Assembly (NCBI GenBank): GCA_951406725.2
Contig: OX597843.1
Location: 17,236,001 to 17,300,000, forward strand
Origin: Octopus vulgaris
Lineage: Eukaryota
Direction: 5' to 3'
Length of the DNA stretch: 64,000 bases
Shown: piece by piece, positions 1-64,000 of the stretch
Layout of the letters: each line of letters opens with the position of its first letter
How positions within the stretch are numbered: position 1 is the stretch's first letter
Notes under the pieces: model-generated
What the model saw: the letters and a program-made list of their open reading frames with translations, nothing else
What the model was told of the DNA's origin: nothing
The model's database searches: none
Program-made: the position numbers and the translations under genes

Positions 1-187
1 CCTTCTTTCCTGAGCGTCCAATAATACTTTATTTGTTCCACATCCTTGCATTGTTGTCTTTTTGTTTTCTTGTTTGGATTAACTTTATACATATGTATAA
101 ATATATATACACAATTGATTAGATCAAAAGTTGAGGGGCCTGAAAGCCCACCTCAAATCCTTATATCAGATACCAGAGTTAACATAC

Positions 188-391
188 CTGATTCGATAAA
201 CGTTCTTCTTCGGTCCACAGCACAGCTCCCGCAGAGGGATCCAGACAGAGCCAATCAATTTATCCTTCGGTTTCCTTCGGCTCCTGATAGTCTTGTCTAA
301 ATTGTCCCCGTCACCGATGTCAATCCTGGGAATGGTACTGGCCCCAACAGAAAACCAGACTTTGATTTCGAGTTTTTCTTCTTTTAAAAAC
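188..391 (-). CDS. C2CD3: C2CD3 exon 21
   Basis: [67 protein letters not shown]; tgaaag / GTATG; 204 nt. Confidence 0.9.
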
Positions 392-3300
392 CTTTCAAAA
401 TATCAATAAAGAAAAAGAGAGCACGGTGAATAAATTGTTGTCTGAATTAAGCAAAATGAGCAGTAGTGGGGGGGAGCATCATAACCATGTGTTAACCCTT
501 TCGTTACTGTAATTATTTTGAGATGCTCTGTGTTTCTTTCAATTATTTTAAATATAACAAAAAAATCTAGTAAAATAACTTAGTTATTATCATTAAGCTA
601 GTGTTAGGAACATAAATTGTGACTAAGGTTTGGTGGAAGATTTTAATTCAAAACTTATGAAAATAAGACATTTGTATTACAGAGCCAGAGCCAGTTTCAA
701 CTGGGTTTGTATTAAAAGGGTTAAAAATATCATGGTGACTTTAACCCTTTTGTTACCGTATTTCTGTGGAGATGTTCTGTGTTTCTTTCAATCTCATTTT
801 AACAGATATATTTACCAAAATTACAGAAAAATATCTTGAAATACTAAAGAATAAATTTATTCAATACAATCACCATTGGCTTCAACCATGGCCTCCAGAT
901 GACTTCAGAATCTCCTGCAACTCTTCTAGATGGTCTCCGTGTTTAAGTTGGTGAATGCTGCCATAATCCTTGCCTTCAGTTCATCTTTGGGGTTACAAGG
1001 AGTCTTGTCGGTCTCTCGCTCAACTGTGTCCCACACATAACAATCAAGGGATTTGCAGTCTAGGGAGTTAGGTGGCCAGATGTTAGGGGTGTTGTGGCCG
1101 CAGAAATTGTCTGAGAGCCATGACTGGGTTCTCCTGCATGTGTGGCACAGCGCGGCGTCCTGCTGCCAGAAATAGGTTCTTCCAGTACCGACCCTCTTGA
1201 CCCAGAGTATCAATACCTCCTCCATGCACTTGATGTAGGCCTTTGTGTTGAGTGTGAGGCTATGTGGGAAAATGAATGGAGACATGTCAGCATTTCAATA
1301 CCCAGCATGAACCATCATGCTACAGGTAACTCTTTTCCAGTTTTCAGATGGTTTCCAGTCCTCCATATTAGCCAACATTTTATGCTCCCTATTGCTGTTG
1401 ACTGTTCACCAATATACCTATTTCTTTACAACCCACAAGGAGCTAAACACAGAGGTGACAAACAAGGACAGACAACCAGATTAAGTCGATTATATCGACC
1501 CCAGTGCATAACTGGTACTTAATTTATTGACCCCGAAAGGATGAAAGGCAAAGTCGACCTCGGCGGAATTTGAACTCAGAACGTAACAGCAGACGAAATA
1601 CCTATTTCTTTACTACCCACAAGGTGCTAAACACAGAGGGGACAAACAAGGACAGACAACCGGATTAAGTCGACTATATCGACCCCAGTGCGTAACTGGT
1701 ACTTAATTTATCGACCCTGAAAGGATGAAAGGCAAAGTCGATCTCGGCGGAATTTGAACTCAGAACGTAACAGCAGACAAAATACCTATTTCTTTACTAC
1801 CCACAAGGGGCTAAACACAGAGGGGACAAACAAGGACAGACAAATGGATTAAGTCGATTATATCGACCCCAGTGCGTAACTGGTACTTAATTTTATCGAC
1901 GCCGAAAGGATGAAAGGCAAAGTCGACCTCGGTGGAATTTGAACTCAGAACGTAACAGCAGACGAAATACCTATTTCTTTACTACCCACAAGGGGCTAAA
2001 CACAGAGGGGACAAACAAGGACAGACAAACATATTAAGTCGACTATATCGACCCCAGTGCATAACTGGTACTTAATTTATCGACCCCGAAAGGATGAAAG
2101 GCAAAGTCGACCTCGACGGAATTTGAACTCAGAACGTAACGGCAGACGAAATACCGCTAAGCATTTTGCCTGGCGTGCTAACATTTCTGCCAGTTCACCA
2201 ATATACGAAGTCATTCCTGACAAAGAAGGCATAAAAAATCATGAAATTTATCCCAAATCTTTTATATAGAAATATATAAAACAAGCTTCTTTTAGGCATT
2301 ACAGTGTTCACAGGGCATTGAGCAGTGGTCATGATGTTGGCATTTTGATACCAGGTGCAAACCATCATAATACAGGTAACGCTTCTCCATATTCAGATGG
2401 CTTCCAGTCCTCCACATCAGCTGACTTTACCTCAAGTACAACTTTAATCTTTATGCTCTCCAACACCAGCGACTGGTTGCCATTACATGAAGCTGTTCTT
2501 GAAATAATCTATATATATAAAAGTGAAGTTGTGTGGTGTCTGTCTCCTACGATTTAGATTCCCAACTACTCCCACATTTTGCGGTGCAGTTTAACCAAAA
2601 CCGGGTATCTTATGGTCGTGATTCATATCGAGCCCTTCTGGGTATTAGCGCGCGTCTACAATGAGTCTACGATTTTAAAAATAATTTACCATCAATTTTT
2701 CCCATTTTTAATGCATTTTTTTGCTATTATATAAGGGAAGTAACTCTCTAAAAATGTCTACGATGAGTCTACGATTTAAAAAAAAATTTACCCTCATTTT
2801 TTTCCATTTTTAACGCATTTTTTTGCTATTATATAAGGGAAGTAACTCTCAAAAAATGTCTACGATGAGTCTTCGTTTTAAAAAAAATTTACCATCATTT
2901 TTTTCCATTTTTAATGCATTTTTTTGCTATTATATAAGGGAAGTAACTCTCTAAAAATGCTTATATAGTTATTTCCCTTACAAACCCGAGCAACGCCGGG
3001 CGATACTGCTAGTAAGACATAAAAATCATCAAATTTATCCCAAACATCCTTAATAAATCCCCATCTCTCCACCAACCCTACCACACACACAGAGCTATAA
3101 ATAAAAATTTTAATGAAAGCAATTTGTACCATAGTAATGGTGATGATAAATCAACAAGGAAACTGTTCTGATGCCCGGCTTTCATTGAGACAAAATCTTC
3201 TCCGTACGCTTTGATTGGGATTGCATCAGATGTGAAGGGACCTGTAATAGAGAAAGTAAGAGATGAGATGCAGAGTGCCATCTGTTGTCAGTTTTTGTTG

Positions 3301-6300
3301 TTAGCTAACTTATACATCAGCCCTGATCCAGCAGACCTATGATCAAAGGCGTTCCAGCTATGACCATCCTGTCTTTTATTCGCCATCATCAGCCTTTTCC
3401 AGGCTGGCATGGGTTGGATGGTTTGACAGGAACTGGCAACGTCAGAGACCACACCCGGTGCCATAGTCTGTTTTGGTTTGGTTTCTACAGCTGGATCCTA
3501 CTTCCACACGCCAAACACTTTACAGGGTGGGCTGAGTGTTTTTTATGTGGCACCAGCACCAATGCTTTTTACGTGGCACCAGCACCAATGCTTTTTACGT
3601 GGCACCAGCATGAGTGCTTTTTATGTGGCACCAGCACCAATGCTTTTTATGTAGCACTGGCACCAGTGCTTTTTATATGGCACCAGCACCAATGCTTTTT
3701 ATGTGGCACCAGCGATCTTTATGCGGGACTGGCACGAGTGCTTTTTACATGGCACCAGCATCAGTGCTTTTTATGTGGTACCAGCACCAGTGCTTTTTAT
3801 GTTTCAAAGAAAGGTGATATTTTTTCTATAGTTACACAGGTTTCTCACGAGGACTGGAGGCAAACGACCTTGCTCCATATGCCAATGATGCACATTTATA
3901 ACCATCGTGTAATGTCTATACAAGGTATCATCATCATCATCATTTAATGTCCGTTTTCCATGCTGGCATGGGTTGGAGGGTTTGACTGAGGGCTGGGGGG
4001 CCAGCAGCAGCACCAGGCCCAGTCTGATCTGGCAATGTTTCTACAGCTGGATGCCCTTCATAACGCCAACCACTCCAAGAGTGTAGTCAGTGCTTTTCAC
4101 ATGCCACCAGCACAGGAGCCAGTCAGGCGAGCCTGGCATCGATCATGTTCAGATGGTGCTTTTCATGTGCCACTGGCATAAAAGCCAGTCAGGGGCTACT
4201 GGCATCAGCCACAACTTGGTGCTTTTTACATGCCACTGGCACGGGAGCCAGTCAGGCAGTATAAAAACACAATGGGATTCTTTCGATTTCCATTCACCAA
4301 TCCCTTCACAAACCTGTGGTCAACCCAGAGCTATAACAAAAAACATTTGCCCAAGATTCCATGCAGTAGGCATAGGTGTGGCTGTGTGGTAAGTAGCTTG
4401 TTTACCAACCACATGGTTCCATGTTCAGTCCCACTGCGTGGCACCTTGGGCAAGTGTCTTCTACTATAGCCTTGGGCCGACCAAAGCCTTGTGAGTGGAT
4501 TTGGTAGACGGAAACTGAATGAAGCCCATCATATATATGTATATATATATATGTATGCGTGTGTATATGTTTGTGTGTCTGTGTTTGTCCCCCTAGCATC
4601 GCTTGACAACTGATGCTGGTGTGTTTATGTCCCCGTCACTTAGCGGTTCGGCAAAAGAGACCGATAGAATAAGTACTGGGCTTACAAAAAAATAAGTCCC
4701 GGGGTCGATTTGCTCGACTAAAGGTGGTGCTCCAGCATGGCCGCAGTCAAATGACTGAAACAAGTAAAAGAGTAAAAGAGTAGGACTAAACCATGAACAT
4801 GGTTTCAGTTTGGAAAATCAAACCAAGAGAATAAGCCCAACTTAAAAAAGTTAGAACTGGGGTTGATCTGTTGATCCCTCGCAGGGTGGCTGAACAAGTG
4901 CTATGCCTTGCCAAGGGGCAACCCATAAGAGCAGAAAACAAGAGACAAAAGAGAAAAGAAAGAAAACTAAATGAAGGCCCAATAATAGCTCACCTTTATC
5001 GTAGAATGTGTATTTCAAATACGTGAAGCTCTCTCTGTTGATGGTCGTTTGTCCAGGGAAGAGACAGTTGGGAACAGCCAGCCTCATGTCATCAGCATTG
5101 ATGGTCACCTGGAGATCTCTGCCATTTGTAAGGTCTGTTAGAGAAGAGATGGAGAGGAAACAACCAGAGGTGGTAGTGATGGTGGTGATGGTTTTGTTCG
5201 TTCTATTGTCACTACTTAGAATTTCAATGAAGTGGGGGAATGGAATTGAAAATACAAGTGCTCTAGACACTCCAAAAGAGACGCTCAAGATGAATATATA
5301 TATAAATGCTACCTTTTTAGCACAAGGTTGTACCAACGCACATCTATGCCGTTCTATATTTAAGAGATGAGGAATTTATATACATTATTTACATTCGACG
5401 GATATTTGTCCTCATCTTGTTTGTTGTTAACACAACATTTCATCTGATATACCCTCCAGCCTTCATCAGGTGTCTTGGGGAAATTTCATACCTGGGTTCT
5501 CATTCCTAAGGTATTTTTCGATGTTATTATTATTATAGGCGCAGGAGTGGCTGTGTGGTAAGTAGCTTGCTTACCAACCACATGGTTCTGGGTTCAGTCC
5601 CACTGCGTGGCATCTTGGGCAAGTGTCTTCTGCTATAGCCTCGGGCCGACCAATGCCTTCCTTGTGAGTGGATTTGGTAGACGGAAACTGAAAGAAGCCT
5701 GTCGTATATATGTATATATATATCTATGTGTGTGTATATGTTTGTGTGTCTGTGTTTGTCGCCCCACCATCGCTTGACAACCGATGCTGGTGTGTTTACG
5801 TCCCCGTCACTTAGCGGTTCGGCAAAAGAGACCGATAGATTAAGTACTGGGCTTACAAAGAATAAGTTCCGGGGTCGATTTGCTCGACTAAAGGTGGTGC
5901 TCCAGCATGGCCGCAGTCAAATGACTGAAACAAGTAAAAGAGTAATTATTATTATTATTCAGGTCTCTGCCTGGAATCGAACTCGGAATCTTGGGGTTAA
6001 TAGATCTTAACCCCAAGATTCCGAGGTCAATTCCAGGCAGTGACCTGAATAATAACATCGAAAAATACCTTAGGAATGAGAACCCAGGTACGAAATTTCC
6101 CCAAGACACCTGAAGAAGGCTGGAGGGTATATCAGCCGAAACGTGTTAACAACAAACAAGATGAGGACAAATATCCGTCAAATGTAAATAATGTAAATAA
6201 TGAACGTACATCTATGCCAGAAACTTTCTTAAACAACATCTTTACCATATATTTTTAAATAGCATTCGATTGACTACACAGAAATTCACCTTTTTTCTCT

Positions 6301-8200
6301 GACGAGTGGATGTATTACCTTATAATGATTATCAATTTTAGATTTCATTTTGAAGGGTAATACATTAATGAAACAATTGTAATTTTAAAGTTTTAAACTT
6401 TTAAAATAAGCATACTTTGAGTAAAGTGCATCAAAACAAGTGCACCTTAAACAAGGGACATGCGGCACAGAATCTATTGCATTTCAATGTGTTTTAGGGT
6501 TAGTTAGGGTTAGGGGTGGGGGGAAGGGTATCTTTTTTTCTTCACAAATGTATATAAACTCAATCTGTTTCTTAAACAAGGGACATATTCATACGGCACA
6601 GAATGTTTTTTTACCTCAATAGACGTCAATGATTAGTTGAAATTGCAGAAACTGAAGAAAAAAAAACAACATGCTGGTGGCACGTAAAAAGCACCATCCA
6701 AACGTGGCCAGCGCCACCTTGACTGGCTTCCATGCCAGTGGCACATAAAAGGCACCATCCAATCGTGGTGACAGAAGGGTTAAAATAAAAGAATACTTCT
6801 GAGGCACAAATCTGAGCAAGGTTGTTCATGGAAGACCAGCAGTCACCCATGGATGTCAGCCTCCTCTTCGTGCTACTAATGTTATCCAAGGGAAAGGCAA
6901 AGACCAATAAAGCTTGGCACCAATGATGTCGCAACTCATTTCAGATCTTTTCCGTTTGACCGGCAGTTTTTAAAATAATTTCCACGTAACTAAACACTTT
7001 TAAACTTCGTATACTGGTAGAATGTGTTTATAAAACATCTTTTTCTCTTGGCTTTATGGAGAAAATTCTATAGTTTGTAACATATTTGTTGTTTTTTTTT
7101 CTTCAATTTCTGCAATTTCAACCAATCAATGACGTTTATTGAGGTGAAAACATTCTGTGCCATATGAATATGTCCATCGTTTAAGAAACAGATTGGGTTT
7201 ATTTACATTTGTGAAGAAAAAAGATACCCTTCCCCCCACCCTAAAACACATTGAAATGCAATAGATCGATACTAGGGTCATAATTATGGGTGACAATTTC
7301 ATATGACACCGCTAGAAAAAACTGCTGTTCAAACAGAAAAGATCCCTCATTTCTACAGCTAAGTGAACTGTAGCAATGTGAAATAAAGTGTCTTGCTCAA
7401 GAACACAACACTCAGCTCGGTCCAGGAATCGAACTCACTACCTCATGGTTGTGAGCCCGACGCTCTAACCCCCGAGCCACGTACATTCGCTGAGGTGGGT
7501 GGTTATACTAGAGGGACCCAATCCAGACCAAACCAATCTTAGTCAACACGAAAAACACAACACGACCCACTCCAAACTTACCAGCAAAACTGCCGTTGAG
7601 GGCATATCTGTCCGGCAAAGTCCAGTTGTGCATCTCAGCAATCCGGATGACACGATCGAGGTCGTTGGCCTGAGAGAACTTGATGCTCACCTCAACGCCA
7701 CCTACGACACGCTCCAGCTGACCTGCTGACGAAGTCTGGACTGTGATCAGGCGTGAAGTGTCCTCCACGACTGGCTTGTTGACAGGGAACCAGCCGTTGA
7801 TACCTGAGGGAGGGAGGAAACCAAACATGAATGAATCATCATCATCATAATAATAACCATCATCATCATCATCATTGTCATCATCATCTCCATTCATCAT
7901 CACCACTGTCATCATCATTCGTCATCACCATCATAATATCCATCACCACCACCACCACCACCACCAAACATCAACATCATCATCTTGTAACGACTATACA
8001 AGGTTACGTTACATCATCATCATTATCACCACCACCACCACCACCATCATCTTGTTGTAACGTATATACAAGGTTACGTTACAACAACAACATCATCATC
8101 ACCATCACCATCATCTTGGAACGTCTTTACAAGGTTACATTACAACAACATCATCATCACCATCACCACCATCATCACCACCATCATCACCACCATCATC

Positions 8201-8234
<34 letters not shown>

Positions 8235-8257
8235 TCATCACCATAATCACCACCATC

Positions 8258-8288
<31 letters not shown>

Positions 8289-8374
8289 CCATCATCATCA
8301 CCACCACCACCACCACCACCATCACCATCATCACCATCACCATCATCATCATCACCATAATCACCACCATCATC

Positions 8375-8405
<31 letters not shown>

Positions 8406-8438
8406 CCATCATAATCATCATCACCACCATCACCATCA

Positions 8439-8473
<35 letters not shown>

Positions 8474-9826
8474 CCATCATAATCATCATCACCACCATCA
8501 CCATCATCATCATCACCATCATCACCATCATCATCATCACCATCACCACCATCTTGGAACGTCTTTACAAGGTTACATTACAACAACATCATCATCATCA
8601 TCATCACCATCATCACCATCACCATCATCATCATCATCATCATCATCACCACCACCACTACCACCATCACCATCATCACCATCTTGTTGTAACGTCTATA
8701 CAAGGTTACATCATCAATGCCATCTCCGAAAGATGGTTGCACTGTACAGGAGTGTGCAGGATAAGTTTCCCTCTCCTGCCCACATAGAGAGCAATAAAGA
8801 AGATTGTACTAACCGGTGGTGCTGGTGAGCAATTCAGCAAGTGGTACAAAGGTATTTCCCAGTAAGACATCTTGATGGTTGGTGCAGGAGATGCCAGGTT
8901 CTAATCCAGTGAGGGTGAAGAAGGGAGAAAAAATGGTTTAATACAGGTTAGTGTTATGGAAGGGTTCGACTGCATATTTGTATCGGCATGCACGTGCATG
9001 TATATGCGTGTGCATGTATGTATGTAAATATATAGGAGTGGCTGTGTGGTAAGTAGCTTGCTTATGAACCACATGGTTCCGGGTTCAGTCCCACTGCGTG
9101 GCACCATGGGCAAATTTCTTCTACTATAGCCTCGGGCCAACCAAAGCCTTGGGAGTGGATTTGGTAGACGGAAACTGAAAGAAGCCCGTCATATAAATGT
9201 ATATATATATATATATTTTCCTCTGTCTTCCCTTCTCTGGATCTTTCCTTCTCCTATGTTTCCGACGAAGAGCTCTGCTCGAAAGGTTAAACCCTCCTTT
9301 CCTGAGCATCCAATAATACTATATTTGTTCCACGTCCTTGCGTTGTTGTGTTTTTTTTGTGCTTTCTTGTTTGGATTAACTATATATATATATATGTATG
9401 TATGTGTGTGTGTATATGTTTGTGTGTGTGTGTTTGTACCACCAACACCGCTTGACAACCGATGAGGGTTGTCAACGTCCCCGTAACTTAGTGGTTCGGC
9501 AAAAGAGACCGATAGAATAAGTACTGGGCTTACAAAGAATAAGTCCTGGGGTTGATTTGCTCGACTAAAGGCGGTGCTCCACCATGGCCACAGTCAAATT
9601 ATTGAAACAACTAAAAGAGTAAAAGAGTATATATACATATATATATATATATATTTTATAAATAAGAATAATATCGATATTTAAATATCGATATTATTAA
9701 GTGGCCAGCATGGGAATAAATACCATACAAAGGTAATAATTTTTTTACAACTAAAAATAAGGGTGTCTGAGAGACACCACCATGCCGAAATAGCAGTCAA
9801 ATCCCTGACTCTAAAAACCACCTTAA

Positions 9827-9869
<43 letters not shown>

Positions 9870-12800
9870 AGTTAGAAAACAGATGTAATGGATACAAATT
9901 AATTCATTAATTAATTAATTAATTAACATGTTCACCTACAATTGTTTCATTTCACAAACAAAATTAAAATAGGAAAGGGAGAGGAGGAAGAAGCGATAAG
10001 GAAGAAGCGATGAAGAGGAAGAGGAGGGTAATGACACTATCAAAACACTACCCACCCACCTCATAACTACTGACCCACAACACCCTCTCAGTGGTTCCTT
10101 ACCTGATATATTCTGGTGCCAGAGTTCCAGGTGAAGTCCTGCAGTCTCCAATTGCTCAGCTAAACAAGAGGCCATACCATTGTTGGTTGCCACCAGGGGG
10201 CAGTAGAAGTCAAAATACTGTCCAATGTTAGCATGGAAACACTTTGCCATTGTCCTAGTTGTGAAATTGCGCTGACAAACAGACAGACAAAAGGAAGATA
10301 TTAGCCATTTAGCCTCTCACACCTACCCTACAATGTCATTCTAAAAATAAACAATCACATCATCTCAAGACAACAACAAGATAATGCAAGATTAATTCTT
10401 TTAGTCTTTTACTTGTTTCAGTCATTTGACTGCGTCTATGCTGGAGCACCATCTTTAGTCGAGCAAATTGACCCCTATGACTTATTTTTTATAAGCCTAG
10501 TACTTATTCTATCATTCCCTTTTGCCGAACCGCCAAGTTACGGGGACGTAAACACACCTGCATCGGTTGTCAAGTGATGTTGGGGTGGACAAACACAGAT
10601 ATATACACACACATATATACATATATATACATATATATACAAATGAGGCCTCTTTTATTTATATACAAAATATATACTGAACTTTATAGAAGTTCCTACT
10701 GTTAATGGTTATATTTACATGCCGAAATCTACCAGTAAATAATTGTTGGTTTATTTAAAAACCATTAAAGTTATTATTTGCTCTTATTATATTACATATA
10801 TATACATATATACTAGCAGTATCGCCCGGTTTGTAAGGGAAATAACTATATAAGCATTTTTAGAGAGTTACTTCCCTCATATAATAACAAAAAAACTGCA
10901 TTAAAAACGGACAAAAATTATGGTAAAGTTTTTTTTTAAATCGTAGACGCACACTAATACGCAGAAGGGCTCGATATGAATGACGACTATAAGATACCCG
11001 CTTTTGGTTAAACTGCACCGCAAAATGTGGGAGTAGTTCGGAATCTAAATCGTAGGAGACAGACACCACACAACTTCTCTTTTATATATATAGATATTTA
11101 AATTTCATTAACAACCTGAACCACTACAATATAAGACTGTCATTTGTCTTCTCATTCGGATTCCCTGATATTTTCGCATGATTGTACCATAAATCTCTCC
11201 ACAAAACTGGATTATGAACTATATGGACATACACAAATTTTGTAAGTTCAAGACTTTTTCATTGGATCTCCAAAAATCGAACTTATCTGCGATTCTTGTA
11301 AATTTCAATAACAATCTGTTCCTCTACACGATATGGCAGTCACTTTGCCTCTTACTCGGATTTTCAGAAATTTTGCATGACTGTATCCGAAAATTTCTTC
11401 ATACAACTTGATCAAATATTCAATATGAGATAAGTTCGATTTTTGGAGATCCAATGAAAAAGTCTTGAACTTACAAAATTTGTGTATGTCCATATAGTTC
11501 ATAATCCAGTTTTGTGGAGAGATTTATGGTACAATCATGCGAAAATATCAGGGAATCCGAATGAGAAGACAAATGACAGTCTTATATTGTAGTGGTTCAG
11601 GTTGTAGACATGCATAAATTCTATAGGTTTAAAACCTTTCATCGGATCTCCACGAATCGAACTTTCTTCAATGCAGTTAATCTTACAACCTCTTTTGTAT
11701 CTACCCCTTTTGATGTTTGGGAATTCTCTGATATTTTTTCGGCTGACGAGTACGAGCCATCTGTATTCACTGCATTTTTAGTAGCTTATTAAAGATGTCC
11801 TCGTACGAAACGATCGTACCGAGATTTTGATCCATTCTTGTTGCTTTTTTCCTATATAGATATTTATATAGTAAACTTTGCTTGATGACCTGTTGAGGCA
11901 AGTGAAATCAAAATCACTGATGTGGCCGATGACAATACTACCTGATGGGCACTTATGCCAGTGGAATGTTAAAAGCACCTCCAAGCATGAAAATTGCCAG
12001 GGCTGTTGACTTGCTCCTGTACCAGTGGCACATAAAAAGCACCATTCGAGCGTGATCATTGCCAGCATGGCCTTACTGGCACTTGTGCTGGTGGCACGTG
12101 AAAATCAACATTCAAGCGTGGTCGTTGCCAGTGCCACTGGACAGGCTCCCATGCAGGTGGCACATAAAAAATACCTTTGAGTGTGGTTGTTGCGAGTACT
12201 GCCTGACTGGCTCCCGTGCAGGTGGCACGTAAAAAACACCTCTTGAGTGTGATCGTTGCCAATACCACCTGATTGGCCCTTGTGCTGGTGGCACATAAAA
12301 GGACCCACTACACTCTCGGAGTGGTTGGTGTTAGAAAGGGCATCCAGCTGTAGATCAGATAGGAACCTGGTGCAGGTCAAACCGTCCAACCCATGCCAGC
12401 ATAGAAAGCAGATGTTAAACGATGATATGTATACAATGGGCTTCTTTCAGTTTCCGTCTACTAAATCCAGTCACAAGGCTTTGGTCGGCACGAGGCTATA
12501 GTAGAAGACACTTGCCCAAGGTGCCATGCAGTGGGACTGAACCCGGAACCAGGTGGTTGGTAAGCAAGCTACATACCACACAATCACGCCTATGCCTATT
12601 CAAAACAATTTAAATAAAAAAGCTTTACATTTAACAGAGTAATCGGAATGCTTAAAGGTTGAAATCTGTAGCATTTAAACCATCCGTGACTGGCCTAAGT
12701 ATTCTAAGTTTTAAGTTCAAAATGGCCAGGTCCAGCCTCTCACACCTACCCCACAATGTCATTCTGAAAATAAGTAATCACATCATCAAAATTGTGAAGC

Positions 12801-15800
12801 TTTGAGATAATCCATGATTAATTCAAAATGTGAATAAATAAGCGTTACACTTGACAGAACCTTTTAGCATTTGAACCAGCCAAATCAGGCCTGATCTGAC
12901 CTTTCACACCTACCTTACAATGTCATTCTAAAAATAAACAATCATCATCATCATCATTGTTGTCATTGTTTAACGTCCGCTTTCCATGCTATCATGGGTT
13001 GGATGGTTTGACTGAGGACTGGCAAGCCAGTAGGATGCACCAGGCTCCAATCTGATCCGGCAAGGTGTCTACAGCTGGATGCCCTTTCTAATGCCAACCA
13101 CTCCGAGGGTGTAGTGAGTGCTTTTTACGTGCCACCGGCATGGGAGCCAGCCAGGGGGCACTGGTCTCACCGCATCATCACAATCTTGAAATTACAAGAT
13201 AATGAGTGACTAATTCAACACGATGTGAATAAATAAGAATTCCATTTGACAGAGTAATCTGAACGTTAAAGGGGTCACCCATTAGCTTTTAAACCAGAGC
13301 CCAAATATTCTACCTGTTTTCTGTTCAAAATGGCCAGGTCCAGTCTTTTATACCTACCCTATAATGTCATTCTAAAAATAAGTAATCACATTATTTTGAT
13401 ATAATGCATGACTAATTCAAAACAACATGAATAGATAAGAATTCTATTTGACAGAGGAATTTGAATGCTAAAGGGTTAGTGACCCTAATGGAAACATATT
13501 AAGGATTTCTTTATCTCGTAACGCCAGAGAGCACCAGAGAAACAGAAACACACTCACACACATGTTGAGGTGTCAGCACAAGTATGACTGCGTGGTTATA
13601 GAGTTTGCCTTATAACCATGTGGCCTTGAGTTCTATTTCATTGAGGGGTAACTTGGGCAAAGGCCTTCTACGGTAGCTTGAGGTTGACCAATGCTTTGAG
13701 TGGAAATGGTAGGCCAAAATGGTGTAGCAACCCATCATGTATATACCACCATAGTCATCATCATTAAACATCCATATTCCATAAAACCAAAGCGCCACAA
13801 AAAAAGCACTGGTGCTGGTACTATGTAAAAAGCATTGGTGCCGGTACCATGTAAAAAGCACTGGTGCCAGTACCACGTAAAAAGCATTGGTGCTGGTACT
13901 ATGTAAAAAGCACTGGTGCCGGTGCCACATAAAAAGCATTGGTACTGGTACCACGTAAAAAAGCCTTGGTGCCGGTACCATGTAAAAAGCATTGGTGCTG
14001 GTGCCACATAAAAAGCACTGGTGCTGGTGCCACATAAAAAGCACCCAGTACAGTCTGTAAAGTGGTTGGCATAAAGAAGGGCATCCAGCCGTAGAAACCA
14101 TGCCACAGCAGACTGGAACCTGGTGTGACCCGCTGACCTTGCCAGCTCCTGTCAAGCCATCTAACCCATGCCAGCATGGAGAACAGACTGTAATCAATGA
14201 TGATAGTAATTCCATGCTGACATGCGTTGGATTGTTTGACAAGAATCCGACAGGTTCAAAGACTGTATCCAGCTCCAGCGTCTGCTTTGGCATGGTTTCC
14301 ATGACTGGATGTCCTTGCTATTACTAACCACTTTACAGAGTGTACTGGGTGCCTTTTTTTTTTATGGCACCAGCACTAGCGAGGTTAGCACGCAGCTTGC
14401 ACAACTAACGTTACAAACGCACGACCATATACAAAGATATTCAACCAGAAACAAACACATGGCCAAATGCAAATGCAATCACACAAACGTACACAAAGTT
14501 AGTTGCATACGCATACACAATCACATACAAGCACAACCACACATACAGCCATACATAAAGACATACAATCACACACCAAGACACAAACACAAACACACAC
14601 ACACACCAGGACACAAACACACACACACACCAGGACACAAACACACACACACCAGGACACAAACACACACACGCCAGGACACAAACACACACACACCAGG
14701 ACACAAACACACACACACCAGGAACAAACACACACACACCAGGACACAAACACACACACACCAGGACACAAACACACACACGCCAGGACACAAACACACA
14801 CAGACCAGGACACAAACACACACATGCCAGGACACAAACACACACACACCAGGACACAAACACACACACACGCAGGACACAAACACACACACACCAGGAC
14901 ACAAACACACACACACCAGGACACAAACACACACACACAAGGAACAAACACACACACACCAGGACACAAACACACACACACGCAGGACACAAACACACAC
15001 ACACACGCAGGACACAAACACACACACACACGCAGGACACAAACACACACACACCAGGACACAAACACACACACACGCAGGACACAAACACACAAACACA
15101 CACACACGCAGGACACAAACACACACACACCAGGACACAAACACACACACACCAGGACACAAACACACACACACGCAGGACACAAACACACACACACGCA
15201 GGACACAAACACACACATGCCAGGACACAAACACACACATGCCAGGACACAAACACACACATGCCAGGACACAAACACACACACACCAGGACACAAACAC
15301 ACACACACACACCAGGACACAAACACACACACACCAGGACACAAACACACACATGCCAGGACACAAACACACACACGCAGGACACAAACACACACATGCC
15401 AGGACACAAACACACACACGCAGGACACAAACACACACATGCCAGGACACAAACACACACATGCCAGGACACAAACACACACACACCAGGACACAAACAC
15501 ACACACACACACCAGGACACAAACACACACATGCCAGGACACAAACACACACACACCAGGACACAAACACACACACACACCAGGACACAAACACACACAT
15601 GCCAGGACACAAACACACACACACCAGGACACAAACACACACACACCAGGACACAAACACACACACACCAGGACACAAACACACACACACACCAGGACAC
15701 AAACACACACACACCAGGAACAAACACACACACACCAGGACACAAACACACACACACACAGGACACAAACACACACATGCCAGGACACAAACACACACAC

Positions 15801-18800
15801 ACCAGGACACAAACACACACACACCAGGACACAAACACACACACACACACACCAGGACACAAACACACACATGCCAGGACACAAACACACACACACCAGG
15901 ACACAAACACACACACACACCAGGACACAAACACACACACACAGGACACACACACACACACACACACCAGGACACAAACACACACACACCAGGACACAAA
16001 CACACACACACCAGGACACAAACACACACACACCAGGACACAAACACACACACACCAGGAACAAACACACACACACCAGGACACAAACACACACACACAC
16101 CAGGACACAAACACACACATGCCAGGACACAAACACACACACACCAGGACACAAACACACACACACCAGGACACAAACACACACACACCAGGACACAAAC
16201 ACACACACACACCAGGACACAAACACACACACACCAGGACACAAACACACACACACGCAGGACACAAACACACACACACCAGGACACAAACACACACACA
16301 CGCAGGACACAAACACACACACACGCAGGACACAAACACACACACGCCAGGACACAAACACACACACACCAGGACACAAACACACACACACCAGGACACA
16401 AACACACACACACACCAGGACACAAACACACACACACGCATGACACAAACACACACACACCAGGACACAAACACACACACACACCAGGACACAAACACAC
16501 ACACACCAGGACACAAACACACACACACCAGGACACAAACACACACACGCAGGACACAAACACACACACACCAGGACACAAACACACACACACCAGGACA
16601 CAAACACACACACAAACCAGGACACAAACACACACACACCAGGACACAAACACACACAAACCAGGAACAAACACACACACACCAGGACACAAACACACAC
16701 AAACCAGGAACAAACACACACACACCAGGACACAAACACACACACAAACCAGGACACAAACACACACACACCAGGACACAAACACACACACACCAGGACA
16801 CAAACACACACAAACCAGGACACAAACACACACAAACCAGGACACAAACACACACACACACCAGGACACAAACACACACACACCAGGAACAAACACACAC
16901 ACACCAGGACACAAACACACACACACCAGGACACAAACACACACACACGCAGGACACAAACACACACAAACCAGGACACAAACACACACACACCAGGACA
17001 CAAACACACACACACGCAGGACACAAACACACACAAACCAGGACACAAACACACACACACCAGGACACAAACACACACACACCAGGACACAAACACACAC
17101 AAACCAGGACACAAACACACACACACACCAAGACACAAACACACACACACCAGGAACAAACACACACACACCACACAAACACACACACACCAGGACACAA
17201 ACACACACACACGCAGGACACAAACACACACAAACCAGGACACAAACACACACACACCAGGACACAAACACACACACACCAGGAACAAACACACACACAC
17301 CAGGACACAAACACACACACACCAGGACACAAACACACACACACGCAGGACACAAACACACACAAACCAGGAACAAACACACACACACCAGGACACAAAC
17401 ACACACAAACCAGGAACAAACACACACACACCAGGACACAAACACACACACACACCAGGACACAAACACACACACACGCAGGACACAAACACACACACAC
17501 CAGGACACAAACACACACAAACCAGGACACAAACACACACACACACCAGGACACAAACACACACACACACCAGGACACAAACACACACACACGCAGGACA
17601 CAAACACACACACACCAGGACACAAACACACACAAACCAGGAACAAACACACACACACACCGGGACACAAACACACACACACCAGGACACAAACACACAC
17701 ACCAGGACACAAACACACACAAACCAGGAACAAACACACACACCAGGACACAAACACACACACACACCAGGACACAAACACACACACACGCAGGACACAA
17801 ACACACACACACCAGGACACAAACACACACACACCAGGACACAAACACACACACACACCAGGACACAAACACACACAAACCAGGAACAAACACACACACA
17901 CCAGGACACAAACACACACAAACCAGGAACAAACACACACACACACCAGGACACAAACACACACACACCAGGACACAAACACACACACACACCAGGACAC
18001 AAACACACACACACCAGGACACAAACACACACACACCAGGACACAAACACACACAAACCAGGAACAAACACACACACACCAGGACACAAACACACACACA
18101 CACCAGGACACAAACACACACACACGCAGGACACAAACACACACAAACCAGGAACAAACACACACACACCAGGACACAAACACACACACACACCAGGACA
18201 CAAACACACACACACGCAGGACACAAACACACACACACCAGGACACAAACACACACAAACCAGGACACAAACACACACACACACCAGGACACAAACACAC
18301 ACAAACCAGGAACAAACACACACACACCAGGACACAAACACACACACACCAGGACACAAACACACACACACGCAGGACACAAACACACACACACGCAGGA
18401 CACAAACACACACAAACCAGGAACAAACACACACACACCAGGACACAAACACACACACACACCAGGAACAAACACACACACACGCAGGACACAAACACAC
18501 ACACACACACCAGGACACAAACACACACACACCAGGACACAAACACACACACACCAGGACACAAACACACACACACACCAGGAACAAACACACACACACC
18601 AGGACACAAACACACACACACCAGGAACAAACACACACACACCAGGACACAAACACACACACACCAGGAACAAACACACACACACCAGGACACAAACACA
18701 CACACACCAGGACACAAACACACACACACCAGGAACAAACACACACACACCAGGACACAAACACACACACACCAGGACACAAACACACACACACGCAGGA

Positions 18801-21800
18801 CACAAACACACACAAACCAGGAACAAACACACACACACCAGGACACAAACACACACACACCAGGAACAAACACACACACACCAGGAACAAACACACACAC
18901 ACCAGGACACAAACACACACACACCAGGACACAAACACACACAAACCAGGAACAAACACACACACACCAGGACACAAACACACACACACCAGGACACAAA
19001 CACACACAAACCAGGAACAAACACACACACACCAGGAACAAACACACACACACCAGGACACAAACACACACACACCAGGACACAAACACACACAAACCAG
19101 GAACAAACACACACACACCAGGACACAAACACACACACACCAGGACACAAACACACACAAACCAGGAACAAACACACACACACCAGGAACAAACACACAC
19201 ACACCAGGACACAAACACACACACACCAGGACACAAACACACACACACCAGGACACAAACACACACACACGCAGGACACAAACACACACACACGCAGGAC
19301 ACAAACACACACACACGCAGGACACAAACACACACACACGCAGGACACAAACACACACACACCAGGACACAAACACACACACACCAGGACACAAACACAC
19401 ACACACACACGCAGGACACAAACACACACACACGCAGGACACAAACACACACACACGCAGGACACAAACACACACACACCAGGACACAAACACACACACA
19501 CCAGGACACAAACACACACACACACCAGGACACAAACACACGCAGGACACAAACACACACACACACCAGGACACAAACACACACACACACCAGGACACAA
19601 ACACACACACACCAGGAACAAACACACACACACCGGGACACAAACACACACACACCAGGACACAAACACACACACACCAGGACACAAACACACACACACG
19701 CAGGACACAAACACACACACACCAGGACACAAACACACACACACCAGGACACAAACACACACACACACACGCAGGACACAAACACACACACACGCAGGAC
19801 ACAAACACACACACACGCAGGACACAAACACACACACACCAGGACACAAACACACACACACCAGGACACAAACACACACACACACACGCAGGACACAAAC
19901 ACACACATGCCAGGACACAAACACACACACACCAGGACACAAACACACACACACACACGCAGGACACAAACACACACACACGCAGGACACAAACACACAC
20001 ACACGCAGGACACAAACACACACACACCAGGACACAAACACACACACACCAGGACACAAACACACACACACGCAGGACACAAACACACACATGCCAGGAC
20101 ACAAACACACACAAACCAGGAACAAACACACACACACACCAGGACACAAACACACACACACACACCAGGACACAAACACACACACACGCAGGACACAAAC
20201 ACACACACACACACCAGGACACAAACACACACACACCAGGACACAAACACACACACACCAGGACACAAACACACACACACCAGGACACAAACACACACAT
20301 GCCAGGACACAAACACACACACACACCAGGACACAAACACACACACACACCAGGACACAAACACACACACACACACCAGGACACAAACACACACACACGC
20401 AGGACACAAACACACACACACACACCAGGACACAAACACACACACACCAGGACACAAACACACACACACCAGGACACAAACACACACACACCAGGACACA
20501 AACACACACACACGCAGGACACAAACACACACATGCCAGGACACAAACACACACACACACCAGGACACAAACACACACACACACCAGGACACAAACACAC
20601 ACACACACACCAGGACACAAACACACACACACGCAGGACACAAACACACACACACACACCAGGACACAAACACACACACACGCAGGACACAAACACACAC
20701 ACACACACCAGGACACAAACACACACACACACCAGGACACAAACACACACACACACACCAGGACACAAACACACACACACGCAGGACACAAACACACACA
20801 TGCCAGGACACAAACACACACACACAGGACACAAACACACACACACCAGGACACAAACACACACACACCAGGACACAAACACACACACACCAGGACACAA
20901 ACACACACATGCCAGGACACAAACACACACACACACACCAGGACACAAACACACACACACCAGGACACAAACACACACACACCAGGACACAAACACACAC
21001 ACATGCCAGGACACAAACACACACACCAGGACACAAACACACACACACCAGGACACAAACACACACACACACCAGGACACAAACACACACACACCAGGAC
21101 ACAAACACACACATGCCAGGACACAAACACACACACACACACCAGGACACAAACACACACACACGCAGGACACAAACACACACACACACCAGGACACAAA
21201 CACACACACACACCAGGACACAAACACACACACATGCCAGGACACAAACACACACACAGAAGGACACAAACACACACACACACACCAGGACACAAACACA
21301 CACACACCAGGACACAAACACACACACACCAGGACACAAACACACACACACACCAGGACACAAACACACACACACACCAGGACACAAACACACACACACA
21401 CCTGGACACAAACACACACACACCAGGACACAAACACACACACACCAGGACACAAACACAAACACACGCAGGACACAAACACACACACATGCCAGGACAC
21501 ACACACACACACCAGGACACAAACACACACACACCAGGACACAAACACACACACACACACCAGGACACAAACACACACACACGCAGGACACAAACACACA
21601 CACACACCAGGACACAAACACACACACACGCAGGACACAAACACACATACACACACCAGGACACAAACACACACACACGCAGGACACAAACACACACACA
21701 CCAGGAACAAACACACACACACGCAGGACACAAACACACACACACGCAGGACACAAACACACACCAGGACACAAACACACACACACCAGGAACAAACACA

Positions 21801-24800
21801 CACACACCAGGACACAAACACACACACACCAGGACACACACACACACACCAGGACACAAACACACACACACACAGGACAGGACACAAACACACACACACC
21901 AGGACACAAACACACACACACCAGGACACAAACATACAACCACATACCAGAATATAACCACACACACATGCACACAAACGCACACACACAGCCACAAACC
22001 TACACACCCATACAGACTCACACAACCACATGGAGACAGATACACAAATACGCAACCACACCCAATCACAGCCACACCTAAACAGTCACGCGCACACACA
22101 TGCAACCCTACATAAACACATAACCACACATAAACACAGTCACATACACAACGACACAGCCGCAAACACACAACCCTACATAAACACATACAAACACATA
22201 ACCACATGTAAACGCAGTCACACACATACACAAACACACCTGTACACACACACACACATACACACACATACAGCCACAAACAGACAGACAGTCACAAACC
22301 AACACACAAACACACCTGTACACACACACACACATACACACACATACAGCCACAAACAGACAGGCAGTCACAAACCAACACACAAACACACCTGTACACA
22401 CACACACATACACACACATACAGCCACAAACAGACAGGCAGTCACAAACCAACACAGAAACACACCTGTACACACACACACATACACACACATACAGCCA
22501 CAAACAGACAGACAGTCACAAACCAACACACAAACACACCTGTACACACACACACATACACACACATACAGCCACAAACAGACAGGCAGTCACAAACCAA
22601 CACACAAACACACCTGTACACACACACACATACACACACATACAGCCACAAACAGACAGGCAGTCACAAACCAACACACAAACACACCTGTACACACACA
22701 CACATACACACACATACAGCCACAAACAGACAGGCAGTCACAAACCAACACACAAACACACCTGTACACACACACACATACACACACATACAGCCACAAA
22801 CAGACAGGCAGTCACAAACCAACACACAAACACACCTGTACACACACACACATACACACACATACAGCCACAAACAGACAGGCAGTCACAAACCAACACA
22901 CAAACACACCTGTACACACACACACATACACACACATACAGCCACAAACAGACAGGCAGTCACAAACCAACACACAAACACACCTGTACACACACACACA
23001 TACACACACATACAGCCACAAACAGACAGGCAGTCACAAACCAACACACAAACACACCTGTACACACACATACATATACACACATACAGCCACAAACAGA
23101 CAGACAGTCACAAACCAACACACAAACACACCTGTACACACACATACAGCCACAAACAGACAGACAGTCACAAACCAACACACAAACACACCTGTACACA
23201 CACATACATATACACACATACAGCCACAAACAGACAGACAGTCACAAACCAACACACAAACACACCTGTACACACACACACACATACACACACATACAGC
23301 CACAAACAGACAGACAGTCACAAACCAACACACAAACACACCTGTACACACACACACACATACACACACATACAGCCACAAACAGACAGGCAGTCACAAA
23401 CCAACACACAAACACACCTGTACACACACATACATATACACACATACAGCCACAAACAGACAGACAGTCACAAACCAACACACAAACACACCTGTACACA
23501 CACACACACATACACACACATACAGCCACAAACAGACAGACAGTCACAAACCAACACACAAACACACCTGTACACACACACACATACACACACATACAGC
23601 CACAAACAGACAGACAGTCACAAACCAACACACAAACACACCTGTACACACACACACATACACACACATACAGCCACAAACAGACAGACAGTCACAAACC
23701 AACACACAAACACACCTGTACACACACACACACATACACACACATACAGCCACAAACAGACAGACAGTCACAAACCAACACACAAACACACCTGTACACA
23801 CACATACATATACACACATACAGCCACAAACAGACAGACAGTCACAAACCAACACACAAACACACCTGTACACACACATACATATACACACATACAGCCA
23901 CAAACAGACAGACAGTCACAAACCAACACACAAACACACCTGTACACACACACACATACACACACACATACAGCCACAAACAGACAGGCAGTCACAAACC
24001 AACACACAAACACACCTGTACACACACATACATATACACACATACAGCCACAAACAAACAGACAGTCACAAACCAACACACAAACACACCTGTACACACA
24101 CATACATATACACACACACACAGCCACAAACAAACAGACAGTCACAAACCAACACACAAACACACCTGTACACACACACACACATACACACACATACAGC
24201 CACAAACAGACAGACAGTCACAAACCAACACAAACACACCTGTACACACACATACATATACACACATACAGCCACAAACAGACAGACAGTCACAAACCAA
24301 CACACAAACACACCTGTACACACACATACATATACACACATACAGCCACAAACAGACAGACAGTCACAAACCAACACACAAACACACCTGTACACACACA
24401 CACACATACACACACATACAGCCACAAACAGACAGACAGTCACAAACCAACACACAAACACACCTGTACACACACATACATATACACACACACACAGCCA
24501 CAAACAAACAGACAGACCAACACACACAGAAGCAAACACAGAATTAAAAATGGAGAAAGCATTCGAAGAAGTTGATGGAGATGTCTACTCACCTGGTCGA
24601 TAAAAGAGAATCTAGCCTTTAGGTAGAGGTTGACCCCTACCTTGGCAGGGTACAGCATATCGGGGTTCTGCAGGGCACACATCTCTGCAGCAGACTGTAA
24701 TGAACAAAAGAGAAGCGGGCAAGGTCACGAAAAATATATTAATGGCTATGTGAAAGGTTGGAAGCTGGCAGAATCATTAGCTTGCTGGACAAAATGCCTA

Positions 24801-27754
24801 GCAGTATTTTGTCCGTCCTGGCACTCACCACCATCATCATCATCATCATCATCATCATCGTCATCATCATCTAACGTCCGTTGTCCATGCTGGCATGGAA
24901 TGGATGGTTTGACCAGGGCTGGTAAGCTGTAAGGCTGCACCAGATTCCAGTCTGATTTGGCATGGTTTCTAAAGCTGGATGCCCTTCCTAATGCCAACCC
25001 CTCTGAGTGGGTGCTTTTACATGCCACTGGCACATGAGCCAGTTGTGTGACACCGGTATCTGCCACAACAAAGACGGCGAGCTGGCAGAAATGTTAGCAC
25101 GCCGGGCGAAATGCGTAGCCATATTTCGTCTGCCGTTACGTTCTGAGTTCAAATTCCGCCGAGGTCGACTTTGCCTTTCATCCTTTCGGGGTCGATTAAA
25201 TAAGTACCAGTTTCGCACTGGGGTCGATGTAATCGACTTAATACCTATGTCTGTCCTTGTTTGTACCCTCTATGTTTAGCCCCTAGTGGGCAATAAAGAA
25301 ATAGGTATCTGCCACAACTACGATTTCACTTGACTTGATGGGTCTTCTTCTCAAGCACAGCATACAGCCAAAGGTTTCGGTCACTTGTCATTGCCTCCAT
25401 GAGACCTAACGCTCAAAAGGTGCTTTTTCCAGGACACTGGCATCGGCCACAAGGTCGACGTTGCTTTTTGTCCTTTCAGGATCAATAAAATAAGTATCAG
25501 TCAAAAACTGGGGTCAATGTAATCAGGCCATGTCGAGGCAGTGTAGCAGAGTAGGCTCATCAAAACAGTATGATCTTGAGCTCAAAATGATCTCAAGCTC
25601 CCAGCTTCCACATCAGACTGTGGTTGGATGGAGAGAACATGCTGAGGGCCTCATCCTCTGATGGACTCAACATGGGCAATCCAATCCAATCCAATCCAAT
25701 ATGAAAGGGAAATAGGGAAAAACAGGGAAACAAAAACAAGGATGTAGATGTGACACAAGGGGTGATATGCTGATATCATACTCTTTGTTTCAGTCACTGG
25801 ACTGTGGCCATGCTGGTGCACCACCTTGAAAGGTTTAGTCGAAGAAACTGACTTTTAGTACCTATTTTTTTAAAGTCTGGTACTTATTCTAATTTCTTTA
25901 TTGCCCACAAAGGGCTAAACACAGAGGGGACAAACAAGGACAGACAAAGGGATTAAGTCGATTTCATCGGCCCCCAGTGCATAACTGGTACTTAATTTAT
26001 CGCCCCCGAAAGGATGAAAGGCAAAGTTGACCTCGGCAGAATTTGAACTCAGAACATAATGGCAGACGAAATACCGCTAAGCACTTCGCCCAGCATGCTA
26101 ACACCTCTGCCAGCTTGCCGCCTTATTCTATCACTCACTTTTACAGAACTGCTAGATTATGGGGATGTAAACAAACCAACAGCAGTTGTTGAGGTGGGAG
26201 AGGAGACAGATACAAACAGAAAGTCAGACACACATACATACATATGTGAAGGGCATTATGAATGTGAGTATATGTATATATCATCATCATCATCATCAAC
26301 ATCATTTAGCGTCTGCTTTCCATGCTAGCATAGGTTGGACGGTTCAACTGGGGTCTGGGAAGCCAGAAGGCTGCACCAGTCCCAGTCTGATCTGGCAGTG
26401 TTTCTACGGCTGGATGCCCTTCCTAACGCCAACCACTCCGTGAGTGTAGTGGGTGCTTTTTACGTGCCACCCGCACAGGTGCCAGACGGGGCTGGCAAAC
26501 GGCCACGGACGGATGGTGCTTTTTACGTGCCACCAGCACGGGGGCCAGGCGAGGCTGGCAAACGGCCACGGACGGATGGTGCTTTTTACGTGCCACCAGC
26601 ACGGGGGCCAGGTGAGGCTGGCAATGGCCACGAATGGATGGTGCTTTTTATGAGCCACCGGCACGGAGGCCAGTCAGGGCGGCACTGGCAATGGCCACGA
26701 TCAGAAGGTTCTCTTATGTGCCACCGGCACTGGTATCACAGCTGCAATTTCCATTGATGTTGATCGACTTCGATTTTGGTTCTGCTTTCTGATATATATA
26801 TATATATATATATATTCCGGCCTTTAGGCTTTTCCTTCATACACATCAGCTCAATTTGATTTGTTCTCAGTACAGATACCTCTTGTTTGTATTCCTAATT
26901 GTGTATTCTCTGTTTCTTTTGTTTCTTTGTTTTTTTGTCTTTGTTGCCATACACATTTGCTAGCTTTCTTACAAAGGGGTCTAATGCTCTTAGCTTAAAT
27001 TTTTGCGGGGGCAACCAGATCAAACCATGTTAAATGCAACTGCCCGAAATGGTCATGACTTCTGGTACTTGGCTGATGAAAAAAAAAGCCAAGAATGTCC
27101 CATCACTTTTTGCCTGTCCTTCTAATTGTTGTATCTCTTGTCTGCCTTTGTATCGTCTATCTGTCTGAAAACTTTAATCCCCTGTATTGTAGTTTTGTTC
27201 CATTTTTATATTTACACACACACACACATATATCTGTAAAATAATATGTGACAATTATTCGGTAGCCAAGATAAAACTCTGAGTTTTGGATGCCGAGGTG
27301 GAAATCCACAACACTATCTCTTCGGTTATCTGGCCGTCTGAAAAACTCAGAGTTTATCTTGGCTACCGAATAATTGTCACATATTATTTTACAGATAAAT
27401 TTCCTCTATTTACATAACATTGAGGTCTCTTTCTTTCTTTTGTTATCTTACCGTTTTTACCTATATATCTATATATATATATATCACCCTAGGATTTTTA
27501 GAAAACTCATATGTGTTTTGGCTGATGAATACGAGACACTTGTATTTGCTGCAATATTTGCAGCTTTTAATAAAGCTGTTCTTCGTATGAAACAATTGTA
27601 CTGAACAACTAATCCATTCTTGTTGCTTTTTTCTTCTTTATAATCACCCCACATTATTTTATCGCTAATACCATAAAGAATTCTGGTGCATCTAAGTTAA
27701 GTACCACATTGATGTGAATTCATTGGAACACACTTGAATCTTCATTGTTTTTAC

Positions 27755-27803
<49 letters not shown>

Positions 27804-30800
27804 ATATGTATTCTTTTATTCTTTTACTTGTTTCAGTCATCTGACTGCAGCCATGCTGAAGCACTATCATAAAGGGTTTTTGGGTTTTTAGTTGAAGAAA
27901 TCAACCCAATCTCTTTTGCTAAACCATTAGGTTATGGAGAAATAAACATCAACACTGGTTGTCAAGCAGTGATGGGAGGACAAACACAAGCAGACACACA
28001 CATAAATATATATATATACTAGCTGTATCGCCCGGCGTTGCTCGGGTTTGTAAGGGAAATAACTATATAAGCATTTTTAGAGATGTAAAGTATAATAGCC
28101 ATCTCAATATGGCTAACCACAAAGGGGGGTGTTACTGTAGCTTTTTACGTTCTGAGATTTAATAATAAATTTTTAGAGAGTTACTTCCCTTATATAATAG
28201 CAAAAAAATGCATTAAAAATGGGAAAAAATGATGGTAAATTTTTTTTTAAATCGTAGACTCATCGTAGACGTGCACTAATACCCAGAAGGCCTCGATATG
28301 AATCATGACTATAAGATACCCGCTTTTGGTTACACTGCACCGCAAAATGTGGGAGTAGTTAGGAATCTAAATCGTAGGAGACAGACACACAACTTGACTT
28401 TTATATATAAAGATATATGTGTTGTTGTTGGTATCCTTTTGTCTTGGGAGACAATGGAGTTGCGCATAAACTAATCCAGTCTGGTTTTTACATTTCATGT
28501 CCTCTCCAGTTTTGCGCAGGTCTGGGCAAGATGTAAGGAAATCCTGGGTAGCCCAATCGTCAGGATTCCTCACTCGACCTTGCTGACGTAGTCCAAAGGA
28601 GTGCAGAGCATTACGTTTGGCACCAGCTTGGGAGTTGCCGAAAGAGTGTTGAGTCGAACACTAAACCACCTACGGGGCTCTGTCCGGGTACTGTCAGCTG
28701 GAGCCAGCTGAGCCCGGGACTCGTGTCAGGCAGGGTCGTCATTCCCTGAAGTAGTGAAGAAAATCGCTACCCACTACCTACACACACGCACACATACGAC
28801 AGGCTTCTTTCAGTTTCCATCTACCAAATCTACTAACAGGACTTTGGTCAGCCTGAGGCTATTGCAGAAGATATTTGCCCAAAGTGCTGCACAGTGGGAC
28901 TGAACCCGGAACCATGTGGTTGAGAAGCAAGTTTCTTACCGCACAGCCATGCCTGCCCCTATGTATGTACGTATGTATGTTTATGTATATTCATATGTAT
29001 ATGTGTGTCTTTGTGTTTCTTTGGCTTCTACCACATGACAACCAGTGTTGGTTTGTTTAGTGGTTAGCTCAGTGGTTCAAACCAATAAGATATGTACCAG
29101 ACTTTAAAAATATGTATTTTAAGTTGATTTGCTCAACTAAACCCTTTGACGCTGTGCTCCAGCATGGCCACATATCAACGACTGAAACAAGTAAAAGAAT
29201 AAAAGATTATTATTAGCTGCAATAACAAGGCAATAGAGAGAAGGAGAGAAAGAGGTTATAAAGTCTTACCTGAAGCCCACACGTGCGAAGGATACCAACA
29301 CAGATGTAAGTAAAAGGGGATTCAGAGGTTGTGGTGATTGGTGGTTGATTGGTCAACTGGCAGGAGATTCAAAAGAACAAAATAAAGGAAACAGATGTAA
29401 AGAATAAAGAATTAAGGAATTGTTTCTTTTTTTCATAACAAATTTACAAAAATTATCACACAATCCAAACCACCGTTAGCTATATATGTGTATGTGTGTG
29501 TGTGTGTGTGCATGTGTACATATATATACATCATGATCATCGCTTAACATCTGATTTCCATGCAAGCATGGGTTGGATGGTTCGACCGGGGTCTGGGAAG
29601 CCAGGAGGCTGAACCAGGCCCAGTCAGATCTGGCAGTGTTTCTACAGCTGGATGCCCTTGCTAATGCCAACCACTCCGTGAGTGCAGTGGGTGCTTTTTA
29701 TGTGCCACCGGCACAGGTGCCAGGCGAGGCTGGCAAACGTCCACGATCGGATGGTGCTTTTTATGTGCCACTGGCACGGAGGCCAGGTGAGGCTGGCAAA
29801 CGGCCACGATCGGATGATGCTTTTTACGTGCCACCGGCACGGAAGCCAATCAGGGCGGCACTGGCACGTCCGTTTTCCATGCTAGCATGGGTTGGATGGT
29901 TCAACCATGGTCTGGAAAGCCAGGAGGCTGCACCAGGCTCCTGTCTGATATGGCAGTGTTTCTACAGCTGAATTGCCAGAGGAGGCTGGCAAACGGCCAC
30001 GATAAGTTGGTGTTTTTACGTGTCATATATATAACTGTGAATTTTATTCTCCTATCTGTATTCCTCTATCTACTTTTACCCTTTTTTCTTCTCTTTTATT
30101 ACTTCTGAACTGTGAACTTCCATCTAGAACTTTCATACATACTCACCTTGTCTCTGATGATGGAACACCCAGTGTACAGACATGTTAGCCTATCACTCGG
30201 GATATCCCAGAAACAGCTGTAAGACTTCAAATTCACCTTACCCTAATTAAATTATTCTAAATGACTTGAGATACTCATCCTGCCTTGGTTTTTGTTGTCC
30301 ATTTTCCTCTGATATAATATATACCTGCTAACACAGAAGCCTAATATGGACACTTACTTGTACTTGTGGCGACATTCACCCTGGACGGGTTGAGTCGGCT
30401 TCTTCTTTGGAAGAAGTTTCATGGGAATATGTGGATTTCACAAGTGGTCCCCAACAATCCTGCATGTAGGGACATCCTGTTTGCCACAGATTGTCCGCAG
30501 ATGCAGGGACAGAATGACCGAGGAGCCGCCGGTTGCCGAAACAGACACTCCGAGGATTTTCACCGGGTTGTGGCCCTAATACCACTCGGTGTCAGACCAA
30601 TCCGTCTTGAGTGGCCCTACCAGGAACCGAAGTTCCTGATGGCATAGCTCTGACACTACCCGTTGCCAGCGTCCCCACCACGGTGAGGAGGGGATAGACT
30701 TTGGGGTACCTTACCCTGAATATGGATCCCTAGCTCCAGCTTCAGCTGTGAACTTGGAACCTAAAGGATGACCAATCATAGCACTTACTTAGTGTACCTA

Positions 30801-33800
30801 TTCATTTAGATCACCAGCGAACTAAACTCCTCATCTTTATATATATTATCATCATCGTTGTCGTTAAATGTCCACTTTCCATGCTGGCATGGGTTGGATG
30901 GTTTGACTGAGGACTGGCAAGCCAAAAGGCTGCTCCAGGCTACACTTTGATCTGGCAAGGTTTCTACAGCTGGATGCCCTTCCTAACATCATCCACTCCA
31001 AGAGTGTTGTGGGTGCTTTTTATGTGCCACGGGCACAAGGGCCAGTCAGGCAGTACTGGTATTAATCACACTTGAATGGTGCATTTTACTTGCCACCAGA
31101 ACGGGAGCCAGTCAAGCAGCACTGTCAACGAACCATGCTCAAATGGTGCTATTGGCACAGTAGCCAGTTAGGCGGCACTGGCAATGACTACACCTAATTG
31201 GTGCTTTTTATGTGCCACCAGCATGGGTGCCAGTCAGGCGGTACTGGCATCGGCCATGACAATGACTTCACTTGACTCAACAGATCTTTGCAAGCACAGT
31301 TTATTACAAAATGATTGAAGGGTACTCTTAAATGGGTCGGTTGTGCTGCACTGGCATAGGCCATGGTTACAGTCTCACTTCGCTTGCCGGGTCTTCTCAA
31401 GCACAGCATATCTCCAAAGGTCATGGTCTCCAGTCGTTGCCTCCATGAGGTCCAACATTCGACAGTCGTGCTTCACCACCTCATCCCAGATCTTCCTGGG
31501 TCTACCTCTTCCAGTTTCCGTCAACCACTAGGGTGTGACACTTTTTCACATAGCTGTCCTCATCCATTCTCACCACATGACCATACCAGTGCAGTCATCT
31601 CACTTGCACACCACATTTAATGCTTCTCATGTCCAACTTTTCTCTCAGGACGCTTACACTCTGTCATGTATGCACACTGACATTACCCATCCAGCAGAGC
31701 ATACTAGCTTCATTTCTTGCAAGCTTACCCATGTCCTCTGCAGTCACAGCCCATGTTTCACTGCCATGCAGCATGGCTGTTTGCACACATGCATCATACA
31801 GTCTACCTTTTACTCTGAGTGAGAGGCCCTTTGTCACAAACAGAGATAGGAGCCCTCTGTATATATACACACACACTAGACTACCCATGATCCATTGTGT
31901 CACTGGAAAAGTCTGAGTTTCCCAGGAACAGAGTTTTGTTTTGTGGATGTTTTTTTATCCAGGTTTCAAGAAATGTGACATTGGAATCATGTGTGAATGG
32001 CTCCTTTCCTCAGAAAAGGAAAGATTTGGCTGCTATTTCTTGCATGCCCTGCTACCACATAACAGGTATTTCAGTCCTTTATCGCAAATAGCCATTATGT
32101 GGTAGCAGGACATGCTAGAAATAGCAACCAAATCTTTGGAGGTGAGCCATGTTGAATGCACTTGAAAAAACCTACAGAAAAAATTATGAACAAGTCTTTT
32201 ACGAAATATTTACTGTACTTTTAAAGTCATTTTCACTTTAAAATATTTTTTAAATCTGCCCCCCAAATTTTTGTTATGGCATTCACTTGAAAATAATTAA
32301 ACAAAATATAAAAATATCGTCTGTTTAAAGAAAGTTAAAATATAAATATTTACTGTACAAACAACTTACACTTTTGAAATCACATTCACTTAATAATATT
32401 TTTAAATGATTAAAATAGTGTTTAACAAAAGCAAAAGTCAGTGTCTAATCGAAAGATAAGGGTTTCTTCCTTTCAGGATTAAGATTATTTTCAGAATATT
32501 TTCCCATTATGCACCATTTTCCATATTTATAACCTGAAAACCTCTATCTTAAAAACCACTTGTCCGATTCATGTAAAACTTGTTTTATTCAAATCATATT
32601 CACATTTCAGGGGCAACCTAATTCACAGTATTTTCCCATTATGCACCAGTTTGGCTCGGTAACATTGCAAGCAAGCAAGCAAGATTCAAGCTCACTTTTA
32701 ATGGATTGTAGATATACATCTTTTATCTTTTACTTGTTTCAGTCATTAGACTGTGACTATGCGGGGGCACCACCTTGAAAAAGTTTTAAATAAACAAATC
32801 AACTCCAGCTATTTTACCAGTCTCTTTTGCTGAACCGTTAGGTTACAGGGATGTAAACACACCAACACCAGTCATCAAGTGGTGGTGATGGTGGGGACAA
32901 ACACAGACACAAAGACACACTCATATGTGTATGTATATATATATATATATATGAAGCAGGCTTCTTTCAGATTCTGTCTACCAAATCCATTCACAAGGCT
33001 TTGGCTGTCCTGAGGTTAAGTAGAAGACACTTGCCCCAGGTGCAATACAGTGGGACCGAATCTGGAACCATGTGGTTGGGAGACAAGCTTCTTACCACGC
33101 AACCATACCTGCGCCTAGATATATTGGTGTGTGTGTGTGTGTGTGTGTTTATATATATATATATATATATGAAAGGTGTTTGTAAGCCATTTAAGAAACA
33201 CACAAAACCGTTCGATTCACTTCAACATTTAAGTTTAATTTGTCAAAATATTTTCATCGTTTAAGACCGCGACCTGTTCACTGACAAAAATCCGTGCATC
33301 CGTGCAGCATGGATTTTTGTCAGTGAACAGGTCGCGGTCTTAAAGCGAGGAAAATATTTTGACAAATTAAACTTAAATGTTGAAGTGAATCGAACGGCTT
33401 TTGTGTGTTTCTTAAATGGCTTACAAACACCTTCCACACTGCAATTGTTTTCGTTTCAGCACACGATCTCAGATCAAATCACTTGCTATGCAAGTACATC
33501 TCCCTATATATATATGTATATATAATTAATCAAAAAAACAACACAAGACAAAAGCAACAACACGAGGACGTGTTACATGCAAAGTATTAGGACACGCTCA
33601 GGGAGGGAAAGGAAGGTAATCTTACGTTTTGAGCAAAAGCTCTTCTTCAGAAACAGGAGACAGAGTAAAGTCCAAAAGAAATGGAAGACAGAGGAGAAAA
33701 ACTGCCACAGACTGAAACAGATGAAAAGTAATAATTCTTACCTGTTTCACATGGGTTTTATACCTGATAACGACGTTCAGGTCTCCAGCGGTTACCTGAA

Positions 33801-36597
33801 AGTAAAAAACAACAATATATGGAAACATAAAAAACAGCAACATCACCAACATTAAACAGGCTTCTATGCAGTCACTTAAATGACTAAAAATAGCAGCCAA
33901 ATCACCCTTATAAAATACACCTTACTCTCCCAGAAAAGAAGGATATATTGATCAAAATGATCAGTCAGTCATTTGTGTCGCTATCTGGTATTTACAGGGA
34001 AGAGGGCTCAGATTTGATGTCAGGGTGATTGAGAAGGCATTCAGTAGTGATTATTGTGAGTTAATTCTGATGTCCAGGCAAGCTCTATAGATACTTTGGA
34101 GCAGAAGTTATCCAGAAGGCATTATCACCAATGACAGCAGCAGGATAGCACCTCAGCCCTTTATTCAATGATACAGCTGTTTCAATTCTTGAATTTTTCA
34201 GTGAAGCATAATCTACACTTTTATCGTTCTCTGGGGCAGCTCTGTTCACAATGATGCTAGTCATTACGGTGCATGCAGAACAGTAATTCCTTAGTTTCAA
34301 GACAAATTGGAATTAAAAGGTAAAGTTCTCCTGGTTTCTCTACTTGAATGTGTATAAACGTGTTTGCGGTAAGTACCATATACTTCCTCTCAATAACATC
34401 AGAGTCTGATATATATATTATGTGTGGTGGGGTCTGGTTTAGGTACACATGATATTCTAAATGTTAAGAATAAGAGAATTTCTAAAGTTACAAAATGGTT
34501 GTTGAGTTGGGAGCCATCTGTATTATATTTTAGGTTGTAGTGTACAACCAGCAAAAAAAATATTATTCAGGCAAGAATAGCTGATCTTAATGTTATTAGT
34601 ATTGAAGAGTGTGTTGTATTTATGTCTAAACGTGAAGTAGTGTTTTACTAGCGGTTAAATGCTGGTAGTTACAATTATTTCAAACGGTGGATTGAACCAG
34701 ATTACATTCTTCTTCCTGGTTCTACTGCTCTGAAAAGAGCAATTCCTTGGCTATTAGTTTCTCACTTAAACCACTTCTTGCTAGCATCATTTTAATAGAG
34801 GGTGGCTCTGTTGAAAATGACCCTGTCCAAGAACATGTCTGAAACTTTTCTAATTATACTATCTCCCAGATTCTTAATTATGGAAGAGAGATGACTGGAA
34901 TTTTGGTGTGTGTAGTTTCATTCATCCTCATCATCATCGTTTAACATCTGCTTTCCATGCTAGCATGGGTTGGACGGTTTGACTGAGGACTGGCGAACCA
35001 GATGGCTGCACCAGGCTCCAATCTTGATCTGGCAGAGTTTCTACAGCTGGATCATTGCTTGGCATTATATAGGAATAGTTTTTGTCTGTGAGTACAATTA
35101 ATGTAATATTTTAGAATTTATTATATCATGATCATGGTCATCATCATTATGCACGTGTGTGCACATGTGTGTGTGTGCACATGTGTGTGTGTGCACATGT
35201 GTGTGTGTGCACATGTGTGTGTGTGCACATGTGTGTGTGCACACATGTGTGTGTGTGCACATGTTTAAAATTAAAATCTGAGGAGCATATGACAATTTGT
35301 ATATATACTAGCACTATGACCCGGTGTTGCTGGGTCATAGTGCTAGTGCATGCACATACAGCTGCACGCGTGCACACATACACACGAGTACTGTCCAAAT
35401 CTCCGACCAATCACATACAGCTAGCTGGCATTCAATTGGTGTATCAAGTTTCGGGCATTTTGATTGGGTTTTGGATAGAAAATTCACAAAAAGAGTCACT
35501 TCTATTGATCTTTTTAATGGCTTTGCGGGGTGACTGGGGAAATGTAAAGATGTGCACGACCACCCTTGGATGGTTTTGAATGACCATAGAAAGTGCAAGC
35601 CCTCTAACTGAAAAATTGTGGATTTGTATAAAGGACACACACACACACATGCACACACAGACAGACATTTTGCTGTTTATATATATAGAGAGAGATATAT
35701 GTGTATAGTGTATATATGTATGTGTGTGTATGTATGTGTGTGTATATGTATGTATGTATGTGTGTATGTAATTAAGTATCAACATCAATCATTTTTTTCA
35801 TTTACACATGATTGAATGCATGAATGACCTTGATACACACACACACATACTTACATAGATATACACACAGGAGTGGCTGTGTGGTAAGTAGCTTGCTAAC
35901 CAACCACATGGTTCCGGGTTCAGTCCCACTGCGTGGCACCTTGGGCAAGTGTCTTCTGCTATAGCCCTGTGAGTGGATTTGGTGGAAGGAAACTGAAAGA
36001 AGCCTGTCATATATATGTATGTGTATGTTTGCGTGTATGTTTGTGTGTCTGTATTTGTTTCCCTAGCATTGCTTGACAACCGACGCTGGTGTGTTTACGT
36101 CCTCGTCACTTAGCGGTTCGGCAAAAGAGACCGATAGAATAAGTACTGGGCTTACAAAGAATAAGTCCCGGGGTTGATTTGCTCGACTAAAGGCGGTGCT
36201 CCAGCATGGCCGCAGTCAAATGACTGGAACAAGTAAAAATGAGAGTAAAGAGAAACACAACTATATATACACGTACAAACACATACATGCACACATACAT
36301 ACGTATACACACATACAACAGTATATATCGAATATATGAGTCAGTGCCAGGAATAGATTTGAGAAGGGGGGAGGGGAAAATGCATGGAAAAGAAAAGCAC
36401 TCACCGATTCACAGGTACTGGTTTGTGTATCAGTCGTTACCATGGTGAGGGGGAGTTTGAATTTCTGCGTCAAGGGTTCTTGCTTGTACATTGAAATCAT
36501 TGCACACAGCTTCACTAGGGGCAACGTTGCCTAGGGGAGAGAGGGAGACAGAAATGGAAAGAAATATACATGTTTATTAAAGTGTAACCGAGTGTGT

Positions 36598-36644
<47 letters not shown>

Positions 36645-37296
36645 TAATCAAACAAGAAAACACAAAAAAACACAGCAACGCGAGGACGTGGAACAAATAA
36701 AGTATTATTGGACGCTCAGGAAAAAAGGGAAGAAGGAGGGTTTAACGTTTTGAGCGGAGCTCTTCGTCGGAAACAAAGGAGAAGGAAAGATCCAGAGAAG
36801 GGAAGACAGAGGAAAAAAAATTGCTAGTGGTGCTCATATCCATTGCTAGTGGAGCACTAAGAGTACCATACGAGTGAGATCGTTGCCAGAACAACAAGCT
36901 GGCCTTCGTGCCGATGGCATGTTAAACACACCATTCGAGCGTGATCGTTACCACATCGCCTTACTGGCACTTGTGCTGGTGGCACGTGAAACATTCGAGC
37001 GAGGTCGTCGCCAGTGCCGCTGGACTGGCTCCTGTGCAGGTGGCACGTAAAAAGCACCATTTGGGCGTGGCCGTTGCCAGTACCACCACACTGGTCCTCG
37101 TGCCGGTGGCACGTAAAAGGCACCCACTACACTCTTGGAGTGGTTGGCATTAGGAAGGGCATCCAGCTGTAGAAACTCTGCCAGATCAGACTGGAGCCTG
37201 GTGCAGCCATCTGGTTCGCCAGTCCTCAGTCAAATCGTCCAACCCATGCCAGCATGGAAAGTGGACATTAAACGATGATGATGATGATGATGATGA

Positions 37297-37336
<40 letters not shown>

Positions 37337-37955
37337 CTATCGCCTGACTGACCCTTGTGCCGGTGGCAAGTAAAAGCACCCACTAAACTCTCGGAGTGGT
37401 TGGCGTTAGGAAGGGCATTCAGCTGTAGAAACTCTGCCAGATCAGATTGGAGTCTGGTTCACCAGACCTCAGTCAAATCGTCCAACCCATGCTAGCATGG
37501 AAAGCAGACGTTAAATGATGATATTTACATAAAATGAAGCTAAAGCCTTTCTGGATGTGAAACCATTGGTCACTCTATGACCAGGCATAGACTTAACTGC
37601 ATATAAATACATTATTGCCCTTTGCTTTAAATTAAACATGGCTAACTCTCCCACAAACATCATCCACTTCCACAAGGGTAAAGACTCCCTTCGGTCATGA
37701 ATGACCATGAAATTGCACCTAGAAAGTTACCCTCCCAGGCACATGTCTGGGCAAGGTTGTTTAAGGAAGACCAGCAGTCGCCCATGCATACTGGCCTCCC
37801 CCTCTCCATGCCACCAGTGTTATCCAAGGGAAAGGCAAAGGGGCCAATACAGCTTGGCACTAGTGACATCACAACCCATTTCTATAGGTGAGTGAACTGG
37901 AGCAACGTGAAATAAAGTGTCTTGCTCAAGAACACAACACATAACCCAGTCCGGG

Positions 37956-37995
<40 letters not shown>

Positions 37996-40733
37996 GTGAG
38001 GGGACTCCAAAAGGGGTCTCAGGGAGTAGTGTCCCTGTTTTCCTGAGCTAGTTTCCCATCACATTTCTTAAAAATCTTGTAGAGGCCTTATTCTCAGGAC
38101 CACTCATGTCTAGAAACTGAGGTTGGTGGGTAAGCAAGGGTATGCTCCACGTAGAAAATCCAGCTCAAAAAAACCTCAGGGAGAATGGGCACCAGCCGGC
38201 CCAAAGGTTGGGGTGGGCTGCACCTGCCTACCTCAGTTGTTATGGCATTGAGGTAGATCTGGCCACCCCTATTAACGGGGACAAAACCCAGATTTAAAAC
38301 ACTGGATGAATATATTATATAAAGAGTAAAAAAATAAAGACCCCCTTTGGCCACAAATGAATATGGGATTACACCTCAGAAGTTCCCCTCCGAGGCTCAA
38401 ATCTGGGCAAGGTTGTTTATGGAAGACCAGCAGTCACCCATGCATACCAGCCTCCCCTCTCCATGCTACTGATGTTATCCAAGGGAAAGGCAAAGGGGCC
38501 GATACAGCTTGGCACCAGGGATGTTGCAACGCATTTCTTATTTCTTCATTGCCCACAAGGGGCTAAACATAGAAGAGACAAACATGGACAGACAAACGGA
38601 TTAAGTCGATTAGATCGACCCCAGTTACTTAATTTATTGACCCCGAACAGATGAAAGACAAAATGAACTCAGAACGTAGTGGCAGAAGAAATACCTAGTT
38701 CATTACTACCCACAATGAGCTAAACACAGAAGGGACAAACAAGGACAGACAAACGGATTAAGTTGATTGTATCGACCCCTGTGCTTAACTGGTACTTATT
38801 TAATCGACCCCGAAAGGATGAAAGACAAAGTCGACGGAATTAGAACTCAGAACGTAGCAGCAGATGAAATACCTATTTCGTTACTACCCACAATGGGCTA
38901 AACACAGAAGGGACAAACAAGGACAGACAAACGGATTAAGTTGATTGTATCGACCCCTGTGCTTAACTGGTACTTATTTAATCGACCCCGAAAGGATGAA
39001 AGGCAAAGTCGACTTTGGCGGAATTTGAACTCAGAACGTAGCAGCAGATGAAATACCTATTTCTTTACTACTTACAAGAGGCCAAACAGAGGACAAACAA
39101 GGACAGACAAACGGATTAAGTTGATTGTATCGACCCCTGTGCTTAACTGGTACTTATTTAATCGACCCCGAAAGCATGAAAGGCAAAGTCGACTTTGGCG
39201 GAATTTGAACTCAAAACGTAGTGGCAGATGAAATACCTATTTCTTTACTACTTACAAGAGGCCAAACAGAGGACAAACAAGGACAGACAAACGGATTAAG
39301 TTGATTGTATCGACCCCTGTGCTTAACTGGCACTTATTTAATCGACCCCGAAAGGATGAAAGGCAAAGTCGACCTCAGCGGAATTTGAACACAGAACGTA
39401 AAGACAGATGAAATACCACTAAGCATTTTGCCCGGTGTGCTAACGATTCTGCCAGCTTGGTGCCTTCTGCAGCGAAACTCATTTCTGCAGACGAATGAAC
39501 TGGAGCAACGTGAAATAAAATATCTTGCTCAAGAACACAACACATAACTCAGTCCGAGAATCAGATTCCCTACCTCGTGACAGTGTGCCACTCACTCCAC
39601 CACCCCATTACATTATCACCTCTTTGTCCGTCAGTGTTTACCAAATTTGGTCATATCCCTTTCTCCTCTTCTCTCAGACAATTTCCTCTCCCAGCCCCCG
39701 CTCCTCAACAAAACCCAAACCCTCCACGACCTGGAACGACCTAGAAGAGGCGCGGAAGGGAAGGTTTACCTTGGCAATGACTTGGTCTCCGATAACGGGA
39801 TGATAGAAACGGCAGCAGACCTGGAACAGGATGTCATTCACTTGGCCCTCGGAGTCAACACAAGCTGAAGAGAGAGAGAGGGAAAAAAAGCAATGAAAGA
39901 ATAACGATGGAGAGAGAGAGGGGGGTATGGGGAGGAGGTAGAGAAGATGGGGGGAGGGGAGATAGGTTAGAGAGAGAGGGAGGGAGGGAGGGAGACAAAC
40001 AGACAGAGGGTATGGATCTCGGGACTTATTCTTTGTAAGCCCAGTACTTATTCTATCGGTCTCTTTTGCCGAACCACTAAGTGATGGGGACGTAAATACA
40101 CCAGCATCAGTTGTCAAGCAATGCTAGGGGGACAAACACACACACACAAACACACACACATATACATATATATATACATATATACAACAGGCTTGTTTCA
40201 GTTTCCGTCTACCAAATCCACTCACAAGGCATTGGTCGGCCCGGGGCTATAGTAGAAGACACTTGCCCAAGATGCCACGCAGTGGAACTGAACCCGGAAC
40301 CATGTGGTTCGTAAGCAAGCTACTTACCACACAGCCACTCCTATCATCATCATCATCACCACTTAATGATCATTTTCCATTCTGCCCTGGATTGAACAGG
40401 TTGACAGGAGCTGGCCAGCCAGGGAGATGTCCAGGGCCCCATGTCTGTTTTGGCATGGTTTCCATGGCTGGATGCCCTTCTTAACACCAAATACTTTGAG
40501 AAATGTACTTAGTGCTTTCTGCCAGCTAACATGAGAATCTCTTCTACTATAGGCAGAAAGCCTGAAATTTAGGGGTGAGGGTTAGTCGATTACATTGACC
40601 CCAGCTGGTACTTATTGTATCAACCCCGAAATGATGAAAGGTAAAGTCGACCTCGGTGGAATTTGAACCAAGAACGTCAAGACAGATGAAATACCACTAC
40701 GGTTCATTTGCCCAGTGTACTAATGAATCTGCC

Positions 40734-40773
<40 letters not shown>

Positions 40774-43700
40774 TGATGATGATAATGATAATAATATTAA
40801 TAATGATAATGATAATAATAATAATAGTAATAATAATATTAATAATGATAATAATAATAATATATTCACAGACATGACAGAGTTGGGACCTACATACACT
40901 GGAAGCTATGCCAACATTATGGAATAACAACAGAAAAAAGATGGTATAGGCACACACCAGAAAAGGTCACAGAAAACAAGAAAGCAACCATACTCTGGGA
41001 TATGCCAATACACACAGATAGAGAAATCAAGCCAATGTTTGCTGTGTCTATGTTTCTACATCCGTTGCGATGTGATAAACATTTAAAAATACAAAACGAA
41101 TTCCGTCATCATTCACAGTCTCTTTCACTTTCACTCTCTCTCTTTCATTTTTTCTTTCTCTCTTTCTTTCTCTCTTATGTCCTCTCTGAAACATTTCAAA
41201 ACACAAAACGAAGGCTGTCATCACTCACTGTCTCTTCCATTCTCTCTCACTCTCTTTCTTTCTCTTTTAGTTTCTCTGAAACATTTAAAAGCACAAAACG
41301 AACGCCGTCACCACTGACGTCTCTTTCACTCTCTCTCTTTCTCTCTCACTCCCTCCCTTTCCTACTCTCTCACACTCTCACTCCCTCCCTTTCCTACTCT
41401 CTCACACTCTCACTCCCTCCCTTTCCTACTCTCTCTCGCTTTGCCACTTCAAAGAAGTGTGATGCACACAACAGGTACATACAAAAACAAAAAGTTAGCG
41501 TATCAATATTATTGAAAATAACAACAACATCAACAATAAATAAGGCACTCACCAATCAGCAACTTTGCTTGCAGAGGTGTGTTAGGAGGCAGCACCATTT
41601 TGTGTTGAGTTATAGCATGGAATACTGGATCAGGTAGACAGAGGGTGACACCTGTACGAGATGTCTTCATGGAAATGTCAGTAATGGCTGGTAAGAAGAG
41701 ACACAAAAACACAGAGATATAGGGTGTAAAGCAACAACATGTGGGTGGATGTATTAGTGTTTGATGTGTCTCGAAAGCAAGCTGACAGAAATTTCTAAAA
41801 AACTTTGTTATTAATGATATTTTTTAGGCATATTTGGCATTCAAATGTTTTTCTTTTGCCCTTGTTTATAAGTTGTTTATAAATTTAACCTTTAAAGGTA
41901 TTTTTATAATATGCTGGCCATTGATAAAATTTTTTCGAAAATTTTATCCTATATTAGATGTAAATTTTCGGTTGAAGCCTTGGCTGCTATTTCTAGTGGG
42001 TTGAACGGCCTATTATGGCCGTTCCTAAATTTTGCTGTTGAATTTATTAATGGTCTCTGACTATTTACTTTTTTCCCACTAGGCCGCTGGTGGCAAATAA
42101 TTTCTGCTGAATTTTTTGCCACCATATATTGATTAATTATGAATTTTCTGTTTAATTCCGAAATGGAATCGGCAGCTTATATTTGCTGCCGATAAATTTG
42201 GCGCAAGTACGATGATTTGAAAATTTTAGGTCAGATATAGCCAAGACAGTAGTGGTGCTGCCTCGTGAAAATATCTCTCCCGTCTGGCTTACCTTACTGA
42301 TGAATTTATTGGCCTATGGAAGATTAGCTTGATTTAATTTAATCAAGTTGATTTAGCATTAAAAAATAGACGAAACGATGCATTGTATAAGGTATTACAG
42401 GGTAAATGTTTTTTTAATTTTCTGGTTTACGGAATTAATATTGTTTTGCGGTTGAAGCCTTGGCTGCTTTTTCTAGTGGATTGAACGGCCTATTATGGCC
42501 GTTCCTAAATTTTGCTGTTGCATATATATATATATATATATAAAGAAGCCCGTCGTATATATGTATATATATATATATATATATGTATGTGTATATATTT
42601 GTGTGCCTGTGTTTGTCCCCCCGACATCGCTTGACAACCGACGCTGGTGTGTTTACATCCCCGTAACTTAGCGGTTCGGCAAAAGAGACCGAGAGAATAA
42701 GTACTAGGCTTACAAAGAATAAGCCCTGCGGTCGAGTTGCTCGACTAAAGGCGGTGCTCCAGCATGGCCACAGTCAAATGACTGAAACAAGTAAAAGAGT
42801 AAAGGGTATATATGTATATGTGTGTCTTTATTTTCTGAGCAATACCATCATTGGTTATAGATGTTCGATGGACCAATTAAAGGTTCACCGAATGTCTGGT
42901 GGTGAGGAGTATGACAAGGGGATGTAGGGGGGTTATTGTAATCTAGGTGCAGTAGATACAACCATTTATTTTTGTTTGACGCACTGCTAAAATAAAAATT
43001 TTCTCAATGCATAGGTGTAGGAGTGGCTGTGTGGTAAGTAGCTTGCTTACCAACCACATGGTTCCAAGTTCAGTCCCACTGCGTGACACCTTAGGCAAGT
43101 GTCTTCTACTATAGCCTCGGGCCGACCAAAGCCTTGTGAGTGGATTTGGTAGGCGAAAACTGAAAGAAGCCCATCTTGTATGTATGTGTGTGTGTGTGTG
43201 TGTATGTGTGTGTATGTTTGTGTGTTTGTATTTGTCCCCCCAACATCGCTTGACAACCGATGCTGGTGTGTTTACGTCCCCGTAACTTAGCGGTTCGGCA
43301 AAAAAGACCGATAGAATAAGTACTAGGCTTGCAAAGAATTACTCTTGGGGTCGATTTGCTCAACTAAAAGTGGTGCTCCAGCATGGCCGCAGTCAAATGA
43401 CTGAAACAAGTAAAAGAGTAAAAGAGTAAAGAGTAATGCTATGTATATCTTTTGCTGATATATGAAGGTGCATGTCTATGTGTTTAGAGTGTCGGGTTTG
43501 CAATCATGAGGTTGTGAGTAGGTGCATGTCTATGTGTTTAGAGTGTCGGGTTTGCAATCATGAGGTTGTGAGTTCAATTCCAGGATCAGGTTGTGTGTTG
43601 CGTTCTTGAGCAAGACACTTTATTTCATGTTACTCCGGTTCACTCATCAGTAGAAAATGAGTGCGACACCACTAGTGCCAAGTTGTACCAACCTTTGCTT

Positions 43701-46700
43701 TTCCTATGGATAACATCGGTGACATGGACAGGGGAAGCTGGTATGCATGGGAGACAGCTGGTCTTCCATGAACTACCCTGCCCAGACTTGTGCCTTGAAC
43801 GGGTTGCCCATCATTGCAATATATGTCTTCATTACTGTGTTGGAGTCTGTGATTTTGACCTTACATACAAGACCTTACATATCAGACAGCTATTATTTAG
43901 AGGACACCAGTTCAGAGATCTACAATTACAATGTCTTTCTGGAGTATTCTTGGAGTTATTTTTATTGTGATTGAACATTATCAATTTCATATTGAGGAGG
44001 CAACTATAGCTAACTTTAACAGTGTTGCTATTGAAGATATTGTAGTATTTGTGTGAGTGTGGGAATATCCCAAACCACTAAACCACATGCTTTCACACAG
44101 ATGGCTATTTAACAGAAAATAAACATTACTTACCTCCAGTTTCCAGTGGTGCTTGAGTGCTTGACTGAGTTGGGAAACTGTACTGCACAAAGCAATCTGC
44201 TTCTCCATAGACCATTTCTTCTAAATGTTGAAGGTTATTTATGTCTTCCACAACCACTTCAAATACATGTTCTAAAAAACCGAATAAATGTGTTTTTAAA
44301 AAATGTCTGGTTTCTTTTTGGACAGACTTTGTACAATGTTGTATGAGATAACAGGGAGTAAAAATAAGCAATCTAGAAAACAAACTGGAGTAAGAGAGGC
44401 TGAGTAAGGGAGAAAACAAATTGAAGAGAGGCTGGGTAAGGGAGAAAACAAATTGGAGTAAGAGAGGCTGAGTAAGGGAGAAAACAAATTGGAGTAAGAG
44501 AGGCTGAGTAAGGGAGAAAACAAACTGGAGTAAGAGAGGCTGAGTAAGGGAGAAAACAAATTGGAGTAAGAGAGGCTGAGTAAGGGAGAAAACAAATTGG
44601 AGTAAGAGAGGCTGAGTAAGGTAGAAAACAAACTGGAGTAAGAGAGGCTGAGTAAGGGAGAAAATAAAATGGAGTAAGAGAGGCTGAGTAAGGGAGAAAA
44701 TAAATTGAAGAGAGACTGAGTAAGGGATAAAATAAATTGGAGTAAGAGAGGCTGAGTAAGGGAGAAAACAAATTGGAGTAAGAGAGGCTGAGTAAGGGAG
44801 AAAACAAATTGGAGTAAGAGAGGCTGAGTAAGGGAGAAAACAAACTGGAGTAAGAGAGGCTGAGTAAGGGAGAAAACAAATTGGAGTAAGAGAGGCTGAG
44901 TAAGGGAGAAAATAAATTGGAGTAAGAGAGGCTGAGTAAGGGAGAAAATAAATTGAAGAGAGGCTGAGTAAGGGAGAAAACAAATTGGAGTAAGAGAGGC
45001 TGAGTAAGGGAGAAAACAAATTGGAGTAAGAGAGGCTGAGTAAGGGAGAAAACAAATTGGAGTAAGAGAGGCTGAGTAAGGGAGAAAACAAACTGGAGTA
45101 AGAGTAAGGAGAAAACAAATTGGAGTAAGAGAGGCTGAGTAAGGGAGAAAACAAATTGAAGAGAGGCTGGGTAAGGTAGAAAACAAATTGGAGTAAGAAA
45201 GGCTGAGTAAGGGAGAAAACAAATAGGGGTAAGAGAGGCTGAGTAAGGGAGAAAACAAATTGGAGTAAGAGAGGCTGAGTAAGGGAGAAAACAAACTGGA
45301 GTAAGAGAGGCTGAGTAAGGGAGAAAACAAATTGGAGTAAGAGAGGCTGAGTAAGGGAGAAAATAAATTGGAGTAAGAGAGGCTGAGTAAGGGAGAAAAC
45401 AAATTGGAGTAAGAGAGGCTGAGTAAGGGAGAAAACAAATTGGAGTAAGAGAGGCTGAGTAAGGGAGAAAACAAATTGGAGTAAGAGAGGCTGAGTAAGG
45501 GAGAAAACAAACTGGAGTAAGAGAGGCTGAGTAAGGGAGAAAACAAATTGGAGTAAGAGAGGCTGAGTAAGGGAGAAAACAAATTGAAGAGAGGCTGGGT
45601 AAGGGAGAAAACAAATTGGAGTAAGAGAGGCTGAGTAAGGGAGAAAACAAATTGGAGTAAGAGAGGCTGAGCAAGGGAGAAAACAAATTGGAGTAAGAGA
45701 GGCTGAGTAAGGGAGAAAACAAATTGGAGTAAGAGAGGCTGAGTAAGGTAGAAAACAAACTGGAGTAAGAGAGGCTGAGTAAGGGAGAAAATAAAATGGA
45801 GTAAGAGAGGCTGAGTAAGGGATAAAATAAATTGAAGAGAGGCTGAGTAAGGGAGAAAACAAATTGGAGTAAGAGAGGCTGAGTAAGGGAGAAAACAAAT
45901 TGGAGTAAGAGAGGCTGAGTAAGGGAGAAAACAAATTGGAGTAAGAGAGGCTGAGTAAGGGAGAAAACAAATTGGAGTAAGAGAGGCTGAGTAAGGGAGA
46001 AAACAAACTGGAGTAAGAGAGGCTGAGTAAGGGAGAAAACAAATTGGAGTAAGTGAGGCTGAGTAAGGGAGAAAACAAATTGGAGTAAGAGAGGCTGAGT
46101 AAGGGAGAAAACAAATTGAAGAGAGGCTGAGTAAGGGAGAAAACAAATTGGAGTAAGAGAGGCTGAGTAAGGGAGAAAACAAACTGGAGTAAGAGAAGCT
46201 GAGTAAGGGAGAAAACAAATTGGAGTAAGAGAGGCTGAGTAAGGGAGAAAACAAATTGGAGTAAGAGAGGCTGAGTAAGGGAGAAAACAAATTGGAGTAA
46301 GAGAGGCTGAGTAAAGGAGAAAACAAATTGGAGTAAGAGAGGCTGAGTAAGGGAGAAAACAAATTGGAGTAAGAGAGAAAACAAATTGGAGTAAGAGAGG
46401 CTGAGTAAGGGAGAAAACAAATTGGAGTAAGAGAGGCTGAGTAAGGGAGAAAATAAATTGGAGTAAGAGAGGCTGAGTAAGGGAGAAAACAAATTGGAGT
46501 AAGAGAGGCTGAGTAAGGGAGAAAACAAATTGGAGTAAGAGGGGCTGAGTAAGGGAGTAAACAAATTGGAGTAAGAGAGGCTGAGTAAGGGAGAAAACAA
46601 ATTGGAGTAAGAGAGGCTGAGTAAGGGAGAAAACAAATTGGAGTAAGAGAGGCTGAGTAAGGGAGTAAACAAATTGGAGTAAGAGAGGCTGAGTAAGGGA

Positions 46701-48532
46701 GAAAAGTAGTCGTAGGATATGCTGTATATAACCGGCACTCTGTCATTTATGATGATGAGGGTTCCAGTTGATCCGATCAATGGAATGGCCAGCTTGTGAA
46801 ATTAACGTGCATGTGACCGGGCACTCCACAAACACACGTACCCTCAACGTAGTTCTCAGGGAGATTCAGCATGACACAAGTGTGACGAGACTGGCCCTTT
46901 GAAATACAGGTTCTATTCGTTTTTGCCAGTCGAGTGGAGTGGAGCAACTTGAAATAAAGTGTCTTGCTCAAGAACACAACACCTCGCCAGGAACTGAACT
47001 CACGACTTAGCGATTGTGAGTTGAATGCCCCTAACCACTAAGCCACACACATTCACCATGTTGTGTATATGGAATATAAAATTATAGTATTAACATCCTA
47101 ATATAGAAGATGTCAAAGGTAACATGATTTAAGTATTTCGTCTGCCGTTACGTTCTGAGTTCAAATTCTGCCGAGGTCGACTTTGCCTTTCGGGGTCGAT
47201 AAATTATGTACCAGTTACGCACTGGGGTCGATATAATCGACTTAATCCGTTTGTCTGTCCTTGTTAGTCCCCTCTGTGTGTAGCCCCTTGTGGGTAGTAA
47301 AGAAATAGGTAACATGATTTAAGTAGCTACTATAATTAGTTGCTATAGCTACTATAATTATAGCTACTATAATTAGCTACTATAATTAGCTACTATAGCT
47401 ACTATAATTAGCTACTATAATTGCAGCTACTATAATTAGGTACTATAGCTACTATAATTAGCTACTATATCTACTATAATAATAGATTACTATAATAGCT
47501 ACTATAATTATAGATTTTATAGGTGAAGATATAGCGGTGTGGTTAAGAAACTCACTTTGCAAACATGTGGTTTCTGGTTCGGTCCTACTACATGGTACTT
47601 TAGGAAAATAACTTCTCCTATAAGACCAAAGATTTGTGAGTGAATTTAGTAGGTGGAAATTGTGTGGAAGCCTGTCTTATGTGGTTATATCTATACATGT
47701 GTGTTCGTGTTTATGTTTGTTCCAACCACCACAGCTTGACAACCGGTGTCGATTTGTTTACATCCCCATGACTTAGTGGTTCAGCAAAAGAGACCAACGG
47801 AACAAGTACCAGATTAAAAGTAAGTACTGGGGCAAATTTGTTTAACTAGAAATTCAAGGGGGTGCTCCAGCATGGCCACAGTCCAATGACTGAAACAAGT
47901 GAAAGATAAAAGAAGATAACTATAGAGTAAAAAAATCACCAAAACTTACCAATATAGTCTTTACAAATACCTTCATCGGTGGTTGTTGAGGAGCTGGTGT
48001 TTCTAGCAAAGAAGATAATAGTCAAAGTGATTTGTCATTCTGATATGTTATAATCATCAACATCATAGCAACCAGAGTATTAACTACACACACACACAAA
48101 CATATATATATACACACACACACATCACAGAATTGTGCAGGCCATTGCACACCACTGGGCACAATGCACTTTCAAATTTGTGTTGACTGCACCATTCTTT
48201 TCCCCATCTTGGCCCAAACTGCTCGACCAATTCGTCTTCCCGTCATTGTGCAGGCCTCTCAAGAGGCCTTTTCTGATCTTTTGGACACCACTTGGTAACT
48301 GCACAGGTCCACCTGGTTGTCTATGAAACTTGTGACATAATTGGCCCAGCAGAGCTTGTGTTTTCAGAACTCTTTGCGATCACATCATTCATTCTGCTCC
48401 ATTCTTGAATTATCTCATTTCGAATTCCAGGTTCAGTCCCACTGTGTGGCAGATGGGGCAAGTGTCTTCTACTAAAGATTTGGGCTGCTCAAAGCCTTGT
48501 GAGTGGAATTGGTAATGAAAAGTGAAAGAAGC

Positions 48533-48575
<43 letters not shown>

Positions 48576-51500
48576 TCATTGTTTAACGTCCGGTTTCCAT
48601 GCTGGCATGGGTTGGACTGTTTGACTGAGGACTGGCGAACCAGATGGTTGCACCAGGCTCCAATCTGATCTGGCAGAGTTTCTACAGCTGGATGCCCTTC
48701 CTAATGCCAACCACTCTGAGAGTGTAGTGGGTGCTTTTACATGCCGCCGGCACGAGGGCCAGTCAGGCGGTACTGGCAACATCTATGCTCAAATGGTGTT
48801 TTTACGTGTCACCTGCACAGGAGCCAGTCTAGGGGCACTGGCAACGCCCTCACTCGAAAGTTATTTTTCACATACCACCGGCACAGAGGCCAGTCGATGC
48901 GACACTGGTATCGATCACGCTCGAATGGTGCTTTTGATGTGCCACCAGCATGGGGGCCAGTCAGCAGCCCTGGCAATGATCACGCTCGGATGGTGCTCTT
49001 AGTGCTCCACTAGCACAGATTCCAGTCAGGTGGTGCTGTCATCGAATTTGATTTTGATTTCACTTGCCTCAACAGGTCTTCGCAAGCAGAGTTTAGTGTC
49101 CAATGAGGGAAAGGCATGCATAAGTGGGCTATTTCGCCCCTGGCATAGTCCATGAGATTATGGTCTCACTTGGCTTGCCGGGTCTTCTCAAGCACAGCAT
49201 ATTTCCAAAAGTCTCGGTCTCTAGTCACTTCCATGGTAAAGCCTAAAGTTAGAAGGTCGTGATTCACCACTTCATCCCAGGTCTTCCTGGGTCTACTCCT
49301 TCCACAGTTTCACAACCGCTAGGGTTTGACACTTTTTCACACAGCTATCCTCATCCATTCTCACCACATGACCATACCAGCGCAGTCATCTCTCTTGCAC
49401 ACCACATCTGATGCTTCTTAGGTCCAACTTTTCTCTCAAGGCACTTACACTCTGTCAAGTATGTACACTGACATTACACATCCATCGGATCATACTGGCT
49501 TCATTCCTTGCGAGCTTACACATGTCCTCAGTAGTCTCATACCTTAGGAATGAGAACTCAGGTTTGAAATTTCCCCAAGACACCTGATGAAGGCAGGAGG
49601 GTATATCAGCAACAAAGATGAGGACAAACATCCTTCAAATGTAAATAATAAAAATGATGCAAAATAAAAATAAAAAACAAAAAGACACACTTACATCAGA
49701 GATTGGTGAAGATTGGGGAATTGTTGGCGCAAGAGGGACGAGCGTCTTTCAATTGTGACTTGCTGTAGCGTGGACACCTGGTTACATGTAAATTACACAG
49801 TCAGACAGGAATAAGTAATCGTAATGGTTTCAAATTTTGGCACAGGGCCAAGGCTAGTAATTTTGAGGGGAGGGGGATGAATAAATTACATTGACTCCAG
49901 CGGCGAGCTGGCAGAAATGTTAGCACGCCGGGCAAAATGCGTAGCCGTATTTCGTCTGCCGTTGCGTTCTGAGTTCAAATTCCGCCGAGGTCGGCTTTGC
50001 CTTTCATCCTTTCGGGGTCGATTATATAAGTACCAGTTACGCACTGGGGTCGATTTAATCGACTTAATCCGTTTGTCCTCTCTGTGTTTAGCCTCTGGTG
50101 GGTAGTAAAGAAATAGGTATTTCGTCTGCCACTACGTTCTGAGTTCAAATTCCGCTGAGGTCAACTTTGCCTTTCATCCTTTCGGGGTCGATTAAATAAG
50201 TACCAGTTACACACTGGGGTCGATATAATCGACTTAATCCGTTTGTCTGTCCTTGTTTGTCCTCTCTGTGTTTAGCCCCTTGTGGGTAGTAAAGAAATAA
50301 GTATTTCATCTGGTACTCGTTTTATTGACCTTGAAACAATAAAAGATAAGGTTGACCTCGGTGGAATTTGAACTCAGAATGTAAAAACAGATGAAATACT
50401 GGTAAGCATTTTGCCTGGTATGCTAACCATTCTGCCAGCTGACTACCATCATAACATACTGAGCAGAATAAATGATAAAATATGTAAAATCAACAAAAAA
50501 AAAACCAAGAAATGTTGTCAAATTTACCTGCTCTATAGATCCCATCGCCAATAACACCTTCAGCTGTCCATGTTGGTAGTTGGTGAGTGGGTCCACAATA
50601 GGCATATAGCCATCATGGGCTACAATCGGGTACTGTGGAGAGAGGAAATATATAAAAGAGACATAGGTGAAACAAAATATATTTTGTTGAACCAATGATC
50701 ATGGATTAACTGTCTATATAAAATGTGTGTGTGTGTGTGTGGTTGAAATTTACAAAAAACAAAAGACAAAGATAGGTGAACGAACAACAAGCAGGTGTAT
50801 CAGTTTGACACTCAGGGAGAATGGAAAAGTCTTTGACGTTTCGAGCCTATGCTCTTTGACAGAAAGAGATGAGTGGGAAAAAAATGGAGAGAGAGAGAGA
50901 GAAAAACAGTCGTTATTGAAAATGTGCTTTCTTGCAGCTCTAAGGGTTTTTAACTCTTATTTCTAGCAATATAGGTACTACTCAGCACACTCAGTAACAA
51001 TTAGTGACAAGTGAAAATTTCCTTCTCGGTTTTAAATTGTGTATACCTGCCTTCGTTGTTATATATAATATATATATATATATATATATCATCGTTTAGC
51101 ATCCGCTTTCCATGCTAGCATGGGTTGGACGGTTCAACTGGTGTCTGGGAAGCCCGAAGGCTGCGCCAGGCCCAGTCTGATCTGGCAGTGTTTCTACGGC
51201 TGGATGCCCTTCATAACGCCAATCACTCCGTGAGTGTAGTGGGTGCTTTTTATGTGCCACCGGCACAGGTGCCAAACGAGGCTAGCAAACGGCCACGATC
51301 GGATGGTGGTTTTTACATGCCACAGGCACGGGGGCCAGTCGAGGCAATGCTGGCAACAGCCACATTCAGATGGTGCTTTTTACGTGCCACCGGCATGGGG
51401 GCCAGACGAGGCTGGCAAACGGCCACGATCGGATGGTGCTTTTTACGTGCCACCGGCACAGGGGCCAGGCCAGGCTGGCAACGGCCACAATTGGATGGTG

Positions 51501-53231
51501 CATTTTACGTGCCACCGGCACGGAGGCCGGTCAGGGCGGTGCTGGCAACGGCCACATTCGGATGGTTCTCTAACGTACCATCGGCACTGGTATCACAGCT
51601 ACAATTTCCACTTATGTTGATCGATTTCGATTTTGAAATGAAAATCAAAATCGAAATCGATCAACATCAGTGGAAATTGTAGCTGTGATACCATAAATGA
51701 TTAGGTAAATATATTCAATAAGAATATTATATACTGAATTTATATTAAGTGCTCCATTGTATAAAAAAATATTAATACTATTAAAGGATTTATATATTTA
51801 ATATGAGCGACATATACATATATTTTTTAATAATATATTATTATTATTATTAATAGAAATATTAAAATTACTAAGTCTCTCTAAAGGAGATTACGGCAGC
51901 GTTACTGGAAATTAATAGTTATCGCCATACTTATATGGCAGTCTTATAAATATATGACTAAAGCTGTCGCTGATTAGCTCCAAGAGGCCACCGCCTCAAG
52001 CTAGCTATTTGACACACAACCTGCGTCCATTATAAACCTTTGAACAGGGAGGTCAGCCGCTTCATCCTGCTAGTCAGACAGCTGCAGACATGTTTCAGGG
52101 TATTTGCCCTTTATCAATGCAGCGTAGTCAGACCCAGCAGGTGTCGCTACTGACTGTCTCTGTTCGAAGAATCTATTTACCTAGTTTCAGTGGAATACAT
52201 CCACTTGTTTTCAATAATAGAAATATTAAAATTACTAAGTCTCTCTACGCTGCATTGATAAAGGGCAAATACCCTGAAACATGTCTGCAGCTGTCTGACT
52301 AGCAGGATGAAGCGGCTGACCTCCCCTGTTCAAAGGTTTATAATGGACGCAGGTTGTGAGTCAAATAGCTAGCTTGAGGCGGTGGCCTCTTGGAGCTAAT
52401 CAGCGACAGCTTTAGTCTTATAATTTATAAGACTGCCATATAAGTATGGCGATAACTATTAATTATTATTAATATAAGGAAATCAATACCGAATTCTTCA
52501 CAAAGATATACCTATATGAAAGACCTTATGTATTAAAAATATATATAAATAAATAAATATAAAAATATAAATATAATGTATAAAATAAATTTGAAAGTTT
52601 AAAAGTTTTGAATTGAGTTTTTAAGCATCTTATGATCGTTTCGCAGAAGTGCTGTCCCTATAATGAAATCCTATATTGATAAGCATTTATAGACAACCCT
52701 TCTGCTCTTCAGAGATATAAAATATAAATATTGTATAATATATCGAATGATATTTTTAAAAATTTGGATTAAAATTGTAAAATACACACACACACAGATA
52801 TATACACATTGAGAATTTGGGGAGATTTCTGAAGAAATGAAATAAAAATTAAAAAAACAGTGATGTAAAGTATAAACAACTTACTGGAGACTTCAGCAAT
52901 GTCGTCACAATTCTTTGGTTACGAAGCGAGAGGTAGAATTGATGGAGGCTCAGCTTCACCACACCAATTAACTGCCATATATAATAATAATAATAATAAG
53001 AATAATAATAATAATAATAATAATCATCATCATCATCATCATCGTTTAGCATCCGCTTTCCATGCTAGCATGGGTTGGACGGTTCAACTGGGGTCTGGGA
53101 AGCCAGGAGGCTGCACCAGGCCCAGTCTGATCTGGCAATGTTTCTACGATCAAACTGGGCCTGGTGCAGCCTTCTGGCTTCCCAGACCCCAGTTAATAAT
53201 AATAATAATAATAATAACAATAACGATAATG

Positions 53232-53264
<33 letters not shown>

Positions 53265-53846
53265 GTAATAATAATAACAATAATAATAATAATAGTCCTG
53301 ATGCAGTACCAGGCAGTGGCTCTCATGGTTTCTGATCTTAACTGACTGGAAGTGTTATCATGTACATTGTTTTGTCTTGGTATAAAAGATGGGCTACAGC
53401 AAATATTCTGCTCAATACCAGAGATTTGCTTGTCAGTTGTTTGACCGTAACCAGTTGAGCATGTCCCTCAGTGGCTGATGATATGTGCATCTCTGATCAC
53501 GAGCAGAAGTAGTGGGGGAGCATCATAGCCATGTGTTAAGAGGGATTCTTTGGGGTTTGAATAATTCACCTTTCGAAACATGGGTGTTTCATTCATCATC
53601 CTAAAGCAACCCTTATTCAGGGACCTTTTGAGCAGGATGGGCTACTCGACCTGAAGAAAATTCTAACTGGGCCCCACCTGCAAGGTCATGTGCTGTTTAT
53701 CATATGAGATCACCATGTCGCGCACATATGGTTGTGATGCATGTGCCTGGTGTACCCTTATCAGACAGGTAGTCACGATGGGTATACTGGGCTTTGTAAA
53801 TTTGTACCCCAGTGTCACTTTGATGGCATGCACTGCTCTCTCACTC

Positions 53847-53884
<38 letters not shown>

Positions 53885-56800
53885 GATGGGCTACAGCAAA
53901 TATTCTGCTCAATACCAGAGATTTGCTTGTCAGTTGTTTGACCTTAACCAGTTGAGCATGTCCCTTAGTGGCTGACGATATGTGCATCTCTGATCACGAG
54001 CAGAAGTAGTGGGGGAGCATCATAGCCATGTGTTGAGAGGGATTCTTTGGGGTTTGAATAATTCACCTTTCGAAACATGGGTGTTTCATTCATCATCCTA
54101 AAGCAACCCTTATTCAGGGACCTTTTGAGCAGGATGGGCTACTCGACCTGAAGAAAATTCTAACTGGGCCCCACCCGTAAGGTCATGTGCTGTTTATCTT
54201 GATATGAGATCACCATGTCGCGCACATATGGTTGTGATGCATGTGCCTGGTGTACCTTTATCAGACGGGTAGTCATGATGGGTATATTGGGCTTCGTATA
54301 TTTTACCCGTGTCACTTTGATGGCATGCACTGCTCTCTCACTCAATAATAATAATATCATCATCATCATAATTTTAACATGCCCTTTTCCATACCTATCT
54401 AAGTGGATGGTGTTTATTGAGGCAGATTTTCCATGGTCGGATGCCCTTCCTGTCACCAACTCTCACCTCTTTCCAAGCAAAATAATATTTATCCTGGAGG
54501 AGGAGGAGAATCCCTTCTATTAAAGGCACATTGCCTGAAATTTTGTGGTAAGGGTCTAGTTTAATAGTTTCCAACCTTTTCACAGTGGGTTCCCAACCCT
54601 TTTATTTAAATGAGCTTTCCCATGGATTCCTTTTGATATGCTTAGCCCTATATATATCTCTTTTACTTGTTTCAGTCATTTGACTGTGGCCATTCTGGAG
54701 CACTGCCTTTAGTTGAGCAAATCAACTATTGCCTCCATAAAATATTTATGAAGAGGAGGCGTAGTGGTTGCAAAACAAGCTTCTTAACTATATAGCCATG
54801 TCTGCACAAGAACAAAACACAACAAGCCTCTAAAAACTCACCTTGTCATCAGACACTTCCAATGATGTTGTTGTTTTATCCCAGACCTCTATAATTAGGT
54901 AATTGTTGCGAATTCTCTCCAAAAAGTTGGCTGTGACAAAAACTGGTGAAACCTGTTAGGATGAGTAAAAAAATACTTGATATATCATCATTTTCATCAT
55001 CATTTTAACATTCCCTCTTCCCTTTTGGCAGGGTCAGATGGAATTTGTTGAAGCAGATTTTCTACTGCTGGGTGCCCTTCCTGTCACCAATCCTTAGCTG
55101 TTTCTAAGCAAGGTATTATTTCCCAATGGCCAGACATGCTTTAGCTGAAGACTATAAACCCCAAAGGGCCACTTGCAAAAGCAACGAAAAAGCTTTTTGG
55201 AACAAACAAAAATAAAAGAAAATTTTAAATGAATGGAAACTGAATCAGAGCGTGTGTTAAATATATATAGGCAATATCACTCTTTACATTATTTACATTT
55301 GACGGACATAAAAGTGCCCATGCAGTGTCAAGTAAAAGTGTTCGTGTAGTGCCACATAAGAGCACCCAGCACACTCTGACTCCATAAATGGTAAAAGTGA
55401 AAATTATAAATTATCAAGGTGGCTTCAGTTCTATATTTAAGAGATGAGGAATTATTTACATTATTCACATTATTTACATTATTTACATTTGACAGATATT
55501 TGTCCCCATCTTGTTTGTTGTTAACACAACATTTCATCTGATGTACCCTCCAGCCTTCTTCAGGTGTCTTGGGGAAATTTCGAACCTGGGTTCTCATTCC
55601 TATGGTATTTTTTGATGGTATTATTATTATGCAGTTCTATATTTAAGAGATGAAGAATTAGGTACATTATTTACATTATTTACATTCGATGGATATTTGT
55701 CCTCATCTTGTTTGTTGTTAACACAACGTTTCGGCTGATATACCCTCCAGCCTTCTTCAGGTGTCTTGGGGAAATTTCGAACCTGGGTTCTCATTCCTAT
55801 GGTATTTTTTGATGGTATTATTATTATGCAGTTCTATATTTAAGAGATGAAGAATTAGGTACATTATTTACATTATTTACATTCGATGGATATTTGTCCT
55901 CATCTGGTTTGTTGTTAACACAATGTCTCGGCTGATATACCCTCCAGCCTTCTTCAGGTGTCTTGGGGAAATTTCAAACCTGGGTTCTCATTCCTAAGGT
56001 ATTTTTTGACATTATTATTATTATACAGTTCTATATTTAAGAGATGAGGAATTATGTACATTATTTACATTCGATGGATATTTGTCCTCATCTTGTTTGT
56101 TGTTAACACAACGTTTCGGCTGATATACCCTCCAGACTTCATCAGGTGTCTTGGGGAAATTTCAAACCTGGGTTCTCATTCCTAAGGTATTTTTTGACAT
56201 TATTATTATTATACAGTTCTATATTTAAGAGATGAGGAATTATATACATTATTTACATTCGATGGATATTTGTCCTCATCTTGTTTGTTGTTAACACAAC
56301 GTTTCGGCTGATATACCCTCCAGCCTTCTTCAGGTGTCTTGGGGAAATTTCAAACCTGGGTTCTCATTCCTAAGGTATTTTTTGACATTATTATTATTAT
56401 ACAGTTCTATATTTAAGAGATGAGGAATTATGTACATTATTTACATTCGATGGATATTTGTCCTCATCTTGTTTGTTGTTAACACAACATTTCATCTGAT
56501 ATACCCTCCAGCCTTCATCAGGTGTCTTGCGGAAATTTTGAACCTGGGTTCTCATTCCTAAGGTATTCTTCGATGTTATTATGATTATTATGATTATTAT
56601 TATTATTATTGTTGTTCAGGTCACTGCTTGGAATCAAACTCGGAATCTTGGGGTTAGTAGCCCGCACTCTTAACCACTACGCCATATGCCCGTGGGTATA
56701 TCAGCCAAAACGTTGTGCTAACAACAAACAAGATGAGCACAAATATCCGTCAAATGTAAATAATGTAAATAATGTATTAAGGTGGCTTGTTCTGACTGTC

Positions 56801-58596
56801 ATTTCTAGCAATGCTGGTGCTAACTAGCACCCTTAGTCCTCTTAGTGATGCCTATACTTGTGCTGTTTGGTTGTGAATTGCAAATAAGACACCTTAATAA
56901 TTTATAAACATATATTAGGTTGTCCGGAAAGTTCATGCCGATTTATAGTAGCTTACCTTTTGACTTATTTTAGAACATGGTTGAGTCCATAAAATAGGAT
57001 TTGACTACACCTCCATTTAGTACTTACTTACTTGAACTTGTGGAGACATTCACCCTGGGTGGGTTGCGTTGGCTTCTTCCACCACCCTCGAGGTATCTCG
57101 AACCATGGCAGCCCACGAACGACGGTCCTGCGCCAGTTCACTGGAGATAGCGAGCCAGCCACGGTTCCACCGGCGCAGGCCGACCACCTGCGGACCCGTG
57201 AGCACAGAGAGGTCCTCCTTGATCGTTGTAGCCCAGGTCTTCAGCTGCCCGCCCGCGCATTTCCGCCAGTTGGGAAGTGGAGTTTGGAGAAGGACATCAC
57301 GGCTCAGTTTAGGTTATCTTTTCGTGGAAGAAGGTTTATGTTCCTATAACCTGTGTTAATTCTGCAACCCTTTAAAATGGAAGATAAGAAAGTTCATTTT
57401 CGGTACCTGTTGCTTTGGGAACCAGACAAAAATTGCTGCAGCTTGGCTGGGATGTGTTACCCCACCCTCCATATTCACCAGATATTGCTCCTTCGGATTT
57501 CCACTTATTCAGGTCTCTGCAGAATAGTCTTAATGGTAAAATTTTCAATACCTTGGATGACGTAAAAAGATACCTTGATGAATTCTTTGCCATGAAACCA
57601 CCTCAATTCTGGGAAGAGGGTATTTTCAATTTAAAGGAAAGATGGAGACGCATTGTGCAAGAAAATGGTTCATATTTGGTTGATTAAAAATGTAATGGCA
57701 AGTATTTATTGATCTTTTTGTTTCCTTTAAAAATCGGCACGAACTTTCCGGACACCCCAATATTTTACTTGTTTCAGTTATTAAACGATGGCCATGCTGG
57801 AGTGTTCTTTTAATTGAACAAATCATCACCAGTACTTTACTCTTTTTCTCAAATCTGGCACTTATTCTATTCATCTGTTTATTGCCAAACTGCTCAGTTA
57901 TGGTGACATAAACAAACCAACACTGGTTTTTGAGCAATAGTGGAGAAGAGGGTATTTTCAAGTTAAAGGAAAGATGGAGACACATTGTGCAACAAAATGG
58001 TTCATATTTGGTTGATTAAAAATGTAATGGCAAGTATTTATTGACCTTTTTTCTTTCCTTTAAAAATCGGCATGAACTTTCCGGACAACCCAATACATTA
58101 TGTATGGTACACAGATGACTATTTTAATCCAATGTATTGGAATGTTGTGCGTACCTGAATGAAATCATATTGAGGATTGTTTGTGCGCCAGCATATACTG
58201 GATCTGACCTGCTGCTCACACCAAAACATGCGGCAGACCAAGTAGCTGTTTCTAGTGGCACGAGGAAGATTTGAACCTGCAAGAGGAAAAAAAAAAAACC
58301 CAACAGGGTGAAGACATACATAAACAACAAACAATAATTGTAGAATGCACCCACCCACACACACACATGCACACACAAACACATGCACACACACACGCAC
58401 ACACACGCACACACACGCACACACACATGCAAACACACACAAACACACATGCATACAAACACACACATGCAAACACACACAAATACACACACACACATGC
58501 ACACACACAACCACACACACACGCAAGCGCACACAAACACACACACACACACGCACACAAACACACACACAAACACACACGCACATGCACACACAT

Positions 58597-58636
<40 letters not shown>

Positions 58637-61212
58637 ACACTCAGAGTACCCAGTCCATTCAAATATCCTGAGGACCTGAACTAATGAAGGGCCATCACTT
58701 GACATGTAAGAACCTGGCAAAATTTCCTTCAAATCATTTCCACCTGATACAACGGATAAAGAAGTCTGAAGACCATTGCAAAAAGAAGCAGGGGCAGACC
58801 AATGGATGGAGAGACAGAAGAAACTTGCCCAAGGTGCCACACAGTGTGACGGAACCCAGAATCAAACGGTTGTAAAGCAAGCTTCTTAACACTACAGCCA
58901 TGCCTGCACCCATGAAGAAAATCATCATCATCATCATCGTTTAACGTCCGCTTTCCATGCTAGCATGGGTTGGACGGTTCAACTGGGGTCTGGGAAGCCA
59001 GAAGGCTGCACCAGGCCCAGTCTGATCTGGCAATGTTTCTACGGCTGGATGCCCTTCCTAACGCCAACCACTGTGAGTGTAGTGGGTGCTTTTTACGTGC
59101 CACCCACACAGGTGCCGGACGGAGCTGGCAGATGGCCACGGACAGATGGTGCTTTTTACGTTCCACCGGCATGGGGGCCAGGCGAGGCTGGCAAACGGCC
59201 ACGAACGGATGGTGCTACGTGCCACCAGCACGGGGGCCAGGCCAGGCTGGCAACAGCCACGAACGGATGGTGCTTTTTACATGCCACCGGCACGGAGGCC
59301 AGTCGGGGCAGCGCTGGCAACGCCCACGATCAGATGGTTCGCTTACTTGTCACCGGCACTGGTATCACAACTACAAATTCCATTGATGTTGATCAACTTC
59401 GATTTTGGTTCTGCTTTCTGATATCTGATTTGATTTGGTTTGATTTTGATTAAATAAAAAAGGGTCTAAATACCTCGTCCGTCACCTCCTCCTCCTTGAG
59501 TAACAGCAGCAGCAGCAATGGGGTTAATTTTGGTAGAGGTTGTGTCAAAGGTCATCTTGCGACCTTCACTCACAATAAGAATGGAATGGACAGCTAATGT
59601 CTGCTGTAGAGTAAAAGACAAGACAGGTTAGTGGTGGGGTTGGTGAGAGGTGGCAGAGAAAAAGAGGGACATGGAAAGGGAGCACAAGAAAGGGGACACG
59701 GATATGAGATACATGTAGGGACGTGAAAGTGGACAAAAGGAGACAGGAATATGAGACACAAGAAAGGGGCCATGGATATGAGACACAGTTGAGGGACATT
59801 ACAAGTGGACAAAAGAAAGGGGACATGGGAAGTGGATACACAACTCAGGGTCATGGAAAGTGGACACAAGCCATGGATAGGAGGCACAGTTGAGGGACAT
59901 TACAAGTGGACAAAAGAAAGGGGACATGGGAAGTGGATACACAACTCAGGGTCATGGAAAGTGGACACAAGAAAGGGGCCATGGATAGGAGGCACAGTTG
60001 AGGGACATTACAAGTGGACAAAAGAAAGGGGACATGGAAAGTGGATACACAACTGAGGGTCATGGAAAGTGGACACAAGAAAAGGGCCATGGATATGAGA
60101 CACAGTTGAGGGACATTACAAGTGGACAAAAGAAAGGGGACATGGGAAGTGGATACACAACTGAGGGTCATGGAAAGTGGACACAAGAAAGGGGCCATGG
60201 ATATGAGACACAGTTGAGGGACATTACAAGTGGACAAAAGAAAGGGGACTTGGGAAGTGGATACACAACTGAGGGTCATGGAAAGTGGACACAAGAAAGG
60301 GGCCATGGATAGGAGGCACAGTAAAAGGAGAGCGATTTGATGCATGGAAAAGGGCTACAGGAATGGATATTTAGAGTAAACATTTGTGTGCTGAGAGTGT
60401 TGCTGTACTCTATCTCCAAATGCAGGGGCCGATGACTCAGTTTCCTTTACTTCCACTGCCACTGAACTGACATCCTCTACATCCAACGCATTCCTTATCT
60501 CTTATTATCTGTCACACTATTTTCTTTCAGTGCACTTTTCTACACATCTACCTTTTTTGTTCTTCTATGCTATTCCATGTCTCATATTCACCTCATACCT
60601 GGACACCTCATTTCTCTCTTTCTTTCTCTCACTTTCTAGACCATGTATTCATCTCTTCAATAAGACACCGGGTCCTCTCCACCATCATAGTTTCTTACAC
60701 CATTCTATACCCAACTCAGTTGAGGGGTCTTATTTTGCAGATGCCTGGCAACCTCAGTGGTGCTGGTGCCACATAAAAAGCATTCAGTACACTCTAGCTT
60801 TAGGAAGGGCATCCAGCTGTAGAAACCATGTCAAAGCAGACACAGAACATGGTGAAGCCCTCTGACTCGTCTGTTCTTGTCAAATTGTCCAACCCCTGCC
60901 AGCATGGAAAAATGGACGGGAAATGATGATGATGATGTAAACAGGCAGTCACACACACACTAGACAATCAGTCAACAGAACTTACATCTTGTACATCTGG
61001 ATAATGCTGTGATGTTGGAGATGAGTTTGCCTGGACAGTAGTGGCAGCAGTGGTAGTAGTAGTGGTGGCCAGCAGTGGAGCATCATTGGTGCTAGATATG
61101 TACTGAGGAAACTGGCGTTCGCGTGGCGCTGCAACAGTTTCTAGGTGACAGTCAGGTTTCAAACCGGCTTCTCTCCTCTCAGCCAGAATATCCGTGTCAC
61201 AGGAAATGTCAG
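188..61212 (-). CDS. C2CD3: C2 domain-containing protein 3 homolog (partial; 21 internal exons, gene extends beyond both ends)
   Basis: 21 GT-AG exons join with matching phases and no stops. Motifs resemble C2CD3 as I recall it: [56 protein letters not shown]...[96 protein letters not shown]. Assignment is from recall, not a database search. Confidence 0.9.
496..720. mobile_element. piggyBac-like MITE
   Basis: TTAA|CCCTTT...AAAGGG|TTAA termini; possibly related fragments at about 742-830, 10300-10400 and 12600-13480. Confidence 0.55.
865..1290 (-). pseudogene. Tc1/mariner-superfamily DD37D (maT-type) transposase fragment
   Basis: [10 protein letters not shown]...[16 protein letters not shown] with 37 residues between the 2nd and 3rd catalytic Asp; truncated. 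Confidence 0.8.
1418..2200 (-). mobile_element. tRNA-derived SINE (family B): one head plus 4 tandem ~185-bp body units
   Basis: Unit CCTATTTCTTTACTACCCACAAGG...CAGACGAAATA repeated 4 times; flanked by duplicated GTTCACCAATATAC (1404-1417, 2193-2206). Confidence 0.85.
2508..3012 (+). mobile_element. Non-autonomous Helitron-like element
   Basis: 5' TC, 3' CTAG preceded by hairpin CCCGAGCAACGCCGGG, inserted between A and T; internal ~100-bp repeat x3. Confidence 0.75.
3130..3241 (-). CDS. C2CD3: C2CD3 exon 20
   Basis: [37 protein letters not shown](W); ttacag / GTACA; 112 nt, phase 1 to 2. Confidence 0.85.
3385..4260 (-). mobile_element. Two RTE-LINE 3'-end-derived repeats, the first with a ~28-bp minisatellite (3535-3800)
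   Basis: (CAT)n tail, CCATGCTGGCATGGGTTGGA and GGATGCCCTTC motifs shared with the RTE copies at 30850 and 48575. Confidence 0.7.
4369..4782 (+). mobile_element. tRNA-derived SINE (family A)
   Basis: A-box TGGCTGTGTGG, B-box-like GTTCAGTCCC, internal (TA)/(TG) tract, AAGTAAAAGAGT tail; many copies in the window. Confidence 0.85.
4994..5134 (-). CDS. C2CD3: C2CD3 exon 19
   Basis: [47 protein letters not shown]; taacag / GTGAG; 141 nt. Confidence 0.9.
5351..6202. mobile_element. Head-to-head inverted dimer of the tRNA-headed HHR element, with a nested family A SINE (5538-5943)
   Basis: Arms meet at about 6003; TSD AACG(C/T)ACATCTATGCC at 5335-5350 and 6203-6218. Confidence 0.8.
6943..7345. 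mobile_element. MITE with ~28-bp TIRs and 8-bp TSD, inserted in a SINE
   Basis: AGATCTTTTCCGTTTGACCGGCAGTTTTT...AAAAACTGCTGTTCAAACAGAAAAGATCC; TSD CTCATTTC at 6935-6942 and 7346-7353; inverted partial copy at about 6470-6665. Confidence 0.8.
7582..7803 (-). CDS. C2CD3: C2CD3 exon 18
   Basis: [15 protein letters not shown]...[29 protein letters not shown]...; cctcag / GTAAG; 222 nt. Confidence 0.9.
7835..8716. repeat. Compound (CAT/CAC)n microsatellite with a recurring ~30-bp island
   Basis: Triplet runs interrupted 5 times by CTTG(TTG/G)TAACG...ACAAGGTTAC-like islands. Confidence 0.9.
8814..8900 (-). CDS. C2CD3: C2CD3 exon 17
   Basis: [29 protein letters not shown]; gattag / GTTAG; 87 nt. 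Confidence 0.85.
9035..9628 (+). mobile_element. SINE family A with an HHR-like PLE-type repeat inserted in its (TA)n (about 9215-9380)
   Basis: The two SINE halves flank an insert homologous to 1-85, 33525-33705 and 36640-36820. Confidence 0.75.
10103..10271 (-). CDS. C2CD3: C2CD3 exon 16
   Basis: [56 protein letters not shown]; tgtcag / GTAAG; 169 nt. Confidence 0.9.
10813..11094 (-). mobile_element. Helitron-like element copy
   Basis: Reverse complement of 2508-3012 with deletions. Confidence 0.75.
11111..11605. repeat. Inverted repeat, 178-bp arms (11111-11288 / 11428-11605)
   Basis: Arms are reverse complements with no mismatch seen by eye. Confidence 0.9.
11738..11823 (+). ncRNA. Type I hammerhead ribozyme motif, canonical core
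   Basis: TCGG-CTGACGA-GTACGAG[loop]CTCGTAC-GAAA-CGATCG-TA-CCGA; predicted cut after 11818. Confidence 0.85.
11880..12427 (+). mobile_element. RTE LINE 3'UTR copy
   Basis: ~65-bp internal repeats and GTTAAACGATGAT tail. Confidence 0.75.
13760..14205 (+). mobile_element. RTE-tail repeat with ~28-bp minisatellite (13800-14045)
   Basis: Inverse counterpart of 3385-3800; unit AAAAAGCA(C/T)TGGTGCTGGT(A/G)CCA(T/C)(G/A)T. Confidence 0.7.
14575..21935. repeat. ~7.4-kb CA-rich satellite, unit about 20-26 bp CCAGGACACAAA(CA)n
   Basis: Hundreds of units with variants GCAGG, ATGCCAGG, AAACCAGG, GGAACAAA. Confidence 0.97.
22225..24520. repeat. ~74-bp CA-rich minisatellite (about 30 units)
   Basis: CACCTGTACACAC...ATACAGCCACAAACAGACAG(G/A)CAGTCACAAACCAACACACAAACA; ORF track periodicity of 74. 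Confidence 0.95.
24593..24694 (-). CDS. C2CD3: C2CD3 exon 15
   Basis: [34 protein letters not shown]; ttacag / GTGAG; 102 nt. Confidence 0.9.
25076..25303 (+). mobile_element. Full-length SINE family B monomer nested in an RTE tail
   Basis: Head GGCGAGCTGGCAGAAATG, B-box GAGTTCAAATTCC; TSD GGTATCTGCCACAAC at 25055-25069 and 25304-25318. Confidence 0.85.
26281..26790 (-). mobile_element. RTE LINE 3'UTR copy
   Basis: Near-identical to 29530-30025, 51089-51635 and 58922-59450. Confidence 0.8.
27517..27605 (+). ncRNA. Hammerhead ribozyme motif (same family as 11738)
   Basis: TTGG-CTGATGA-ATACGAG[loop]TTCGTAT-GAAA-CAATTG-TA-CTGA. Confidence 0.75.
28019..28413 (-). mobile_element. Helitron-like element copy
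   Basis: CTAG plus hairpin end and TC end, homologous to 2508-3012. Confidence 0.75.
29270..29356 (-). CDS. C2CD3: C2CD3 exon 14
   Basis: [29 protein letters not shown]; tgccag / GTAAG; 87 nt. Confidence 0.85.
30150..30225 (+). ncRNA. Hammerhead ribozyme motif
   Basis: GTCT-CTGATGA-TGG[extended stem II]CCA-GAAA-CAGCTG-TA-AGAC; palindromic stem III ACAGCTGT. Confidence 0.8.
30850..31858 (-). mobile_element. 5'-truncated RTE-clade LINE
   Basis: [44 protein letters not shown] (RTE ORF C-terminus) plus 3'UTR and (GAT)n tail. Confidence 0.85.
33171..33434. repeat. Inverted repeat (~125-bp arms), each arm with a G3-C8 hammerhead-like fold (33239-33288 -, 33316-33366 +)
   Basis: TTTGTCA-GTGAACA-GGTCGC..GCGA(G)-GAAA-ATAT-TT-TGACAAA. 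Confidence 0.75.
33742..33795 (-). CDS. C2CD3: C2CD3 exon 13
   Basis: [18 protein letters not shown]; tttcag / GTAAG; 54 nt. Confidence 0.85.
34130..34880 (-). pseudogene. Decayed Penelope-like element ORF (post-RT linker plus GIY-YIG endonuclease)
   Basis: [60 protein letters not shown] in shifting frames with stops. Confidence 0.8.
35868..36250 (+). mobile_element. SINE family A
   Basis: Homologous to 4369-4782. Confidence 0.85.
36405..36530 (-). CDS. C2CD3: C2CD3 exon 12
   Basis: [42 protein letters not shown]; ccctag / GTGAG; 126 nt. Confidence 0.9.
36840..37520 (+). mobile_element. Two tandem RTE 3'UTR copies
   Basis: Both end in TTAAA(C/T)GATGAT tails. Confidence 0.8.
38535..39465 (-). 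mobile_element. SINE family B with 5 tandem body units, nested in another SINE
   Basis: Five ~180-bp units joined at GAAATACCTA; host SINE halves at about 38340-38535 and 39470-39590. Confidence 0.85.
39770..39864 (-). CDS. C2CD3: C2CD3 exon 11
   Basis: [31 protein letters not shown]; cttcag / GTAAA; 95 nt. Confidence 0.9.
40020..40322 (-). mobile_element. SINE family A
   Basis: Reverse-complement copy. Confidence 0.85.
41553..41687 (-). CDS. C2CD3: C2CD3 exon 10
   Basis: [44 protein letters not shown]; taccag / GTGAG; 135 nt. Confidence 0.9.
42290..42394 (+). ncRNA. Hammerhead ribozyme motif in a PLE pseudo-LTR-like partial tandem repeat
   Basis: TACCTTA-CTGATGA-ATTTATT[loop]AATAGAC-GAAA-CGATGCATTG-TA-TAAGGTA; ~70-bp direct repeat at 41969-42040 and 42449-42520. 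Confidence 0.75.
43012..43435 (+). mobile_element. SINE family A
   Basis: Full-length copy. Confidence 0.85.
44134..44271 (-). CDS. C2CD3: C2CD3 exon 9
   Basis: [46 protein letters not shown]; ttttag / GTAAG; 138 nt. Confidence 0.9.
44375..46705. repeat. 36-bp minisatellite (about 65 units)
   Basis: AAAACAAATTGGAGTAAGAGAGGCTGAGTAAGGGAG with occasional short-deletion units. Confidence 0.97.
47136..47306 (+). mobile_element. Headless SINE family B monomer
   Basis: TSD AGGTAACATGATTTAAGTA at 47117-47135 and 47307-47325. Confidence 0.85.
47325..47515. repeat. ~13-bp tandem repeat AGCTACTATAATT
   Basis: Direct reading. Confidence 0.85.
47950..48002 (-). CDS. C2CD3: C2CD3 exon 8
   Basis: [17 protein letters not shown]; ttgctag / GTAAG; 53 nt, phase 2 to 1, which is required to bridge exons 7 and 9. 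Confidence 0.75.
48575..49530 (-). mobile_element. 5'-truncated RTE-clade LINE
   Basis: Homologous to 30850-31858, including the ORF end. Confidence 0.85.
49695..49777 (-). CDS. C2CD3: C2CD3 exon 7
   Basis: [27 protein letters not shown]; accag / GTAAG; 83 nt, phase 0 to 2. Confidence 0.8.
49902..50300 (+). mobile_element. SINE family B, head plus 2 body units
   Basis: Junction AAAGAAATAG|GTATTTCGTCTGCC at about 50117. Confidence 0.85.
50528..50632 (-). CDS. C2CD3: C2CD3 exon 6
   Basis: [35 protein letters not shown]; ccacag / GTAAA; 105 nt. Confidence 0.9.
52081..52123 (-). ncRNA. U3-A8 variant hammerhead motif (left arm of inverted repeat)
   Basis: Exact reverse complement of 52249-52291. 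Confidence 0.75.
52249..52291 (+). ncRNA. U3-A8 variant hammerhead motif (right arm)
   Basis: GCTGCA-TTGATAA-AGGG(CAAATA)CCCT-GAAA-CAT-GTC-TGCAGC. Confidence 0.75.
52627..52716 (-). ncRNA. Hammerhead ribozyme motif with long stem II
   Basis: ATCT-CTGAAGA-GCAGAAG[...]CTTCTGC-GAAA-CGATCA-TA-AGAT; one stem III mismatch. Confidence 0.7.
52885..52971 (-). CDS. C2CD3: C2CD3 exon 5
   Basis: [29 protein letters not shown]; ggcag / GTAAG; 87 nt. Confidence 0.9.
53295..54355 (+). mobile_element. Tandem duplicated retroposon 3' end with (AAT)n tails
   Basis: About 53385-53850 duplicated at 53883-54345; both end CTCTCTCACTC(AAT)n; family not identified. Confidence 0.7.
54842..54952 (-). CDS. C2CD3: C2CD3 exon 4
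   Basis: [37 protein letters not shown]; ctaacag / GTGAG; 111 nt. Confidence 0.9.
55720..55765 (-). ncRNA. Intact minimal hammerhead motif (array unit 2)
   Basis: GACAC-CTGAAGA-AGGCTG(GAGGGTATAT)CAGCC-GAAA-CG-TT-GTGTT. Confidence 0.8.
56293..56338 (-). ncRNA. Intact minimal hammerhead motif (array unit 5)
   Basis: Same sequence as 55720-55765. Confidence 0.8.
56915..57760 (+). mobile_element. Internally deleted mariner with nested RTE fragment
   Basis: TA-flanked TIRs TTAGGTTGTCCGGAAAGTTC / GAACTTTCCGGACACCCCAA; [10 protein letters not shown]-terminus fused to ...[21 protein letters not shown]...; a second 3' end at about 57945-58093. Confidence 0.9.
57021..57285 (-). mobile_element. RTE-like LINE 3' fragment (second family)
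   Basis: [20 protein letters not shown]...[15 protein letters not shown]; (AAGT)n tail; related 3' end at about 30350-30400. Confidence 0.75.
58155..58276 (-). CDS. C2CD3: C2CD3 exon 3
   Basis: [40 protein letters not shown]; AG/GT flanks; 122 nt, phase 1 to 0. Confidence 0.9.
58922..59450 (-). mobile_element. RTE LINE 3'UTR copy
   Basis: Homologous to 26281-26790. Confidence 0.8.
59474..59603 (-). CDS. C2CD3: C2CD3 exon 2
   Basis: ctctacag acceptor, G|GTATT donor; [20 protein letters not shown]...; 130 nt, phase 0 to 1. Confidence 0.8.
59760..60322. repeat. 108-bp minisatellite (about 5 units)
   Basis: GTTGAGGGACATTACAAGTGG recurs at 59788, 59889, 59997, 60105, 60213. Confidence 0.9.
60986..61212 (-). 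CDS. C2CD3: C2CD3 exon 1 of window (low-complexity linker)
   Basis: tgttgcag acceptor, GAT|GTAAG donor; [14 protein letters not shown]...HYPDVQD; 227 nt, phase 1 to 0. Confidence 0.7.
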
Positions 61213-61234
61213 CTGCAACAGAACACAAAATATT

Positions 61235-64000
61235 TATAATAATAATAATAAAATTATTGTATACAGTTGCTCAGGTGCACCACAACTTGTCAGAAAGTGC
61301 GTATAAAGTACATGCAGTAATGTAGAAATGTCTGGGAAGTGAACAGTGTATGAGTCAGATACATGCTTGTGTGTGTATGGAGGGGAGAAAATCAGGTGTA
61401 GTGTTGGCGAATCTCTCAGGAAGCATGGAAGTTTTGAAGGATGCAGTGCTCCGACAACCAACAACTGATGCCGGCAGTTTGTTCCATGCTTCAGCGTGTG
61501 TATGGAGGGGAGAAAATCAGGTGTAGTGTTGGCGAATCTCAGGAAGCATAGAAGTTTTGAAGGATGTAGTGCTCCGACAACTAACAACTGATGCCGGCAG
61601 TTTCTTCCATGCTTCAGCGTGTGTATGGAGGGGAAGAGAAAATCAGGTGTAGTGTTGGCGAATCTCAGAAAGCATGGAAGTTTTGAAGGATGCAGTGCTC
61701 CGACAACTAACAACTGATGCCGGCAGTTTGTTCCATGCTTCAGCGTGTGTATGGAGGGGAGAAAATCAGGTGTAGTGTTGGCGAATCTCAGGAAGCATAG
61801 AAGTTTTGAAGGATGCAGTGCTCCGACAACTAACAACTGATGCCGGCAGTTTGTTCCATGCTTCAGCGTGTGTATGGAGGGAGAAAATCAGGTGTAGTGT
61901 TGGCGAATCTCAGGAAGCATAGAAGTTTTGAAGGATGCAGTGCTCCGACAACTAACAACTGATGCCGGCAGTTTGTTCCATGCTTCAGCGTGTGTATGGA
62001 GGGGGAGAAAGTCAGGTGTAAGTGTTGGCGAATCTCTCAGGAAGTATGGAAGTTTTGAAGGATGCAGTGCTCCGACAACTAACAACTGATGCTGGCAGTT
62101 TGTTCCATGCTTCAGCGTGTGTATGGAGGGAAGAAAATTAGGTGTAGTGTTGGCGAATCTCAGGAAGCATGGGAGTTTTGAAGGATGCAGTGCTCCGACA
62201 AGTAACAACTGATGCCGGCAGTTTGTTCCATGCTTCAGCGTGTGTATGGAGGGAAGAAAATCAGGTGTAGTGTTGGCGAATCTCTCAGGAAGCATGGAAG
62301 TTTTGAAGGATGCAGTGCTCCGACAACTAACAACTGATGCCGGCAGTTTGTTCCATGCTTCAGCGTGTGTATGGAGGGGAAGAGAAAATTAGGTGTAGTG
62401 TTGGCGAATCTCAGGAAGCATAGAAATTTTGAAGGAAGCAGTGCTCCGACAACTAACAACTGATGCTGGCAGTTTGTTCCATGCTTCAGCAACTCTTAGC
62501 GTGAAAAAATGTTTCTGAAAGTCATGGGAGCTGTGCTGTTTTCTGTCTTTGTAAACATGTCCACAGGTGTTAGACAGGTGAAGTTTGAAAAGGTGCTCAC
62601 AGTTATTGACAGTTATTGTTTGTAAGATGGTTGATAATTTTATGGGTGTCTGCCAAGTCAGCTGCCAGACGTCAGAGTTTCAATGTGTCTATGCCTAGGG
62701 AAGTAAGGCGTTCATAATATGGTAAATGCCTGATGGAGGGTATTCTCTTGGTTGTCAGATACATGCTTGTGTGTGTATGGAGGAAGAAAATCAGGTGTAG
62801 TGTTGGCGAATCTCAGAAAGCATAGAAGTTTTGAAGGATGCAGTGCTCCGACAACTAACAACTGATGCCGGCAGTTTGTTCCATGCTTCAGCGTGTGTAT
62901 GGAGGGGAGAAAATCAGGTGTAGTGTTGGCGAATCTCAGGAAGCATAGAAGTTTTGAAGGATGCAGTGCTCCGACAACTAACAACTGATGCCGGCAGTTT
63001 GTTCCATGCTTCAGCGTGTGTATGGAGGGGAGAAAATCAGGTGTAGTGTTGGCGAATCTCAGGAAGCATAGAAGTTTTGAAGGATGCAGTGCTCCGACAA
63101 CTAACAACTGATGCCGGCAGTTTGTTCCATGCTTCAGCGTGTGTATGGAGGGGAGAAAATCAGGTGTAGTGTTGGCGAATCTCTCAGGAAGTATTGAAGT
63201 TTTGAAGGATGCAGTGCTCCGACAACTAACAACTGATGCCGGCAGTTTGTTCCATGCTTCAGCGTGTGTATGGAGGGAAGAAAATTAGGTGTAGTGTTGG
63301 CGAATCTCAGGAAGCATGGGAGTTTTGAAGGATGCAGTGCTCCGACAAGTAACAACTGATGCCGGCAGTTTGTTCCATGCTTCAGCGTGTGTATGGAGGG
63401 AAGAAAATCAGGTGTAGTGTTGGCGAATCTCTCAGGAAGCATGGAAGTTTTGAAGGATGCAGTGCTCCGACAACTAACAACTGATGCCGGCAGTTTGTTC
63501 CATGCTTCAGCGTGTGTATGGAGGAAGAGAAAATTAGGTGTAGTGTTGGCGAATCTCAGGAAGCATAGAAATTTTGAAGGAAGCAGTGCTCCGACAACTA
63601 ACAACTGATGCTGGCAGTTTGTTCCATGCTTCAGCAACTCTTAGCGTGAAAAAATGTTTCTGAAAGTCATGGGAGCTGTGCTGTTTTCTGTCTTTGTAAA
63701 CATGTCCACAGGTGTTAGACAGGTGAAGTTTGAAAAGGTGCTCACAGTTATTGACAGTTATTGTTTGTAAGATGGTTGATAATTTTATGGGTGTCTGCCA
63801 AGTCAGCTGCCAGACGTCAGAGTTTCAATGTGTCTATGCCTAGGGAAGTAAGGCGTTCATAATATGGTAAATGCCTGATGGAGGGTATTCTCTTGGTTGT
63901 CAGATACATGCTTGTGTGTGTATGGAGGGAAGAAAATCAGGTGTAGTGTTGGCGAATCTCAGAAAGCATAGAAGTTTTGAAGGATGCAGTGCTCCGACAA
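61235..64000 (-). mobile_element. CR1-clade LINE 3' end amplified into a ~123-bp tandem array with ~1.15-kb higher-order duplication
   Basis: IRHLPYYERLTSLG...GHVYK...HFFTLRVAEAWNKLPASVVSCRSTASFKTSMLPEIRQHYT*; (AAT)n tract at 61237-61250. Confidence 0.85.

Follow-up and report, generated by a model that had tools for sequence, protein, structure and literature searches.

Eight hammerhead families and their carriers in a 64-kb window of the Octopus vulgaris genome

Hammerhead folds recur between positions 9258 and 56526 of the window, by which we mean the whole analysed stretch of 64,000 nucleotides of Octopus vulgaris DNA. Are these folds genuine, which elements have spread them, and can their cores be expected to cleave? 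An initial annotation of the sequence had proposed a large radiation of non-autonomous ribozyme elements dependent on Penelope-like elements (PLEs). Altogether, we consider it likely that the eight families present are type I folds spread by PLEs, five clans being truncated protein-coding 3' ends and three being ORF-less repeats that probably borrow PLE enzymes, and that a palindromic stem III probably enables dimer pairing and cutting.

Hammerhead sites and their frequency above chance

We located 20 hammerhead-fold sites in this interval, of which only about 8-10 were judged intact; a damaging change is seen in the F copy, in the C copy on the plus strand, in four of the G copies and in each of the four H copies. 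Families A and A2 are sisters within one clan and 77% alike. Below, the bracketed number gives the site coordinate, that is the position of core nucleotide 3.

9258..9292, + strand: H1 fold (9262); core CCGACGA, the U4C family state; stem III damaged (AGGU); stub 9216-9386
11737..11824, + strand: family A hammerhead (11743), intact; stem III ACGAUCGU; N17 at 11818; it ends a 5'-truncated, partly inverted PLE stub, 11101-11870
27517..27605, + strand: family A2 hammerhead (27522), intact; stem III ACAAUUGU; stub 27484-27642
30150..30225, + strand: family B hammerhead (30154), intact core, weakened stem II; stem III ACAGCUGU; stub 30033-30270
33239..33288, - strand: family C hammerhead (33281) with the G3-C8 core GUGAACA, forming the left arm of a head-to-head pair; N17 is U; stem III AAUAUU
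33316..33366, + strand: right-arm hammerhead of family C, with G3 at 33323 and C8 at 33328; its stem II has a broken first pair; one-sided tail follows to about 33504
33619..33654, - strand: H-clan copy (33650), decayed; canonical 5' core, G12 changed to A
36740..36774, - strand: H1 copy (36770), decayed; U4C core, G12 changed to A; stub 36637-36820
42290..42394, + strand: family D hammerhead (42297); long stem II; stem III ACGAUGCAUUGU
49539..49649, + strand: truncated family G remnant (49584); 3' half of the core missing
50831..50866, - strand: H2 copy (50862), decayed; family core CUGUNGA (A6U), here also G8 changed to A; stub 50754-50906
52081..52123, - strand: family E hammerhead (52117), intact, with helices of canonical size; U3-A8 core, stem III ACAUGU, loop II CAAAUA
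52249..52291, + strand: family E hammerhead, second inverted copy (52255)
52627..52716, - strand: family F hammerhead (52712), with A in place of G16.2; stem III is ACGAUCGU in 14/22 family copies; element pieces 52457-52783 and 51693-51852
55426..56600, - strand: family G array of six head-to-tail units of 188-197 nt, each with a loop-less (ACGU) minimal hammerhead (55563, 55760, 55957, 56145, 56333, 56521); three judged intact (56333, 56145, 55760)
56620..56686, - strand: family G head with A-box- and B-box-like motifs (Pol III-like)

Every site named in the initial annotation proved to be present with the stem III given for it. The inverted or tandem setting that it described for most sites applies to A, C, D, E and G, all others being single stubs.

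Folds of this kind might arise by chance in an AT-rich, repeat-rich genome, and half of the window copies are indeed damaged, while Rfam returned 0 matches for the window at gathering score, no hammerhead family among 58 weak ones and no hammerhead match for family E alone. Against this, a window scan with positions 3 and 8 free gave 6 matches, all with a palindromic stem III, vs 0.1 per dinucleotide shuffle (20 shuffles), and one with positions 3, 4, 6, 7 and 8 free and the palindrome required gave 7 vs 0.1; hence the densities in native and shuffled sequence, a comparison suggested with the initial annotation, are not similar. In a 600-kb sample, 20/20 matches had a Watson-Crick 3-8 pair (12 C-G, 5 U-A, 3 G-C), whereas shuffles of the sample gave 1.5 matches each, scattered over many 3-8 pairs. 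When five core positions were freed, the sample yielded 22 distinct sites, every one of them in one of five core classes, vs 1.2 matches per shuffle. An A3-U8 core, permitted in both scans, was not seen in the window or the sample.

Genome-wide, four exact patterns gave at least 52,000 motifs, and the 600-kb sample leads to an estimate of roughly 70,000-97,000, bearing out the very high numbers anticipated by the annotation. Individual patterns were counted 22,729 times vs 2,563 in the controls, and 39,036, 18,928, 8,355 and 4,993 times vs 0, with the reservation that repeat families inflate such counts and that copies are not independent events. For G3-C8 we used an exact pattern because a loose one was too noisy (45,128 vs 31,390). 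Given the shuffle and reversed-pattern controls, and the position in pseudo-LTRs, chance is an extremely improbable explanation.

The class itself is known. Minimal hammerheads (min-HHRs) of PLEs, their palindromic stem III and their abundance have been published (Cervera and de la Pena 2014, PMC4209133), and the octopus is an extreme new example, with at least 52,000 motifs vs the 9,000 reported there for Xenopus tropicalis. The metazoan PLE min-HHRs of that paper are, like those described here, of type I with a short stem I, a longer stem II, an extra nucleotide after A9 and a palindromic stem III; they likewise form many unrelated consensus families per genome, mainly as single truncated copies, with opposite-strand pairs 100-700 bp apart and a U3-A8 variant. 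A search of the supplement text gave no octopus. Covariance models have detected 235 hammerheads in the giant squid (PMC6962438).

Protein-coding and ORF-less carriers

In families A/A2, B, C, H1 and H2 we see the truncated 3' ends of PLEs that encode reverse transcriptase (RT) and GIY-YIG. The A, A2, C and H2 hammerheads belong to pseudo-LTR ends of PLEs whose frames, at other places in the genome, are open over 950-1,200 codons; the PLEs that end in H1 and B are older, and their frames are broken. Around the RT + GIY-YIG frame, the pseudo-LTR lies on both sides in A, A2, H1 and H2, and on the 3' side in C and B. The order hammerhead-ORF-hammerhead on one strand was found for A2 (L233, L234), H2 (L323, L324, L326, L327) and H1 (L363), and both element ends were sampled for A (L231, L232), with an ORF of 1,090-1,091 codons. 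In 12/12 loci chosen by their endonuclease (L339-L350), family C follows the end of the ORF at a distance of ~1 kb and on its strand; among loci picked from the hammerhead side, 3/9 had the ORF link (L331, L332, L337). For family B, L368 has the hammerhead collinear with a decayed endonuclease end that is also present in L366 and L165.

In Pfam, the H2 frame scores above cut-off for RVT_1 and weakly for GIY-YIG (E 0.007), the C frame scores above cut-off for GIY-YIG, its RT motifs being recognised by eye, and the family A frames gave no match; a PDB sequence search with the C frame gave none either. C and H2 frames are ~25% identical to each other, and H2 is ~24% identical to A. The probable identity of the family A frame as a PLE rests on motifs and homologues. 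In a comparison by diagnostic motifs, it shares its DKT and RW motifs, CxCX5C linker, (TA)n targets, and the CxxC and CxH that surround the last E and N, with C-terminal EN+ PLEs of the Hydra clade (Craig et al. 2021, PMC8557442), but is longer (~1,070 aa, with an Asn-rich insert) than the elements described there, which are under 3 kb. C and H2 compare, again by diagnostic motifs, with Neptune/Nematis-type PLEs (CX2-5CxxC linker; PMC8557442), and differ from them in their G3-C8 and A6U hammerhead cores.

E, D and G, in contrast to the protein-coding families, look non-autonomous, and their insertion pattern suggests that they likely borrow PLE enzymes. E and D are ORF-less head-to-tail units of 365 nt (L360) and 484 nt (L355, L356), respectively, each with one type I hammerhead; predicted circular folds have z = -10.3 for E and -4.7 for D vs 40 dinucleotide shuffles. 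In the window, D occurs as a 1.3-unit partial tandem (41965-42598), and the E pair (about 51790-52463) belongs to the 365-nt retrozyme-like unit and splits a family F element. With its ORF-less tandem unit, canonical helix sizes and strongly self-paired predicted circle, E resembles animal non-LTR retrozymes (Cervera and de la Pena 2020, PMC7229834; Li et al. 2026 preprint) but differs in its U3-A8 core; D is similar to them as well, but has a long stem II and slightly exceeds their range of 150-450 bp. None of the sequencing runs listed as holders is recorded as RNA, and on run contigs of uncertain RNA origin family E displayed no ends and no informative joints. A third retrozyme-like family was located in L081.

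In family G, the Pol III-like head is joined to the hammerhead in 40/40 scored matches, and no four-T run occurs until 55403. The likeness to A- and B-boxes was judged against the box consensus sequences. A promoter-like head followed by a hammerhead unit, in tandem, recalls the SINE-like hammerhead repeats of schistosomes (promoter + hammerhead; PMC6765202), from which G differs in its loop-less minimal hammerhead and in a head for which neither ARAGORN nor Rfam made a tRNA call.

An ORF link was found in 0/28 loci for F, 0/39 for D and 0/23 for G, most loci having only 1.5 kb of flank; the same test missed B (0/40) until longer loci revealed the link. No location in an RT + GIY-YIG pseudo-LTR was found for D, E, F or G. 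We also considered telomere targeting by F, several best matches lying near chromosome ends, but the four loci read have common flanks, and we thus attribute their position to segmental duplication.

A model in which each of the eight families is a short non-autonomous ribozyme element, of retrozyme or MITE-like kind, that only borrows PLE proteins would agree with the non-coding window copies of 100-800 nt, with the tandem units of E and D, with the head of G and with the proposal that animal retrozymes are non-autonomous PLE derivatives (bioRxiv 10.64898/2026.07.22.740005). It is nevertheless very improbable as a general account, and refuted for the six sub-families A, A2, B, C, H1 and H2, which extend upstream into RT + GIY-YIG frames. 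The PLE-type hammerheads and large radiation of the initial annotation are upheld, its non-autonomous elements probably narrowing to E, D and G.

Variant cores

The family core is kept in 63/67 copies of A, 22/22 of A2, 20/24 of B, 105/123 of C, 22/23 of D, 32/34 of E, 18/22 of F and 12/19 of G, in copy sets that are biased to young, intact members because they were drawn by best-hit and exact-pattern searches. A three-way junction core of CUGANGA, GAAA and UH is found in A, A2, B, D, F and G, and in E with the known U3-A8 pair. The recurring core noticed by the initial annotation holds across family copies; what it had left unflagged is that the consensus departs from the textbook sequence in C (GUGAACA), E (UUGAUAA), H1 (CCGACGA) and H2 (CUGUNGA). 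C (G3-C8), H1 (U4C) and H2 (A6U) lack the textbook core, and we treat them as variants rather than standard members.

G3-C8, present in 115/123 family C copies, is borne by young intact PLEs with 4,993 exact copies genome-wide, as is A6U with position 7 free in H2 (18,928 exact copies), and U4C is borne by the older PLE of H1 (8,355). In sequencing-run contigs (four runs, four organism codes), the C core positions 33323-33329 have no listed difference that reaches 5%. We rejected the idea that stem I of family C is an inverted-repeat artefact, both of its strands lying within one arm and single-arm copies having it too. An alternative register of H2 with a U3-G8 core was likewise discarded, since by eye stems I and II fail to form and the variable base would land on position 4. 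We found no report of G3-C8 or A6U as a natural state in the part of the literature covered here, and the main text of PMC4209133 mentions no family core with G3-C8, A6U or U4C.

These three very abundant lineages with fixed core changes, missed by standard searches, are predicted to retain some self-cutting. Tentatively, with somewhat less than even confidence, we propose that currently active animal PLEs use naturally unreported cores, namely A6U and a G3-C8 core in which the general-acid pair is swapped. Each would be fixed in intact masters, present in thousands to tens of thousands of copies and still cleaving, likely as protein-assisted dimers. A G3-C8 core has been engineered in the lizard PLE Poseidon, where C3G/G8C partly restores cleavage in vitro (PMC11167929); in young family C it is the natural state.

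Published tests find that A6 and U4 changes reduce activity, A6C cleaving in vitro at <0.1 per min and U4C being much reduced (PMC3088659). The variant cores A6U, U4C and perhaps G3-C8 could accordingly mark crippled ribozymes that hitch-hike on successful PLEs. Cleavage would then be dispensable, and the fold would persist because it serves as a signal for protein binding or priming, or through recent descent only. This reading fits catalytic mutants of a PLE hammerhead, which leave insertion in vitro unaffected (PMC11167929), as well as H2, the most numerous family counted, which bears the change expected to be most harmful and in some copies has G at position 17 (L232, L270). However, G3-C8 requires two changes that restore a known tertiary pair. 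Every base moreover occurs at position 7 of H2 (38 T, 27 A, 22 C and 13 G by hand count among the first 100 matches listed) while positions 3-6 are fixed in 25/27 copies with a four-nt loop. The remainder comprise one canonical core and no further class, and the set excludes four false matches that lay in the flanks of family F. The upstream flanks of H2 also differ between subfamilies. On balance, we regard hitch-hiking as possible but doubtful.

If cleaving variant cores are indeed in use, ~60% of the hammerheads counted here would be invisible to CUGANGA-based searches, and published animal ribozyme counts would be large underestimates. Three of the four Watson-Crick 3-8 versions would in that case occur in a single genome, together with U4C and A6U. 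Descriptor searches should leave positions 3, 4, 6 and 8 free. The added value lies in this natural core series within one host: sister lineages that differ at positions 3/8, 4 and 6 and have intact cognate proteins would permit a direct test of the role of cleavage rate in transposition, and of weak-core rescue by the PLE protein.

Palindromic stem III and a proposed route of spread

Stem III (positions 15.2-16.2 plus loop III) is a perfect palindrome in 65/67 copies of A, 18/24 of B, 117/123 of C, 32/34 of E, 14/22 of F and 9/19 of G. It is perfect in 10/22 copies of A2 and 4/23 of D, where most others are self-complementary through G-U pairs; the annotation's claim that every stem III is self-complementary therefore stands for most families, and for D mostly only in this looser sense. 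Double changes that keep the palindrome occur in family A (ACGAUCGU in 55/67 and ACAAUUGU in 10/67 copies) and in family E (ACAUGU/ACGCGU/ACUAGU), with paired changes at 52281/52282 of equal depth in three runs. Alone, stem III self-duplexes are very weak when shortest (AAUAUU -0.2, ACGU -1.7 kcal/mol).

We propose the following route, some steps of which are visible in the sequence. Full PLEs are seen to have their RT + GIY-YIG frame between two pseudo-LTRs, each bearing the family hammerhead. By analogy with Frangieh et al. (2024), the PLE protein would nick AT-rich DNA and begin reverse transcription immediately 3' to the hammerhead, at either of two sites; this would account for the two 3' ends of family C, where 54/126 copies stop at the short end and 53/126 continue through the tail. 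Their Poseidon element of Anolis carolinensis (PMC11167929) similarly has AT-rich targets, a hammerhead in the pseudo-LTR and a one-sided tail from two reverse-transcription starts, of 30-40 nt vs about 55-60 nt in family C. Two same-strand copies per transcript (pLTR-ORF-pLTR, or tandem E, D and G) may then pair their stems III, and cleavage after N17 would free a unit-length RNA, probably slowly and aided by the PLE protein. In their sequence, PLE lineages have separately fixed C3-G8, U3-A8, G3-C8, U4C and A6U, activity being predicted; that cores differ yet the Watson-Crick 3-8 pair, the GAAA box and the palindrome are kept suggests selection on the fold. As to the part of cleavage, RNA-seq reads ending at the PLE hammerhead cut site were absent in Poseidon (PMC11167929), and Naiad PLEs thrive without canonical hammerheads (PMC8557442).

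Insertions are mostly short, 5'-truncated and often inverted, and PLE copies that we sampled also have a one-sided tail; hence hammerhead stubs greatly outnumber full elements. Single and head-to-head stubs, as most in the window are, are likely dead by-products, because each strand has one sense copy and head-to-head pairs would bury it in a long hairpin. The 5' ends of C and H1 cluster close to the hammerhead, and some short forms may thus amplify independently.

Hammerhead sites in the window and in the genome

The window has a G+C content of about 40%, is rich in microsatellites and in short repeats that resemble octopus SINEs, and belongs to a host genome of 2.80 Gb. Every hammerhead site named in the initial annotation was found, and positions 9258-56526 hold 20 sites in eight families, designated by letters (A and A2 form one clan, as do H1 and H2). 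Additional sites and neighboring features are as follows.

5469 and 6110: further hammerhead sites, family G
5345-5536 (minus strand) and 5945-6201: further copies of family G; in one, a piece of the head is inverted
6290-6385 (plus strand): lone hammerhead, decayed, with its core at 6299 and ACAAUUGU as stem III; a second copy is absent among the loci compared
33619: H copy, its TA end abutted by family C
34559-34914 and 43841-44065 (both minus strand): decayed protein remnants of a family A-type Penelope-like element (PLE) (tblastn E ~1e-9)
51693-52783: family F element enclosing an inverted family E pair

Some 8-10 of these 20 copies appear intact, and the remainder are altered at G12, G8, 15.2/16.2 or a stem II pair. 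In the proposed comparison with shuffled sequence, a descriptor leaving positions 3 and 8 free matched the window six times (four C-G, two U-A, stem III palindromic in all six) vs 0.1 times per local dinucleotide shuffle. A second descriptor, in which the palindrome is obligatory and only G5, A9 and GAAA are fixed, gave seven matches vs 0.1 per shuffle. The core is kept in most genome copies of A (63/67), A2 (22/22), B (20/24), C (105/123), D (22/23), E (32/34), F (18/22) and G (12/19), in fetched sets that are biased to young copies. Rfam returned no match to any of these window hammerheads. The window holds a real, dense population of an already known kind of ribozyme motif.

The very high genome-wide numbers anticipated from the window are borne out. 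The pattern of a canonical core whose stem III is a loop-less ACGU occurs 22,729 times vs 2,563 for the reversed pattern, the exact family C pattern 4,993 times vs 0 in the control, and the H clan pattern (stem II and GAAACGU only) 39,036 times vs 0, including 18,928 A6U and 8,355 U4C motifs. Summing the ACGU-pattern excess, C, U4C and A6U yields ~52,400 motifs, ~32,300 (62%) of which lack the CUGANGA box, counts that are to be taken as those of repeat copies and hence of non-independent events. A first look adds a further 700-2,000 candidates for each of the families A, B, D, E and F. A sample of sixty 10-kb stretches at even spacing contains 22 distinct strict sites (seven within one array) vs 1.2 per shuffle, which scales to roughly 70,000-97,000 hammerheads per genome with a wide sampling error. 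For other animals, published reports give ~9,000 motifs of the minimal type for Xenopus tropicalis (PMC4209133), >6,000 motifs for a coral, divided among 16 families (PMC7229834), 14,255 axolotl retrozymes (2026 preprint) and 235 giant squid hammerheads, the last by covariance models (PMC6962438). At least six more families with palindromic stem III of 8-11 nt, absent from the window, occur at loci L241, L242, L244, L245, L248 and L083.

Families at the ends of Penelope-like elements

The initial annotation regarded the families as non-autonomous and PLE-dependent. The non-autonomous part of this reading holds for three of the eight (E, D and G), but not for A/A2, B, C and H1/H2, which are ends of PLEs encoding reverse transcriptase (RT) and GIY-YIG. 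Family A forms the pseudo-LTR ends of PLEs whose open frames span 1,090-1,091 codons, and A2 those of PLEs whose frames span 947-984 codons; the order hammerhead-ORF-hammerhead is present in two loci (L233 and L234). The family A frame carries RT motifs together with DKT, CxCX5C, CxxC and CxH, which by motif comparison are signatures of the Hydra clade, and Pfam gave zero matches to the family A frames. A homologue of one PLE frame, labelled Octopus sinensis, is 67% identical across 19% of the query, in line with a host that is likely an octopus. Family B runs collinear with an endonuclease end in L368, decayed and of similar type, which L366 and L165 share.

Family C lies ~1 kb behind a frame on the same strand in all 12 loci chosen by endonuclease, and shows same-strand frame linkage in three of nine chosen from the hammerhead side; the frame reaches 1,025 codons and has both RT motifs and a GIY-YIG domain. 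None of the C copies examined has an upstream same-strand pseudo-LTR. Two discrete 3' ends occur (54/126 and 53/126 copies), a PLE tail signature for which two reverse-transcription starts are reported to account (PMC11167929). H2 is found at both pseudo-LTRs of four near-identical PLEs (1,050-1,200 open codons, RVT_1, weak GIY-YIG), and H1 occupies the two ends of a frameshifted relative that is older (L363). Protein identity is only ~24-25% for C vs H2 and for A vs H2, which implies three or more deep lineages.

As a side observation, C copies in L281-L310 show a branch-point-like motif, a pyrimidine tract and an AG 20-45 nt upstream of the core, directly before stem I, and many short C copies begin at this putative splice-like site. 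An intron end at helix I is described for Drosophila Penelope (PMC4209133).

Variant catalytic cores

The core of family C reads GUGAACA, with G3 and C8 occurring jointly in 115 of 123 copies and in 12/12 ORF-linked loci, accompanied by a UUU triplet and by A15.2-U16.2. In contigs of four sequencing runs, which carry four organism codes, no difference of ≥5% is listed at the C core positions. The family E core is UUGAUAA (U3-A8 in 33/34 copies), a variant reported previously (PMC4209133, PMC3088659), and that of H1 is CCGACGA, whose U4C is described in a viroid (PMC3088659). H2 has CUGUNGA in 25 of 27 four-nt-loop copies, a tally that counts the window's own G8A copy and one further row, assigned by position 7, among the 25, omits four false matches in F flanks, and leaves one copy canonical (CTGAAGA). 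All four bases occur at position 7. Across the unbiased genome sample, positions 3 and 8 pair Watson-Crick in all matches, which fall into five core classes from the 256 permitted.

Since engineered C3G/G8C is reported to restore activity in part, PLE hammerhead included (PMC11167929, PMC8495972), cleavage by family C is plausible by analogy. For A6C, a cleavage rate of <0.1 per min is given (PMC3088659). The literature searched yielded no natural G3-C8 or A6U family and no octopus hammerhead survey; Lunse 2017, Hammann 2012, Arkhipova 2017, supplements and Repbase lie outside that search and could list variants. At the level of sequence, the new element is the fixation of variant cores in young, intact PLEs.

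ORF-less units, proposed spread and other repeats

Family E is a 365-nt ORF-less unit, arranged head to tail, whose helices have canonical sizes (circular fold z = -10.3), and family D a 484-nt unit (z = -4.7); both resemble retrozymes. Most D copies (e.g. L355) have an A-C apposition in place of the usual G10.1-C11.1. Another retrozyme-like unit of 353-359 nt occurs seven times in L081:2300-4900; its hammerhead is canonical, ACCGGU forms stem III, and the circular fold has z = -5.8. Family G has a head with A-box- and B-box-like motifs, and all 40 scored matches show this head attached to the hammerhead; the head scores as tRNA in no tRNA search, a T4 run is absent along the window's six-unit array, and the fold of the unit is not unusual (z = -1.7). 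Family F has a frame in none of 28 loci, with short flanks; one copy is contained in a duplicated block that occurs close to several chromosome ends (L187, L193-L195).

The anatomy of the elements, their pseudo-LTR position, truncation and inversion, the tail and double changes that keep the palindrome are seen directly. We propose that PLE protein would nick AT-rich DNA and prime internally, that the two stems III would pair when one transcript carries two copies from the same strand, and that cleavage after N17 would be slow and protein-assisted; E, D and G may borrow PLE enzymes. Head-to-head pairs (C and E in the window) would fold into long hairpins, and are likely insertion by-products rather than dimer partners; the C pair at 33217-33388 gave a weak miRNA-like match. 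Published reports argue against a function: hammerhead mutants of a lizard element are described as unimpaired in insertion in vitro, RNA-seq ends were reportedly not seen at its cut site (both PMC11167929), and Naiads are listed without canonical hammerheads (PMC8557442).

Other repeats in the window are as follows.

1414-2155, 38664-39417 and 53382-54356: SINE-like head-to-tail runs (180-184 bp x4 twice; 497 bp x2)
14570-24528: 10-kb minisatellite of C and A only, ~330 copies of a 22-bp unit
44375-46705, 59755-60322 and 61371-63635: tandem arrays with units of 36, 108 and 123 bp
51589-51690 and 53091-53189: two 100-nt near-perfect inverted repeats, a hammerhead being noted in neither

Follow-up and report, generated by a model that had tools for sequence, protein, structure and literature searches.

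We conclude with considerable confidence that the two inverted hammerhead ribozymes found in a 64,000-nucleotide stretch of Octopus vulgaris DNA (hereafter the window) belong to a retrozyme insertion that carries an inherited U3–A8 core, and that its head-to-head arms are likely the product of a Penelope-like reverse transcriptase (RT) priming on both cut strands of the target. Judged from sequence, the locus, one of hundreds of copies, represents a single insertion of a non-coding retrozyme family and adds a member to a known anatomy; in the open literature we found no title on an octopus retrozyme.

The whole insertion measures 614 nt and is made of unit sequence only (Table 1). Its inverted arms occupy 51910–52133 and 52239–52464 (224 and 226 nt) and are 97% identical; a sequence-only reading of the window had recognized both arms correctly, save that its left-arm start, 51909, lay one base too far. 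Outside the junction the arms differ by two substitutions and two single-base indels, none of them in the ribozyme, and they are more alike than in 98% of arm comparisons. The identity of the two arms reflects just one insertion event. The 33-bp direct repeat reported at the same time is indeed exact at both places (51851–51883 and 52215–52247) and cannot be extended further, but it is no separate signal: the two copies lie 364 nt apart, the minus-strand stretch 52247 to 51851 comprises one 364-nt unit and a further 33 nt, and the repeat is the overlap of a copy longer than its unit. As a candidate target duplication the repeat was ruled out, being element sequence that occurs in other copies. 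The long arm ends at B and the short arm at A, the two fixed ends of the family described below, inside a 13-nt duplication that overlaps both ends, and the last 5 nt of the left target copy, common to the long-arm end, may have served as priming microhomology.

Table 1. Coordinates of the insertion in the window, with example loci of the ORF1-only units elsewhere in the genome.
Feature	Position	Strand	Remarks
Left copy of 13-nt target-site duplication, (ATT)n-rich target	51843..51855	.	Low-complexity, hence weaker than the unique-sequence duplications of other copies
Long arm, 397 nt (364-nt retrozyme unit + 33 nt)	51851..52247	-	
Long-arm 3' end, the family's fixed end B	51851	-	Unit position 236 from ribozyme cut
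33-nt terminal redundancy, copy at long-arm 3' end	51851..51883	-	Part of the element, shared by other copies
~60-nt 'tail' between fixed ends A and B	51851..51909	-	Long arm only
Type I hammerhead, U3–A8 core, palindromic minimal stem III	52081..52123	-	Descriptor scan; predicted cut after 52087 (C17)
Remainder of unit upstream of ribozyme	52134..52214	-	Predicted pairing with ribozyme-downstream sequence as long stem I extension (circular fold)
33-nt terminal redundancy, copy at long-arm 5' end	52215..52247	-	
Head-to-head arm junction	52239..52247	.	Microhomology 3 nt exact, 7/9 nt imperfect
Short arm, 5'-truncated, terminating at fixed end A	52248..52464	+	Unit position 177
Type I hammerhead, identical to the minus-strand one	52249..52291	+	U3 = 52255, A8 = 52260; predicted cut after 52285 (C17)
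Right copy of 13-nt target-site duplication	52462..52474	.	First 3 nt common to short-arm end
ORF1-only example loci L152, L153, L177, L180, L190	C2:52.93 Mb, C1:121.03 Mb, C5:112.31 Mb, C19:0.59 Mb		

The insertion lies in a repeat-rich neighbourhood. A near-perfect 49-bp hairpin at 51588–51693, its right half high-copy in the sequencing runs examined, adjoins a 63-bp tandem repeat (51242–51587), and at 53038–53194 a 111-bp repeat, also present at 51088–51198, is folded back into a 47-bp inverted repeat bordered by (AAT)n/(CAT)n runs. Farther away, positions 14595–22007 hold a CA-rich 22-bp satellite of 328 copies with extreme strand skew.

A both-strand descriptor scan of the 64-kb window returned exactly two matches, identical to each other, at 52249 on the plus strand and 52123 on the minus strand, in full agreement with the sequence-only reading. 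Each combines a 6-bp stem I, the core UUGAUAA, a 4-bp stem II with a 6-nt loop, GAA, the palindrome ACAUGU and a GUC site, and the descriptor recovers the three stems, conserved core, Watson–Crick 3–8 pair, A15.1–U16.1 and H17 of a type I hammerhead. An Rfam search of the window at E values up to 1 reported no hammerhead family, the matches below threshold being microRNAs only, driven by hairpins. The expectation that consensus searches would miss the motif is thus true of Rfam, where the cause could be either the core change or the minimal stem III.

In the whole genome (2.8 Gb, 227 contigs), a relaxed core pattern gave 668 matches vs. 0 for the reversed control, which places the motif far beyond chance; the 100 listed of these comprise 98 with U3 and two with C3, and no G8. 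When positions 3 and 8 were left free, 168 matches were obtained, and among the 100 listed we counted 98 U3–A8, one A3–A8 and one U3–G8, which makes U3–A8 the consensus of the family. C3–G8 was absent from these 100 of 168. Loop III is palindromic in 91 of the 100 listed for the relaxed pattern (73 ACAUGU, 12 ACUAGU and 6 ACGCGU, counted by eye); each alternative loop needs two changes, and both preserve the palindrome. One stem I pair changes from G–C to U–A in two subfamilies, and covariation between subfamilies extends to stem II and the loop-III palindrome.

The same genome contains a sister retrozyme family with a C3–G8 core, mostly CCGAUGA (U4C), a homologous stem II and about 75% likeness over part of the unit; a pattern with C3 and G8 fixed finds 252 matches to it. 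Given this family and the U3–A8 consensus of the first, the 3–8 double change is compensatory, as had been proposed. Across 10 subfamily representatives the pair is U–A in six, C–G in four and unpaired in none, but because the representatives are related sequences the swap counts as one event, not ten, and the change is a single ancestral one inherited by all copies. Selection on the ribozyme, likewise proposed at the outset, can be affirmed for the family, which looks selected in that paired positions (3–8, both stems and the loop-III palindrome) have changed in step from one subfamily to another. The U3–A8 core itself had been presented as notable; it is already known, however, and does not make a new ribozyme. 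Perreault et al. 2011 (PMC3088659) found natural hammerheads with the U3–A8 covariation, and other U3–A8 ribozymes are reported active there, and about 1,300 minimal U3–A8 hammerheads occur in Penelope elements of Schistosoma (Cervera and de la Pena 2014, PMC4209133).

With the arm as query, the genome search yielded 2497 first-look candidates, the best 40 at 96–100% identity. In other loci tandem units are spaced by 364–365 nt and copies reach 835 nt in one set of loci and 905 nt in another; two ribozymes stand in tandem at L007, L011, L160 and L161, and tandem units were found in at least three subfamilies. Loci were chosen by likeness to the window copy and an intact ribozyme, a choice biased towards young copies, and 124 raw insertions became 108 once places recorded more than once had been collapsed (within the one-armed set, L099/L100 and L110/L111 have the look of local duplications). 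These 108 distinct insertions comprise 158 segments, 45 of which are longer than one unit. The unit has no linked ORF. Compared with shuffled sequences, its RNA has a much more stable predicted fold (z = -5.1), a long stem tipped by the ribozyme; folding two molecules together did not recover the active dimer structure. Assembled contigs of runs presumed to be RNA cover the unit, although such contigs cannot show strand, ends or circles; among them no empty allele of the window locus was seen. One contig that looked different upstream of the ribozyme turned out to hold just one truncated copy next to flanking host DNA. As in non-LTR retrozymes, a non-coding tandem unit in the range of ~150–400 nt carries one type I hammerhead, and copies are dispersed, with target duplications of more than 4 bp and no LTR-type ends. 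The two ribozymes on one strand that mark an active dimer are missing from the window copy, which has one per strand; this concerns that copy only, not the family.

The repeat might alternatively be the pseudo-LTR of an autonomous Penelope-like element, its copies being 5'-truncated stubs with no independent small RNA. Hammerheads of Penelope elements are mostly found in truncated solo or inverted copies (PMC4209133, PMC8557442), and the ends, tail and targets seen here are Penelope-like in the fraction of the family covered. However, the sequence upstream of the ribozyme is the same 364-nt unit and not an ORF, 45 of the 158 segments exceed one unit, tandem units recur across subfamilies, and no RT-linked copy was present among the loci examined. 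We consider such an origin of the copies very unlikely. A MITE or foldback DNA transposon was also ruled out, as 61 of the 108 insertions are one-armed and both arm lengths and duplications vary.

The ends of the copies bear on insertion by a Penelope-like enzyme. With the ribozyme cut as the origin of numbering, 3' ends fall mainly into two zones of the unit, 167–178 (A) and 227–246 (B), with peaks at 176 and 237, about 60 nt apart. One-armed insertions (n = 61) end at A in 30 cases, at B in 25 and elsewhere in 6, while the two-armed insertions (n = 43 of 108) divide into 32 A+B, 1 A+A, 1 B+B and 9 with an unclassified end. The pairing of A with B in 32 of 34 classifiable two-armed insertions has a binomial p = 3.5e-8, a test from which the 9 with an unclassified end and 4 complex insertions were excluded. 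In 20 further loci of another subfamily, six of seven simple classifiable two-armed insertions were again A+B, the other being B+B. Target duplications of at least 8 nt (9–15 nt) flank 16 of 35 insertions outside microsatellites vs. 40 of 1354 shuffled flank pairs. (TA)n adjoins 79 of the 135 A or B ends. The family has the fixed 3' ends, one-sided tail, inverted 5'-truncated arm and AT-rich or microsatellite target of a Penelope-mobilised element. For comparison, Penelope elements are marked by pseudo-LTRs in inverted orientation, a tail restricted to one end and 8–10-bp duplications (PMC3846280, PMC8557442). In vitro, a lizard Penelope element cleaves and extends both strands from two RT start sites, which are internal to the RNA and bound the tail, and the protein is a predicted dimer (PMC11167929).

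How the second arm was made is the point on which the rotifer study differs, explaining inverted pseudo-LTRs by self-priming on antisense RNA (PMC3846280). By that model the inverted arm would come from fold-back self-priming of one cDNA or of antisense RNA, and 14 of the 32 A+B pairs, the window locus included, are nested and hence compatible with it; in several pairs (L035, L048, L109) the overlapping parts of the arms are identical. Yet in the other 18 neither arm is contained in the other, so that neither can be a copy of its partner, which favours priming from both cut strands. Junctions are rarely palindromic, and self-priming predicts neither strict A+B pairing nor target microhomology at both outer ends. 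It accordingly appears a rather improbable source of the second arm. Arm junctions overlap by microhomology in 20 of 32 cases. Arms from the same insertion resemble each other slightly more than arms taken from separate insertions do (p about 0.05; median rank 0.39, with 17 of 32 under the median), a difference too weak to establish a single RNA template.

Several observations on the arms may be added. Identical inversion junctions occur in unrelated insertions, namely L022, L028 and L040 and also the window locus and L013 (unit position 16 with 282; 204 with 318), and these recurrent junctions fall where the unit RNA is self-complementary. In the 32 A+B insertions the summed arm lengths always exceed one unit (minimum 378 nt), the shortest arms being 84 and 93 nt; with ascertainment not controlled, these sums could reflect copying round a circle.

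Under priming from both cut strands, a tandem source locus would be transcribed, and two ribozymes would pair via the ACAUGU palindrome and cut out a monomer, which probably circularises. A Penelope-type RT–GIY-YIG protein would then nick AT-rich DNA on both strands, 9–15 nt apart, one cDNA would begin at A and its counterpart at B, and their ends would be joined at microhomology. Tandem copies are equally expected from linear multimeric RNA. A fuller version invokes an asymmetric Penelope-type RT dimer in vivo that always starts one strand from A and the other from B, continues beyond one unit by following an RNA circle (or two palindrome-held RNAs) and leaves cDNAs that are joined at microhomology; we hold its chances to be evenly balanced. 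LINE-1 twin priming likewise produces a 5' inversion, junction microhomology and one target duplication, but its second primer sits at a variable internal place and its arms do not overlap, whereas here the sites are fixed and the arm overlap is wide.

Only 1 of 158 5' ends lies within 3 nt of the ribozyme cut; with no copy boundary at that site, cleavage leaves no genomic trace. It could be argued that the ribozyme is vestigial, the U3–A8 core being an inherited low-activity form kept in a protein-binding RNA fold, with cleavage having no part in mobilisation, and the scarcity of ends at the cut fits this. Against it, the catalytic positions and the 3–8 pair are kept across families ~75% alike, and the double changes in loop III keep the palindrome, as dimer cleavage requires. 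Reports that lean towards a vestigial ribozyme are the poor in vitro cleavage of minimal Penelope hammerheads (PMC4209133), the catalytic mutants of the lizard element that left insertion in vitro unaffected (PMC11167929) and, in a 2026 preprint, 8 of 9 frog retrozyme dimers that did not cleave (10.64898/2026.07.22.740005). We regard a vestigial ribozyme as unlikely, though it deserves more weight than the other alternatives considered here.

As to the source of the enzyme, the genome harbours a young autonomous family, many of its copies intact, with RT and GIY-YIG domains in a 781-aa ORF. The endonuclease is preceded by a CX4CXXC motif, which marks the Neptune or Nematis clades (PMC8557442). 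A second open frame precedes this ORF (L154–L159, L268–L297). At its 3' end the family has a hammerhead-like motif (608 exact matches) with a U3–A8 core, an ACAUGU loop and an AT-rich weak stem I; it inserts in (TA)n, its two ends are ~33 nt apart, 26 of the 32 ends in the count, which includes duplicates, belong to one type, and the single two-armed insertion seen whole is A+B. It has the ribozyme core in common with the retrozyme unit but no longer shared sequence, and its tail is ~33 vs. ~60 nt. This family is the best candidate mobiliser. No autonomous element with the window repeat was found in 50 GIY-YIG loci and 6 wider views, of 6136 first-look GIY-YIG candidates, nor was an RT-linked element present upstream of 20 copies of the repeat; the window insertion does not have the RT–GIY-YIG ORF between pseudo-LTRs of an autonomous Penelope-like element. 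Two RT–endonuclease fragments 1.5 kb upstream of copies are independent insertions with their own ends.

The sister family (L233–L247, L176, L183, L189, L191) has a longer stem III, ends ~60 nt apart and, at one locus, a 364-nt spacing. An ORF of 350–480 aa flanked by copies was considered as a coding retrozyme or autonomous partner and rejected, being that of ORF1-only units inserted at one unit position. These units are ~1.7 kb long, encode 350–480 aa with a CCHC knuckle, ZCCHC3-like, and show no RT; the protein gave no Pfam match and no homologue, its look-alikes being CCHC/ZCCHC3-like. They lie ~35 nt upstream of the ribozyme core with 11–18-nt duplications, stack in tandem (13 exact junctions) and likewise target the sister family. 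A few are 5'-truncated inside the ORF, without an upstream unit (L175, L209), and head-to-tail ORF1-only arrays at L184–L188 (457 aa, several near-identical copies, ~1.8-kb spacing) have no hammerhead nearby. Three loci (L153, L173, L178) share one ORF1-unit junction, a hint that the composite as such was mobilised again.

For the window copy, one ribozyme per strand means that no monomer can be cut from it, and read-through RNA of the insertion is predicted to fold into a ~220-bp duplex burying the hammerhead. The inverted duplication consequently cannot help the ribozyme; it is a by-product of insertion, and the copy itself is probably a dead end. That it might instead be a locus-specific, host-selected ribozyme switch, with the inverted arm regulating cleavage, draws on the perfect ribozyme and the long hairpin and on nothing beyond them. 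This two-armed arrangement, called the family's commonest insertion outcome, is found in 43 of the 108 insertions, and the copy, which sits among repeats, has dozens of dispersed counterparts at 97% likeness, making a switch extremely improbable.

Several known systems resemble the family. Metazoan non-LTR retrozymes, derived from Penelope pseudo-LTRs in the 2026 preprint by Li, Clavereau and Pollet (10.64898/2026.07.22.740005), share with it a non-coding tandem unit (350–390 nt in mussel, 364 nt here), a type I hammerhead in which stem I has 6 bp, stem II has 4 bp and stem III is palindromic, a highly self-paired RNA, long target duplications and Penelope elements in the same genome (Cervera and de la Pena 2020, PMC7229834). 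The octopus family is unlike them in its U3–A8 consensus core, in its mostly sub-dimeric, two-armed copies with fixed ends, and in that its cleavage and circles are predictions. With the variants of Perreault et al. 2011 (PMC3088659) and with Schistosoma Cercyon (PMC4209133) it shares the 3–8 covariation. The ~1,300 Cercyon matches in S. mansoni include opposite-strand pairs 100–700 bp apart, as here, whereas a ribozyme of canonical size (6 bp/4 bp), a non-autonomous tandem unit and a C3–G8 sister family in the genome set the octopus family apart. Endonuclease-bearing Penelope-like elements have the same head-to-head arms, one-arm tail, AT-rich targets, target duplications of 8–10 bp or longer and two RT start sites (PMC3846280, PMC8557442, PMC11167929). 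Set against the descriptions in PMC3846280 and PMC8557442, the tail here is ~60 vs. 30–40 nt and there is no ORF, and unlike the self-priming idea published in the former our statistics favour priming from both strands. Searching the open literature, we found no paper uniting Penelope-like elements, twin priming, inverted copies and pLTR.

Cumulatively, strict-consensus searches undercount hammerheads, given at least 668 matches here and no example detected by Rfam in the window, and the sister families, U3–A8 and C3–G8 with U4C, form a natural ready-made set on which cleavage could be assayed. The strict pairing of A with B, together with the target duplications and the arms that are not nested, constitutes a quantitative genomic test of Penelope-type inverted one-tailed insertion and of animal retrozyme mobilisation. 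If an asymmetric RT dimer is indeed responsible, a single twin-priming mechanism would account for the one-sided tail, the inverted arm and the duplicated target of Penelope elements, and would replace the antisense self-priming model.

What the first reader, a model, noticed from the sequence alone, without database searches (positions are those of the whole stretch)
55416..56788. tRNA-headed (SINE-like) retroposon carrying a hammerhead ribozyme, present as a TSD-flanked hexamer
Seen, on the minus strand: a tRNA-like Pol III head (GGGCATATGGCGTAGTGGTTAAG...CCGAGTTTGATTCC), an (AAT)n spacer, then six ~190-bp units. Each unit contains GACAC-CUGANGA-stem II(GGCUG/CAGCC)-GAAA-CG-UU-GUGUU. An inverted partial unit sits at the 5' end (56692-56776), and one 10-13 bp TSD surrounds everything. 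Units 2 and 5 are intact, unit 4 has one stem II mismatch, unit 3 has GAGA, and units 1 and 6 share a variant. Established: Penelope-like elements and non-LTR retrozymes carry minimal type I HHRs whose palindromic stem III (here ACGU) favours dimeric cleavage, and PLE insertions often show tandem plus inverted ends. Inference: a non-autonomous Pol III SINE/retrozyme hybrid that is mobilised by PLE RT and could release ~190-nt monomers or circles. It is sense to the C2CD3 pre-mRNA.
Basis: partly seen in the sequence, partly recalled or inferred. Interest (0 to 1): 0.9.

Follow-up and report, generated by a model that had tools for sequence, protein, structure and literature searches.

The report
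Penelope retrotransposon end with tRNA-like promoter
This repeat is the end piece of an abundant, decayed Penelope-type retrotransposon that unusually carries a tRNA-like promoter sequence beside its predicted self-cutting ribozyme, which likely explains thousands of short SINE-like copies; the six-fold array here is a rare local expansion.

Summary
The anatomy is real but it is not a stand-alone SINE/retrozyme. The tRNA-like head plus hammerhead unit is the pseudo-LTR (pLTR) of an autonomous Penelope/Poseidon-type element (PLE). The head follows the RT/GIY-YIG ORF in 28 of 29 visible ORF-end loci. The unit encodes the first ~50 residues of the PLE protein (50% identity over 44 aa to a full-length PLE). 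Copies show PLE hallmarks: two 3' ends (tail), head-to-head arms with the tail on one arm only (62/69), and mostly 8-15 bp TSDs (44/69 vs 2/69 control). The family is normally a monomer with thousands of copies. Head-to-tail junctions number 12 genome-wide, 5 of them here, and unit variants show the hexamer grew locally after insertion. Only 2 of 6 ribozymes are intact and this copy's B box is mutated. What is unusual is the tRNA-derived A/B-box promoter inside an autonomous PLE's pLTR. Copy number steps up about 3.4-fold at tRNA +1, and the ORF lacks shared TTTT terminators (p about 0.02), which suggests Pol III transcription (untested). A recurrent 3-nt deletion at the predicted cut site (31/245) may be a scar of self-cleavage.

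The parts
55413..55425 (-). 3' copy of target-site duplication (13 bp, one mismatch; 10 bp exact)
   Evidence: paralogues of the target repeat hold the 13-mer once
55426..55631 (-). Unit 6 (3'-most pLTR unit); ends at the distal RT start (with tail); hammerhead broken
55632..55828 (-). Unit 5; intact minimal hammerhead 55720-55765, predicted cut between 55725 and 55724
55829..56025 (-). Unit 4; hammerhead core GAGA (broken)
56026..56213 (-). Unit 3; one stem II mismatch
56214..56401 (-). Unit 2; intact minimal hammerhead 56293-56338, predicted cut between 56298 and 56297; 56367-56214 encodes the PLE protein N-terminus (one stop)
56402..56590 (-). Unit 1 (5'-most); hammerhead broken
56576..56612 (-). 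(AAT)n spacer between head and unit; each tandem junction falls in it
56620..56691 (-). tRNA-like head: A box 56684-56674, B box 56641-56630 (C>T mutated in this copy); in the autonomous PLE it follows the ORF's 3' UTR directly
56694..56775 (+). Inverted 5'-truncated pLTR arm ending at the proximal RT start (no tail), joined to the head at a GGG(C/T)ATAT microhomology
56776..56788 (-). 5' copy of target-site duplication
5943..6203 (+). Second, monomeric copy of the same family in the window (inverted head, partial head, unit with the 3-nt deletion at the cut site)

Best explanation
The head plus hammerhead unit is the pseudo-LTR of a decayed autonomous Penelope/Poseidon-type retrotransposon, and its tRNA-derived A/B boxes likely served as an internal Pol III promoter. 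Shown: the element reads ORF (RT, GIY-YIG), short UTR, tRNA-like head, (AAT)n, then a unit holding the hammerhead and the first ~50 codons of the ORF. Inferred: RNA started at about tRNA +1 and read into the ORF. The PLE protein cut both target strands and primed reverse transcription at two internal sites 22-30 nt apart, one per strand. Copying back to the RNA 5' end gave ~290-bp SINE-like solo pLTRs, joined head to head by snap-back or microhomology and flanked by a TSD. At this locus a short head-to-tail tandem (template jump or re-insertion at the (AAT)n, inferred) was then extended by DNA-level duplications to six units. It is now most likely a passive intronic relic.
For: PLE linkage: ORF directly upstream of the head in L043/L044/L049; head follows the ORF in 28 of 29 visible ORF-end loci, one of them the query's own (one row cut from view). 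The unit runs into the ORF 5' part in L130/L134/L151 and in 36 exact junction matches. The unit peptide matches the N-terminus of an 847-aa PLE protein, P0003 (50% over 44 aa, E 4e-9). ORF homologues carry RT and GIY-YIG domains and run to 815-855 aa. Integration signature: 3' ends cluster at unit 157-167 and 186-188; 62 of 69 head-to-head pairs have the tail on exactly one arm (p 4e-12); TSD of 8 bp or more in 44/69 vs 2/69 control. Defined 5' end: exact 20-mer counts are 339 (-671), 848 (-185), 1078 (-38..-19), 3658 (+1..+20, three degenerate letters), 4372 (+30..+49) and 7482 (unit), with similar probe survival. 25 of 30 head copies start between -19 and +8. Three copies start at +1 and continue past the tail end, two of them well into the ORF. 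No TTTT run is shared among 91 ORF segments (0.38/kb; synonymous-shuffle P(0)=0.02) and none lies in the window element. Local growth: 5' halves cluster U2-4 and U5-6, 3' halves cluster U1-3 and U4-5; 12 junctions genome-wide.
Against: Pol III use is not shown. A -13 kcal/mol hairpin spans +1 in the ORF-linked RNA and could alone pile 5' ends there. Copy number also rises 1.7-fold from head to unit. The TTTT test is one ancestral sequence with no matched control family, and the single copy L187 has 3 runs against 3.1 expected. An uncapped Pol III RNA would need a special route to translation. RNA reads from a related organism show both orientations equally, 76% running into unrelated flanks, and no start or end piles (strandedness unknown), which fits passive read-through. 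No intact ORF among 133 matches. Units 1 and 6 share a rare variant (2/180 in the family) that simple duplication does not explain.
Confidence: 0.7

Rival explanations
1. Same PLE pLTR, but the tRNA-like head is a passenger (an old SINE or tRNA fragment captured in the 3' UTR). The short copies are ordinary 5'-truncated PLE copies that stop or snap back at the hairpin spanning +1, and transcription is by Pol II.
For: Hairpin at +1; many copies carry a perfect inverted copy of the head start; steep 3' bias is normal for PLEs; palindromes at inverted junctions are described for rotifer PLEs (PMC3846280); no discrete transcript.
Against: A and B boxes and their tRNA spacing are kept while the cloverleaf is lost; no shared TTTT along the ORF; copies starting at +1 and reading on past the tail.
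Confidence: 0.25
2. The solo copies are an independent non-autonomous SINE lineage that arose from the pLTR and propagated from its own master copies.
For: Solo copies outnumber ORF-linked ones about 4-fold and appear less diverged (3.6% vs 5.3%, p 0.001; confounded by how the loci were selected).
Against: Both subfamily types occur in ORF-linked and solo copies in similar proportions. A solo copy ending at the proximal site lacks the distal start, and in the anole PLE the protein needs the first 172 nt of the ORF (PMC11167929), more than a unit holds.
Confidence: 0.15
3. The hexamer is a retrozyme made by rolling-circle reverse transcription of a hammerhead-cut, ligated ~190-nt circle.
For: The duplicated blocks have a boundary between unit positions ~52 and ~139, an interval that includes the cut site; tandem pLTR-derived retrozymes exist (bioRxiv 10.64898/2026.07.22.740005).
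Against: One RT pass would give initially identical units, whereas these show nested blocks with shared CpG decay. The junction lies at the tail end and (AAT)n, not at the cut. This junction form is not amplified elsewhere. The array has a head and a linear 3' end.
Confidence: 0.05

Closest known systems
Penelope/Poseidon-clade PLEs, e.g. Anolis PAc (Frangieh 2024, PMC11167929) and Adineta Pen2 (Arkhipova 2013, PMC3846280)
   Same: Single RT + C-terminal GIY-YIG ORF; pLTR overlapping the ORF start; hammerhead in the pLTR; optional tail from two RT start sites; inverted 5' arm; TSD.
   Different: The pLTR here contains a tRNA-derived A/B-box segment. Described pLTR promoters are Pol II-like (putative TATA/Inr in Pen2a). 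Solo pLTRs starting at tRNA +1 dominate the family.
Schistosoma Sm-alpha / Sj-alpha SINE-like hammerhead elements (as reviewed in PMC6765202)
   Same: Pol III-type promoter followed by a hammerhead; SINE-like dispersed copies; tandem forms.
   Different: In the passages read, Sm-alpha is not described as the terminal repeat of an autonomous PLE. Here the promoter is not reiterated in the tandem and the hammerhead is the minimal PLE type.
Non-LTR retrozymes (Li, Clavereau, Pollet bioRxiv 10.64898/2026.07.22.740005)
   Same: Tandem type I hammerhead units related to pLTRs.
   Different: Tandems are rare exceptions here. The two intact hammerheads are not consecutive, so their 'active' criterion is not met.
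TRIMp3: Cassandra, Helenus, Ajax (Kojima 2024, PMC10886601)
   Same: Small-RNA-derived Pol III promoter embedded in a retrotransposon's terminal repeat.
   Different: Those are non-autonomous LTR elements; this is the terminal repeat of an ORF-bearing PLE.
Octopus tRNA SINEs OK/OR1/OR2 (Ohshima & Okada 1994; not held)
   Same: tRNA-like head, best match Arg among the sampled host tRNAs (that OR1/OR2 derive from tRNA-Arg is recalled).
   Different: OR2 is a CORE-SINE (PMC4758252), whereas the body here is PLE coding sequence; OK and OR1 could not be compared.

Membership tests
EN+ Penelope-like element (pLTR) | RT ORF with C-terminal GIY-YIG endonuclease linked to the repeat | tested here: met
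EN+ Penelope-like element (pLTR) | pLTR present at both ORF ends and overlapping the ORF start | tested here: met
EN+ Penelope-like element (pLTR) | Optional tail, inverted arm, TSD | tested here: met
   ends at 157-167 and 186-188; 62/69 pairs with one tail; TSD 44/69 vs 2/69
Penelope/Poseidon clade | RT phylogeny with named clade members | not tested
   No labelled references available. Domain order and a GIY-YIG without an upstream Zn-finger linker fit the clade by recalled criteria.
Minimal type I hammerhead (PLE type) | CUGANGA / extra nt / stem II / GAAA-NN-UH, stem I, palindromic stem III | tested here: met
   (2 of 6 units; strict motif intact in 10 of 93 family copies)
Minimal type I hammerhead (PLE type) | Self-cleavage | not testable with these tools
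   Indirect only: 3-nt deletion at the predicted site in 31/245 copies
tRNA SINE | tRNA-derived head with A and B boxes | tested here: met
   (ungapped, ~60% to a host tRNA-Arg; parent not fixed, sampled set lacked several isotypes); B box mutated in the window copy
tRNA SINE | Pol III transcription from the head | tested here: inconclusive
   Step at +1 and TTTT depletion; no start pile in RNA reads
tRNA SINE | Lineage separate from its autonomous partner, sharing only a 3' tail | tested here: not met
   The whole head+unit is part of the autonomous element and subfamily markers are shared
Non-LTR retrozyme | Family amplified as tandems with consecutive intact hammerheads | tested here: not met
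Non-LTR retrozyme | Circular monomer RNA | not testable with these tools
   Only a monomer locus was laid
Named Repbase/Dfam/SINEBase family | Sequence match | not testable with these tools
   Libraries not held; papers not held

The most novel reading that the evidence does not exclude
An autonomous, protein-coding retrotransposon transcribed by RNA polymerase III from a captured tRNA promoter in its pLTR, with a 2.7-kb terminator-free body, whose own terminal repeat floods the genome as a SINE with no LINE partner; and a genomic scar showing that a minimal PLE hammerhead cuts in vivo and is re-joined by the RT.
Probability: 0.3. Interest if true: 0.85.

Novelty: new variant of a known kind. 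Interest (0 to 1): 0.55.

Why it matters
If the promoter is real, it shows a route from a PLE to a SINE-like family in one step and suggests that some 'tRNA SINEs' and Sm-alpha-like hammerhead SINEs are solo pLTRs. It would also be a rare Pol III-driven coding retroelement. The thousands of copies give in vivo statistics on PLE integration (one RT start site per strand) that extend the in vitro PAc work, which saw no strand difference. The 3-nt deletion offers a testable handle on whether PLE hammerheads cut in vivo, which is still open. The hexamer itself is unimportant.

Tried and rejected
Rfam and ARAGORN find neither tRNA nor hammerhead: the motifs are too degenerate or minimal. A DNA search with the unit alone returned nothing because common words are skipped; patterns were used instead. 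No RNA holder was listed by the index, which is no evidence. An apparent second 5' head on the unit (L066, L069) is another repeat inserted in the (AAT)n. 5' truncations piling exactly at the cut site were not seen. A search for a TTTT control family failed: the second hammerhead family gave no ORF match within the fetched flanks, and a distant PLE query returned mostly or only this family (judged from shared coordinates). No PDB relative. Earlier scan findings: none. The solo-versus-ORF divergence difference was set aside as selection-biased. Literature searches listed no title or abstract describing a tRNA-derived promoter in a PLE pLTR; subscription papers, Repbase and supplements were not seen.

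Full report
Setting. The window lies in a 2.80-Gb animal genome, G000. The element is on the minus strand, sense to a host gene with an exon at 54842-54952. The name C2CD3 is recalled, not tested.

Observation. The head, (AAT)n, six units, inverted arm and flanking repeat are as described. The 13-bp duplication is supported by paralogues of the target repeat, which carry it once. Two units fold as a minimal type I hammerhead: stem I 5 bp, an extra A, stem II 6 bp, and ACGU as the palindromic stem III. This is the architecture that Cervera and de la Pena describe for PLE min-HHRs, which cleave weakly and only as multimers (PMC4209133; part 1 of 4 and passages). The head has a consensus A box and a B box at tRNA spacing and aligns ungapped to a host tRNA-Arg at about 60% (30 tRNA loci sampled, parent isotype not fixed). 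In this copy the B box has lost its invariant C.

What it belongs to. All 30 loci selected by the head alone have a same-strand unit (my 120-bp filter scored 24, and the other six are visible in the printout as overlapping or interrupted). Three of them have a Penelope-type RT and GIY-YIG coding region directly upstream. Selecting by the ORF 3' end, the head follows in 28 of 29 visible rows. At the other end, the unit runs into the ORF 5' region. Translated, each window unit matches the N-terminus of a full-length 847-aa PLE protein from another source (best 50% over 44 aa, E 4e-9). Head plus unit is therefore the pLTR, arranged as in the anole PAc element, where the hammerhead overlaps the ORF start and RT initiates at two internal sites that define the tail (PMC11167929; parts 1-2 of 4). 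The family is decayed: no intact ORF among 133 matches, and the longest frame without a stop is 569 aa. Related sequence occurs in runs from five organisms.

Integration signature. Among 118 loci, 3' ends cluster at unit positions 157-167 and 186-188. In 62 of 69 head-to-head pairs exactly one arm has the tail (some loci give more than one pair). TSDs of 8 bp or more, mostly 8-15 bp, flank 44 of 69 pairs against 2 of 69 controls. A tail at one end only is known qualitatively (PMC8557442 and PMC3846280, passages). The window fits: the direct array ends at 188 and the inverted arm near 166.

The promoter question. Exact 20-mer counts rise slowly along the ORF (339, 848, 1078), then 3.4-fold within about 40 nt at tRNA +1 (3658, with three degenerate letters), then to 4372 and 7482. 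Probe survival in ORF-linked copies is 0.33-0.38 for the three probes tested, implying roughly 10,000-20,000 copies. Of the first 30 head hits on one contig, 25 begin between -19 and +8 and one has a long ORF upstream. The sense strand has no TTTT shared among copies along about 2.7 kb (0.44/kb vs 1.26 Markov; synonymous-shuffle P(0)=0.02, although copy L187 itself has 3 private runs). Against this, a hairpin spans +1 and could stop or fold back the RT, and RNA reads show no discrete transcript (7178 and 5533 reads, both orientations, 76% running into flanks; related organism, monomer locus L086, strandedness unknown). I put Pol III use in the active ancestor at about 0.6. Precedents are partial: Sm-alpha (promoter plus hammerhead; review passages, PMC6765202) and TRIMp3 (part 1 of 6, PMC10886601).

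The hexamer. A junction pattern finds 12 head-to-tail joins genome-wide, 5 at this locus and 7 at five other loci (exact matches only, so a lower bound). Variants form nested blocks, three copies of one block and two of another, with about 1-2% private change against about 5% between blocks, which indicates duplication after insertion. The seed tandem may come from an RT jump, as partial tandems are common among copies that extend past the tail, or from re-insertion at the (AAT)n, since PAc prefers ATT targets. The variant shared by units 1 and 6 is unexplained; gene conversion is possible. By the criterion of Li et al. (bioRxiv 10.64898/2026.07.22.740005; parts 1-2 of 5) it is not an active retrozyme.

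A possible cleavage scar. A 3-nt deletion at the predicted cut site occurs in 31 of 245 copies, on both subfamily backgrounds, against 4-5 for the next commonest deletions in AAC repeats. It is discordant between the two arms in 17 of 19 pairs, whereas a subfamily marker is concordant in 49 of 57 (counted by eye). It is also the only indel listed in the RNA reads. RT jumping across a cut RNA by a GT microhomology would give exactly this product; slippage at the structured junction without cleavage is the rival.

Verdict. A new variant of a known kind: a PLE with a tRNA-like promoter segment in its pLTR. The PLE identity is close to certain, the Pol III mechanism is probable but unproven, and the hexamer is an incidental relic. 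Whether the family is already named in Repbase, Dfam or SINEBase could not be tested. The octopus repeat papers read (PMC13282606, part 1 of 3 and passages; PMC8967140, passages) give class-level counts only; their supplements were not opened.

Noticed in passing
window 27500-27660 (+); L256-L275: A different, younger hammerhead repeat family (long stem II, 98-99% identical copies, inverted arms, T-rich, no tRNA head seen), probably another PLE pLTR; no ORF match within 1.5 kb flanks.
   Followed up: partly
window 11743 (+) and 52712 (-): Two further hammerhead-like motifs with long stem II, likely other PLE pLTR families.
   Followed up: no
window 56787-56907 (+) and 55370-55425 (-): The insertion target is another dispersed repeat (about 600 candidates) arranged head to head and often ending at (TA)n; the TSD starts at its inversion junction.
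   Followed up: partly
window 55278-55309 (-): A 30-bp fragment of the same pLTR family ending at the proximal RT start, 120 bp from the array.
   Followed up: no
window 53382-54356; L066, L069, L120: A ~497-bp repeat (tandem dimer in the window) is found inserted in the (AAT)n spacer of this family at other loci, suggesting an (AAT)n-targeting retroelement.
   Followed up: no
window 56912-56947 and 57728-57763: 36-bp inverted repeats about 850 bp apart, likely a Tc1/mariner-type deletion derivative next to the element.
   Followed up: no
window 14595-22007 and 44375-46705: Long minisatellites (22-bp unit x about 330; 36-bp unit x about 65).
   Followed up: no
L231: Cluster of seven tRNA-Cys-like genes within 3 kb.
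   Followed up: no
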